From Mobula hypostoma (taxonomy: Eukaryota), in the NCBI RefSeq assembly GCF_963921235.1, contig NC_086108.1, positions 26,288,001 through 26,352,000 of the forward strand: a stretch of 64,000 bases of DNA, read 5' to 3'. Shown one piece after another: positions 1 through 64,000 of this stretch; position 1 is the first letter of the stretch; the number at the start of each line of letters is the position of its first letter. The position numbers were made by a program, and so were the translations under genes. A model generated the notes under the pieces. The model made no database searches. It was given only the letters and a program-made list of their open reading frames with translations, and was not told the origin of the DNA.

Positions 1-1
1 A

Positions 2-145
2 GCCAGAAGCAACAGCGTAAGCAGAACAATCAGGAAGAGCGGCCGCCAGCCGGCCTCGCTGACTCAGTTAGTGAGCGTGAAAGTCTCCTCAGTACTCCCA
101 GCTCTAGTTGGCTTGACTCAGCCCCCCGATTGTTGCAGCTGCTGA
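2..145 (+). CDS. Probable 3' end of the terminal coding exon of an unidentified host gene (5' part lies outside the window)
   Basis: CpG/GC-rich, non-repetitive start of the window. Frame 2 is open from the edge: ARSNSVSRTIRKSGRQPASLTQLVSVKVSSVLPALVGLTQPPDCCSC*, TGA at 143-145. Frame 1 is also open to TAG at 214-216, so the frame is ambiguous. Downstream sequence looks like a 3' UTR. Confidence 0.45.
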   Translation, partial: ARSNSVSRTIRKSGRQPASLTQLVSVKVSSVLPALVGLTQPPDCCSC

Positions 146-751
146 GGGGAATTTGCATGTGGTGTGGGGGGATCTATTGGACAGACTTTGCAGGGACTGA
201 TGGGGAGCGGTGGTAGAAGGCACATGAAAATGCCCCATTCCCGCTCAGCAGAATTTTTATTGATATTGGTCCTGGTTTATCTTTGTGTTTATTGAGATAT
301 GTGAAAACTTTGTTTGTATGCCATCATGCCATGCAGAAGTACATCAAGAGAATAAAAAGGAAACAGAATACAGAACACAGAATAGGAAAGATGCCTGCAG
401 CCCCACAACAGCGAGCAAATCCATTCCCATCCATCCCACTAGTGACCCAAATGCTCCTTTGCATGTGCGGGGTGCCCATAAATCAAGTGTTCATAATCAG
501 GGAGGACTTGGCATGGTTAGTAAGCCTAAGTGTGTTTTTTTTCCCCTTGTGCACTAACTGCCGTAACATAAACTATTTCTGATTAGCCCTGGCCCTTTCA
601 TTGTTAAAATGCCCATTCATACATTGTTATCCACAAGATATACTCATCCAGAGTTCTTCTGCTCTTAACAAACCTCTGGATATTGAGAACTTCTCCACCC
701 ACATGTTACTTCTCTTCTTGTTGACTTGCATTGGTACCTCAGTCTCCGACA

Positions 752-1045
752 CAGTAGGGCAGCACTGTAGCACAATTAGTGGAGCCATGGTCTTCTAGTT
801 CCATCCTGATTTTGGCACAGTCTACGTGGAGGGCGCATGCATTTCACATCCCCGTTTCACAAGCATTTCCCTCTAGTTGCTTTAGTTTCCAGCCTATGGA
901 TGTGCGCAGGTCTGTAGGTTAAATGGTTACTGTAAATTGAATGGCAGTAATTGTGGGAAGCTTACAGGACAGTTAGTGGAAGAGTTTGTTTGGAAATGGG
1001 ATTACCCTGTGAGCTGCTATAGACTCAATGGGCCTTCTATGTCAT
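752..1045 (+). mobile_element. Degenerate tRNA-derived V-domain (HE1-like) SINE
   Basis: Similar to the SINE copies at 12695-12980 and 17890-18165 (GGCAGCACTGTAGC head; GTAGGTTAAATGGTTACTGTAAATTG segment). Confidence 0.55.
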
Positions 1046-1939
1046 TAGAAATTCTTGAAGTACACTTGGTTTGAAATTCCTGTCTCTATCTCTGTGACTT
1101 ATTCCAGCCTAATACTCCGAGACTTTCTCACTCCAGTGTTATGTGCACCTGTTATCAAATTGTATTCGTCCTTTAAACATCTTTTGTCGTAGCTCAAGGT
1201 CCATGTTGGTGCCTTTTAATGTAAAGGCATTATATAAATGATATAACTTCACTTCTGATTAACCATCAATAAGTTTTGTCAGTGTATTCCTCAAGTGATC
1301 ACTGCTGTCAGGGCAGTGCTGGCTTCACTGTAATCGGCAATAGGGTGACAAGCCATCAACCTGAAACTTCCTCTCTCCACTGATGCTACCTGTCCTACCG
1401 AGCACTTCCTGCAGTTTCTGTTTTAATTTCATTTTGGAAGCATCTTCATTTTTTTGTCTTTGCTTTTTCATTTATTTTAAATTTAGGAAGTTCTAAGAAC
1501 CAGACTGTAATTCTCCAAAAGCTTTAAACTAACCAAGATGCATCTTAGAAAGAACAAAAACATTCAACAAGACTTTTATGATAGACACTCACTGTGTCCT
1601 TGAAATTTGCAGAGTCTTAATCACAGAAATAATAATGTAGCATGCATAATGGCATGCTACAAATACAAAACACACAATAGATTCTTATTTTGATCTCCTG
1701 TTTGGGATGTGGAAGCGTACACCAAGGTCCTGTTCTGATATATCGAATTGTGACTGAATTCCTGGAAGTTACATTAGGAGGCAAATCACAGTCTAATTAC
1801 AAGTAAGTATAGTTTACTTGAGGATATGAAAACCTTTGGCTATTCAAATGATGGTAGGACTTGATGTTTAAATAAAGATTAAGGTGCCCTCTTAATTACC
1901 CTACTGTTTGACAAAAGCAGTGGTTATGTACATAAAGTA

Positions 1940-2172
1940 AGAAGCAGTCTTCTGGAGAATCTCAGTGGATCAAGCAGCAACTGTGGGAAGAAAAGAATTG
2001 TCAATGTTTTCAGTCAAAGCACTGTGTCTGGACTGATGCAGTGATACCATCTTGACACAGGGTTCTAACCTAAAATGTTGACAATTTCTTTATCCCGTAG
2101 ATGCTGCTCAACCCACTGGGATCCTCCTGCAGATTGTTGCACCAATTCCAGCCCCTGCTCTCACTTATGTCT
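1940..2172. mobile_element. Old fold-back PLE pLTR remnant (two inverted pLTR ends)
   Basis: Arms at ~1951-2033 and ~2050-2130 are reverse complements (TTGTCAATGTTTT / AAAATGTTGACAA; GCAGCAACT / AGATGCTGC). Confidence 0.6.
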
Positions 2173-3830
2173 CTCTACTTTGTCCTGTAGATAAACCTTG
2201 GTTTTCCACAGTCATTGTACGTCCTATTTTTGTGGTTGTTTGCAGTTTTAATGTGTACATTCAATAGGAAATAATAAAATATATCATATTAACATTCATC
2301 TGTGATAATGTTTTAGACAAACAAAAATATTCTGAGCAATTTTGCCAATTTTCACATTTTTAAATGAAGAAAACTGCCACAATTTGTTCCCAGCTATCTA
2401 TCGTACCTACATTCTTTTCATTTAAATACAAGAAAAGGTAACCATGAGACACACTCATGCTCACATATGCCATCCATATCATAGCATTTTTAATTAATAT
2501 GATTTACACACAGTGCCACGTTAATATCTTATCTAGTATGTGCAAATTTTTTTTTTCAGCACCATGTATTACAGACACTTCCCTCTGTAACTGAAACCTA
2601 AGCTTACTACCTATATTATAGTAAGCCTAATATGGGATAAATATTGGTTTCACCTCATCAATCAACAAAATATATTTCATTATTAAATAACAGATTTTGT
2701 TAATGTGTGCACTGAATTGAAACAAACTCGGACGATTTTGTATTTTTCATTCCTATTTTCTTATAAACTACTGCCAAATGAACATAATGAATTACAAGAG
2801 GTATCTTTTATTGACTTGTGTATATGTACTTTCTTATATTAATACAGGTAATTATATAAAGATTTTATAATTACCGGTTTTAAAGGTGTACAGACATTGA
2901 TAAATTGTCGGCCACCGCACCCTCCAATTTTTTGCATTCCTGAACATTCATATTGATAAAAATTGAAAACCTCAACTAAAAATAACCTTTACCAATCTAA
3001 CTTATTTTAAAAATAAAAATTGAATTCTACCAAGTGTAGGGAACCCTTTGGCAAACCACTTGTGCTTCATTTAAGATCGTATAGCTTCTTATGGATCCTG
3101 TGCCAGATTCCTGACTTGTTGAGTTAGTTGGCTCTTCCAATTTTGTACAATTTGGCACATTCTTAAATACTCCTTCAGATGGCCAAGCATTCTGAGAATG
3201 TATTACTATGAGACTGTATATCTGTGGATTCAGAGCCCTGCTTTGTACTGCTGTTTGTTCATTTCTAACTTCAATTTCCTACCCTACTGCAGGATTTACA
3301 AGGATGATGGAGCACATTAGTTGCTTTAGAAACAAGATTTGCAAGGACAACAGTTGTAACATCTTGCTAAATTTTAATCTAAAAAAACGCATCTCCCACC
3401 ATTAGAGAAGTGTATGCCCAGACACTTAACACATGCTTCCTAACAATGACAGTGAAAGCTAAGCTAATAAGACTTACCAACATGCAGTTTTATTTCACCA
3501 CATATACTGCATGACCTGCTAAGGGTTTCAGTCATTTTCTGCTTTTATTTCAGATTTATTCATGAGCAGATGTTTGCTTTTCAGTAATAAGAACTACATT
3601 TCTTAACGTTGATTTAATAGGAACTTTAGGGGTAATATTTTTGCACAAACCGTGATAAGAGCTGCCGGAGATCGTCATCCCCGTCAATATGCAAGAGCAT
3701 GTGGCTAGGAGGTGAAAGGTAAATACTGATGTATAAAGAATGAAAGATGAGGCAGAGGTCCAGAGGAGCTACTGCTGATGGTGCGGTACTGATCAGGCTT
3801 TGTTGAATTTGCATGGCAAGTGGATTCTGG

Positions 3831-4176
3831 AAACACAAAATAATCTGCAGATGCTGTGATCAAAGCAACACTTTCAGTACGTTGGTGGAACTCAGCAGGT
3901 CGGGCAGCATCAGTTAGAAACGGTGAGTTGACGTTTCGGGCCGGAACGTCAACTACCCATTGTTTTCAGGCTTATGATGTCAATGCTTCCCTTCCCCCAC
4001 CCCTTCGTCTTTCAAATTACTGGTCTTTCAACTGAAGCTACAAGCATTCTTCAAATCCTTCCCCATCTTTCATTCTTCAGTCCTGATGAAGGATTCCGGC
4101 CCGAAACGTTGACTCATCGTTTCCAACTGATGCTGCCCGACCTGCTGAGTTTATCCCGCGTACTGAAATTGTCCCT
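3831..4176. mobile_element. Fold-back mini-PLE (inverted pLTR pair) with 13-bp TSD
   Basis: Tailed pLTR end on - (3831-3946) and tail-less pLTR on + (to ~4172). Flanks are AAGTGGATTCTGG (3818-3830) and AAATGGATTCTGG (4177-4189). Confidence 0.8.
4079..4114 (+). ncRNA. Minimal type-I hammerhead ribozyme motif in PLE pLTR (best-preserved core)
   Basis: AGTC-CTGATGA-AGGATTCCGGCCC-GAAA-CG-TT-GACT: stem I AGTC/GACT, CUGAUGA and GAAA core, palindromic ACGT helix III, UH cleavage site. Confidence 0.7.
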
Positions 4177-4319
4177 AAATGGATTCTGGGTATTTCTGGT
4201 TATAATTGTTCCACTAAGATCAAAAATTTATATCAATGTCCTGGATGATGGTTATGAAAATCCTGAATATTGGTCTGTTACAGAACTTGCCTGCAAACCT
4301 GTTGGGGTTATTTATTCTA

Positions 4320-5090
4320 CACCTTTTCCGCTCCATTCGTCCATTCCTCCCTCACCGCCATTCAAGTCCCCGAATAATCCTTCCAGGTGAGGCAGTACTT
4401 CACCAACAAATCTGCTGGAGTCTTCTATTGTGTCTAGTGCTCCTGATACAGCTTCTTCTACTTTGGTGAGACCCTTTCGTAAGCTGGTGGACCACTCCAT
4501 GAAGCACCTCCGCTCCATTCGCCAAAACCAGAAATTTCCGATGATCAAACATTTTAATTTCCATTCCCATTCCCGTTCTGACATGTCAATCCATGGCATC
4601 CACTTGTGCCATGATGAAGCCACCCTTGGGGTGGAGGAACAATACCTTATATTTTGTCTGGATAGCCTCCAAACTGATGGCATGAATAATAATTTCTCCC
4701 TTCAGTAAAAAAAAATCCCTCTTCCTCCCCTTTTCTTCTATTCCACATTCTGGCCTTTTATCTCTTCTTACCTGCCTATCACCTCCCCTGGGTCCCTGCC
4801 TCTTTCCCTTTCTCCCATGGTTCACTTTCCTCTCCTTGCAGACTCCTTCCCCTCCAGTCCTTTACCTTTCCTACCAGCTAGCTTCACCTATCACTTTCTA
4901 GCTATCCTCCTTCACCTTCTACCACCTTTTTATTCTGGTACCTTCCCCCTTCCTTTCCAGTGCTGAAGGAAGGTCTCGGCCCAAAATGTCGACCGTTTAT
5001 TCTTTTTCAGGGATGCTGTCTGTCCTGCCTTGTCCCTCCAGCATTTTATGGCTTTAGATTTCCAGCATCTGCAGAATTTCTCATGTTTAT
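4320..5090 (+). mobile_element. 5'-truncated PLE: degraded GIY-YIG end plus 3' pLTR
   Basis: ORF 4430-4708 (KHLRSI...KHFN...HS..DMSIHG...EEQYLIFCL.SLQ.DGMN) matches the endonuclease at 24803-25096. Followed by a pyrimidine-rich pLTR, a degenerate hammerhead (~4959-4994) and the tail. Confidence 0.85.
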
Positions 5091-5899
5091 GATATATAAT
5101 AGTTACAAAATAAATTGTAAACTCATTAAAAAAGAGCAAGTGGTTAAGGCAGGTACAATAACTACTTTCAACAGGCAGTTGGACAGGTTTACGGCCCAAA
5201 TTCTGTCAAGCAGCCCTAACTTGATGGGGCACCTTGGTTGGCATGGAGCTATTGTGCCAAAGCGCCTATTTCTGTTCTGTTGAAATTTATGAGTTTGTGA
5301 CTCTACATTGAGAGACCCAACAGCAGCAGAAGATCAGAGGAAACTCTCTGGTGCACTACCTAATAATTAAAGATCATGCTACGTCAGTTGAGCTAGCTTA
5401 TCTAGTCTTCATAATTCTGCAATAGTGTGAGAATACAGCATGCATAGTCCCAACATTGCGAAGGTGGCAATATCTATTCTAATTGGTTGGAAGACATTCT
5501 GTAATTTCCCAGACTCATAAATGATATTCCATTGCCAAGATGTTATGAGACACTTCCAACAAATGGAGCAGAGGCAGGGAAACCACGACCTTGAGTGAAA
5601 CACATTGACACATAGATAGTGGTTTGGTTGGACAGGACCCGACAATAAAAATTTTAAGGGGATAAAAATGTGTCATCTAGTGTTCTTTTCTCAAGGCTAA
5701 CTGCAGGACAGTTGAGGTTAACTGAGGTCAGGAACTGGCATTCATGTGGATAATGGGAGACCTTGCTGACTGAAATTTGAAAAGGGGTGAAATGGATGTC
5801 AGTGTCATTATAGGAGGAGGGGGCTTTGGGGAGAACTTAGCACTTCTTGAGGGTGTGCCAAGTAGGATATACCATGATTTTGTGGAGGTTCCCACAACC

Positions 5900-6123
5900 A
5901 ATGATTTCAACTTAAGGTCTCTTTATCTTGTTATTTCATGTTCTCATTATTTATTGATATTTATTTATATTTTCAGTTGCACAATTTGTTGTTTTCCATG
6001 TTCTTGCGCTTTTACTGATCCTGTTTACAGTTACTGTTCTATATGCCCATAGGAAAAAGAAACACAGGGTTGTATGTCCTCCGATAATAAATATTAATTT
6101 GACTACTTTGACTTTGACTTTGA
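5900..6123 (+). mobile_element. LINE 3' UTR fragment (probably Rex1/Babar) with (CTTTGA)n tail
   Basis: AATAAA followed by TTGACTACTTTGACTTTGACTTTGA. Confidence 0.55.
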
Positions 6124-6291
6124 GATGCTGGAGGATTAGGGGGAGAAAACACCCTGAGGCACTGGAGAAGAGGCACAGAGACAGGGAGACATGAGCCCCT
6201 TTGGAGGAGTATGTATGAGAGCCAGCACAGAATGGGGATTGAAGTGGTGGAACCAACGGCAGGGCATTAACCCAGCATTTGGATTTGAAAG

Positions 6292-6770
6292 AGGATTAGA
6301 TTAGATTAGATTATGAGGACACGCAGTCCTCTTTCATTGTCATTTAGTAATGCATGCATTAAGAAATGATACAATGTTTTTCCAGACTGATATCACAGAA
6401 ACACATGACAAACCAACTTAAAAACTGACAAAAACCACATAATTATAACATATAGTTACAACGGTGCAAAGCAATACCGTAATTTGATAAGAACAGACCA
6501 TGGGCATGGTAAAAGCCTCAAAGTCTCTGGAAAGTCCCATCATCTCATGCAGACAGTGAACCTCCAGCGCCGCAAACTTGCCGATGCAGCATCCTGGAAG
6601 CATCCGACCACAGTCCGACTCCGAGTCCGTCCGAAAACTCTGAGCCTCCGACCAGCTCTCCGACACCGAGCACCAAGCACCATCTCTGCCGTGTGCTTTG
6701 ACCCCGGCCCCGGTAATAGGCAAAGCCGAGGATTTGTGGCCTTCCCCTCCGGAGATCCTTCGGATGAAGG
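6292..6770 (-). mobile_element. LINE 3' end with (TCTAA)n tail and CpG-rich body
   Basis: (GATTA)4 at 6294-6313, followed by a typical reversed LINE 3' UTR (TTTCATTGTCATT...). Family uncertain. Confidence 0.5.
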
Positions 6771-8734
6771 GAAGTGTAGCACTTTATGAGTGGATGAACC
6801 AATGCAAAGTAGGGAGTGGGACAGGAGAAGAGGCGGGAATGGCCAGGTCCAACAGCACATCACTTGGAGGGTGATTCAGTGTTGGAAAGCTAAATATATA
6901 GGTCAGGAAGTTACTTTGTTGGCACAGGCACTTTGATTCACATTGTCCCATGAGTGCTGATCAAAAGGTGTTCCTGGAATAAAGTGGTCTTAAAACACAA
7001 CATTGACCAATGTCCTTTGAAGTGTTCCGAAATGAACATTGTTAAGGGAATAACATCTTTACAAACTCCCCTGCTTTGGAAATCTTATCAACATGCCAAG
7101 GGCAACTGAAACCCAGAAATGTCTATTTGGATTTCCAGAGTAAATCAAAATAGCACCAAAACAGTCACTCAGAAATAATTTTACAATGCCACAAAAGATT
7201 ACGTAACATTATGCAATTTAATTTCTAAGTACTTCTGTCTTACTCTGATAAACTGGAACTATGCAGAAATAATGAAGTTGAATATAGTGTAATTGCTTGG
7301 AAGTAGATCATATATGTAGTTCAAATCAGAGCTAAGTAACTCAAACATAGCTTGCAAGTACCTTTACTGCAAAAATATGAAGGATGAATTTGAATATGTG
7401 TGTGATCTGGAGCCCATTTCCATAATATCGGGGGATATTCAATTTAGCTTTAATATATTTAATGTTCCAGGTAGGTGCTGTAGAAATCAAAATGAAATAT
7501 GGTTTTAATATAATAATGCCTCAGCAATGCATGTTATGGATTCTTGATTTCCTTCTTGCACTGGGAGGTAAGAACAATCTCACAATATGGGAAAAATCAT
7601 TGAGTTACTGCTTTATTTCTGTTAAGTCAACTGGATATTTTGTAGAAAATACTTGCTCTGATTATATACCAAGGTTCTATAATCGCTCGAGGCTGCTGCC
7701 CATCCTGAATGGATAGTGCAAGATTGCATTATGTAGAGCAGTAGTTAAGTGTCATCAGAGTGTCCTCTATTGGCAGTGGTCTGGTATAGTGCAAAGGACC
7801 ATTAGTTTTGGGTACAATAGGTCACCTTGCTTCATAGAAGGAGAAGATTGTTATTGAAGTCAAAGGAGCAGGTTACCTGATAGCCGATGCAGTAACACCC
7901 ACATTATGTTACCACTGAAAGCAATCTTTTAAGGCACAATTTCTCATTAATGTTAATAACTTGGGAGTTTATTTCAGCTTAATTGGATTAGGTTTTACTT
8001 TACCTGTGATGCCTCCTTGGCTGTAGGATTATTTATGCAATTGGCTTCCTAACATAGCAATGAAATGATCCTTGGTGGATCCAATGTTCAGTTTAAAGTA
8101 GAAAACAAGTCCACTGGTATTCAATGCAAAGCATGCACTGGTTTTTGGAACTTTTCTTTCATATATGAAGCCCCCCCGCCCCAAGAAAAAAATGAGTTGA
8201 AGGATATTGATCACAGGATACAAATACTGGCAATAGGGTTCGTAACTGCCCCTCAACCAGTTATATGTCAGAAGATAGATGCTGCAGATTTCAGAGAATT
8301 GCATTCTGTCATCACTGGATATTAATATTCAATTGGAGTACTTAAAGTAGGAACTGTCATACACATTAATTAAAATATACTCAATAATAACAACAACATT
8401 AGAAAGAGCTCCTTACAATTCTGTCTTGGGAAAAATGTTTTATACATATGCTAATTAATTTCCACCTTTTTGTTAAACACTGCTGAAATAGACATATTTC
8501 TTTCATACTCTTGAATGCAAACATTCTGGTTTTTGTCCATATTTGTCGAGTCGTCTCTCACCACAATGTGATTGGCAAGAGCGCCAGCTGCAATTCAGAT
8601 GGTAGCACACCTGTGGTTGACTCAGAAGAGCATTCGACTGCAAAAGTTCAAATATTAAAAGGTTGAATAACATTCCGATGATTTGCTAAGTGAGAAATGC
8701 ATTGTTCAGTTTTTTAAAATGTATTTTGCTCGTT

Positions 8735-9100
8735 CGTGATGTGACATGTTGGATGACATAGGTGATCGTGGTCTTTCCATGACCATGATTGTTATTGGCT
8801 AATTTTTTACAGAAGTGCTTTGCCATTGCCTTTTTCTGGCAGTGTATTTACAAGATGGGCGACACCAGCCAATATCAATACTCTTCAGAGATTGTCTGCC
8901 TGGCATCTGTGGTCGTATAACGAGGACTAGAGATATGCACCAGCCGCTCATTTGACCATCCACCACCTGGCTTCGCGTGACCCTGATCGGGGTGGGGGTG
9001 GGGGGCTAAGCAGATGCTACACATTTTCCAAGGGTGATCTGCAGACTATTAGAGGGAAGGAGCACCTTACACCTCCTTTAGTAGAGATGTATCTCTAATA
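8735..9100 (-). mobile_element. SINE or short element with RTE/Bov-B-like 3' motif
   Basis: AGAAGTGCTTTGCCATTGCCTTTTTC is the reverse complement of the GAAGAAGGCAATGGCAAACCACT motif recalled from RTE-tailed SINEs. Confidence 0.5.
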
Positions 9101-9429
9101 CCCTACCCAAGATATTACAGTCTCCCCCATAACCCCTTAAATATATTTCACTGTTTCTCAATGTCCATGATCAATGGAGACGTTTTAAAATAATGGGAAA
9201 TCATGCCTGTGAGCTGTCAAAAGGCTCACGAAATGATCCATAGCATCTACTGCCAAAGGGCTTGATCACTGCTGAGTTGTAATGAAAACGGTGCAAATGA
9301 AATACACAGACCTGAAGAAGCCTGGGGAAGGATGGTCAAAGTTAGGACTCCTAATTGACCTCTCATACAATGAATGGATTCTGCCTGTGCTGCAGCCTCT
9401 GCTATCAGGCATTGCATTTTGGCTGAATC

Positions 9430-10300
9430 CCCTCTGTATTAAAAAAGCACATCTGCATCACAACGCCCTCAGAAAGCTAAGAAAATTTGTCATATCCCTA
9501 GTTGACTTTTATCAATTTTTTCAGATGCACGATAGAAAGTATCATATCTGGATGCATCACAGCTTAACATGGCATCTGCTCAGACAAAGACTGCAAGAAA
9601 TTGCAGGGAGTTGTCGGTGTGGCTCAGCATATCACTAAAACCAGCCTCCACTCCATGGTCTCTATACACCTTCTTGTTACCTTGGGAACACAGCCAGCAT
9701 AATCAATGACCTCTCCCACCCTGGTCATTCTCTGTTCTACACCATCCCTCCCCCCTTTCATTAGGCAGGTATATATACAGTTCTGTGTACAAGTCTTAGA
9801 TATATACATATATTTCATGTATTGCACTGTACTGCTGCCGCAAATAAAAAACAATTTTCATGACCTGTGAGTGATTCTGATATGGGTCTCTATTGTGGAC
9901 TGAGAGTGGGAGGGGGGCAATGAAATGGGAATCATGGTTGGGAAAAGACAAAGGGAGAGGGGAGGGAGCAGGAAGCACCAGAGAAACATTCTGTAATGAT
10001 CAAATACGGTACTTGCAAAAGTCTTAGGCACCCTAGCTATATATATGTGCCTGGGTCTTTTGCACGGTACTGTAAAACCTTGAAAGCATGCACCTCCAAG
10101 CTCAAGTACAATTTCTGTTCCACTATTGTAAGACTATTGGACAGATCTCTTGTACGATAAAAGATGAACTCTTGACTTCACAATCTACCTCCGCATGGCC
10201 TTGCTGCTCATTGTCTGCCTGCACAGCACTTTCTCTGTAACTGTAGCTACAGCACTACGTCCTGCACTCTGATGGCACCTTTCCCTTGTGCTGCTACCTC
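9430..10300 (+). mobile_element. Degraded Rex1/Babar LINE 3' portion, interrupted by a composite MITE
   Basis: LRKLRKF..., CTIES.ISGCIT.. remnants; the LINE resumes at 10075 after the insertion. Confidence 0.65.
9778..10072. mobile_element. Composite Tc1/mariner-type non-autonomous element (TIR, LINE tail, GA-rich segment, 66-bp hairpin MITE), TA TSD
   Basis: TA|CAGTTCTGTGTACAAGTCTTAG ... CTGGGTCTTTTGCACGGTACTG|TA. Inner hairpin at 10007-10072, also TA-flanked. Confidence 0.65.
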
Positions 10301-10408
10301 AATCAAATAAAATACTTGATAAACCTATATATATATAAGATTTCTCATATATTACATAAATATTAAATACACAACGCTTCTCCCTTCTGAGCTATAAACT
10401 CCAACTCA

Positions 10409-11640
10409 ATCATCATCATCATCATCATCAGTGGTCACTCGTAGTCGAGTATGATTTTTCTGCTGGTGATTGATCTGGTCACTTCTGGGTCTTGAGATGA
10501 CTGACGAGCTCGATCCACGATGCACAAGTCCGATTACAGCGTTGGCAGGTATAGGTCACGGAAATGTTGGTGCATGTAGCTGGTTGGACCTTTCCCAGTC
10601 TCTCCTTATGTTAAAGCCACTTAGTCTTCTTCAAGCTGTTCAGTCCCCTCATAGGCAGTCCTTCTCCAGCTTTTCCTATCCTGTGCTAACTTCTCCCATC
10701 CATTCTGGTTGATGTGGTGGATCTTGATATTATCCTTGAACCATTGTTTCTGCCTTTCAAGAGGGAACTTTGCAGCCTTGAATTGACCAAACAGGAGTTG
10801 TTTAGGGAGATGGGAGTCGGGCATATGGATGATGTGGCTGACGCATCGCATTCGGTGTTGAGTCACAATTATAGCTATGGAGTTAATGATAGCTTCCTCC
10901 ACGATGCTGGAGTTAGTAAACTTGTTCTTCCAGTTAACTCTCAGAATCTTTCAGAGGCATCTTTGACTCCATTCCATATAGCAAGGAGGGAAGGACTATA
11001 GCTTTATAGATCAGAAGCTTAGTGTTGGTCTTGTTATCCCCATCTTCGAACATGCTCTATCTCAGCCTGGCAAAAGCTCCACTCACACAGCCTATTCTGT
11101 AATTTATTTTAAGGTCAATATTGCCTCTTGAAAAAAAGAAGGCTACCAAGATATGGGAAATAATCAGTATTCTCCAGAGGGATGTTGTCAACTTGGAGGT
11201 TGGAGGCTTAGGGACTTGATCTGAAGCGGGTTGGTGCAGGACTTGGTTTTCATGATGTTTAGATCAGGTCCCAGGAGCTTGTATGCTCTGGCAAAAGCAT
11301 TAGTTATGCACTGCAGATCCTCCTCAGAGTGAGCTACGATGGCATTGTCGTCTGCATATTGGAGCTTCATGATGGAAGTAGGTGACACCTTGCTCGTTGC
11401 CTTGAATCTGTTCTGGTTAAAGATCCCCCCATCTATCCTATAGAGAATCTGGACTCTTCGTGGGAGGTTTTGGCCTGTGAGGTGAAGAATAGTTGCAATG
11501 AAAATGGCAAACCAGAGTTGGTGCAATAATGCACCCCTATTTGACCCCAGTCTCAACCTTAAAAGGTGCTGTTTCAGAGCTGCTGTTGCACTCATATCAC
11601 TGCGTAAGAGCTGCAGGATCAGAGAATGCATCCCAACCAT
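10409..11640 (-). mobile_element. 5'-truncated RTE-clade LINE (pseudogenised RT C-terminal half)
   Basis: YRIDGGIFN..RFKA, LQYADD, R..LPKQLLFG, W..LAQDR..WR, C-terminal YTCQRCNRTCAS.IELVSHLKT zinc finger, (GAT)7 tail at 10409-10430. Confidence 0.9.
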
Positions 11641-11811
11641 ATACAGAGTATATTAAATAACGCAACTACTATATACAGACATACATAGCATGGTAAATTT
11701 AAAATATTCCCATTCAGGCTTAAAGATCACATTTTGAACTCCTACGTCTTCCATTGAATTAGATTTAGGTTTTAAAGTTACAAAAGGTAATAGCTACTAC
11801 TTTTATTCTGT

Positions 11812-12288
11812 GCAACACACACAAAATGCTGGAGGAACTGTTGAGCGGAACTGCTGAAGAAAATGATGAGAGGCATTGATTGTGTGGATAGTCAGAGGCT
11901 TTTTCCCAGGGCTGAAATGGTTCACAAGAGGACACAGGTTTAAGGTGCTGGGGAGTAGGTACAGAGGGGATGTCAGGGGTAAGTTTTTTTACTCAGAGAG
12001 TGGTGAGTGCGTGGAATGGGCTGCCGGAAACGGTGGTGGAGGTGGATACAATAGGGTCTTTTAAGAGACTTTTAGATAGGTACATGGAGCTTAGTAAAAT
12101 AGAGGGCTATAGGTAAGCCTAGTAATTTCTAAGGTAGGGACATGTTCGGCACAACTCTGTGGGCCGAAGGGCCTGTATTGTGCTGTAGGTTTTCTATGTT
12201 TCTATGTTTCTAACTCAGCAGATCAGGCAGCATCTCTGGAAATGACAAAACTATCAATGTTTCAGGCCAAGATCCCTTCCTTAGGACG
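11812..12288 (-). mobile_element. PLE pLTR end interrupted by a CR1 3' end
   Basis: GCAACACACACAAAATGCTGGAGGAACT resumes as AACTCAGCAGATCAGGCAGCATC after the CR1; degenerate hammerhead at ~12253-12287. Confidence 0.75.
11860..12211 (+). mobile_element. CR1 LINE 3' end with (TTTCTATG)n tail
   Basis: TRGHRFKV.G.RYRGDVRGKFF.QRVV..WN; 3' UTR GGGCCGAAGGGCCTGT; octamer tail. Confidence 0.9.
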
Positions 12289-12694
12289 ATTCTGTGAAGG
12301 TTAAGCTCCATACTCCTGGTATATTCTCAAAATTAGAACTGGATTCATCCCATTTGCTGGACATCTCTTGTTGGCTTTCCAGAATGTACCTCTGTGCTTA
12401 TTCCATCACCTTAGTCTGTAGGCTGCTGCAGTCACTTTACACATTGAAGTCCTCCAGAACAAGTGTTACCCTTTGAGGAGCTGATGTAGAGGGTGCCCCT
12501 TCTCCCTCGCTTGAATGCCGTCCCATTATTTCAAGTGACTCATAACCTGACCTTCCCCTCTCTAAACTCAGGACCCAAGTTAGTGGATAAGACAGTTGAA
12601 TATAGTGGTGCCGTCTTCTTACTCTGGTTCTACAGTTCAGCCTGGAGGTTTTTGGTGCCCTAAACTGAAAAAGCTATTAGAATGTAGTTTTAAA

Positions 12695-12980
12695 TATTTA
12701 TTTACTGAGATATAGGGTGGAATAGGCCCTTCCAGCCCTTCAAGCTGCGCCACCCAGCAATCCCCTGATATAATCCCAGCCTAATCGCAGTTCAATTTAC
12801 AATGACCAATTAACCTACTAATCAGTACATCTTCGGACTAGGGAAGGAAACCGGCGAACCCGGAGGAAACCCACCCGGTCACGGAGAGAAGGTATAAATT
12901 CTTTACACACAGCGGCTGGAGTTGAACCCGAGTCGCTGGTACTAACGATTGTTGTGCTAACCACTACACTACTGTGCCGT
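12695..12980 (-). mobile_element. tRNA-derived V-SINE (HE1-like)
   Basis: Minus strand: A box TAGTGTAGTGG, B box GGTTCAACTCC, V-domain GTGGGTTTCCTCCGGG..CCGGTTTCC, CR1-like tail. Confidence 0.85.
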
Positions 12981-13572
12981 CGTTCTGATGGAGCAGATTA
13001 AACCTGCATACTAGAAAGAAGCTATGCCTTACAGACAGAAGTATGAGTACAAGATGGAACTTTGGAAGTGCTTAACCGCTTTAAAGTATTCCCATCTGCA
13101 GCTGGCCACTAGCTTTGTGCAGCAGAGTACAGTGGCCTCAGTACATCATCCTCCAGCTAACGTTACACACAGCAGTTTTGAGGGTAAGAGTATTTGTAAG
13201 GTTGTGGCAATGTACACACATGTGGTGTGTTTGCAGCTAATTAATAGCTGTAAAATTGTGGAAGATGTGATGTGTGTTGTGTGTTGGAGTAATGGGAAGA
13301 ATAGTCGTAAAACCTCATGGAAGATGTGAGATAATTGAACTTCCCTGACTCTGATATCAGGCTATTGCTTCTCAAATTTATCTCTTTAGTTACCAACTCC
13401 CACATGCCCTTCATTTCAATCCTCTTCTGTGTTGGACTAAATTAGACAGAATTAGTTTATTGTCTTATACACCAGGGTGAAATGAAATTCCTTGTCTACA
13501 TGAAATTCCTTGCTCAGAGAGTAAGCAGTATGCATGGTAATAATAAGTACAACTATAAATGCAATGACAAAT

Positions 13573-13680
13573 GGAGCGACACGGTATCGTAGCAGTCAGC
13601 ACGACGCTGTCACAACTCGAGGCATTGGAGTACATGGTTCAGTTCCAGCATCCTCTACAAAGCGTCTCTATACATCCTGC
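13573..13680 (+). mobile_element. 5' head of a tRNA-derived SINE running into the minisatellite
   Basis: GCGACACGGTATCGTAGCAGTCAGCACGACGCT...GGTTCAGTTCC (A and B boxes). Confidence 0.6.
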
Positions 13681-14160
13681 CCATTCTGATCCCACTACCT
13701 CTGCAAAGTGTCTCTATACGTCCTACCCATTCTGATCCCACTACCTCTGCAAAGTGTCCCTATACGTCCTGCCCATTCCGATCCCACTACCTCTGCAAAG
13801 TGTCCCTATATGTCCTGCCCATTTCGATCCCACTACCTCTGCAAAGTGTCTCTATATGTCCTGCCCATTCCGATCCCACTACCTCTGCAAAGTGTCTCTA
13901 TATGTCCTGCCCATTCCGATCCCACTACCTCTGCAAAGTGTCTCTATACGTCCTACCCATTCAGATCCCACTACCTCTGCAAAGTGTCTCTATACGTCCT
14001 ACCCATTCAGATCCCACTACCTCTGCAAAGTGTCTCTATATGTCCTGCCCATTCCGATCCCACTACCTCTGCAAAGTGTCTCTATACGTCCTGCCCATTC
14101 CGATCCCACTACCTCTGCAAAGTGTCTCTATACGTCCTGCCCATTCCGATCCCACTACCT
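13652..14160. repeat. Minisatellite, 46-bp unit, ~11 copies
   Basis: Unit CCTCTGCAAAGTGTCTCTATACGTCCTGCCCATTCCGATCCCACTA repeated head to tail with no spacers. ORF starts at 13708/13754/13800 are 46 bp apart. Confidence 0.95.
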
Positions 14161-14358
14161 CCCCTCTCTCTTCCCCTTTTCCTCAACCATGATTTCCTTC
14201 TCCCTGACCATTTCGCACTCTCAGTCCACAATAGAGACCCATATCAGAATCAGGTTTTATCATCATTCACATTATGTCATGACATTTGTTTTCTCTTTGC
14301 AGCAGAAGTACGGTGCCATACATAAAATAACTGCAGTACTATGCAAAAGCCTGAGGAA
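14161..14358 (-). mobile_element. Second, partial copy of the composite MITE/LINE-tail/GA-rich repeat
   Basis: Reverse complement matches ~9815-9970 (GATTCTGATATGGGTCTCTATTGTGGACTGAGAGTG); TIR remnant CAGTACTATGCAAAAG at ~14334. Confidence 0.75.
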
Positions 14359-15342
14359 CTCCTGGCTGGATTTAACGTTTTATGCAAAAAGGTACAAAAG
14401 GGGTGTGAGTAAAAATTATTTTGTGCAGAGTGGTTATGATCAGAATCTCGTTCCCTCCATGTGTGAGAAACCCCAGTTAATTAAAGCTTTCAGGAGAGAA
14501 TTGGATGGGATAATTTGGTTGACCAGGGAAATAGCAGGAGAACTGGGACTGACTAAAATTCACTCCAACAAAACGCAACAGAATAAGTATACTTATTCTG
14601 CTGCATATATACAAACGTTTGTAGTTAATGATTGTTAAGTTCCATGCAGGAACAAAGCCATGTCTTCATCAGCCTTGATTTCTTTCTTTGACCAAAAACT
14701 TTGTACATTATTTAAACATTCAAATTCATCTAAGTAATTAAAATCCCTCAAAACAGCAACTTTCAAACAGTTATCAGAGTTTATATGGTGTAATAAATGT
14801 TTTCATAACTTCCAAAGTGCATCCAACCCCTCTAGCATTCCTGTAACCTGACAATAGGTCTAATGTTGAATCAAGTGGAGAGCTGGCAGGAGCAAACATC
14901 GAATATTCAGATCACTTCATGCTTAGCCAAAGCAAGTTGAGCTGTCACAGGTTCACTGCCGGCCTTTCCACTCAACTGTGTGTCATTTGGCTTGATTGGT
15001 CCTAATGGATATATTATTGATGTCAGATACAAAAGGAACCTCAATCTGTCAAATTCACACTTTTATTCATTGGAATTGTTGTTAATCATTTCCATATAAT
15101 GTGAAGGAAAACCAAAACACTATGAAGTAGCATGAAGTAGAATTTAGCAAGGACTTTATAACAGCTTAGTTTTCTCTTAAGATTTGTTTCCTAGGTTGAT
15201 TGAACAGATCTTCCTCAATTACACAAGGATAATATTATGTATTCTATTTAAATTATAAACACTACATGATAAGTACAACCAACTTTGTGAAAAATCACTG
15301 GTGTGGTATCAATTTACCTCTTAAACAGCTTAATTAGAACTT

Positions 15343-17392
15343 TCTCTCCAATTCTCACCTCACTCCTTCTGAACACACTGCTCTCCACTCTCTCCGCACT
15401 AATCCTAACCTCACCATCAAGCCTGCTGATAAGTGGGGGTGCTGTAGTAGTCTGGTGGACTGACCTCTCATTTGCTGAGGTGAGGTGTCAACTTTCAGAC
15501 ACCTCCTCTCACTTCCCCTCGAACAGGGCCTCACTAAGAAACACCAGGCCATTGTCTCCTGCACCATCACCACCTTTATTAACTTCGGAAATCTCCCATC
15601 CACTGCTCCCAACCTCAGAGTTTCCCGTATCCAGCTCTTCCCATTTCTACCTCCAACCCAAGATCCATAAACCTGAGTGTCTAGGTAGACCCATTGTTTC
15701 TGTCTGCTTCTACCCCACTGAACATGCCTGCATACCTCAACTATGTTTTATCTCCCGCTAGTTCAGTCCCTTCCTACCTATATCTGTGACACTTCACACA
15801 CTTATGACCATTTAAATGACTTTAAATTCCCTGGCACCAATCATCTGATTTTCACAATGGATGCCCAGACCCTATATACCCCCATCCCTGATCAGGAGGG
15901 CCTTAAAGCTCTCTGCTTCTTCCTGGACAACAAGCCCAAACAATTTGCTTCCAGTACCACACTCCTCTGCCTGGCAGATCTGGTTGTCACCCACAATAAT
16001 TTCTCCTTTGGTTCCTCCCGCTTCCTTCAAACTAAAGGTGTAGCTATGGGCAGTCGCATGGGTCCCAGCTAAGCCTGCCTTTTATTTGGCTACGAGGACT
16101 TCCCATGTTCCAAGCCTACACTGGTACCTCTCTCCAACATTTCCCATGCTAGATGGACAAATATATTGGTGCTGCTTCCCGCACAAATGCTGAACTCATC
16201 AATTTCATCATCTTTGCCTCCAAATTCTCTCAAATTTACTTGGTCCATTTCTGACACTTCTCTCCCCTTTCTTGGTCTCTCTATCTCCCTCTCTAGAGGC
16301 AGTCTATCTACTGACATCTTTTATAAGCCTACTGACTCTCACAGCTATCTGGACTATACCTCTTCCCGCCCTGTCACTTGTAAAAACGCCATCCCCTTCT
16401 TTCAGTTCCCCTGTCTCCACTGTATCTGCTCTCAGGATGAGGCTTCTCATTCCAGAACAACTGAGATGTCCTCCTTTTTCAAAAAAAAGGGCTTTTCTTC
16501 CTCCACTATCAACGCTGCCCTCAAGCCATCCTCCCGCTTCCACACCAAGTTCCTCTTGTCCTCTTACCCTCACATAACACACCTTGCTTATGGAACAAGT
16601 GTCACACCTGCCCCTACACCTCTTCCCTCACTACCATTCAGGGCCCCAAACAGTCCCTCCAGGTGAGGCTACACTTCACCTGTGAGTTGGTTGGGGTCAA
16701 CTATTGTATCCGGTGTTCCTGGTGAATCCCAACGTAGATTGGGAGACTACTTCGCCAAGCACCTTAGTTCCATCCAACGCAAAAAGGGGGATCTGCTGGT
16801 GGCCACCCATTTCAATTCTACTTCCAAATCCCATGCTGACATGTCACTCCATGCCCTCCTCTACTGCCAAAATAAGGCCACACACAGGCTGGAGGAGCAA
16901 CATCTATTTCATCTGGGTAGCTTCCAATCTGATGGCATGAACTTCAATTTCTTGAACGTCCAGTAACACCCCCACCTCTCCTTCACCATTCCCCATTCCT
17001 GTTTCTCTCTCTCACCTTACCTCCTTATCTGCCCATCGCCTCTTTCTTGTGCTCCTCTGCTTTCTCTTTCTTCCATGGTCTTCTCTCCTCTCCTCTCAGT
17101 TTCCCCCTTCTCCAGCCCTTTATCTCTTTCACCAATCAACTTCCCAGCTCTTTACTTCACCACATCTTCCGCTCCCGGTTTCATCTATCTCCTGCCACTT
17201 TGAAATTCTTCCTCCCTTCCCCCCACCTTTTTACTTTGAACTCCCCTTCCTTGCCAGTCCTGAGGAAGGGTCTCAGCCTGAAACGCCGATTCAGGCTGAC
17301 CTTTCCATAGATGCTGCTTGACCTGCTGAGTTTCTCCGGCATTTTGTGCGTGTTACTTTGGATATCCAGCATCTGCAGAGTTTCTTCTGTTT
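15343..17392 (+). mobile_element. Degraded Neptune-type PLE (RT + GIY-YIG + 3' pLTR), 13-bp TSD
   Basis: FYLQPKIHK..GRPIVS, MDAQTLYT.IP, QTKGVAMG, YKPTDSHSYL and GIY-YIG remnants with frameshifts. Hammerhead at 17256-17291. TSD TTAATTAGAACTT (15330-15342) / TTAATTAGAGCTT (17393-17405). Confidence 0.92.
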
Positions 17393-17539
17393 TTAATTAG
17401 AGCTTCTTTGCAATCGTAATTTGCCACATGATTGAAAAATTCTTTACACATGACAGCAAGTTTTTTTTAAATCAGGGGTACAAAGGGAGGTCTTGCCATT
17501 GGAAGAGTGAATTCTTCTGTATGGCATTTGGACGCAAAT

Positions 17540-17860
17540 TGATTTATTATTGTCTCACCTGCTGATGTAGAGTGAAGTCTTGGTTTTGATGCCATCCATA
17601 CAGATAATTTCATTATTAACAATGAAATGCCTTCAGGTAATACAAGGGGAAGTAATTACAGAATGCTGCGTGAAGATATAGCAACTGCAGAAGTGCAAAG
17701 AGAGCAAACAAGAAGGTGCAGAAGATCATAATAAGGTAGATTGCAAAGTCAAGAGTCCATCTTATTGTACTGGAGAATTGTTCAAACACCTTATAACAGT
17801 TGGATAGAAACTGTCCTTAAGCCTGCTCATATGAGCTTTCAGGTTTTGTATGGGAGAAAG
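17540..17860 (-). mobile_element. Old Rex1-like LINE 3' fragment
   Basis: Reversed LINE end (TTTATTATTGTC...; CTTATAACAGTTGGATAGAAACTGTCCTTAAGCCTG). Confidence 0.45.
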
Positions 17861-17889
17861 GAGAATGAATGTGGTAGGTGTGTTCTTTG

Positions 17890-18165
17890 ACTATTTATCT
17901 ATATCTGTTTCTTGAGATACAGCATGGAGTAGGATCTTTTGACCCTTTGAGCCCTGCTTCCCAGCAACCCCAACCTAATCACGGGACATCTTACAATGAC
18001 CTACTAACCCGTATGTCTTTGGACTGTGGGAGAAAACCGGAGCACCAGGAGGAAACCCACGCGATCACGGGGAGAACGTACCAACTCTTCACAGGCAGTA
18101 GTGGGAATTGAAGTCAGGTCAGCTGTACTGTAAAGCTTTGTGCTAACCACTACACTACCGTGCCG
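17890..18165 (-). mobile_element. tRNA-derived V-SINE (HE1-like)
   Basis: TTTGGACTGTGGGAGAAAACCGGAGCACCAGGAGGAAACCCAC (V domain) and GCTAACCACTACACTACCGTGCC head. Confidence 0.85.
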
Positions 18166-18767
18166 ACCATGTATGCTATACATGGACCCTGCTCTCTGGG
18201 GGGAGTTGGTGTGCTATTTAATTTATTTCCAGTGTTATAGGGGAGGCAGTAATATCTCCCAACAGTATAACAGAACATTGTTTGTGGAGATCCTTCTGTG
18301 AACAGTTGTACTTAGCAAGGAAAAGTAAAGAATTATCATCCCAGTGCTGGGATCTGTTTGATAAATTGTAGCTGTGGGAGACAGGAATGGATATTGGCGA
18401 ATCTGAAACTGCGATGTGATACAACATGACAGTTTCAAAATTAGATAATAGTCAGTTTGCATTTGACATGATACAAAATTGCCCAAGGAAATCAGTGTTA
18501 TTTTAGCCAGAGAGCAGTACAGCATGGATACAGTCCATATGGCCCAACAAATCAATGCTTACCCATCAAGTCCCAAATTCCTCCATTTGGCCCATAACCC
18601 TTTAACCTCTGTCCCTGCTGGTACCTATCCAAGTGCTTTTTAAATGATATTGTAATTTCTCCTCCCCACCACTTCTGGGGACTCGGTCTATACACTCACC
18701 ACCCTCTGTGAGAGAAACAGTCCCTCCCCCCACCCGCCAGTCTCTTTTTTAATCCTTCCCTTTCAGC

Positions 18768-20388
18768 TTAAAGGTCAACCCACGGAAGGCTGCTGGACCA
18801 GACAATATTCCTGGCAGAGTGCTTAGAGGATGTGCAGACCAGCTAGCTGAGATTCTCACTGACATCTTCAGCATCTCCCTGAGCAGCACCATCGTTCCTA
18901 CATGCTTCAAGGCCGCCACCATCGTCCCTGTGCCGAAGAAGTCTTCAGTGTACTGCCTCAATGACTACCGTCCCAGCACACTCACATCCATCATCATGAA
19001 GTGTTTCGAGAGGCTCGTCATGAGACACATCAAGACCCTGCTGCCCCCCTCACTGGATCTCCTGCAGTTCGCATACCATCCCAACCACTCAACAGATGAC
19101 GCCATTGTCATCACCCTCCACCTGGCCCTAACCCACCTGGACAAAAAAGGCACGTACGTTCGAATGCTGTCCATAGACTTCAGTTCAGCATTCAACACAA
19201 TCATTCCTCAGAAACTGATTGGAAAGCTGAGCCTACTGGGCCTGAACACCTCCCTCTGCAACTGGATCCTAGACTTCCTGAGTGGGAGACCCCAGTCAAT
19301 CTGGATTGGAAGCAGCGTCTCCAACACCATCACACTGAGCACGAGGGCCCCCCAGGGCTGTGTGCTCAGTCCACTGCTGTTCACTCTGCTGACCCACGAC
19401 TGTGCAGTAACACACAGCTCGAACCACATCATCAAGTTCGCTGATGACACGACCGTGGTGGGTCTCATCAGCAAGACCAATGAGTCAGCATACAGAGAGG
19501 AGTTGCAGGGGCTAACGGACTGGTGCAGAGCCAACAACCTGTCTCTGAATGTGAACGAAACAAAAGAGATGGTTGCTGACTTCAGGAGGACACGGAAAGA
19601 CCACTCTCTGCTGAACATCGACAACTCCTCCATAGAGATCGTTAACAGCACCAAATTTCTTGATGTTCACCCGGCGGAGAATCTCAGCTGGTCCCTCAAC
19701 ACCAGCTCCATAGCAAAGAAAGCCCAGCAGCATCTCTACTTTCTGCGAAGACTGAGAAAGGTCCATCTCCCACCCGCCCCCATCCTCACCACATTCTACA
19801 GAGGTAGTATTGAGAACATCCTGAGCAGCTGCATCACTGCCTGGTTCGGAAATTGCACCATCTCAGATCGCAAGGCCCTGCAGGGGATAGTGAGGTCAGC
19901 TGAGAAGATCATCGGGATCTCTCTTCCCGCCATTACAGACATTTACACCACACGCTGCATCTGTAAAGCAAACAGCATTATGAAGGACCCCACACACCCC
20001 TCATACAAACTCTTCTCCCTCCTGCCATCTGGCAAAAGTCTCTGAAGTATTTGGGCTCTCACAACCAGACTATGTAACAGTTTCTTCCCCCAAGCCATCA
20101 GACTCCTCAATACCCAGAGCCTGGACTGACACCAACCTGCTGCCTTCTACTGTGCCTATTGTCTTGTTTATTATTTATTGTAATGCCTGCACTGTTTTGT
20201 GCACTTTATGCAGTCCTGGGTAGCTCTGTAGTCTAGTGTAGTTTTTGTGTTGTTTTACGTAGTTCAGTGTCATTTTTGTATTGTTTTATGTAGCACCATG
20301 GTCCTGAAAAACATTGTCTCATTTTTACTGTGTACTATACCAGAAGTTATGGTTGAAATGACAATAAAAAGTGACTTGACTTGAACTT
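18768..20388 (+). mobile_element. 5'-truncated Rex1/Babar LINE
   Basis: RT ORF plus 3' UTR with AATAAA (~20363) and (GACTT)n tail. Confidence 0.92.
18819..20045 (+). pseudogene. Rex1/Babar reverse transcriptase, 408-aa open segment
   Basis: LNDYRP..LT...[51 protein letters not shown]. Lacks the N-terminus and stops early (CGA>TGA-like). Confidence 0.9.
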
Positions 20389-20395
20389 ATATCTA

Positions 20396-20685
20396 CACTC
20401 TGTGGCCACTTTATTAGGTACACCTGTACACCTGCTTGCTAATGCAAATATCTAATCAACCAGTCATGTGGCAGCAACTCAATGCATCAAAGCATGCAGA
20501 CATGGTCAAGAGGTTCACTGGTTGTTCAACCCAAACATCAAAATAGGGGATGAAATGTGATCTAAGTGACTTTGAATGATTGTTGGTGCCAGGGGTGGTT
20601 CAAGTACCTGAGAAACTTTCTCCGGGAATTTTCCATGAAGAATAGTTACTAGAATTTACGGAGAATGGTGCAGAAAAAAAAAAAT
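20396..20685 (+). mobile_element. Left end of a second Tc1-family transposon (TIR plus degraded transposase start)
   Basis: TA|CACTCTGTGGCCACTTTATTAGGTACACC; G.KCDLSDF..MIVGAR.G remnant. Confidence 0.7.
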
Positions 20686-20689
20686 TCTG

Positions 20690-21670
20690 GTGGGAAAAGC
20701 TGTCCTAGAGCCTGTTGGTCCTGGCTTTTATGCTGTGGTACTGCTTCCTGGATGGTGGCAGCTGGAATAGACTGTGTTTGGGATGGCTTGAGTTCCCAAT
20801 GATCCTACGGGCCCTTTTTACGGGTCCTTGTAAATGTCCTGAATCATGGGGAGTTCACAACTACAGATGTGCGAAGCTCTCCACACCACTCTCTACAGAG
20901 TCCTGCGATTAAGGGAGGTACACTTTCCGTACCAGGCAGTGATGCAACCAGTCAGAATGCTCTCAGTTGTGCCCCTGTAGAATGTTCTTAGGATTTGGGG
21001 GCCCATACCAAACTTCCTCAACTGTCTGAGGTGAAAGAGGCGCTGTTGTGTCTTTTTCACCGCACAGCCAGTGTGTGCAGACCATATGAGGTCCTCGGTG
21101 ATGTGGATGCTGAGGAACTTGAAGCTGTTTACCCTCTCAACCCCAGATCCATTGATGTCGATAGGGGTTAGCCCTTCTCCATTCCTTCTGTAATCCACAA
21201 CCAGTTCTTTTGTTTTTGCGACATTGAGGGAGAGGTTGTTTCCTTGACACAACTGTGTCAGAGAGATGACTTCTTCCCTGTAGGCCACCTTGTTATTGTT
21301 TGAGATAAGGCCAATCAATGTACGGTTGTTGGCAAATTTAGTTAGCAGATTAGAGCTGTGGGTGGCGATACAGTCACGGGTATACAGGGAGTAAAGGAGG
21401 GGACTCAGTACGCAGCCCTAAGGGGCTCCTGTATTGAGAGTCAGAGGGTTGGAGGTGAGGGAGCCCACTCTTACCCCCTGCTGGCGATCTGACAGGAAGT
21501 CGGGCTCCAGCTGCACAAGGCAGGGTCAAGGCCGAGGTCTCTGAGTTCTTGTCGAGCCTGGATGGAACTATGGTGTTGAATACTGAACTGTAGTCCAAGA
21601 ACAGCATTCTCACATAAGAATCCTTCTTCTCCAGATGTGTGAAGACAGTATGTAAAGCAGTGGCTATTTG
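20690..21670 (-). mobile_element. Rex1/Babar LINE RT fragment (frameshifted)
   Basis: [25 protein letters not shown]...C..NNLSLNV.KTKELVVD; FYRGT.ESILTGCITAWYG. Confidence 0.9.
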
Positions 21671-21714
21671 ATGGTGGTTTGATGTTGTCTTACTCTGTTG
21701 TTGCTGGGCTTGTG

Positions 21715-22045
21715 AAAGAACATAGAATAACAGCACAATACAGGCTCTTCGGCCCACAAAGCTGTGCCAAACATGTACTTACTTTAGAAATTACCTGGGG
21801 TTACCCATAGCCCTCTATTTTTCTGAGCTCCATGTACCTATCCAGGAGTCTCTTAAAAGACCCTATCGTATCTGCCTCCACCACCGTTACTAGCAGCCTA
21901 TTCCACACACTCGCCACTCTCTGTGTAAAACACTTAACCCTGATATCTCCTCTGTACTTACTTCCAGGCACCTTAAAACTGTGCCCTCTTGTGTTAGCCA
22001 TTTCAGCCCTGGGAGAAAGTCTCTGACTATCCACACTATCAATGA
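21715..22045 (-). mobile_element. CR1 LINE 3' end
   Basis: TRGHSFKV.G.KYRGDIR..FTQRV..VWN.L...FKRLLDRYM; same subfamily as 11860-12211. Confidence 0.88.
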
Positions 22046-22367
22046 TGTCATTGTTGTGTCATTACCATTGTGGGCCCTGCTACGTTGGTGCTGGAATATG
22101 TAGCGACACTTGCAGGTTGCCCCAGCACAAGTATGCTGGTTATTAGTGTAAGTGACACATTTCACTAGAAATGATGGTAAGGTATGAGATCTGTGAAATA
22201 TGCAACTTTTGAGCACGACCATGGCTGTCCAGGAATTGAGTGCATCCTTATTTCATAAAAGTAGTAAATTCCTGCAATGTTGGTCTTGAAGCCACTTCCC
22301 TATAATTGTAACATGACCTTTCAAAACATGTTTATTTACATGTTTACAATGGACTACATTGCAGTTT

Positions 22368-22710
22368 TAACTGAGAGAAGGGTCTTAGTCTGAAACGTCG
22401 ACTATGAGTTCATTTCCATGGATGCTGCCTGACCTGCTGAGTTCCTCCAGCATTTTACATGTGAATCAGTGGGAAAGATTTGCAGTTACATTTATCTCAC
22501 CCACCACCTGCTAAATTGTACTCCTACCCCTCCCCCCACGTTTTTTATTCTGACATCTTCCCCCTTCCTTTCCTTTCCTGAAAAAGGGTCTCAGCCCAAA
22601 ACGTCGACTGCTTATTCACTTCCATAGATGCTGCCTAAACTGCTGAGTTCCTCCAGCATTTTGTGTATTGCTTTAGATTTCCAGCATCGGCAAAATTTCT
22701 CGTGTTTATG
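22368..22710 (+). mobile_element. Two tandem direct PLE pLTR ends, each with a hammerhead motif
   Basis: CTGAGAGAAGGGTCTTAGTCTGAAACGTCGACT (22371-22403) and CTGAAAAAGGGTCTCAGCCCAAAACGTCGACT (~22578-22608). Only the second carries the tail. Confidence 0.8.
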
Positions 22711-23380
22711 AGACATATTAAAGCAACTTTACTACCTTTATGTATGGTGGTGCTGTGTCTCTGAAGTGCATGTTTCACAGTGTAATAAAGCTTCCTGAGA
22801 AAAAGCAGTCCCCAGGCGCGGTACTCCTTGTTTCCAAAGTTACCCTAATGAGCCTGCATCTCGTTTGCAGTCAATCAAAACATCATCTAATTAAATCATA
22901 AAATTCTCATTCAGCTATCTGCAATCCAATTAGAAATAAAGTTCTTCCTTTTGCAAATCTTCAAGCTACAGTATTTGTTTGAAATTCAGTTAAGGGTTTT
23001 AGAAGTGATAGTCCATAGATGGGAAAGCAGTTAGCATATTAACCAGGGCTGCATTGACTGAAATATCAATTTATTTTCTTTGTTGAGCTCGAGGTGATTT
23101 TTCTTTTGATTTAATATTGTCATGACGAGCAGTCAAGAAGGCCATCTCTGAGCCAATGAGGATTACAAGATTTTCCCTAGAAGCTTGACTTGCCAGCAAT
23201 TTGGCAGAAGAATTTTCTTCTGTTTCCAGCAACAGTCTAAACAATAATGGATTAAATGATTTAATCTAATATTTAAGGAGAAGAGGATACAATTTATAGC
23301 ACAAGGAACTGAATAAATGCTTAATCTGTCATATTAACGTTCTAGGTTGAAAAATATAGAAAAGGCCTGGTAGGTTGTCA

Positions 23381-23609
23381 CAAACAAAAGAAAATCTGCA
23401 GATGCTAGAAATCCAGGCAACACACACAAAATGCTAGAGGAACTCAGCAGGCCAGACAGCATCTATGGAAAAGAGTGATCAGTCAATTTTTCAGGCTGAG
23501 ACCCTTCATCAGGACTGATGATGAAGGGTCTCGGCCCAAAATGTCGTATGTTACTCTTTTTCACAGATACTGCCTGGCCTGCCAAGTTCCTCCAGCATTT
23601 TGAGTGTGT
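23381..23609. mobile_element. Fold-back mini-PLE with back-to-back hammerhead remnants, inside a Rex1 remnant
   Basis: ...GAGACCCTTCATCAGGAC-TGATG-ATGAAGGGTCTC... Degenerate 13-bp TSD TGGTAGGTTGTCA / CAGCAGTTTGTCA. Confidence 0.8.
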
Positions 23610-23622
23610 CAGCAGTTTGTCA

Positions 23623-24120
23623 ATTTACTTTTAACTTCATTGCTCTGTTGTTCCTGTGTTTCAAATTACTATTTTAGTTGCATGCCCAACTTCACCGAAT
23701 ATGTAAACGACAGTGAACTGCAGGACAGCGGAAAGGGTCATTGGCTGCAGTCTATCATCACTGCAGAGCTTGTATGTGTCCGGGGCAAAGAAGCAAGCAA
23801 GAAAATTATTGTGGACATTAAACACCCAGCAAACTGTCTTTTTCAAAAGCTCACTTCTAAAAAGTACTACGGCTATTAAAACATCACCTTAAAAGTTTCT
23901 TCCCCATGCAGTTAATCTGATCAACCATTCTAGTTAACCTTCCTCATCCCCTCTATTATTACCTCAGTTACCTCAACAAATGCCGGTAATTATGTATTAT
24001 GGTCATTTATTCTATATCTGTACTTCTAACTTGTTTCTTAGATAATTCTGTACAATTGAATGTTTTGTTTGCATGTAATGCCAACACATCACAGCAATTT
24101 TCTAATACATGTAAATATAT
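23623..24120 (+). mobile_element. Old Rex1-like LINE 3' fragment
   Basis: KIIVDI.HPAN.LFQ.L.S and SFFP.AV.L.N remnants plus 3' UTR. Confidence 0.6.
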
Positions 24121-24472
24121 ATGGGCAGCTCTTGTTAATGGATAGAAGTGATTAATAGATGCTCATGCCATTTTCAGTTTGCTGAAATCTGGATTTCAAA
24201 GAGGCTGTGTATGGTGACATGGGATCATTCTTTACCTTAAACCATTCATTTCTTCCCATGAGCCAGAGCAGACATAGAGGGGCAGGAAATTATAAATTTC
24301 AAAATAGAGGCTATATAGGAGCTCACTTAGGCCATTTTCCCATCAAGTCTTCTCCACCATTTGATCATGGCTGCAAACACGACAAATTCTGCAGATGCTG
24401 GAAATTCAAGCAACACACATCAAAGTTGCTGGTGAACGCAGCAGGCCAGGCAGCATCTCTAGGAAGAGGTAC

Positions 24473-24508
24473 AGCCGACGCTTCAGGCCAAGACTCTTCG
24501 TCAGGAAT
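24473..24508 (-). ncRNA. Hammerhead motif of the 3' pLTR (GAAA>GAAG lesion)
   Basis: Minus strand ATTC-CTGACGA-AGAGTCTTGGCCT-GAAG-CG-TC-GGCT. Confidence 0.6.
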
Positions 24509-24802
24509 AACTGAAGGAAGAGCTAGTAAGAGATTTGAAAGTGGGAGGGGGAGGGGGAGATCCAAAATGATAGGAGAAGACAGGAGGGGGAAGGATGGAG
24601 CCAAGAGCTGGACAAGTGATTGGCAAAAGGGATATGAGAGGATCATGGAACAGGAGGCCCAGGGAGAAGGAAAGGTGAGGGGGGGGGGACCCAGAGGATG
24701 GGCAAGGGGTACAGTCAGAGAGACAGAGGGAGAAAAAGGAGAGTGAGAGAAAGAATGTATATATAAATAAATAACGGATGGGTACGAGGGCGAGGTGGGG
24801 CA

Positions 24803-27034
24803 TTAGCGGAAGTTAGAGAAGTCAATGTTCATGCCATCAGGTTGGAGGCTACCCAGACGGAATATAAGGTGTTGTTCCTCCAACCTGAGTGTGGCTTCAT
24901 CTTTACAGTAGAGGAGGTCGTGGATAGACATATCAGAATGGGAATGGGATGTGGAATAAAAATGTGTGGCCACTGGGAGATCCTGCTTTCTCTGGCGGAC
25001 GGAGCGTAGGTGTTCAGCAAAACTATCTCCCAGACTGCGTCGGGTCTCGCCATTATATAGAAGGCCACATCGGGAGAACCGGATGCAGTATATCACCCCA
25101 GCCGACTCACAGGTGAAGTGTCACCTCACCTGGAAGGACTGTCTGGGGCCCTGAATGGTGGTAATGGAGGAAGTGTAAGGGCATGTGTAGCACTTGTTCC
25201 GCTTACAAGGATAAGTGCCGGGAGGGAGATCAGTGGGGAGAGATGGGGGGTACGAATGGACAAGGGAGTCGCGTGGGGAGCGATTCCTGCGGAAAGCAGA
25301 GAGAAGTGGGGAGGGAAAGATGTGCTTAGTGGTGGGATCCCGTTGGAGGTGGCGGAAGTTACGGAGAATAATATGTTGGACCCAGAGGCTGGTGGGGTGG
25401 TAGGTGAGGACCAGGGGAACCCTATTTCTAGTGGGGTGGTGGGAGGATGGAGTGAGAGCAGATGTGTGTGAAATGGGGGAGATGCGTTTGAGAGCAGAGT
25501 TGATGGTGGAGGAAGAGAAGCCCTTTTCTTTCAAAAAGGAGGACATCTCCCTCATCCTGGAATGAAAAGCCTCATCCTGAGAGCAGATGCGGCGGAGATG
25601 GAGGAATTGCGAGAAGGGGATGGCATTTTTGCAACAGACAGGGTGAGTAGAGGAATAGTCCAGATAGCTGTGAGAGTCAGTAGGCTTATAGTAGACATCA
25701 GTAGATAAGCTGTCTCCAGAGATACAGACAGAAAGATCTAGAAAGGGGAGGAAGGTGTCAGAAATGGGCCAGGTAAACTTGAGGGCAGGGTGAAAGTTGG
25801 AGGCAAAGTTAGTAAAGTCAACGAGCTCAGCGCGCATGCAGGAAGCAGCACCAATGCAGTCATCAATGTAGCGAAGGAAAAGTGGGGGACGGATACCAGA
25901 ATAGGTTTGGAACATAGATTGTTCCAGAAAGCCAATAAAAAGGCAGGCATAGCTAGGATCCTTATGGGTGCCCATAGCTACACCTTTAGTTTGGAAGAAG
26001 TGGGAGGAGCCAAAGGAGATATTATTAAGAGTAAGGACTAATTCCACTAGACGGAGCAGAGTGGAGGTAGAGGGGAACTGATTAGGTCTGGAATCCAAAA
26101 AGAAGTGGAGAGCTTTGAGACCTTCCTGATGGGGGATGGAAGTATATAGGGACTGGACATCCAAGGTGAAAATAAAGTGGTGGGGGCCAGGGAACTTAAA
26201 ATCATCGAAAAGTTTAAGAGCGTGAGAAGTGTCACGAATATAGGTCAGAAGGGATTGAGCAAGGGCTGATAAAACCGTGTCGAGGTATGCAGAAACGAGT
26301 TCGGTGGGGCAGGAGCAAGCTGAGACAATAGGTCTGCCAGGACAGGCAGGTTTGTGGATCTTGGGTAGGAGGTAGAAACGGGAAGTGCGGGGTGTGGGAA
26401 CTATAAGGTTGGTAGCAGTGGATGGGAGATCCCCTGAGTGGATTAAGTCGGTGATGGTGTGGGAGACAATGGCCTGGTGCTCCTTAGTGGGGTCACGATC
26501 GAGGGGTAAATAGGAGGAGGTATCCAGGAGTTGTCGCTGTGCCTCGGCAAGGTAGAGGTCAGTATGCCAGACTACAACAGCAACCCCCTTATCGGCAGGT
26601 TTTATAGTAAGGTTAGGATTAGTGCGGAGGGAGTGGAGAGCAGAGCGTTCGGAAGGAGTGAGGTTGGAATGGGGACAAGGTGCGGTGAAGTCGAGAAGGT
26701 TGATGTCCCGTCGGCAGTTAGTAATAAAGAGATCCAGAGCAGGCAGAAGACCAGAGCGGGGTGTCCATGAAGAGGAGGAGGGTTGAAGACAGGAGAAAGG
26801 ATCATCGGTGGGGGTGGAAGAGTCCTTGCCGAAGAAGTAGGCTCGGAGACGGAGACGGCAGAAGAACAGTTCCACGTCATGGCGAACATGGAACTCGCTG
26901 AAGTGTGGGCGAAGGGGGACAAAGGTGAGGCCCTTACTGAGGACAGAGCATTCTGCCTCAGACAGTTGAAGGTCGGGGAGGATGGTAAAGACCCGGCACG
27001 GATGAGAGCTGGTATCACTGTCCTTTTTCTCCAT
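24803..27034 (-). pseudogene. PLE RT-GIY-YIG polyprotein (~743 codons) with a single in-frame TGA at 25121-25123
   Basis: IKPADKG, FYLLPKIHK, GRPIVS, LDVQSLYTSIP, QTKGVAMG, RYIDD, LPFLD, Cys linker CKRNKCYTC, VIYC...LLYNGET.R GIY-YIG. The two predicted ORFs are in the same frame. Confidence 0.93.
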
Positions 27035-27255
27035 CTGTCCCTCTGACTATACCCCTTGTCCATCCTCTGGGTTTTCCTCCCCCTCCCCCTTTTCCTTCTC
27101 CCTGGGCCTTCTGTCCCATGATCCTCTTATATCCCTTTTGCCAATCACCTGTCCAGCTCTTGGCTCCATCCCTCCCCCTCCTGTCTTCTCCTATCATTTT
27201 AGATAGCCCTCTCCCCCTCCCACTTTCAAATCTCTTACTAGCTCTTCCTTCAGTT

Positions 27256-27291
27256 AGTCCTAACGAAGGGTCTCGGCCTGAAACGTCGACT
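27256..27291 (+). ncRNA. Hammerhead motif of the inverted pLTR (CTGA>CTAA lesion)
   Basis: AGTC-CTAACGA-AGGGTCTCGGCCT-GAAA-CG-TC-GACT. Confidence 0.6.
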
Positions 27292-27367
27292 GTACCTCTT
27301 CCTAGAGATGCTGCCTGGCCTGCTGCGTTCGCCAGCAACTTTGATGTGCGTTGCTTGATCATGGCTG

Positions 27368-29010
27368 ATTTATTTTCCCTCTGAACCCTTCTCCTGTAAC
27401 CTTACTAAACAAAAATCTACTAAACTCTGCTTTAAATATAATGAATGTCTTGACCTCTAGCTGTCTGTGGCATTGAACTCCACATATTATCCACCTCAAG
27501 GGAAAGAAATTCTTCCTTATCTCTGCTCTAAAGGTGTGTTGTATTCTGAGGTTGTGCCCTCTGGTCCTAGACTCTCCGACTATTGGAAACATCCTCGCCA
27601 TGTCCACCCTATCTAGGTCTTTCAATATTCAATGGGTTTCAATGAGATTCCCCTTCATTTTTCTGAAAATCCACCCAGTTCAAGCCCAGAGATAACAAAC
27701 ACTCCTTTTATATTACCCTTTAATTCCTAGTATTGTTTTCATAAACCTCCTCTAGACCCTCTACAATGCCAAAATATCTTTTCTTAGATATGAGGCTGAA
27801 AACTGCTCACAATACTGCAAATGTGGTCTGACCAATGCTTTGTAAAGCCTTGGCAGTACATTCTTCCTCTTATGTTTTGTTCTCTTGAAATGAACACTGA
27901 CATTGCATTTGCTTTCCTTACAACTGACTCAAGCTACAAGTTAATCTTTAGGGAAACATGCTTGAGGACTCCCAAGTCCCTTTGCACCTCAGATTTCTGA
28001 GTTTGCTCCCCATTTAAAAAAAACAGTCTATGCCTTTATAACTTCTACCCAAGTGCATGGCCGTGCAGATCCTTGCACTGTATTCCATCCCCCATGTCTT
28101 TGCCCACTCATCTAATCTGTCCAAGTCCTGCTGCAGACTCCCTGTTTGCTCAACACTACTTGCACATCCACCTTTCTTTGTATCATCTGCAAATGTGGCC
28201 ACAAAGTCACCAATTCTGTCAGCCAGCTCACTAACATCATGTGAAAAGTAGCAGAGCCGGCACTGTCCCTGCAGAAGGCCATTCTTCACCAGCAGCCAAA
28301 CAGAAACAGCCCCCTTTATTCCCACTCTTTGCCTTCTGCCAGACAGCCACTCTTCGTCCATACCAGTATTTCACTTCTCTGTAATATCATGGGCTCTTAC
28401 ATTGTTTAGCATTGTTTAGCGGCCCCTTATCAAAGGCCTTCTGAAAATCCAAGTAACCAACATGCACTGACTCTGCTTTATCTATTTAAATGTGCTGTTC
28501 GGCCTGTGTTGATGCTATAGTACCCCATGACTCTATCCTGCCTGTTATTTCCTCAAAGAATTGCAACAGATTTTTGAGGCAAGATTTTCCCTTAAGTAAA
28601 CTATGCTAACTTCAGCCTTTTAAAATGTGTGCATCCAAGTATTCTGAAACCTCATTCTTAATAAAAGACTCTAATATCATCTCAATCATTGATGTCAGGC
28701 TAACTGGCCCAGAGTTTCGTATCTTTTGCCTCTCTCCCTTCTTAAAGAGTAGAGTGACGTTTGCATTCCAGAACCTAGTGATTCTTAAAAGATCACCACT
28801 AATGTCTCCATAATCTCTTCAGCCACCTTTTTCAAAACTCTAGGGTATAGTCCATCTGGTTCAGGTCACTTATCTACCAGCAGCTCTTACAATTTCCCAA
28901 GCACCTTCTTAGTAATAGCAACTACACTTACTTCTAACCCCTGACAGTCCAATTTCTGGCATGCTGCTGACATCTTTCACAGCAAAGACTGATGCAAAAT
29001 ACTTATTCAG
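27368..29010 (-). mobile_element. Degraded CR1 LINE (extreme 3' end at ~24310-24373, split off by the PLE)
   Basis: WLSGRRQRVGI, FADDTK, LQQDLDRL.EWAK.W.MEY, TRGHNLR, LNKYFASVF. Confidence 0.88.
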
Positions 29011-29479
29011 TTCATAAGATACACAGATACACAGGGCCACAGAGCCCGGTAAAAACCACAGGTTGTAGGGTGAACAGGATACAAATAATGCACAGGGCAA
29101 TTAATGCAAAACATTTTTGGAATCTGTTCAAGTTGGCTGAAGTGTAAGAATGTCACAAATCATTTGGATCATCCAATATGCCATGTTGTTTAATGCGGTA
29201 ATTAAAACATAACAGCATTATTTCTTGGAGTAATTAAAGTTTGCTGTGACAGCAGATTTTTTAAGTTGTATGACACTCACAGCTGAATCTTTCTCAATCC
29301 ATCTTTTTAATCTAATTCTCAACTCTAGTTTTCCTTGTAGCCCCCATTTTACAGGCCAATGTACTCTCCCAAAGTAGTCCAGATTGTTAAATCTGAGACA
29401 AATAGATTTTCACATGGGGGGGGGGGATGCTGATTTTGAAACTAACATGATAAATTTCTACCCCAACGGATGCAATTGA

Positions 29480-29750
29480 ATAAAGTTCGGAGTACAACCC
29501 TGAGATTCTCTTCCCTGCGGCATACTCAGAAAACCTATAGAATAGTATCTCCAACAGGATCAATGAAAGGTCAACCAGAGTGCAGAAGATAACTAACTGT
29601 GCAAATGCAGATGTAAATAAATAGTAATAAATAACGAGAAGATGTGATAACAAGATAAATGGTGCTTAAAGTGAGATCATTGGTTGTGGGAAAATTTCAA
29701 TGATGGGGCAAGTGAGTGTAGTTATCCCCTTTTAGCCAAGAGCCTCACTT
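29480..29750 (-). mobile_element. LINE (Rex1-like) 3' UTR fragment
   Basis: Reverse-complement relative of 5900-6100 (TACAACCCTGAGATTC...; TGTGCAAATGCAGATGTAAATAAATAG). Confidence 0.5.
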
Positions 29751-30971
29751 AAATAAGAGCACGTTGATATACAGGTTGAATCATGAGGTTTTCAGTGTAT
29801 GGTGTTTGATACTGTTACAGAAGCTGCCTTTTGAACAGCTGCTCCTCTGGAGTTAAAGTGTACTTGAGTTGTTTTTGCCAGTTGTGGTGAGCTTCTGACA
29901 GCCAGGCAAAGAGAGTGCAGGAAGGTGGAAATGGAACTCATGGCGATGGAGAGCAAGCACAAGGGAGAGGTCAGCTTTGATTACACCAGAGTTTACACAT
30001 TCTACTACAATCAGCAACAGTAAAAGACTTAGCCTGTCAACAGAGACTGAATTGATTAAAATAACCAAAAGATCACAATAGAAATTGATCATAACCATAA
30101 GGCTATGAAATGGAAGCCCCTCTGTTCCTCCTCATCCACTTGAAGACGGAGGTCCTGTGGAGAAACCAGGACCTAAAGAATAAGTGATGAGGTTGAAAGA
30201 ATACAGAGACCCAGTAACTGGTGATACCCATAATGTGCAGTTCTTCAGTGCTTTCAAGGATATCTGTGGCTTTAGAAGGATAACAAGGAACACAATGGCT
30301 CAGGGAATCTAAAACTGTGGGCATAGGTATAAAAGATTTAAAGGGGATTGAAAGGCAGATTTTCTACAAGGAGGATGGCGGGTACTTGGAATGTGCAGCC
30401 AGAGGAAGTATAGAGGTGAGTACAATTAGAAAGTTCAACAGATATTTGGATTGGTTCATGAACAGGGATGACTTAAAGCCAATGGTATCTTATCTGTGAG
30501 CAGATGTCAGATGAAATGGTATTATGTATTTGAGTCAGGACTGTGCAGAGATCGGCACACCTGATAGGAGTGGAACCTTTGTACAATAACCCCTCCTGTA
30601 GCAGGCAACCTACTTTACTTCTACAATCTTATTGAAGTAAAACTTCCATTGCTCTCCCTAGTGATAGTTGGTTAAATGACTACCTCATGCATGCCCCCAC
30701 TAAGTGTCTGACAAAACTCAGTATTGTGAAAGTTTAAGGCTGTGGTGATCCACATTGTCAATGCTGATGGAAGACAATCCACTGAGCAGGAAGAATGCTT
30801 AAAGCAGGCATCTACCTTATTGAATTCATGCTCCCATAAAAAACATGGGAATTAAGTTCACTGCTTAAATTAGAGTCCTAGAGCAACGTAGCACAGAAAT
30901 GAACCCAACTCATCCATCTCAACAAAGATGTCCATCTAAGCTACTTTCATTTGGCCCATATCCCTCCAAAC

Positions 30972-31032
30972 CAGGGGTTCCCAACCTTTTTAATGCCATG
31001 AACCAATACCAATACCAAGCTGGAAAACCCTG
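30972..31032. mobile_element. 61-bp hAT (Buster/Charlie-type) mini-MITE inside a CR1 3' remnant
   Basis: CAGGGGTTCCCAACC...GGAAAACCCTG with 8-bp TSD CTCCAAAC / CTCTAAAC. Confidence 0.75.
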
Positions 31033-33439
31033 CTCTAAACCCTTCCTATCCGTATACCTGTGCCAATGTCTTCTAAATGTCAATGCATCTACTTCAACTT
31101 TCTCTGCTGACTCATACCAGATACTAAATTGTCACAAATCAAATTGGAAAATGTTCCTTCCTTCACTCCAACCCCTTATCTCCTTTCGACCCTAGTCTTA
31201 CCTTCTTAGAGCCCCTCACAATAAACAAGCTGCCTTTTGTAACAGTGACATGCTAGGGGCTTGCTGGTGTAATCCTTGGTTCAATTTGATGAAGATATGG
31301 ATGATCTGGTCCCCAGTAATGTTCTTCAATGAAACCTAGCTGTTATGTACTTAACTTTTAATGCTGTCTTAACACAATGGATGGTCTGATTGCCTTATTA
31401 ATGAAATCAAGGTCACAGAAACATATGTAAAAACAAATGTTAAAAGAAAAACAACTTTTGAGCCCTCAGAAACAAAGAATATATATTGGAAATGCAATAG
31501 AGTGTTTTATATCTCAGTGTCTGCAATTTAAGTTTAATTTAATTTGTTAAGTAAATTCTGAAGAGTGTAAACATTAGAAAACATTGTTTAGCATGCGAAT
31601 TAGTACAGCATGTGTTCTGTCAATCTCTATTGTGAATGGGTCAGGCAAGTTTTGATAATTGTGCAAAATCATGCCATCCATTATTTTAGAAAGCATAGCT
31701 ACAAGATACTGTATATAGGAAAAGCATTGTCTCCAGTGTATCCTCCTTGCCTAATTTGGAAGCAAATTGTTGCTCCTTCATTGTCACTGTATCAAATTCC
31801 AAAATTAGTATTTTAGAAGTTCATCTATAGCTGTTCTAGAAATGACCTTCTGCCATCTTCTCATGGGGGGGAGGTGGGAGAAGATGAGAGATACTGAACA
31901 AGTGATGGACTTGAATTTCCTATATCCATACGAAATGTAAAAAAAATAAAATGCTATTGCATCTTCTGTAAAATGCACAAAATGACAAAATGTTGGAATG
32001 AAACCTTGCCTATTTATTTTACTGACTTTTAATGAGCCTTATAACAGGCATTTAACACACTAGAGATTGTTTCCAAGAACTTAATTCCATCCAATGCAGC
32101 ATGCTTTGCTCAAGATAGACAGTAGATTTAAAGGGTTATACCTTTCTAGGCCAGAGATCAGTGCTCATAGCCCTTCAGGGGTACAACTATATGAGTTCCT
32201 CCTGACATGATAGGCTATAATCACAGCTAAAAGCATTCAACTATCAGGATCTGTTCTCTCCTAGATGCACACAAACCAACAGGGATACTAATTAAATCTC
32301 AGTGTGAGGGCAATGGCAGAGTACAACATGGCAGCCTATTAGGATTACTCCTTACAGAACATAACAAGGTCAATAGCATGAGCAAGTGTTGAGAATGGAG
32401 AAGTGATTCTCTTGAGAATTTTAACTTGACAACTAGATCCAAAGATGAAGGGCAATCTTGGAACAAGTGTCTTTTTTTTCTTCAGTATTTCCTAGTACAC
32501 AATGTCAGATTGACTAATTTTATATTAACAGTTTATTCATCAATATACGTGGATATCACGCTCCTTTATTGGCCTTTTCAAATTGTACTGCTCCGTATAG
32601 CAGCTTCAGTGGGGTAGAGAAGAGAGTGGTTAATTGATAGGTCATATTAAGAGTGGCAATTCCCTTCCCTGAAGGATATTAGTGAACCACGTGGATTATT
32701 TTCAACATATCTGGAAGATTTTTTCAATCTTTACATTATGATACCCTCCAAGGTTATCATGAAGGACTCTTCTTGCAACTATATTCGCAATGATTAGAAT
32801 GACTCACTAAAACAGAGTGTGTTCTCCACTGTGGTACCAGCTGATCAGTGAATATATACATTGGACTTTTGTTACGGGGTATCGATCAGTTCATATCATG
32901 CAGTTGATTGACTCTTTGTAGAATGCAGTGTGTGCAAAATTAACTGTAGCACTTACTTATTTCTACTACAGATTAGGAAGAAGCAGAGAGAAGGATTACA
33001 TATTTTTGTGGTACACAATGAATCGGATGCATTTCTACAATTCATCTGACTGCCTAACAGGATATGTGCAATGCTCTCTCTGGGGTTGTAGAATCAGAGT
33101 TTCATCCAGCCAGCATAACAACAAATTGTCAAGTAATGCCACGATCAGTCGTTGCAGAATACATAAAAATGTTGCTTTTGACAGAGTGTAGCATGAACAT
33201 CACTATATAGGACAGAATCATTTGTAATTTGTGGTAAGCTACTGTGTTTGATATAGATAGATGTGGCAGCAGGCTGAGACAAAATGAGACCATGAATAGA
33301 TTTGAGTCTGCTTGGAAAATGGTAACAGAGTGGAATTCTACAGGGATCTGTGCTATTGGGAAAAAAAAATACCATGAATTTTCAAAATGTAGAAGTTAAG
33401 CGCACACTGAGCTATCGATATTTAAAAAAACGTATACAG

Positions 33440-33838
33440 GGCCGGACCAATTTCTGCGCGCTGCTCCACAACATATATTCCACTCCTTGCTGCACCGAGT
33501 CTGAGGCTATGGGCCTGCTCTGTCTGCTTTGTGTCTGCCAGCTCTGTGACATTTTGCACCACTGTAATGATGAACTGAGTCTGAGGCTGTGTGTCTGCTC
33601 TGGGCTTCGAGTCTATAGACTCACTTTCGTTCTAAATGCTGTTTGCTTGCTTTTATTGTTGCACGATTTGTTTTCTCTCTCTCTCTCTCTCTCTCTCTCT
33701 GCACGTTGTTTGTTTGCTGGCTCTTTTTAATGGGTTCTTTTTGGGTTTCTTATTTTGAGGCTGCCTGTAAGGAGACCAATCTCAAGGTTGTACAATGTAT
33801 ACATACTTTGATAATAAATGTACTTTGAACTTTAAACT
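33440..33838 (+). mobile_element. LINE 3' UTR fragment with (CT)n microsatellite and TTTGAAC-type tail
   Basis: ATCTCAAGGTTGTA...GATAATAAATGTACTTTGAACTTT; (TC)n at ~33674-33700. Confidence 0.55.
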
Positions 33839-34718
33839 AGTAGAGTCAGAAACTCTAAAGCTTGCTTCACATAAACAGGCAGATCTGGGTTCAACAGGCA
33901 ACTGGGCCCATGACTGTGAATGAGAGAGAAGCACTGACATGCACGTTGAATCTAGAAATTGGCTACTTCTGTTGCTATCTCCCACTGCAACCTGAACCCC
34001 TGTTAATGATGGTGAGACTTGGCTATCACTTTCAGTCACTGCAAAGGTGCAAGCACTGAAATACATGCTATACAGGGTACATTTCTTGTATTATCAGTGT
34101 CATTCAGGCCAATGACACAAACTGTGTAGCTTTCCATGTAATATCCATTTGCTTTTATCAGTGACAAATTCCCCTGTATCATTAGGAGGATATATGTGCT
34201 CCATTAGCCATGACCAGTAGGTGAGACTTTTCTGGAGAGACTGTAATCACATGGAGACTGAAAGATGATGGTGTTCCAAAGGATAGAGAGGCTCCTACAA
34301 GTGCCCAATGAAGTTCAAAGTATTTGCAGTGGAGTTGAGTACAAATCACAGAGATTCCATATGGGTTTAAGGACAGCTAGTTAGCTTAGAGATGCAGGTT
34401 AGTTCTTTGCAATTAGTTTCACAGCTGGGAGGCAAAAGATAACACTGGAATGGGCCACCTTCTTTGGTGGTTCTAACTTCAAGATTTACCATGTAATAAT
34501 ACAGAAACCATTCAGCTGTTAACACTGCCACCCGCACCTGACGTTTGATGTCCTCATGATTTCCACACCTGACAATCAAGTCTTTGAGTACCCGCCCTAT
34601 GTGTAAGAGCAGTGTTTGTAAATGGTACTCCATGTGAAAATGTTACTTTTCCAAGGTCCCTGATTAGTGCTGACTCTTGCACAATGCTTCTCTTTCACAC
34701 AAAGAGAACTCCAATCTC

Positions 34719-36285
34719 CAGTGCCTATACAAAGTTTTCAACCCCCCTTGTAAGTTTTCATGTTTTATTGTTTTACAATATTGAATCATAGTGGATTTAA
34801 TTAGGCTTTTTCTGACACTGATAACAGTAAATGTCTCTTTCGTGTCAAAGTGAAAACAGATCTCTACAAAGTGACCTAAATTAATTACAATTACAAAACA
34901 CAAAATAATTGATTGCATAAGTATTCACTCCCTTTAATATAGGACACCAAATCATCACTGGTGCAACCAATTGCTTTTAGAAGTCATATAGTTAGTTAAA
35001 TAGAGCTCACCGTGTGCAGTCAAGGTTTTTCAATTGATTATAGTAAAAATGCACCTGTATCTGGAAAGTTCAACTGCTGGTGAGTCAGTATCCTAGAAAA
35101 AACTACACCATGAAGACAAAAGAATATTCCAAGCAACTCTGCAAAAAGGTTATTGAAAAGCACAAGTCAGGAGATGGATGCAGGAAAATTTCCAAATCAC
35201 TGAATATCCCTCGGAGTACAGTTAAGTCAATCATTAAGAAATAGAAAGAATATGGTACAGCTGTAACTCTGCCTAGAGCAGGCCATCCTCAAAAACTGAG
35301 TGACTGTGCAAGAAGGGGACAAGAGAGGCAAGCCACCAAGAGACCTATGATAGCTCTGGAGGAGTTACAAACTGCAGTGGCTGAAATGGGAGAGACTGTG
35401 CATATAACAGCTGTTGCCCAGGTGCTTCACCAGTCGCAGCTTTACGGGAGAGTGGCACTTTTGAAAAAAACTCACATAACATCTCAGTTAAAGTTTGCCA
35501 GAAAGCATGTGAGAGTCTCTGAAGTCAGCTGGAAGAAGGTTCTATGGTCTGATGAAACCAAAACTGAGCTTTTTGGCCATCATACTAAATGCTATGTTTG
35601 GTGTAAGCCAACCACCTCACATCATCAAAAACACACCATCCCTACTGTGCAGCATGGTGGTGGCTGCATCGTGCTGTGGGGATGCTTCACTGCAAATGAA
35701 TGCAGCAAAATACAGGGAAATCCGGGAGGAAAATCTGATGCATTCTGCCAGAGGACTGTGACTTGGGAGAAGATCTGTTTTCCAGCAAGACAATGGCCCC
35801 AAGCTTAAAGCCATGGCTTAAAAACAACAAAGTTAATGTCCTGGAGTGGCCAAGTCAGAGTCCAGACCTCAACCCAATTGAGAATTTGTGGCTGGACTTG
35901 AAAAGGACTGTTCACTCATAATCCCCATGCAATCTGACAGAGCTTCAGTAGTTTTGTGAAGACGAGTGGGGGAAAATGCAGTATCCAGATGTCCAAAGCT
36001 GCTAGAGACCTATCCACACAGACTGAAGGCTGTAATTGCTGTCAGAGGTGCACCTACTAAGTACTGACTTGAAGAGGGAGAGTAATTATGCAATCAATTA
36101 TTTTGTGTTTAATAATTGTAATAAATTTAGACCAATTTGTAGAAATTTGTTTTCACTTTGACACAAGAGAATCTTTTCTGTTGATTAGTGTCCAAAAAGC
36201 CAAATTAAATCCACTGTGATTCAGTGTTGTAAAACAATAAAACATAAAAACTTCCAAGGGTGGTGAATACTTTTTATAGGCACTT
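34719..36285 (+). mobile_element. Tc1-family IR/DR transposon (Passport-like), ~1.57 kb, both long TIRs present
   Basis: ~215-bp inverted repeats (CAGTGCCTATA.../...TATAGGCACTT) with internal direct repeats. TA on the right flank only. Confidence 0.92.
35110..36067 (+). pseudogene. Tc1 DD34E-type transposase, inactivated
   Basis: MKTKEYSKQL..KVIEKHKSG, paired-like [34 protein letters not shown]. Contains stops, frameshifts and a deletion. Confidence 0.92.
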
Positions 36286-37689
36286 TATATACCATGGTAA
36301 CAAGTAATGTCTATCACCTGCAGAGTTGTTACTGCTGAGTCACAGATTCGACACCAGTGGCAAAATTGGTAATTCCACTGCTGTTATTGCAGACTGAATA
36401 ATGTTTTTTGGAAGGGTCCTTAATAAATTCAGGACTGGAATGAGACTTTTTTTTTACTATGTCTGTTGAGAAATTTTCACTAGCATAGTTTTTAATGATG
36501 AAACTGTCCATGGTACCTGATTGTAACAATAAAGTAGCTGACTGATTTTTTTTATTGTGGCAAGGAATCCTTTTGAAGTTAGGAAAGATGAAGATAAATA
36601 CTATTGCTTTGTTCATACTGTCTATGAAGGCAAGGGGCACTCTGTCCCTTAGCAGAGGTTGAGGTGTGTGTCATGATCACATTTGTAAAAGTTTGTCGTG
36701 GTTTGTTTCTTGACAAATTGGGGTTAAAGTTCTAAAAAGCAAGTGTAGGTGAGGCTTCGTGCCTATATGGTACAGGGTAACAGACAGTAAAGGCAACTCA
36801 TCAGTCGTGCTTTTGCTATTGCTACCTTCTGGCTAGGTGTGAAGTCAATGGGGAGTTTGTCTTCAAGACAATTGTATTGGTCACAATTGTATGTCTAGAA
36901 GGGGACTCCTAAGATTGAGAAGCTCTTCCTCTGCTGGTTGCTCTGCATATTCCCCTTTCTTCCTACTGCAGTTGGTTGTCAATTGCCCTCTGGTGCTGAA
37001 GCTTACACAAAAGGCCACCAGAAATGATAAAGTAGGAAACCTTTCCTTGAGATTGCATCAGGGTGTTCATGCAATGGTGCAGACAACAATATTGTACCTC
37101 CAGGACACCAGTGCATCTTTACAATTGGTTCCTGGATGTCTCTTGGTAACCAATATATTAATCTTTGGCTGTACTCGCTGAGGGAGAAGGGGCCAGTAAA
37201 GAAGTGAATGGCTCTGAGCCCGAAAATACTAGTCCAATATTCAGAGTGGCTAGATAAGACAACCAGCAATCATTTCCTAAGAATCATAGTCATACAAACT
37301 CACTGAATACCAGGCAATGGCCAAGAGAAACTTCTTCTGGTTTACCACAACACTCCCTTCTGTTCTGGGAAAGGCTCCAGGTTGTGAAAGGGAGCCCAAA
37401 ATGTCACAAGAGAATCATTTATCAATGTCTGACCTTTCTGGAAGTTCCAACATGTGTATCCACTCATCCTGATAGTCTCTGTTCAAGGATGTCTCTGGAT
37501 AAGGTTTATTTTAAAATGTGATTCTAGTAAATGAGTGGTAGTTGATCAGCACAGACTCAATAGGCTAAAACCTTGTTTCCGTGATGTTTGATTCTGTGAT
37601 GCCATCCCCCTAAAGTTGCATTCTGGGATATATCACATTAATCCATTGCCCCCAGAAATAATTTGAAGTCTGGAAGATCAAGGAAATAA

Positions 37690-37825
37690 TAAACATGAGA
37701 AATTCTGCAGATGTTGAAAATCCAAAGCAACATAGACAAGATGCTGGAGGAACTCCACAGGTCAGGCAGCATCTTTGGAAATGTATAAGCAGTCGACATT
37801 TCAGTCCAAGACCCTTCTTTAGGGC
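37690..37825 (-). mobile_element. PLE pLTR 3' end truncated at the hammerhead
   Basis: AAACATGAGAAATTCTGCAGATG...GCAGTCGACATTTTCAGTCCAAGACCCTTC. Confidence 0.8.
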
Positions 37826-38708
37826 ATCAGGGAAGGCATCCTGGGCTTGTTCACAGAAGGTCACAAAACTCTGTCAGTACTCTCTTAGAAAGCAGCCTTT
37901 AAATGCATTTGCTATTTGAAGTATTGAAGGTAAGCCTCCCTTAATCCTCTTGTGGCATAGGCCCTGCTCCTTTAAACTCATCTGGCCTGCCTCCAGCACT
38001 CTAGCAGTGCTCCCAGTAGTCCCACCATACATGGCAAAGATGTCATACATGCTGAAGTGAGCGTCAATTGTTTGTGTGTGTTCCCTTAAATCACACAGCA
38101 TTTAAAGAGAGTCTTCCTTAACAAATAGAATCTAAATTCTAGTTGGCATGTTTTCATTGTGGAAGGCTATCATTAGGATTTAGTCTGGTGAGCGAGTATC
38201 ATTTTTCTCATAATGGGTGTGACACAAGAGGCTTTGGAAAGCACTCAGGGCACACTCATTAGTTTAATTTATATTTTACAGCACCTTAATGGCTTATACA
38301 GGGTCAATGAACTGGGAATCCACAAATTAGTGAAGTGCATACTTGCAGCAATTTGACTGTTTATACTTTGATGAAGCAGATTGCATTTGTATTGACAAAT
38401 AGATGTGATTTATTAAGTCGGCAGAACAAGGTATCACATTCACAATTTACTTAATGATATAAATAATGTTTGAAGTCGAGAGATTCTCTTTTACACAAAC
38501 TGGTTTGGGCCTGTAAAATGGGTTCAATGAAAATTTATTCTTATGACAACCTCAGTTTCAATCACCCAGGAGAAGTTGGAGGATTTTTCCAATTCCCTTC
38601 CTCCTCCTCCCAATCATCATCATCCCTCTTAATTAGCCTGATCATTTTGCCCTGCTTTTGTTCCATTTTCAGGACCTCACATAGAATCCCATTGGGGAGG
38701 AAGTTTAC

Positions 38709-39305
38709 ATACAACACACAAAAAGCTGGAGGAATTCAGCAGGTCGGGCAGCATCTATGGAAATTAACGAACAGTCAATGTTTTGGTCTGAGACCCTTCT
38801 TCAGGACTGAAAAGGAAGGGGGAAGATGGCCGAATAAAAAGGTGGGGATAGGGAAGTAGGCTAGTAGAAGGTGATAGGAAAAGCCAAGTGGACGGGAAAG
38901 GTCCTGAAAAAGGGTCTCGGCCCAAAACGTCAACTGTTTATTCATTTCCATAGATGCTGCCTGAACTGCTGATTTTCTCCAGCATTTTGTGTGTGTTGCT
39001 TGGGAAAGATATAGGGCTGGAGTAGAAGGAATCTGATAGGGGAGGGGAGTGGACCATATGTGAAAAGGCAGGAGAGGACCCAGGGGGAAGTGATAGGCAG
39101 ATGAAAAGAGGTAAAAGGCCAGAGTGGGGAATAGAAGAAGGGGAGAGGGACTTTATTTTTACTGGAAGGGGAAATCGATATTCATGCCATCAAGTTGTAG
39201 GCTACCCAGACAGAATATAAGGTGTTGCTTCTCCACCCTGAGAGTGGCCTCATCATTGCACAAGAGGAGGATGTGGACTGACATGTCAAAATGGGAATGT
39301 GATTT
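38709..39305 (-). mobile_element. PLE GIY-YIG end plus pLTR, with an inverted pLTR end (38901-39001) inserted in it
   Basis: Endonuclease C-terminal remnant at ~39180-39300; oppositely oriented hammerhead/pLTR flanked by GGGAAAG repeats. Confidence 0.8.
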
Positions 39306-39749
39306 ACATGTTGTCTCACATGGTATGACAGTTCTATATGTCCTTTCCTATCTGACACGCTCTGTATATGGACTGAAATTAATGATAGTGAATAGTAGGG
39401 TTCTAGGCACATGAAGTCCAATGTGTAAAGGCACAGAGCTGTTACTTTGACAGCACTTCTGAGATGAAAGTGTGAAGAGGCAGCTGAATGTCATGGTTTG
39501 GCATCAAGAAGAAAGTGTAGTGGGTAACTCATACTGATGTTATTGGAGAGAGAAAGTTCTGGTAATGTTATAGAGGGAGCTAAAGAACTTGGTTCCCCAA
39601 AAGGTCCTGCTGAAAAGAATAGGAGAGTCCCATTTAAAACTGTTACTTAGTTGCAGCCAGGCAAGCTGAAGTGTTGAATTTGTGTTAGCCGTTGAGAGAT
39701 GGACTCTGGTTTCCTGGGATATGTTCTGAATAAGGGGAGTGAAGGAGTT

Positions 39750-39930
39750 AAAACTGAAAATGCTGGAAGCACTCAGCAGGTCAGGCAACATCTGTAGAAA
39801 GAGAAAATGAGTTGAAATTTTGTCCGGGTTTTGACCTGAAATTCCAACCGTTTCTCATTCTACAGATGCTGCCTAACATGCTGTGTATTTTCAGCATTTG
39901 CTGCTTTTACAGCACCTGCATTTTGTTTTG
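39750..39930. mobile_element. Old fold-back pLTR remnant
   Basis: AAATGCTGGAAGCACTCAGCAGGTCAGGCAACATCTGTAGA vs CTACAGATGCTGCCTAACATGCTG...CAGCATTT inverted arms. Confidence 0.65.
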
Positions 39931-40569
39931 TGAACTTTCATTTGGCCCACAGGGAGAACGTTTTTCTTTTTTTGGCCCACAAGCAGTGGTAGGGAGAATC
40001 TGACCATTTCATCAATCTGTTCTTCAACTGTCACATTTCCTGAATACTCCAAGCAAGCAGTCAAGCAGTTTCATTCAAATATTTACAGGGATTCAGCATC
40101 GAGTGGGTCAGTCACCTGCTGTGAACCATCTCCAATAATACCACACCTGGCCACTTCTGGAGCAGGAAATGCATTTAGTTTTAACCAACAAAGTAAATAC
40201 AGCAGGGTAATACTTGGAAACTGTTCAAAGCATGGAGTTATCTTGAATACTGTTATCTTGAAGACTGGATGCACGTTGATGTGCTCAGTCCTGTCATGTT
40301 TAAGTTAAGCACCTGGAAGAAATGACAGTGGATAAAACATGAGAAACATCAGTAGAATGGAATATCAGTTCACAATAGAAGAATACTTGTCCATTTATCT
40401 GAAGATTAATTTGCTCAGGGCTGAAGTGAGCAAATTGTTGGACTTCTTCATCAAACCACCCTGGAAATACAGGGTGCTGGAAAAAGGAGAAATACATATA
40501 TTATGTAAAGCAATTCTTTAAGGTCTTGATATTCAGAAATATTTATTACTCTAGAATTTTAATGATGGA

Positions 40570-40960
40570 TAGATAGATACTTTATTGATCCTGAAGGAAA
40601 TTACAGAGTCCCAGTAGCATTACAAGTGCATAGATGTAAATAGTTTAAAAAAGTAGAAGAATAAAAAATAAGTTACCATAAACGTTCTAACAGGAGGGGT
40701 CCTCACTTCCCCAGCTGTAGGTTAACTCATTATAGAGCCTAATGGCCGAGGGTGAGAATGACCTCATATAGCACTCTCGGAGCAACGCAGTTTTCGATTG
40801 GTTAACCTTTAATAAAAGTGCTCCTCTGTTCAGCTAAGGTAGCATGCAGAGGGTGGGAAACATTGTCCAGAATTGCCAGGATTTTCCGTAGGGTCCTTTG
40901 TTCCACCACAGCCTCCAGTGTGTCCAGTTTGATTCCTATAATAGAACCAGCCTTTCTAAA
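40570..40960 (-). mobile_element. Rex1-like LINE 3' fragment with (CTAT)n tail
   Basis: GATAGATAGATACTTTATTGATCC followed by reversed C-terminal coding remnants. Confidence 0.6.
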
Positions 40961-41975
40961 GAAATCTAATGAAAGTAGTATTTAGAATATAAACCAGGTA
41001 GTGTTCAAATGTTGGATATATTCCACAGGGGCTAGATGTTGTTTCAAGATTTTAGTTTAACTCTATATAATGTTTTAGTGCTTTCCTTGAGGTAAGTCAA
41101 TATGTTTGTAGCATGCTAATGCAATGATCAAAGAATTTTCTTTGCTGTAATCTTGGCTGACTGGTTTCATCTCGAACTCTCATGTAATTTTTCTTGAATA
41201 CAGAAGCTAGAGCTACTTTAACATTTAAACAAGTGGGATTTTAAAAGATATAACTACATTTGAATGAAAAAAAGAGAGAAATTGAATGGCTAAATAAGCC
41301 AATCAAACTGCAAAAGGATAAGGTCCTTGTTCTAGTTCAGTTTTTAAGAATCCTGGGAAGTAGAAGAATCCTGGATAGACGGGAACTGATTAGGAATAGC
41401 CAGTTTGACTTTGTGTGTGGTAGGTCATGTCTAACCAATCTCATTAAGAATTTCAAGGAAGTTTCCAGGAAAGTGGATAAAGGCAAGGTCGAGGATGTTG
41501 TCTACATGGACTTCAGCAAGGCATTTGACAAGGTCGTGCATGGGAGGCTGCTCAAGAAAGTTCAGTCACCGGCATTCAAGATAAGTTAGTCAACTGAATT
41601 AGACATTGGCTTTGCGGGAAAAGTCAGAGAGTAGTGGTAGTAGATAGTGCCCCTCTGACTGGAGGCTTGTGACTAGTGGAGTGCCACAGGGATTGGTGCT
41701 GGGTCTGTAGTTATTTGTCATCTGTACCAAGGATCTAGATGATAATGTGGTTAATTGGATCAGCAAGTTTGTGATGACACCAAAATTAGGGGTGTAGTGA
41801 ACAGTAAGGAAGACAGTCAAAGCTTGCATCAGGATCTGGACCAGCTGGAAAAATGGCAGATGGAATTTATTGCAGACAAGTGTGAGGCGTTGCACAATGG
41901 GAGGACCAACCAGCGTAAGTCTTACATGGTGAGTGGTAGGGCACTGAGGTGTGTGGTAGAATAAAGGGATCTGTG

Positions 41976-42313
41976 AATGCACAACCAATTCTCATAGAGG
42001 GCTCAGAAGCAGAGAAAGTGAGCACTTTTAAGTTCCTGGGTGTCTGTATCTCTGAGGATCTACCTGGTCCCAACATATCAATGCAGCTATAAAAAAACAA
42101 AACAAGCCAGCAGCTATATTTTAATAAGAATTTGGGATTTGGCTTGCCACCTAAAACACTTAAAGTTCTACAGATGTACCATAGAGAGCATTCTGACAGG
42201 CTGCATCACTGTCTGGTATGGGAAAGCGGCTACTGAACAGGACTGAAAGAAGCTACAGAAAGTTGTAAAATTAGTCAGATCCATTTTGAGTATCAGTCTC
42301 CACAGTATCCAAG
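41976..42313 (+). mobile_element. Rex1-like RT fragment
   Basis: FKFLGV.ISEDL, FYRCTIESILTGCITVWYG. Confidence 0.8.
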
Positions 42314-42636
42314 CTGTATATTAGTGGTCACCAACCTTTTTAAGCCCAAGATCACCTACCTCGACCTTAGTGAAAGGCAAGATCTACCTACTAAATTGCT
42401 TAGAGACAAAACAGCTCAGATTATACTGCCAATTTGAAGCCTTTTATTTGGGCTAATTGTATTTGAATTACACAAAATACTTCTGTCAAACTTTCAAATT
42501 AATTCAAACAAGAAAACACTATAACTAGCATATCTTTCTTTAAGAATATTACAATACTTCACACCTTTAATTCTAAGTTTCATTATTTAATTTTATTTCA
42601 ACACGAAAATAAATGAATAAAAATTGACTGTTGCAC

Positions 42637-44475
42637 TCAGTGTGAACACTGGGGCTGAATACTTATTGCTAGTTCCCTGAAATTCAGCTCATAACTATAG
42701 ACAGCCAGTCTGAGACAGTCTGTGAGGTGTCTGTCAGTAACACAGCTCCTGTACTTAGATATACTAATTTTTCATCTGTGAAAATGCAATTTCACATAGA
42801 TAAGTTGACCTGAAGTAGGCACTGACTTTTAGTGGTATAAAACCAATGGTCACACTGCGCATTGCTGGGGCCCCATCAGTAGTAATTGCTACCAGTTTAT
42901 GAATGGGGTTGTCATTTTCACGGACATATTTTTTAAACTCATTGTAAATATCCTCAGCTCTCGTTCTCTCCTTTAATTGTAAAAGAGTGAGGAAGTCCTA
43001 CTTCATTGTAAAATCCTGGAAAGCCATTCTGACAAATACAACAGGGTGAGCTGTTTGCATTACATCCAGGGATTCATCGAATTGTAGTGAAAAATATCCA
43101 TGTCCTCTGACAGTGACTCTACCCTCCTTGTCACTGTTGCAGGGCCAAGCGGTATATTATGTATTGCGATTGTGATGTTGTTTTTGTTTTTAAAGTCATT
43201 GAAAATAGTCTCTGCGGTAATGGCCATTGCTTCCTTAAATAAATCGCCATCTGTAAAAGGCTTCTTGTGTTTAGCCAAAGGGTGACTTACACAAAATGGT
43301 GTTTCAATAGCAGCCTTATTTTGAGCAGAATGTTTTGTGGAAAACGATTGCTGGGCCTCCAACCCTGATTTCAGCTCCTCAACTTTCCTGGCATGAATTG
43401 CGCTCTTTGTGGGGTAGGTGTCTTTAAATTTCTGGTGTTTGGTGTTCTGGTGCCACTCCAGATTCCCTCTTTTAGTCAGTGTTTGTGTTTGGTGGCACAA
43501 CATACATACACACTTGTCTTTCACCAAGGTAAATAGAAATTCCTCTTCCCATTCTGGATGGAATTTGTATGTTTTCGCCTTTGTTATATACCCCGTAACT
43601 GGGTTGCCAAACCAGCAGAAATGGATCACTCAGTTGGAGTCTGGATTACTAGAACTAAGAAAGTTTTATTAAAGAAACAAGCAACACAGTAATCGAAAGG
43701 ATAATAAATGCAACAGTTCAGCGATGATAAACACACATGTGCACAGAATTAAGATAACAACATCAATCAAGCTCTATCGTTGTCTAGGGGTAAATGACCA
43801 AATTTCAAAGTGACTCAAAGTTCAGTCCAGTTTAGTAGTTCAGTTCGCAGTAATCGTTGCCATGGCGATGGACAACGTGGGGGAAGAGAGAGAGAAAACG
43901 AGAACGACTGATCATTCAGCACAGCTTCACTCACAGACCGGGGGGGGGGGCGAGATGGCTCACAAGCAGCTTTTGGGCGGGTCCTTGGTGATGTCACCTG
44001 AGGTCACCGACTGTGACCCCTCCTCCAGATGCGGTCGATCCTCTGCAGTGAACCCGGCACCCAGGCAAGGGCGGACACACACCGGGTTCCCGCTGATCGT
44101 ACCTTTCCACCCTGTGCGTTGTCTGATACTTCTCACCGACTCGTGAGAGGCGTACCGCTTCCAGGGTCTCGTTACCTCGGGTGTCGTGTGTCCGCCCTTG
44201 GCGAACCTGTCCCTTTTTATCCCCCTGCTGGGGCATCGCCTGTCCACCACTTCAAACAGTTCAGGGTTCAAAGGGGGGAGCCGCTCCAGACAGCTCTCTC
44301 TCCCCCGTCCCTTCATTACGCATCTCCAGACGCTGCTCCATTGTTCCTTATCTCTCCTTCCCCTGAGGGCAGGTGGCAGACCACTTGCTGATGTCACTGA
44401 TGCTAACCTAGGCCAGCAAACATCTTAATTTTATGTGTATTCTCGTCACACCTTCTTTCGTGGAATCTCCGCCAT
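42637..44475 (-). pseudogene. hAT Buster-type (GTF2IRD2/EPM2AIP1-like) transposase, interrupted by a solo LTR and internally deleted
   Basis: Reconstructed MAEIPRKKAKTYKFHPEWEEEF...CMLC...H...H (BED-like), KKPFTDG, FSLQFDES, TTDGAPAM, STYLCE.AFS, QPQCSH*. Confidence 0.9.
43582..44450 (-). mobile_element. Solo LTR (869 bp, TG...CA, 4-bp TSD CCTT); Gypsy- or ERV-derived
   Basis: CCTT|TGTTATA...GTCACA|CCTT. Minus-strand TATA-like ATAAAA (44215-44220) and AATAAA (43665-43670). CpG-rich. Confidence 0.9.
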
Positions 44476-44537
44476 GCTATCAGGATATCACGAGTGATTG
44501 CCATGTATTGATGTTTGCGACAGTCTGTACTCTTATC

Positions 44538-44852
44538 CAGTGATCCCCAACCTCCAGGCCGCAAAGAATGCAGCGGTACAGCGGTGGCCAGAATGCACCC
44601 AGCACATCTTTAAAGAATAAAGCTGAAATAAACAAGCTAATTAATTAGGTGCCGCCCGGCATGTAAATGTCAGCCCAGATCAGAGGCGACACAATTGGCA
44701 ATTGCCTCTGAACTGGGCTGACATTTACGTGCCGGGCAGCACCTAATTAATTAGCTTGTTTATTTCGGCTTTTTTCTTCAAGATGTGCTGGGTGTGTTCC
44801 GACTACTGCTGTACGGCTGCATTCTTCGCAGCCCGCTGGTTGGAGACCACTG
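44538..44852. mobile_element. 315-bp palindromic hAT-type MITE inside the hAT 5' leader
   Basis: CAGTGATCCCCAACC...GGTTGGAGACCACTG; arms pair over nearly the whole length around ~44690-44703. Confidence 0.88.
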
Positions 44853-45201
44853 CGTATCTAATTTAATTGGTCACTTTGATGCAGCACAAGCTACGCTGAA
44901 AACGCAGTTCAGGGCGGGGTGCTACACACATGAGCACTCGCAGAAAGAACGGAACCAAAACCCCGCAACCCGGAAACAATCTCTCTTTACAAACAGCTTT
45001 GTAGTAAAAGTATTGCTATATTACCCTTATCCTAATCAGTATTACTTATTTTTATAATGCTCACATTACAACAGTATTTGTGTGTTTATTTTTGATTTTT
45101 TTCGGGACCTACTGGGAAAGTCTCAAAGATCGACCGGTCGATCACAATCGACGGGTTGGCGACCCCTACTGTATATAATGAAGCTGCATAAGACTTAGTG
45201 A

Positions 45202-45333
45202 CAACAGGAATTCTGCAGATGCTGGAAATTCAAGCAACACACATCAAAGTTGCTGGTGAACGCAGCAGGCCAAGCAGCATCTATAGGAAGAGGCGCAGTC
45301 GACGTTTCAGGCCGAGACTTTGATGTGTGTTGC
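45202..45333 (-). mobile_element. 132-bp mini-PLE (tailed pLTR end plus ~15-nt inverted stub) with perfect 13-bp TSD
   Basis: TAAGACTTAGTGA at 45189-45201 and 45334-45346; same pLTR subfamily as 24374-27358. Confidence 0.9.
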
Positions 45334-48309
45334 TAAGACTTAGTGAGACCTAATATGGAGTATTGTGTGTAATTTTGGTCACCTACCTACAGGAAAGATT
45401 AAATAGATTGAAAGAGTACAGAGAAAATTTACAAGGATGTTGCCAGGACTGGAGGACCTGAGTAATTAGGAAAGATGGAATAGGTTAGAACTTTATTCCC
45501 TAGAACATAGAAGATTGAGGGAAGGTTTGATAGAGGCATACAAAATTACGAGTCGTATAAATAGGGTAAATGAAAGCAGGGTCCTTCTGCTGAGGTTGGC
45601 TAAAACTGCAACTAGAGGTCATGGGTTAAGAGTGAAATGTTTAGGTGGAACATTAGAAATGAAAAGAAATGCTGCAATATGTTGTAAATTATAGCCTAAA
45701 TGGGATTTGGGAGAACAAGTATAGAAGTTACTAAAGTTATATATTCATAGAGCTAAAATTTAAAAGAAATTTAAACTTAATTTTTAGGATAGAATTGTAA
45801 TGTTGGGAAGAGAAGCAAAACATATGTAGAACTTTGGATGAAACAACTTGGAGAACTGATTGAGATTCTGACCATTGTACTTCAGGTTATGTTAACAAGC
45901 TTGGTCCATTATGCTGGCTCTTCCTTTCCCTCCTTGCAGAAGAAAGACAAAGTGCAGTAAGGTACCTACATCCATCTTGAAATTAACAGCTGCAGACAAT
46001 GAGGTCATGGAGCTGACTAGCATAATTTAATGTGTAGATATTGGAAAGAGGGCTATGCGGTACAATATTCATCGACCGTGCATGTAATATTCACTCATAT
46101 TCACTCATGCACTTGTATACCCTGAAGTATTCTTGTCCAAATAGTTCCAATTGATTAAACTTCCATGGACATCAGCCAAGACAACATAATGTCATCAGCG
46201 GAAGTCAATCATTCCAAGAATGCACTGTCACAGGATCAATGCAGATATTTTAGTTCAATGGATATGGTAGACAATTGGAAGTAAGCATTGGCAAATTGTG
46301 GAGACAGGAAGAACGTTGAAGGACTGTCCAAATTCGATTCAGCTTTGTGCAAATGCTATACCTTGTGAGTAGGTAATTCAAAATGAGAATGACACTGATA
46401 TAAACCTTCCTATTTGGCCAAGCTTTAATAACTGACCTGATCTGCATGTGGCAGAATGTTTTCTGGTAACACTTCTGTGCACATGTCCTTTGCACATTAA
46501 TTAATTTAAAAATGCTACATGAAGCAAGTTGTTTGGATGATGTTTCATTAGAAAATATTCTTGTAAAATATTCCATTTATTATCTTCTATCTGACAGACC
46601 AAGAATTTCCTCAATCTGAGTTTCTTGCTCTTTTGTGGGTTTGGAAATTGTCCAGCACCATTGCTTTCTCAGGTTCAAATTACATTTCCTCCTTCACCAG
46701 TGTTCAGCGCCGTTTCATATGCTGTCTCTGTCAATTCTACCGCTGTTACCCTAATGCACCTCCTACCCAAACAAAACAACTAGTTGGAATCTCAATGTCA
46801 ATCGATCCATCATTGCTTAAATCCTGGCTCAAACACCAAAAACAAAAGTAAATTCCAGCATTGATATTTTGATTCTCTTGTGAAATCAGTAAATCTAAAT
46901 CAGACACTACTCTCTGACAGAAAAGCAAGCATAATTAACTAACTAAAAAGTTCTTGGAACTTCTCTGAAATTAATTAGATGTGGATGAGCCGGTGGTTGG
47001 AAGGAGGTGTGAATAATTGGACTACATCAAGTTCATTCTGAAAACTAAATGCACAGTTCATTTCTTACTAAATTAGACACTAATAATCTTTTATTACATG
47101 GAAAGAAGAAACAGCTGGATAATTCAGCTTTTTTTTTGCTATACAATCTGTCAGCATCATACAAAGAAAGCAACAGATAATTAGAGAATAATTCTGGCAA
47201 TGCTACAAGGTGGTGGTTCTCCAACGAATAAAGCACTGTCAGTGCCAGGTAACTTCTGAAACACTATAGTGGATTTATATTAAATTCTTATGAATTTTTT
47301 GAATTGTCATCTGGCAGCCATTTCTTAAAAGATAATTGATAGATTCAGATCTGCACTATATTATTGCATTACATCTTTGTTCTCTGGCCTGCATCCACCT
47401 ATCAATGAAGAGATGTTGTTATAAAGTATAACAAAGCAGTCTAAATACAGTGTAGAGTTAACATTGGCAAACTCACACTGAATAAATGTGAAAGAGTGGA
47501 GAGGAAAAACCTATGATGAGGTTTCTCATCAGGCGTTTTGTCAGGAATTGCTTCCAAAAGTGAAAATGTTTATCAGTATTATCCAAATACAGAGGGAAAT
47601 CTAACGGATGGCACTTCAAAATAATATGTAGCTGATCCTTCAGAGGAAAAAAAATCCATTCCTTATTTAATCAATTATGGCAACAACAATAAATGGTGTC
47701 TTTAATGCTGCAAATATCCTGGGGATGTCACAGAAGCAATTATTGAACAAAATTTGGAATATAAAGCAATTAGCATTCTTCAGTATTAAAGTTAACACTG
47801 AAAGATGTTCACAAGTAGATGGTATATCTTGCACACTGACTCGTAAGTCCTATGTTTTCTGGTTGGAAGTTCCACAGTGTTGAGAGAGAGCATTGTGATC
47901 TTTGCAGTCGAGCAAAGACAGTGGGAGGTATTTTAAGAGCCCTGTGGCAAGCAGCATTTTATTTATTATGGTTATCATAACTCAGTAACAAAATTGTCAG
48001 GCACTACTGTACTGAATTCTTACCTAAAATTAGTTTCATATGAAGAAAAGTGAGAATAAATTAGACTTAAATCTAGAAAAATGACATTTTCCCAATTTGG
48101 TTAAAAGGACAATTTTATCTGATCGACGTAGAGACAGCCATTGGAATACATTCCTCAAATGTTTGCAATTAATGTATTGCAATGCAGCACTGTCCAAAAA
48201 TTTAATTCAGAGAGATCTTCTCCCAGAACTGCCCAAATCACATTCACACCAAGACCATTAAACAGTGCACTGAGAGTCATCTCTCAAGTAATTCTTTTGT
48301 ATTGGTGGC

Positions 48310-48755
48310 AAGTGATGAGGTTGAGGGAGAGGAAGGAAAAAGAATTGAGGCCACAGAAATAAAGGGAAAACAGAAAGAGGGTAGTTACTGGTACTTACAT
48401 GCCTATCACCTTCACCTTCCTCCCTCTGGTTCCCGTCCTCATTCGTATGGTCTACCGTCTTCATCTGTCAGATTCCCTCTTCAGCCCTTTGCCTTCCCCA
48501 TCTATCATCTCCTAGCTTCTCACATTTTTCCCCTCCTTTTACCCTTCTCCTTTCTCACCTCGATTCACCTCCCATCTGCTAGCTCCTGCTCCGACCCTTT
48601 TATCCTCCTTTTTATTCTGTCTTCTGTCCTACTCTTTTCGAAATCTAATGTTGATTGGTCATTTCCTCCATAGGCATTGATTGATCTGCTGAGCTCCTTC
48701 AGCATTTTGTGCATGTTGACCCAGATTTCCGGCATCTGCAGTCTCTCTTGTGTTC
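48310..48755. mobile_element. Degenerate PLE pLTR with inverted 5' segment
   Basis: Purine-rich then pyrimidine-rich pLTR halves, ending CAGCATTTTGTG...GATTTCCGGCATCTGCAG. Confidence 0.6.
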
Positions 48756-48794
48756 ACCATATACTGCTTATTATCATTTATCCCTGGGCTCAGG

Positions 48795-48975
48795 AGATAG
48801 TTCATTGGCTATATTTAAGAGGGAGTTAGATATGGCCCTTGTGGCTAAAGGGAAGGCTGGTGCAGGGTTCTGAGTTGGATGACCAGCCATGATCATACTG
48901 AATGGTGGTACAGGCTCAAAGGGCCGAATTGCCTACTGCTGCACCTATTTTCTATGTTCCTATGTTTCTATGTTT
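48795..48975 (+). mobile_element. CR1 3' end with (CTATGTTT)n tail
   Basis: FKRELD remnant, GAATGGTGG..CAGGCTCAAAGGGCCGAA 3' UTR, octamer tail. Confidence 0.85.
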
Positions 48976-50904
48976 ACCATTTTGGTGGTTCTGAACTGAC
49001 ATGTATGCCAGCTTGAGTAAGGATAGCAGATGTCTTTTCCATATGAACATTAGACAAGCAGTATTTCCACGGCACCATAACTGAGACTAGTTTTACATTA
49101 TAATTCCACATTTATTTTTATTTTATTTTATTTCATTCAAATTTAGATCAGAACCCCAGCTGTTAATTCAGTAATTAAACCATTGCATTGCCATACTGTT
49201 ATCATTCACTGAAGAGGGAAAAGTTCTTTGAGCATCGCCTATCAACAATTCTTTTTTTTAAGAAAAGTAAAATCCTGATCCTCCAGGTCTGCATGTGGTA
49301 ATGGAAAGTGTCTTCAACAGGACTGTCAGGCTTCTGCTCACTAATCCAGGACTTAGGTTTCACTTGGACCATATTACTTGACGTCCCATTTTGTACATTG
49401 TCCAAGCAAGGACAATGGAGCATAAATTTCAGAGGTGAGAGAGCCTGATCATCATGGCAGCTTTTGAAAAATGTGGAATTAAATGGACTGGGAATTATTG
49501 AGAAACTCGGATTATATCTTGCACAAAGTAGGATGGTTGTGGTTGCTGGAGAAGAATGTCAGAGAATGACCATCTCTAACAAGAGTCTATTCACCTCCAT
49601 TTGATACTTAACAGTGTTACAATCCTGAGAGTTAGCATTGACGCAGAGCTTTGTTGCTCCAGCCAGATAAATACCATGGTTACAAGAGCACATTAGAGAC
49701 AAGAAACCCTGCAGGATACCCTCCACAAAACATTTCTTCCATTCTTCCACCTTCAGGCATAGCCAGAGAGTTATGGAATACTTACGACTCTGTCGACTGA
49801 CTGGAGCTCCACAACGGGACGGCTAACGTCACCCAAGACAAAATAATTTAACTGAATTGCTCCTCTTTCAGCAACTTAAGCATTCAATCTCTCCATCACT
49901 ACTATAATATGACAATTGTTGGCACTAGCAAGATGTACTATAGCAATTAGGCAAGAAACCTTTGATAGCAAAGCAAGAAGGTGCATAAAGATCTCTAAGC
50001 TCTCACAGCTGAACATCATAACTTGTAATGTTACTGCCATTTAACTGCAATTGGGCCAAAAGCCCAAAACTCCATATTTAACAAAGCGTGGGAATAACAT
50101 TACCAAACTAAAGCACAGCAGTCTCTGAAAGGCACTCACTATCATATACTCAGGGGTAGCTGGGACTGGGCAAAAACATGCTGACAGGACTGACCATGTC
50201 CACTTCACTTGAATAAACTAAATGAAAGAAGTCCGTGTTCTGTGTTTAACAACAATTGAGCAACATAGAGATGAGAAATGCATTTGTAATAGAATGAAAG
50301 TTGCCTTGGTAACAGAGGATTTAAGAGTCGTCTGAGCAGCAAGAAAATTAATGTTGCCTTGGTGATGGGATTGCGAGTCACCTCAATAATATGAAATGAG
50401 AATTACTTCATTGAGGAGATTTGAATGAACAATTCTAGATTGTTCTCTCAATTTTAAGGGTACAGTCTGATGCATCTTGATACTGGCAGCTCTGAAATGC
50501 ACTCTACATTAATACATTTACCTGAGAGTACCTTCCAAACCAGCAACATTGATACAATTGACCCAAAAAATCTGGTCCATTTGATCTCTCAGCACTGCAA
50601 GAAAACAATCCTAAAACCATCCCAAGAGATAGGAGGCGTAATTATCTCAAGTACTTTTGAATTTCAAATGCAATTATCAATTTTCAAAGGAAAAGTACTG
50701 AATTTCCTTGGGCTTGCCCTTGATATTATCAACTGTTATTGGAATGAAATGGAAAGTGTACCACTTCCATGGCACAGGCTCTTGGAAGTTTATATCCATG
50801 GTCTTTAATTGAATGAAGATACTGTATATTCACAGATGATTCTTTCCGAATGGAGCTGTCACTGTCTGCAGCTGCTGCAGTAACAATTATTGGATTGAAA
50901 ATCA

Positions 50905-51620
50905 AAACAAAAACTGCTCTTGCTGGGAATCTAAAATATAAATGAAAAATTTTGGAAATATTCAGCAGGTCAGAGAGTCTTTGCCAGAACTAGGAAGGAG
51001 ACAAATGACTCCTGTAAAGCTGCCTTCAGTCCAAATTGTGGACCCTCTCACCTGTCTTCAGTACTCCAATTCATCTTGAAATATCCCCCGGGCTAGTTAC
51101 CCTCTCTAGACCTATTTACTGCTAATCTCCAATATGCTATTAACCATCTTGACTTTTCTACTGCTTTCTCATGCACTCCACTCACTTAAAAACAACCCTG
51201 ATGGCATCACCAAATCTGTAGACAGTAATGATGTTATTGTGCTCTAGTGAACTAAACTCAATCATACAGAAACCAGACATTAGTTCTGTGATACCTCCTT
51301 GTACCATCCTTTGGACATTGAACATTAGGGCATGATCTTCCAGACAGTCATAAACCACATTTGTCCTGTGTGGCTTCCAATCTTACAATGTTTCTGTCCA
51401 CACAGCTCACTTCTTTCTTCTGGCCAAAACTGCCTGTTCTTGCCTCACCAAAGTTATTTCTTCTTACCTAGACTCCATCATCTCTCCTCAGGTCCAGTGC
51501 TTATACTATTTTTTGTACTATTGGTAGGTGTGCTGTAAATCCACAAAGCATGAGATTAGCATGAATTTTATCCCTGGTCTTACCCCAACTCCCCTCTCTT
51601 CCAGAAGATTTACCAAGTTA
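50905..51620. mobile_element. Very old PLE RT N-terminal remnant
   Basis: pLTR-like start and degraded SKLWT..LDLFTAN..., ITKSVD...VIV, FFLPRLH similar to the N-terminal part of the 25121-27034 ORF. Confidence 0.45.
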
Positions 51621-53153
51621 CTGCTTGGACTAGCGGCCCAAGTTATAAGGAGAGGTAGTTGACGAGGACTTTATTCACTGGATCAAAGGAAATTGAGGCT
51701 ATAGACAGGGTGAAAGCATATAGTCTTTTATCCTAGGGGGTAGGTTGCTAAACCAACAGGATATAGGTTTAAAATCAGAGGCGAGAGATTTGAAAGGGAC
51801 ATCAGGGGCAGCTTCTTCATGCAATGGGTACTATATATTTGAAATTGCCCACTTAAGGTAGTGATTGAGGCAGGCATGTTAGCAATATTTAAAAGCCACC
51901 TAGAATAATACATGGTGGCATTACTGTCAGGGAAGATGTCATGGCTGTGCTCAGATAGGATAGATTGGAGAGCTCCTGTACAGAGGCTATATGGGTGGAA
52001 CTGAAGAATAAAAACAGGATGACCATGTAAATGGGACTATGCTATAAACCAATAGTCATCAGTATTCAGAGGAGCAAATCTGTAGAGAGATTGCAGACAG
52101 TTGAAAGATGCACCAGGTTATGACAGTATGTAATTTCAGCTTTCCCCATATTCGTCTGGATTCCCACGTTTTAAAAAGGATAGATAGAATAGAGTTTGTC
52201 AAGTGTATTCAGGAAATATTCCTTAATCAAAATAAAGAGGTCCCAATTTGAGAGTCTCCTGTCAGGGAATGAGACAGGGTAGCTGACAGGGGAGTGTGCA
52301 GGGTAACATTTTATATCAAGTGATCACAATTCCATTAGTTTCAAGATAATTCTGGAGAAGGATAGGTCTGGTCCTGGTTGAGATTCAAAATTGGAGAAAG
52401 ATCAATTTTGATGGCATCAGAAGGATGTGGCATGTGTGAATTAGGGCAGGTTGTTTTTTGGTCATGGTGTGGTTGGTAAGTGGGAAACCTTCAAACCTGG
52501 GACTCTGTACCTCCCTCTGCAACTGGATGCTTGATTTTTTTGATTGGGAGATGACAGTCAGTGTGGATCAAAAATAACATGTCTTCCTTACCGACATTCA
52601 ACATTGGCACACCTCAAGGAACTGTGCTTCTCTGTGCCCACTTCTCTCCCTCTACACTCATGACTGTGTAGCTAGGCACAGCTGAAACATAATCTATAAA
52701 TTTACTAATGGCAAAACTGTTGTTGACAGAATTTCAGATGGTGATGAGGAAGCATACAAGAGTGAGATAGAGTGGCTGGTTGAATGGGGTCGCAACAACA
52801 ACCTCGGAGTGAAAGTCAGTAAGACCAAAGAATTCATGAAGGGCAAGTCAAGAGAACAGACACCAGTCCTCAGGCATCAGCAGTGGACAGAGTGGAATTT
52901 CAAGTTCCTGGGTGACAACACCTCTGAAGATTCATCCTGGACCTAACATATTGATGCAATTACAAAGAAGACATGAAATTGTTATATTTCAATAGGAGTT
53001 TGTGGAGACGTGGTATACCACCAAAGACTCCAGTAAGTTTCTACAAAAGTACCGTGGAGAACATTCAAAATAGTTGTATCACTGTCTTGTATAGAGGACC
53101 ACTGCACATGATCAGACGAAGCTGCAGAAGGCTGCAAACTCAGCAAACTCCAT

Positions 53154-54525
53154 CATAGAACCATAGAACCATAGAAACTACAGCACAGAAACAGGCCTTT
53201 TGGCCCCTCTTGGCTGTGCCGAACCATTTTCTGCCTAGTCCCACTGACCTGCACACGGACCATATCCCTCCATACACCTCCCATCCATGTATCTGTCCAA
53301 TTTATTCTTAAATGTTAAAAAAGAACCCGCATTTACCACCTCGTCTGGCAGCTCATTCCATACTCCCACCACTCTCTGTGTGAAGAAGCTCCCCCTAATG
53401 TTCCCTTTAAACTTTTTCCCCCTCATCCTTAATCCATGTCCTCTGGTTTTTTTCTCCCCTTGCCTCAGTGGAAAAAGCCTGCTTGCATTCACTCTATCTA
53501 TACCCATCATAATTTTATATACCTCTATCAAATCTCCCCTCATTCTTCTACGCTCCAGGGAATAAAGTCCTAACCTATTCAATCTTTCTCTGTAACTGAG
53601 TTTCTCAAGTCCCGGCAACATCCTTGTAAACCTTCTCTGCACTCTTTCAACCTTATTTATATCCTTCCTGTAATTTGGTGACCAAAACTGAACACAGTAC
53701 TCCAGATTCGGCCTCACCAATATCTTATACAACCTCATCATAACATTCCAGCTCTTATACTCAATACTTCGATTAATAAAGGCCAATGTACCAACAGCTC
53801 TCTTTACGACCCTATCTACCTGTGACAAGACTTTTAGGGAATTTTGTATCTGTATTCCCAGATCCCTCTGTTCCACTGCACTCCTCAGTGCCTTACCATT
53901 AACCCTGTATGTTCTACCTTGGTTTGTCCTTCCAACATGCAATACCTCACACTTGTCTGTATTAATCTCCATCTGCCATTTTTCAGCCCATTTTTCCAGC
54001 TGGTCCCAGTCCCTCTGCAGGCTCTGAAAACCTTCCTCACTGTCTACTACACCTCCAATCTTTGTATCATCAGCAAATTTGCTGATCCAATTTACCACAT
54101 TATCATCCAGATCATTGATATAGATGACAAATAACAATGGACCCAGCACTGATCCCTGTGGCACACCACTAGTCACAGGCCTCCACTCAGAGAAGCAATT
54201 CTCTACCACCACTCTCTGGCTTCTTCCATCGAGCCAATGTCTAATCCAATTTACCACCTCTCCATGTATACCTAGCAACTGAATTTTCCTAACTAATCTC
54301 CCATGCGGGACCTTGTCAAAGGCCTTACTGAAGTCCATGTAGACAATATCCACTGCCTTCCCTTCATCCACTTTCCTGGTAACCTCCTCAAAAAACTCTA
54401 ACAGATTGGTCAAACATGACCTACCACGCACAAAGCCATGTTGACTCTCCCTAATAAGCCCCTGTCTATCCAAATGCTTGTAGATTCTGTCTCTTAGTAC
54501 TCCCCTCCAATAACTTACCTACTAC
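53154..54525 (-). mobile_element. Young 5'-truncated CR1 LINE with (GTTCTATG)n tail
   Basis: Uninterrupted RT-to-C-terminus ORF; octamer tail at 53154-53177. Confidence 0.95.
53235..54473 (-). pseudogene. CR1 ORF2 reverse transcriptase, 412-aa open C-terminal segment
   Basis: SQHGF..GRSCLTNL, YMDFSKAFDKVPH, SGVPQGSVLGPLLF, KFADDTK, RPNLEYCVQFWSP, TRGH. No endonuclease or promoter (truncated). Confidence 0.93.
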
Positions 54526-57298
54526 TGGGCACTAGTCTCCCCAGCATCGAGCACGTCTTCAAAAGATGATACCTCAGAAGGACTGCACTCATCATTAAGG
54601 ATCCCCATTACCCTGGACATACCCTCTTCTCATTTCTACAATCAAGTAGGAGGTACAGGAGCCTGAAGACACAGACTCAACATTTTAGGAACAAGTTCTT
54701 CCCTTCCACCATCAGATTTCTGACTGGGCAATGAATCTATATGCACTACTTCTCTATTTTTTTGCACTACTTATTTAAATTTATATATGTGTCTGATTAT
54801 AGTTTATAGGTTTTTTTTTATTATAACTATGTATTGCACTGTGCTACTGCCATAAAACAAAAAATGTCATGCTATCAGCCAGTGATATTAAACCAGATTC
54901 TCATTATGATTAAAATAAGGCATGTGGTTACTCTCACAGACAAGGTGAAGGAGAAACCCAAGGCCTTCTAGAGATGTATTAAAAGCAAGAGGATAGCAAG
55001 TGACAGAATTGGTCCTCCTGAAGATCAGAGTAGTAATTTATGCATGGAGCCAAAAAGATGGAGGTAATCTTAAATGGAATTCTTAGCATCTGTATTTACT
55101 GGGGAGATGGACACAGAGTCTATAGTTGTGAGGCAAAGCAGCAGTGGGATTATGGACCGTAAACAGATTACAGAGGAGGAAGTGTTTGCTGTCGTGAGGC
55201 AAATTAGGGCAGACAAATCCCCAGGGCTTGATCATGTGTCCCTTCAGACCTTGTGAGAGGCTAGTGCAAAATTTGCAGGGCCCTAGGAGAGATATCTAAA
55301 ATCCCTGAGTCACAGGTGAATTGTAAGCAAGATGGCTAATGTTGTTTCAGTGTTGAAGAATAAGTCAGAAAATTTTAGGCCAGTGAGCCTGATTTCAGTA
55401 GTGGGAAAGTTATTGGAAGGTCTTCTAAGGGCCCAGATATATAAGTATTTCAAAAGCCAGGGAGTGATGAGGGATAGTCAACATAGTTTTGTGTTTGGCA
55501 GATCATGTCTAAACAACCTTACAGAATTTTCTTGAGGAAGTTACCAGGAAAGTCGACAAAGGCAAGGCAGTGGATGTTGTCTGCGTGGACTTTCGCAAGG
55601 CCTTTCACAAGATCTTGCATGGGAGGTTGGTCGAGGAGCTTCAATCATTTGAAGGTAAAAAATTGGATTAGACATTGGCAGAGAGTGATAGTTCATGGTT
55701 TCCTCCCTGACTGAAGGCCTGTGAACAGTGGTGTGCCACAGGGATAATTGTTGTTTGTCATCTATATCAATGATCTGGATGATAATATGGTAAATTGGAT
55801 CAGCAAGTTTGCGGATGACACCAAGATTGGGGGTATTATGGACAGCTATCAAAGCTTGGAGTGTGATCTGGACCATTTGAAAGCATGAGGTGAAAAGTAG
55901 CAGATGGAATTAATGCAGACAAGTATAAGGTATTGCACTTTGGGCAGATAAACCAGGAAAGGACTTGAAGAGTGAACAGCAAGTTACCAAGCAGTGAGGT
56001 AGAACTGAGGGATCTGGGAATACAGATCCATAAATCCTTAAAGTGGCACCACAGTAGATAAGGTCGTAGGTGTAGGGGCTTGGTGGTTAGGCAGTTAGAT
56101 TGGAAGAGAAGGAGGAGTTTCATGCTAAATTCACAACTAATGGACATCTGCATGGAGCATACACAAATAATACATGGAACATTGGTTACCGGCAGGAAAT
56201 TGAAATTTTTGGCAAATTTATATGTCATCTATAATAGACCAGCACATTTTGAGGGGAAAAAAAACACCTTTTTCCTCTGGAATCCTTTGTGCTGACACAG
56301 AAGATCAGGTTAAAATGGGAAGGAGAGCAACATCTTTATGGAGCAATTACGTAGACAACTTAAATTGACCACTTCCCCAAGTCCATTGAGAAGATGAAGA
56401 TGGTCTTCAAAAATCATTACTGGTGACTGAGTATGGAGACTATACGAGTCACACTCAATGCCAAAATGGCCTGTCAGATGTTTCAGGTCTGTCAAGTCAT
56501 GTTTACTGTCAGTCTCTTTGGCAATGGTGAATTTGGCTCCAGAAATGTAATTAGCTACACACATATTATCTTTATTTCTTTTCCTTGTAGTCTAGTAGTC
56601 TAATTAACAATGAAGCGTAAGACAAAGGTTAAATCAAATTGACACCCACTGGAAGGTCAATTGCAGACGCCTCAGAATATACAAAAGTTTGAACATATGC
56701 TGCATCAAGTTTAAGGACAGCTTCTGTTCTGCTGTTATAAGACTCTTGAAAGGACCTGTTATATGCTCAGGATGATAACTGAATTTCTTAATCTACCACA
56801 TCATGGAACTTGAATTATATTTCTCTCCCTGAACTGCACTTCCCCTGAAACTGTAACACCATCAACTGCATTCTGTTTTGCATTCTTTTGAATCATGGAA
56901 TCATAAAGCAATATAGTATTGATATGGGCCGTTTGGCCCAATTAATCCATGGAGAAAAAAGCACCCAGCTAGTCCGAGTATCTTGTTTTTGCCCATATCC
57001 CTCTAAGCTCTTCCATTTTATGTACATATCTAAATGCTTCTTATATGATACCAATGTGCCTGCTTCAAAAACTTCTACCAGCTTATTCTATGCATTAGCC
57101 ACTTCCTTGTTATTTGGAATAGCATCAGTGAGTAAAAATAAATCAAATATCTTTGCACAACTTTCTCTCTAGCCTCCCACAAAGTCCAAGAATGCACTGG
57201 GTCAGGCTTTATGGATTTATTCACCTTATTCACCGAAAAGTTGCAAATACTTCTTCCTTGATAATATAAATTTTTTCCAAAGCATCTTCACTTTTTCC

Positions 57299-57652
57299 CC
57301 ACAAAATGCTGGAGAAACTCAGTAAGTCAAGGGGAAAATGAAGGGGAATAAACAGACAATGTTTTGGGCCTAGACCATTCATTGGAATTGGCAAGAAAAG
57401 GGCAAAGGTCAGAATAAGAAGATGGAGGGAGGAGTGGAAGGAAGACCAGTTAGCAGGTAATCGGTGAGACTGGGTGGGGAAGGGGGAAACTAATAGGAAA
57501 GAACGGTGTACCATGGAAGAAAGGGAAGAAGGAGAGGGTGATGAGCTGGTGAGAGTTTGGGGACAACACATTGACTGTTTATTCCAATCCATAGATGCTG
57601 AAGTATGTGTGCTTCTCAAGATTTCCAACATCTGCAAAATCTCTTGTGTTTA
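57299..57652. mobile_element. Fold-back PLE pLTR pair
   Basis: Minus pLTR at 57299-~57545; plus pLTR end with tail to ~57652. Confidence 0.7.
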
Positions 57653-58132
57653 CCATTTGTTTTCCTTATCTCTTTATCAACCATGATTTTTCTCCTCTGT
57701 AAGAATTCCACCCATTTGCTGAAGCTCAAGAAATAGGCAGCCTTCTTGATCTCTAAGCTGATCCATAGTTTCCATTTTGACTGTTTACAGCTATGGGACT
57801 TCTTGGGATTTTCCTTAACCTAACCAGATGCAACTTGTGCCCTCTCTTTGCCTTCCTGATTTCACTCATAAGAGTACTCTATCTTTATCATGAAGGGATT
57901 TGCTCAAACTTGACCTCCTAAATCCTCCTTTTCCTTGAACAGAGTCTCAATATCTCTTGTTAGCCAAGGTTTCATAACTTGTCAGGTTTACCTTTCACCC
58001 TAAAAGGAACTTGCTACTCCTAGACACTTGCAATCAGATTGTTAAAAGCCTCCACTTGCATTTCACTACTTTTCCTTTCAAACAGACTCACCCTTAAACT
58101 CTGCTAGATCCTGTGTAATTTCCTCAATACTA

Positions 58133-58376
58133 GACCTGCTCCACTTGGTGACATCTGTGTAGGGATGGAGTTCGTATTCTGGAGATGGAAAGAACAACCA
58201 GAAGACAGTAGAAGAGGGCCAGGAGAAATGCAGCCCTGGTTGCCACCACTACTACATATACATGTCCCACCTGCAATAGAGCTTGTGGGTCCAGGATAGG
58301 ACTGTATAGTCATCAAAGATCTCACCGTTAAAGGAGTGGACGTCGTCATCGGATTTCGATGGACAACCGAAGAAGA
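58133..58376 (+). mobile_element. RTE LINE extreme 3' end (absent from the ORF track)
   Basis: STW*HLCRDGV..LEMER...YTCPTCNRACGSRIGLYSHQRSHR*, then GTCATCGGATTTCGATGGACAACCGAAGAAGA. Flanked by GACCTGCTCCA / GACCTGTTCCA. Confidence 0.85.
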
Positions 58377-58557
58377 CCTGTTCCAGTTTAGGACCATAAT
58401 CTGTGGATCTGTCTTACCCTTTTCCATCGCTGTCTTAAAACTAAATAGAATTATGGTCACTAGAACCAAAGTGCTTTATGACTGCCACTTCAGTTACTGC
58501 TGCCTTGCCTTGTTCACTAAGGAGATTCACTTTTGCACCAAACTGAGTAGGGCTCTC

Positions 58558-60270
58558 AGCAACACTCACAACACGCTGAAGAAACTCAGCAGGTCAGGCA
58601 ACATCCGTGGAAACGATCAGTCAATGTTTTGGGCCGGGACCCTTCATCCCTTCGTCAGGACTGAAGAGGGAAGGGGCAGAGGCCCTATAAAGAAGGTGGG
58701 GGGAGGGTGCGAAGGAGAAGGCTGGAAGGTGCCAGGAGAAAAACCAGTAAGGGGAAAGATAAAGGGGTGGCGGAGGGGATAGGCAGGAAAGGTGAAGAAG
58801 GAAAATGGGAAAACACAGTGGGTAGTAGAATGTCTCTACACCTCTTCTATTTATCCCTGTAAGCGTAAGTGCTACACCTGTCCCTATACCTCCTCCCTCT
58901 TACTTACCCTTGGACCAGGACCTCACCAAAAAACATCAAACCTTCACTGCCCTGATCAACTCCGGAGACCTTCCATCCTCAGCCACTAAACTCATAATTC
59001 TGCTCGGTTTTACCTCCTCCCCAAGCCTGATGTCCCGGTAGACCCACAGTTTCTGCCTGCTCCTGCCCCACTGAACTTGTATCTGCCTACCTGGACTCCA
59101 TTTTGTCACCCATAGTTCAGTCCCTCCCCACCTACATCCGGGATACATCCCATGCCCTCCACCTCTTCAATAACTTACAGTTCCCCGGTCCTAACCACTT
59201 CATTTTCACTATGGACGTCCGATCCTTATACACCTCCATTCTCCATCAAGAAGGCCTCAAAGCCCTCCACTACTTTCTGGACAATAGACCTCACCAGGTA
59301 CCCACCACCACTACCCTCCTCCGGTTGGCGGAACTGGTACTCACACTTAATAACTTCTCTTTTGGCTCTTCCCACTTTCTTCAGACCAAGGGTGTAGCTA
59401 TGGGCACTCACGTGGGACGCAGCTACGCCTGCCTCTTCGCTGGTTATGTGGAACAGTCTGTGCTCCAAACCTATTCTGGTACTTCTCCCCAACTTTTCCT
59501 TCGGTACATTGACGACTACATTGGTGCTGCTTCCTGCACCTATGCTGAGCTCGTCAATTTTATCGACTTTACTTCAAACTTCCACCCAGCCCTCAAATTC
59601 AGTTGGTCAATCTCGGACACTTCTCTCCTCTTTCTCGATCTCTCGGTCTCCATCTCTGGAGACAGACTGTCCACTGACATCTTCTACAATCTCACTGACT
59701 CTCATAACTAACTCAACTATACCTCTTTCCACCCTGCCACATGCAAAAATGTCATTCGCTATTCCGAGTTCCTCCGTCTCCGCCGAATCTGCCCCCAGGA
59801 TGAGGCTTTCTGTTCCAGGACATCTCAAATATCCTCTTTCTTTAAGGATCGTGGTTTCCCTTCTGCCGTCGTCAATGATGCCCTCACCCGCATCTCCTCC
59901 ATTTCCCGCACTCCGGCCCTCACCCCATCCTCCCGCCACCACAACAGGGATAGCGTTCCCCTTGTCCTCACCTACCACTCCACTAGCATCCGGATCCAGC
60001 ACATTATCCTCCGCAACTTCCGCCACCTTCAACAGGACCCCACCACTAAGCACATCTTTCCCTCTCCACCCCTCTCCACTTTCCGCAGGGATCATTTCAT
60101 CCGTGACTCCCTGGTCCACACGTCCCTTCCCATGGATCTCCCACCTGGCACTTATCCCTGTAAGTGTAAGTGTAACACCTGTCCCTACACCTCCTCTCTG
60201 CCGGACCTGCTGAGTTCCTCCAGCGTGTTGTGAGTGTTGCTTTGACCCCAGCATCTGCAGATTACTTTGT
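58558..60270 (+). mobile_element. Rearranged PLE: inverted tail-less pLTR, RT, pLTR tail; GIY-YIG deleted; 13-14-bp TSD
   Basis: MDVRSLYTSI, QTKGVAMG, RYIDD. TGAGTAGGGCTCTC at 58544-58557 and 60270-60283. Confidence 0.92.
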
Positions 60271-62069
60271 GAGTAGGGCTCTCTATGTATCAACTCAGAA
60301 AACCTTCTTGGACGCATCTCACAAATTCCACCCCAGTCAGAACCTTAACACTCTGGATGGCTCAATCAATATAATGGAAATTAAAATCTCCCACTAATAC
60401 AACCCTGTTATTCTTACAACTGTGAGATAAATTTCTCTACAGACCTAATCCTCAAGTTCCCACTGACTAATGATGGGGGGTGGAGGTATGTGGGGAGATA
60501 TCTATAGTACAAAGCCACTAGAGGGACACTCCCTTTTTTCCCTTCTAGGTTCTGTCTATTTGGTCTTTCTGGATAATCCCCAAATATGTTACCCCTAAGT
60601 AATGCTGTTTCTTCCTCCTAATCAAAAAAGGCTGCACCCACTCCTTGCTTAGCTGTATCTCTGTTACACCCTTAGCATCTGTATCTTGGAATATTGAGAT
60701 GCCAATCCTGCTCTTCTTTCGGCTGGTTTTTGTATGACTTTTTAATTAACAAGCAGCCTTACCTAGCCTTTCTGAATATTGAAGACCACCGACACCAGGT
60801 TCACACAAAGCCATAGCTGTTCAGATAATTCTCTAGGTCTTCCCTCTTGTAGTAGCTTGTCGTTAGCTGTTGGAATGAATCCATTTTGTTCACTGCCAAT
60901 GTGTGTAGTTAATGATACCCCAGAAAGCTAATCAGGTGTAAGTAAGTGAAATTACAAATTTCATCCTTTGCAGAACTACTATTAATACAGCACCAGCGAA
61001 ATGATTGATTTTTAATGGCCACTATACTCCGTTAGAAATACCCGTTATCAGACCCTCAGACAATGAAGGCTTCAGCCATGTCAGCAGAATGTAGTACCAA
61101 ATATTTAAAAATTGCTTCACTTTTCTCCACTTATGTCACAGTTGAACTAATGGAGTGCAGCCTTTCTGAAATAAAGGTTCCACTACATTACCAATGAAGA
61201 GTTTAAATTTATATACATGAAGTAAGCCACAATCAAAAGTACACATCCAGCATGGGAGATTCTCCCTTTTACTGTGTGCATGGGCCTTTCATACTGACCT
61301 TAGAGAAATTTCACCTTCAAATCATCGCAATACTCGCAAAGTTGCCGCAATCTGCAAACAGATTGTGTCCATTATATTACAAACCAACCACTTTTCATGT
61401 GAGGATCTGGCTCAAAGGGACTCCAGGGAACAAAAAGGAATTGGTATTCTGCAATGTTTCACACAAAGACTTTTAAAAAAAAGCAAATATGTATTTTTAT
61501 CATTAAATCAATTTAAAGCCAAGTCAAGCCTAAGGTTTTGTTTTCTGACAAACAACAATGTTTAGAATACTCTCAAACCTTTGACGTGACAGAGTTGAAG
61601 AATGCTATTAGGCTAATCTTGTTGTGTAGTAGCTCTTTGCTGAAAATAACAGGTCCATTTGAACCCCTTAATCCAGAACTACCTTCTGCTTCTATTCTTT
61701 TTTTTCTCACTGCTCCTTCTTAGATGAAATCACTTTGGCTTCCTAAAGCAAGGTATGAACATGAAAGCCAGAAATGTTTCAGAGTGTAGTATAGCAACTT
61801 GTGAATTCACCAATGAAAATAGTAGCTCAGATGGGTGGATAATTTTGAAACCATGAGTGGCTTCCTATCAATCTGGGCTATTCTCAGCAGCCCCGCAAAA
61901 CGGCTGTTCCTAATATATACATCATAAACATAATCCCATTCCTCAACTGTCCTGTTTTATATCCTTTTGGACTACTCCAATATACATCAAGTCGAACACC
62001 CACCACAACATCTCTATTAAGACTACCTAATAAAGTGTTAGGTATTCCCAGCAGAGTCATGCACATTTT

Positions 62070-62338
62070 CCATCCAGCGTGTTGGGCTCACGATCTGAAG
62101 GTCGTGGGTTCGAGTCTCGGCCAAGGCAGTATGTTGTGTCCTTGAGCAAGGCACTTAACCACACACTGCTCCAGTCCACCCAGCTGAAAATGGGTACTGG
62201 CAAATGCTGGGGGTTAAACTCGTGATAGACTGGCGTCCTATCCGGCGGGGGGTGGGGTGACGGGGTAGTCTCGTACTCTCAGTCGCTTCACACCGGCCTG
62301 ATGGGCCACAAAAGGCTCGGGACAGACTTTAACTTTAA
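62070..62338 (+). mobile_element. tRNA-derived CORE-type SINE with (ACTTTA)n tail
   Basis: B box GGTTCGAGTCT; CORE-like TGTGTCCTTGAGCAAGGCACTTAACC; CCACCCAGCTG..AAATGGGTAC; tail CCGGCCTGATGGGCCAC..GGCTCG..GACTTTAACTTT. Confidence 0.75.
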
Positions 62339-62919
62339 TAGTACTTCCATAACTGGGAACAAAAATAACTCCAGAGACTTCAGAAAAGCCAGGCTGACCA
62401 ATTTTTTGAGCAGCACCCTGCTGCCAAGAGTTGATAACTTTCAAATGCAATATTAAACTTTCTGTACTTGCCCCTTCAAGTGAATGCAGAAAATCTGACA
62501 ACATTGTTTGGAAGAGGAGCACTGCAATGTGTTCTGTGTTCTATCTAATATTAACCTCCCCAGCCAGAAATACTAAGAGACCTTTGGTGACCCTAATGAT
62601 TGGCTGCTATGTTTCCTATATAGCAATTGTCTACACTTCAAAAATTTACTTAACTGGCTCTAGACTGTTGAAGCCAAGTGGGATTGTGTATGAGAGTACT
62701 TCATCCATTTCATTTATGTTCAAAATGGTTTGCAAGTTATGAATGATGTTGACACAGTCCTGGGCTGACTATTGTTGAAGATCTAATAAAACAGCAAAGT
62801 AATCGCTTGAATACTTTCATGAGTGTTGCATTGTTCTGTCACGGTACACTGCCAATCTTGTCCAACAAAAAGAGAGAAAATGAACTTGGACTTCAATAGA
62901 TCACTGCATAGACACCATC

Positions 62920-63232
62920 AAGTAATATAGCATGGAAACAGGCCCTTTGCTTCACCAAGTCCACATCAACCATCAAGCACCCTAACATATCGTATCTTCT
63001 TATTCTCTGCACATTCCCACCAACTCCACCCTCAGCCTACACCAGAGGTAATTTACACCTGGGTAATTCACAATTGCCAATTAACCTACCGACCTAGATA
63101 TCTTTGGGGTGAACATTGTGAGGATATCCACACAGTTATAAACAGAATATGCAACCTCCACATAAACATCTCTGGAAGTCAGGATTTTACCTAGGGTGAG
63201 GCATCAGCTCTCCTAGCTGTGTTGCAGTGCCA
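62920..63232 (-). mobile_element. Old V-SINE (HE1-like)
   Basis: GCCAATTAACCTACC...TCTTTGG and CR1-like tail AGCATGGAAACAGGCCC. Confidence 0.6.
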
Positions 63233-63264
63233 GTCTTGATTAACATGAGATGGCAGCTACTGTA

Positions 63265-63510
63265 TCTATTTATTTATATTGAGCTACAGTGCGGAGTAGG
63301 CCTGCTGGCCCTTCAAGCAACGCCCGATTTAACCCTCGTCCAATCCAGGGACAATTTACACTGACCAATTAACCTACCAACCGGTACAGCTCCAGACTGT
63401 GGCAGGAATCCAGAGACCCAGAGGAAAGTCATGTGGTCACAGCAAGAACGTATAGACAGCAGTGGGAAATGAACCCGGGTCGCTGATGCTGACCACTACA
63501 CTACTCTGCA
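63265..63510 (-). mobile_element. V-SINE (HE1-like)
   Basis: CAATTTACACTGACCAATTAACCTACCAACCGGTAC..., TGAACCCGGGTCGCTG, ACCACTACACTAC. Confidence 0.8.
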
Positions 63511-64000
63511 TCCATATTGTGCATACAGGAGGGGAAAGGCACAGGCAGAGACAGTATGATGTCAAAAATGTAATCTTTTAATCTAAATCAAAATATGAGG
63601 AAATATTCTAATTAGCTGATAAAAGCAGCACAGGTTGAGACTGCAGTAAGACTGGCCATTCCTTCTACTGATCCTACAGATTATATGTCTTCAGGTGTTA
63701 TTTTATATCCTTGGATAACATTTTGTTTAAAAGTCACGAGTAAGCAGGGAAAACATCTTTGCTTCCTCTTTGAGTGATCTAGTAGCAGACACTTAGGGAT
63801 AAAGCTGATTCAATTCTCCCCATCACTTGAGATTGCAGTATTTGCTCATGCTCCTTATTTAAATAAGTCCTATCTTTAACAATATGTTTACCCAGCTCCT
63901 TAATGAACAGGTTAAGTGAGATAGCAACTGCATTGGCTTCCATGATTTATTTTCTCCATTTACCAAGCATCCCAGCCCCATCTGAGCAAATATTCAAATA

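Follow-up and report, generated by a model that had tools for sequence, protein, structure and literature searches.

The 64,000-nt stretch of Mobula hypostoma DNA analysed here (the window) carries several Penelope-like insertions flanked by direct repeats of about 13 bp, which raises the question of whether the GIY-YIG endonuclease of these elements cuts the two target strands at a defined distance. How long a target-site duplication (TSD) is in EN+ Penelope-like elements (PLEs) is described as variable (PMC8557442, PMC6696364), and the Neptune paper ascribes this to variable second-strand cleavage and notes a microsatellite bias (PMC8557442). No description of a near-constant TSD length for Penelope elements was found in the open literature searched.

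Penelope-like insertions in the ray window

The initial annotation had reported direct repeats of about 13 bp at six insertions of 132 bp to ~3 kb. All six pairs were recovered at the same positions with the same match scores (Table 1), and the inserts measure from 132 bp (45202-45333) to 2,981 bp (24374-27354). Their assignment to one family did not hold, as the terminal ~95 nt of the six copies are 72-96% identical and only those at 24361 and 45189 are close.

Table 1. Features of the six insertions (positions within the window)
Feature	Position	Strand	Remarks
TSD copies, 12/13 match	3818..3830 left, 4177..4189 right	+	
Two-armed PLE remnant	3831..4176	.	ends from pLTR/tail profile
Tail-bearing pLTR arm of 3831..4176	3831-3961	-	
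Tail-less pLTR arm of 3831..4176		+	ends at usual tail-less position
Hammerhead-core-like CTGATGA..GAAA in that tail-less arm	~4083-4107	+	
TSD copies, 12/13 match	15330..15342 left, 17393..17405 right	+	
5'-truncated PLE: decayed RT and EN, pLTR, tail	15343..17392	+	without inverted arm
Weak candidate TSD copies, 9/13 match	23368..23380 left, 23610..23622 right	+	
Short two-armed pLTR unit	23381..23609	.	tail arm on -, tail-less arm on +
TSD copies, 13/13 match	24361..24373 left, 27355..27367 right	+	host is a repeat
Best-preserved copy: 3' UTR, pLTR, tail	24374..24802	-	
Best-preserved copy: 5'-truncated ORF	24803..27046	-	RT, thumb, C-x4-C-x2-C linker, GIY-YIG/CCHH-type endonuclease
Best-preserved copy: inverted tail-less arm	27015..27354	+	91.6% identity to 3' arm over 344 bp
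TSD copies, 13/13 match	45189..45201 left, 45334..45346 right	+	inside CR1-type LINE
132-bp unit	45202..45333	.	tail-bearing pLTR piece on -, inverted tail-less arm ~16 nt
TSD copies, 14/14 match	58544..58557 left, 60270..60283 right	+	
Truncated unit	58558..60269		RT (+), truncated and internally deleted; pLTR end with tail; inverted tail-less arm on -

Judged by their sequence features, the inserts are Neptune-type Penelope-like retrotransposons. A PLE-type RT lies in a single ORF, with a weak RVT_1 match in the window copy. When 8,000 candidates were scored, 1,693 came out as homologs at E<=1e-20; those named include Mobula at 85% and Chiloscyllium at 67% identity, with coral and echinoderm homologs at ~45-50%. 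The endonuclease of the window copy itself has no Pfam match; its region aligns at 48% identity (E 3e-25) with the part of P0017 that Pfam recognises as GIY-YIG, and it is of the CCHH type, but with one Cys and the YIG motif altered. The pLTR, the inverted arm and a one-sided tail of 30-40 nt are all present in the window elements. In the window ORF, as in its homologs, RT and EN are joined by a C-x4-C-x2-C linker, a Neptune trait (CX2-5CxxC) that, together with the coral and echinoderm homologs, suggests the Neptune placement; Nematis likewise carries such a linker (PMC8557442). Hammerhead core letters are present in the pLTR, an Rfam search of the window gave no ribozyme match, and pLTR folds were not better than those of shuffles. 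The ORF at 24803..27046 has a single in-frame stop (25121-25123) and decayed catalytic motifs, and the 64-kb window contains no intact copy; open Neptune frames that cover most of the profile are present in G001. The ray pLTR and tail DNA patterns were not found in the viral, metagenome or genome contigs scanned, and a protein scan of viral contigs confirmed no relative.

Of the window's 14 candidate units, two have a right end in common; one fixed rule was run on all of them. Three have exact repeats (13, 13 and 14 bp), two match at 12/13 and one at 9/13, while the remaining eight show no TSD, in keeping with the earlier remark that some copies lack a recognisable one. Exact lengths by this rule are 13, 13, 14, 10 (3818) and 9 (15330, reaching 13 with one mismatch), and at most 6 in the other nine, set against a longest exact repeat of 8 among 180 cross-paired window flanks. 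The fixed-register chance is p 8e-7 for a 12/13 match and p 1e-3 for 9/13; with a few registers allowed, the 23368 pair is only suggestive as a TSD. Every one of the six pairs is flush with an element end, and these ends were set independently by the pLTR and tail profile. The 24361 word opens with TTGA, which also continues the pLTR, giving a length of 9-13 from the sequence at that site.

Duplication length, flanks and arms across families

Relatives were sampled from animal (invertebrate) DNA in a public MAG, yielding 43 inverted units picked by arm orientation and not by TSD, with the exception of three seeds (17, 15 and 12 bp). Exact repeats of 13-17 bp flank 23 of the 43 (13 bp in 13 units, 14 in five, 15 in three, 16 and 17 in one each), and the longest exact repeat in 780 shuffled pairs is 10. 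A fixed length of 13 with chance extension predicts 12.6/6.6/2.6/0.9/0.3 units for 13-17 bp, close to the 13/5/3/1/1 observed; a fixed base of 11 or 12 does not fit. In fifteen units the exact repeat does not exceed 8 bp; five of these reach 11-14 once one mismatch is allowed.

A TSD of ~13 bp is common to Neptune, a Penelope/Poseidon-type family and a non-autonomous tRNA-headed family, and is thus not special to the ray family. Nor is the value universal among hammerhead-bearing families: other such families (25 units) centre on 12, with lengths of 12 in five, 13 in three, 11 in three, 10, 16 and 19 in one each, and <=9 in eleven. Similar duplications flank units that lack an arm, namely the 15330 insertion and four relatives (L233, 11 bp; L235, 13; L238, 15; L205, 13). 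The candidate at L055 5945-7319, which has a flush 8-bp repeat and lacks a tail, is probably a DNA transposon and was left out. A narrow, family-typical duplication is shown: 13, sometimes 14 bp in the ray, 13 in the Neptune and tRNA-headed families of the invertebrate, and ~12 in others. The defined ~13-nt stagger proposed in the initial annotation is accordingly supported by related families in another animal, with the qualification that other families centre on 12.

The bases just outside each TSD copy read 5'-A|G-n-Y-3', on one strand at one edge and on the other strand at the other, making a mirror-symmetric pair of half-sites. At +1, G occupies 19 of 26 half-sites against 6.2 expected after conditioning (p 2e-8), a pyrimidine stands at +3 in 25/26, and G-n-Y is complete in 18/26. 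Both sides contribute, with G in 8/13 and Y in 13/13 on the tail side, and G in 11/13 and Y in 12/13 on the tail-less side. Ray half-sites have G-n-Y in 5/12 (p ~0.004; profile p ~0.0005), with a weak fit for the three exact ray sites taken alone (p 0.065) and a poor one for the 24361 site. Motif score did not consistently place a 13-nt register within the 14-17-bp repeats, a 13 register coming first in 3/10, and this placement is not taken as support. The presumed cut is tolerant, as had been suggested, but not sequence-blind, and the earlier description of the targets as unrelated holds only in part, since this weak symmetric motif is common to their flanks. Microsatellites are the target at none of the six window sites and in one of 18 NepA units.

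In most units both outer ends are element 3' ends, one tailed and one tail-less; a single tail is present in 40/44 units and two tails in none. Non-consensus bases are common to both arms of a unit ~3.5 times more often than to arms of different units, and at many inner junctions the sequence is a perfect palindrome.

Whether empty sites already hold both repeat copies, a point raised by the initial annotation, was looked at by proxies. A CR1-type LINE paralog at 53235-54518 carries the 13-bp word of the 45189 site once, as does a host-repeat paralog near 48853-48949 for the 24361 site; within the window, no host-repeat paralog was found spanning 3818, 15330, 23368 or 58544. A contig of organism C, a related species, is without the 58558-60269 element, its alignment resuming exactly at 60270. 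This contig comparison covered 44700-60700 of the window and 4 of 19 listed runs, with many paralog matches; none of its pieces was informative across 45189, since repeats lie on both sides of that site, and it gave no empty allele in organism B or an own-species run among the matches listed. The paralogs and organism C behave as a true target-site duplication should.

A candidate double nick and its alternatives

The best explanation overall, to which we give a probability of about 0.65, is that the GIY-YIG endonuclease of a Neptune-type PLE makes a double nick ~13 nt apart that yields the TSD. The element's own enzyme, probably acting as a two-fold symmetric dimer, would nick both strands and leave 3' overhangs; 13 nt is roughly one helical turn added to a stagger of 2-3 nt across the minor groove. 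Reverse transcription would start at the tail site from one 3' end. The second 3' end may prime at the upstream site of the same RNA, or of an RNA of the same locus, giving the inverted arm, or may be plainly joined to truncated cDNA, giving no arm; fill-in of the overhangs would then produce the duplication. A narrow, nuclease-set stagger with symmetric preference is probable in its own right; if the inverted arm is in addition ascribed to two-ended priming, the chances are even. It is tempting to extend this to EN+ Penelope integration at large, as a concerted double nick by a symmetric dimer (12-14 nt between the nicks, each strand carrying A|G-n-Y) with both overhangs priming at two internal start sites, although such a generalization is tentative, at somewhat below even odds. 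Counting against a fixed stagger, the ray offers only three exact cases, and 8/14 ray units lack a TSD, as 15/43 invertebrate units lack an exact repeat above 8 bp. The centring of other families on 12, the rotifer TSDs of 8, 9 and 10 bp (PMC3846280) and the ATT preference of the anole protein weigh on the same side.

Somewhat unlikely, yet the strongest competitor, is a fixed stagger with a single priming nick; the cDNA would then fold back on itself where a short palindrome allows, be copied up to a point just short of the tail and be joined to the second overhang. Self-priming has been proposed from such palindromes (PMC3846280), and the single tail in most units agrees with it. Fold-back explains the arm-shared variants and palindromic junctions equally well, and the shared-variant counts do not separate it from twin priming. 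Set against it are the direct initiation in vitro at the tail-less site on both strands (PMC11167929) and the consideration that cDNA pairs of like sequence can also join only at palindromes.

LINE-like sequential nicking, in which one protein nicks and primes and the second cut follows later at a distance given by footprint or host repair, would need no dimer and is a little less likely still. Peaked TSDs in LINE clades (PMC4245944), the second-strand cleavage after TPRT described by Craig et al. (PMC8557442), and the equal TSD length of arm-less insertions all favour it; the identical half-site on both strands argues against a host nuclease, but not against the same enzyme acting twice.

An ascertainment effect, whereby ray TSDs are broad (8-17 bp) and cases near 13 were hand-picked, draws on the small number of exact ray cases and is improbable: the fixed rule gave no exact 11, 12 or >14 among the window units, and the invertebrate units, chosen without regard to TSD apart from the seeds, still peak at 13. 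That the repeats pre-existed or match by chance is scarcely credible given null maxima of 8 and 10 and host-repeat paralogs carrying the word once, even if the organism C evidence consists of alignment extents and not of the single word copy itself, and the 23368 pair is weak.

Second-strand cutting and the origin of the inverted arm and tail are called open in PMC8557442 and PMC11167929, and the length and half-site bear on both. They set a definite expectation for the in vitro assay already in use, nicks in pairs with 13 nt between them at A|G-n-Y, and provide a rule by which annotators may locate PLE boundaries and spot non-coding elements that PLEs mobilise. If the concerted double nick is true, TSD length would be a fixed, family-typical signature, as in DNA transposons, and a trait common to invertebrates through cartilaginous fish, lent in trans to the tRNA-headed tandem element. 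Use as an integration tool is speculative, because specificity is weak and the window has no intact copy.

Relation to known systems

LINEs employ an AP-type endonuclease and poly(A) priming, and the parts of an L1 inversion come from different stretches of the RNA; in the present units it is one and the same pLTR that both arms repeat. The two systems share an element-set second-strand position and inverted inserts with peaked TSDs: 13-15 bp for L1 (range 10-20), 10-12 for RTE and 12-13 for Nimb (range 10-15) (PMC4245944). Peaked length, put forward initially as distinctive of the ray elements, loses weight because these LINEs show it too.

Among PLEs, a biochemical parallel is PAc, a Poseidon element of Anolis carolinensis, whose protein in vitro cuts both strands and extends them, begins reverse transcription at two internal sites that bound the tail, and was modelled as a dimer (PMC11167929). 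The paired RT start sites, the cleavage and extension of both strands and the predicted dimer parallel what is proposed here. PAc belongs to another clade and prefers ATT, as opposed to A|G-n-Y here; the text of PMC11167929 does not give its nick spacing or TSD length.

The Adineta vaga elements Pen2a_Av, Pen2 and Pen3a resemble the units described here in their inverted pLTRs and one-sided tail (31-bp there), with a TSD confirmed by an empty allele (PMC3846280). Their TSDs of 8, 9 and 10 bp are single-case lengths, in contrast to the length distribution and cut motif given here. Compared with the Neptune clade as portrayed in PMC8557442, TSD length is narrowly peaked, most targets are non-microsatellite, and the flanks have a symmetric preference. 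Where EN+ PLEs have been described as variable in TSD length, the present units thus show a narrow peak at 13 (~12 in other families), a descriptive trait rather than a basis for classification.

Flanking repeats and their empty sites in the ray window

All six flanking repeat pairs that the initial annotation ascribed to one Penelope-like element (PLE) family lie where it placed them, with the match counts it gave. A profile of the pseudo-LTR (pLTR) arm and its one-sided tail yielded 31 matches in the window and 14 candidate units, two with a common right end. Under a single fixed rule, exact repeats range from 9 to 14 bp in five units (table) and reach at most 6 bp in the remaining nine, 23368 among them, against a longest exact repeat of 8 in 180 cross-paired flanks. 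On these lengths, five pairs are convincing and one is suggestive, whereas eight older units have no recognisable target-site duplication (TSD), as had been said of older copies.

Several subfamilies are represented among the six copies, whose last ~95 nt are 72-96% identical. The best of them, at 24374-27354, retains a 5'-truncated minus-strand ORF with reverse transcriptase (RT), a C-x4-C-x2-C linker, an endonuclease and one stop; the endonuclease is 48% identical to the Pfam GIY-YIG region of a homolog, and named homologs include those of Mobula (85%), Hypanus (72%), Chiloscyllium (67%) and corals and echinoderms (about 45-50%). The cysteine linker between RT and endonuclease is ascribed to Neptune and Nematis in the available text of PMC8557442. 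In five of the six copies an element 3' end faces outward on each side; one of these ends bears the tail and the other stops near GTGTTGC(T). Four copies agree on this stop within one base, and 23368 ends a few bases earlier. At window 57651 and 60241, paralogous contigs terminate in their hundreds (453 at the tail end in X7, with an AT-rich flank consensus; 542 in X1 near the tail-less end), which is consistent with two preferred element ends genome-wide. The 58558-60269 element has lost its endonuclease and its hammerhead region to an internal deletion; a linker piece is duplicated in it.

The 45189 unit sits inside a CR1-type LINE, and its modelled pre-insertion site is collinear with a second CR1 copy (53235-54518) that holds the repeat word once, scoring 152 under the one-copy model and 143 in the two-copy version. 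The host of the 24361 unit is also a repeat, with a paralog near 48853-48949 containing the word once in a weaker alignment (score 49). Contigs from four of 19 listed runs were further compared with window 44700-60700. In organism C, a related species, a contig of 4,108 nt (two runs of one sample) aligns to 57467-58146 and takes up the alignment again precisely at 60270, where the right TSD copy starts. Since the match resumes after 154 nt instead of the 2,123 of the window, the element is absent from this contig; another ~243 nt of flank are different as well, and a single copy of the word there is deduced rather than read.

Features of the window and of related contigs (L-numbers)
Sequence	Position	Feature	Remark
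Window	3818	repeat pair, left start	exact 10; 12/13 by eye
Window	13546-14253	tandem array	46-bp period
Window	15330	repeat pair, left start	exact 9; 13 if one mismatch allowed
Window	18753-20045	LINE RT remnant	
Window	23368	repeat pair, left start	9/13 by eye
Window	24361	repeat pair, left start	exact 13
Window	35245-35808	Tc1-type transposase piece	
Window	43060-43629	zinc-finger piece	typical of hAT-like elements
Window	44636-44755	near-perfect hairpin, MITE-like	sub-threshold Rfam microRNA match, probably spurious
Window	45189	repeat pair, left start	exact 13
Window	53235-54518	LINE RT remnant	
Window	58544	repeat pair, left start	exact 14
Window	58851-58896	duplicated linker piece	~45 bp
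L055	5945-7319	inverted-repeat element, probably a DNA transposon	flush 8-bp duplication
L062	4583-4929	similar to tRNA-headed units	
L111	5411-7171	Neptune unit, two tail-less ends	flanks continue as perfect inverted repeat, no TSD
L241-L256, L082, L101, L108, L139, L211 (G001)	L082: 6060-6970	tRNA-headed units	

Duplication length in related elements

Relatives were collected by protein scans (the best 80 of 444 confirmed metagenome stretches, plus seven loci from genome contigs) and by selecting 160 contigs or stretches with hammerhead-core, ORF or pLTR matches; 164 sequences (1.6 Mb) were analysed. G001, a public bacterial MAG with many contaminating contigs from an animal host, probably a cnidarian, has 154 matches to the PLE profile. 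Three families were seeded by units already displaying repeats of 17, 15 and 12 bp: NepA (Neptune), PenB (linker-less, of Penelope/Poseidon type) and a non-coding tRNA-headed tandem family. Outward-facing arm pairs defined 47 units, of which 43 remained after removal of three at contig edges and one in a microsatellite.

Exact repeats in these 43 units measure 13 bp in 13 cases, 14 in five, 15 in three, and 16 and 17 in one each; shorter ones comprise 12 (two), 11 (two), 10 (one) and at most 8 bp (15, five of which reach 11-14 with one mismatch allowed), against a maximum of 10 in 780 cross pairs. A fixed length of 13 with chance extension predicts 12.6, 6.6, 2.6, 0.9 and 0.3 units at 13-17 bp (observed 13, 5, 3, 1 and 1), and base lengths of 11 or 12 fail to fit. 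It should be noted that the peak leans on the tRNA-headed family, which contributes eight of the 13 exact-13 units (8/22, against 4/17 in NepA and 1/4 in PenB). In four short NepA copies that lack the inverted arm, the repeats measure 11, 13, 15 and 13 bp; for the remaining arm-less copies with a tail, it proved impossible to connect a repeat to a 5' boundary.

Other hammerhead-bearing families, taken over all loci, gave 31 units, reduced to 25 by excluding three at edges and three microsatellite-like ones. Their lengths differ (12 in five, 13 in three, 11 in three, single cases of 10, 16 and 19, and at most 9 in 11; maximum of 10 in 200 null pairs), so that TSD length is family-typical within about 11-14 bp without being universal.

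Flank preference and the mechanism of insertion

The narrow duplication length is accompanied by a symmetric preference in the flanks. When the 13 invertebrate sites with an exact 13-bp repeat are folded onto the nicked strand, the resulting 26 half-sites favour 5'-A|G-n-Y-3', where the bar marks the duplication edge. Immediately outside it, G occurs in 19 against 6.2 expected after conditioning (p 2e-8); the third outside base is a pyrimidine in 25 half-sites, and A is the last base inside in 16. Both sides contribute: on the tail side G is present in 8/13 and Y in 13/13, on the tail-less side G in 11/13 and Y in 12/13. Neither the duplication nor priming microhomology can produce a preference at outside positions. 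Among 12 ray half-sites picked before the motif was known, G-n-Y occurs in five (background 0.097, p 0.004), with p about 0.0005 for the outside-only profile; the three exact ray sites by themselves give p 0.065. Post hoc, the third base from the overhang 3' end is a pyrimidine in 12/12 ray half-sites, a position that is A-rich in the invertebrate set.

One and the same nuclease probably nicks both strands about 13 nt apart, leaving 3' overhangs, both of which may then prime, using a single RNA or RNAs from the same locus. A single tail is found in 40/44 units and two tails in none of the 44. Non-consensus bases common to both arms number 2.67 per 100 nt within units versus 0.76 across units in NepA, and 3.19 versus 0.93 in the tRNA-headed one. 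At the 21 flush tail-less ends, the mean junction microhomology is 1.7 nt. A strong rival for the inverted arm is fold-back of a single cDNA, proposed for PLEs in the available part of PMC3846280; it fits the palindromic inner junctions and addresses the arm, not the stagger. A less likely alternative is that a single protein nicks the two strands in turn, a scheme argued for in LINEs. The defined ~13-nt, sequence-tolerant cut suggested initially is partly supported and broadened: the peak at 13 recurs in relatives, but length varies over 11-14 by family and the flanks carry a symmetric preference.

The tRNA-headed element combines a head resembling tRNA (51.9 bits in Rfam) and a ~299-bp tandem unit (L243) with a PLE-style inverted arm, a one-sided tail, 13-bp TSDs and the A|G-n-Y half-site; its tail has a short motif in common with the Neptune tail. 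The element is probably SINE-like and moved by a PLE; a full-text literature search found no description of it.

Relation to known Penelope-like elements

For Penelope, TSDs in a range of roughly 10-14 bp are quoted, which, if so, would reduce the novelty of the length, not of the motif. Full-text literature searches found neither a PLE TSD histogram nor a symmetric cut motif in the papers covered; lengths may be given in the original Penelope publications and in Repbase reports. Both are likewise absent from the accessible portions of PMC9977147, PMC4209133, PMC9033089, PMC5718144, PMC12910113, PMC4522978 and bioRxiv 10.64898/2026.07.22.740005. As far as the available sections go, inverted arms, a tail and short TSDs are standard PLE traits (PMC3846280, PMC8557442, PMC2377424, PMC8969392), with TSDs of 8, 9 and 10 bp in PMC3846280 and a length termed variable in PMC8557442 and PMC6696364; for LINEs, element-specific peaks of TSD length are established (PMC4245944). 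The two ends of the window copies match the two RT start sites bounding the tail that excerpts of PMC11167929 describe for a PLE in vitro. The elements are of a known kind, with an integration footprint sharper and more symmetric than described in the literature examined.
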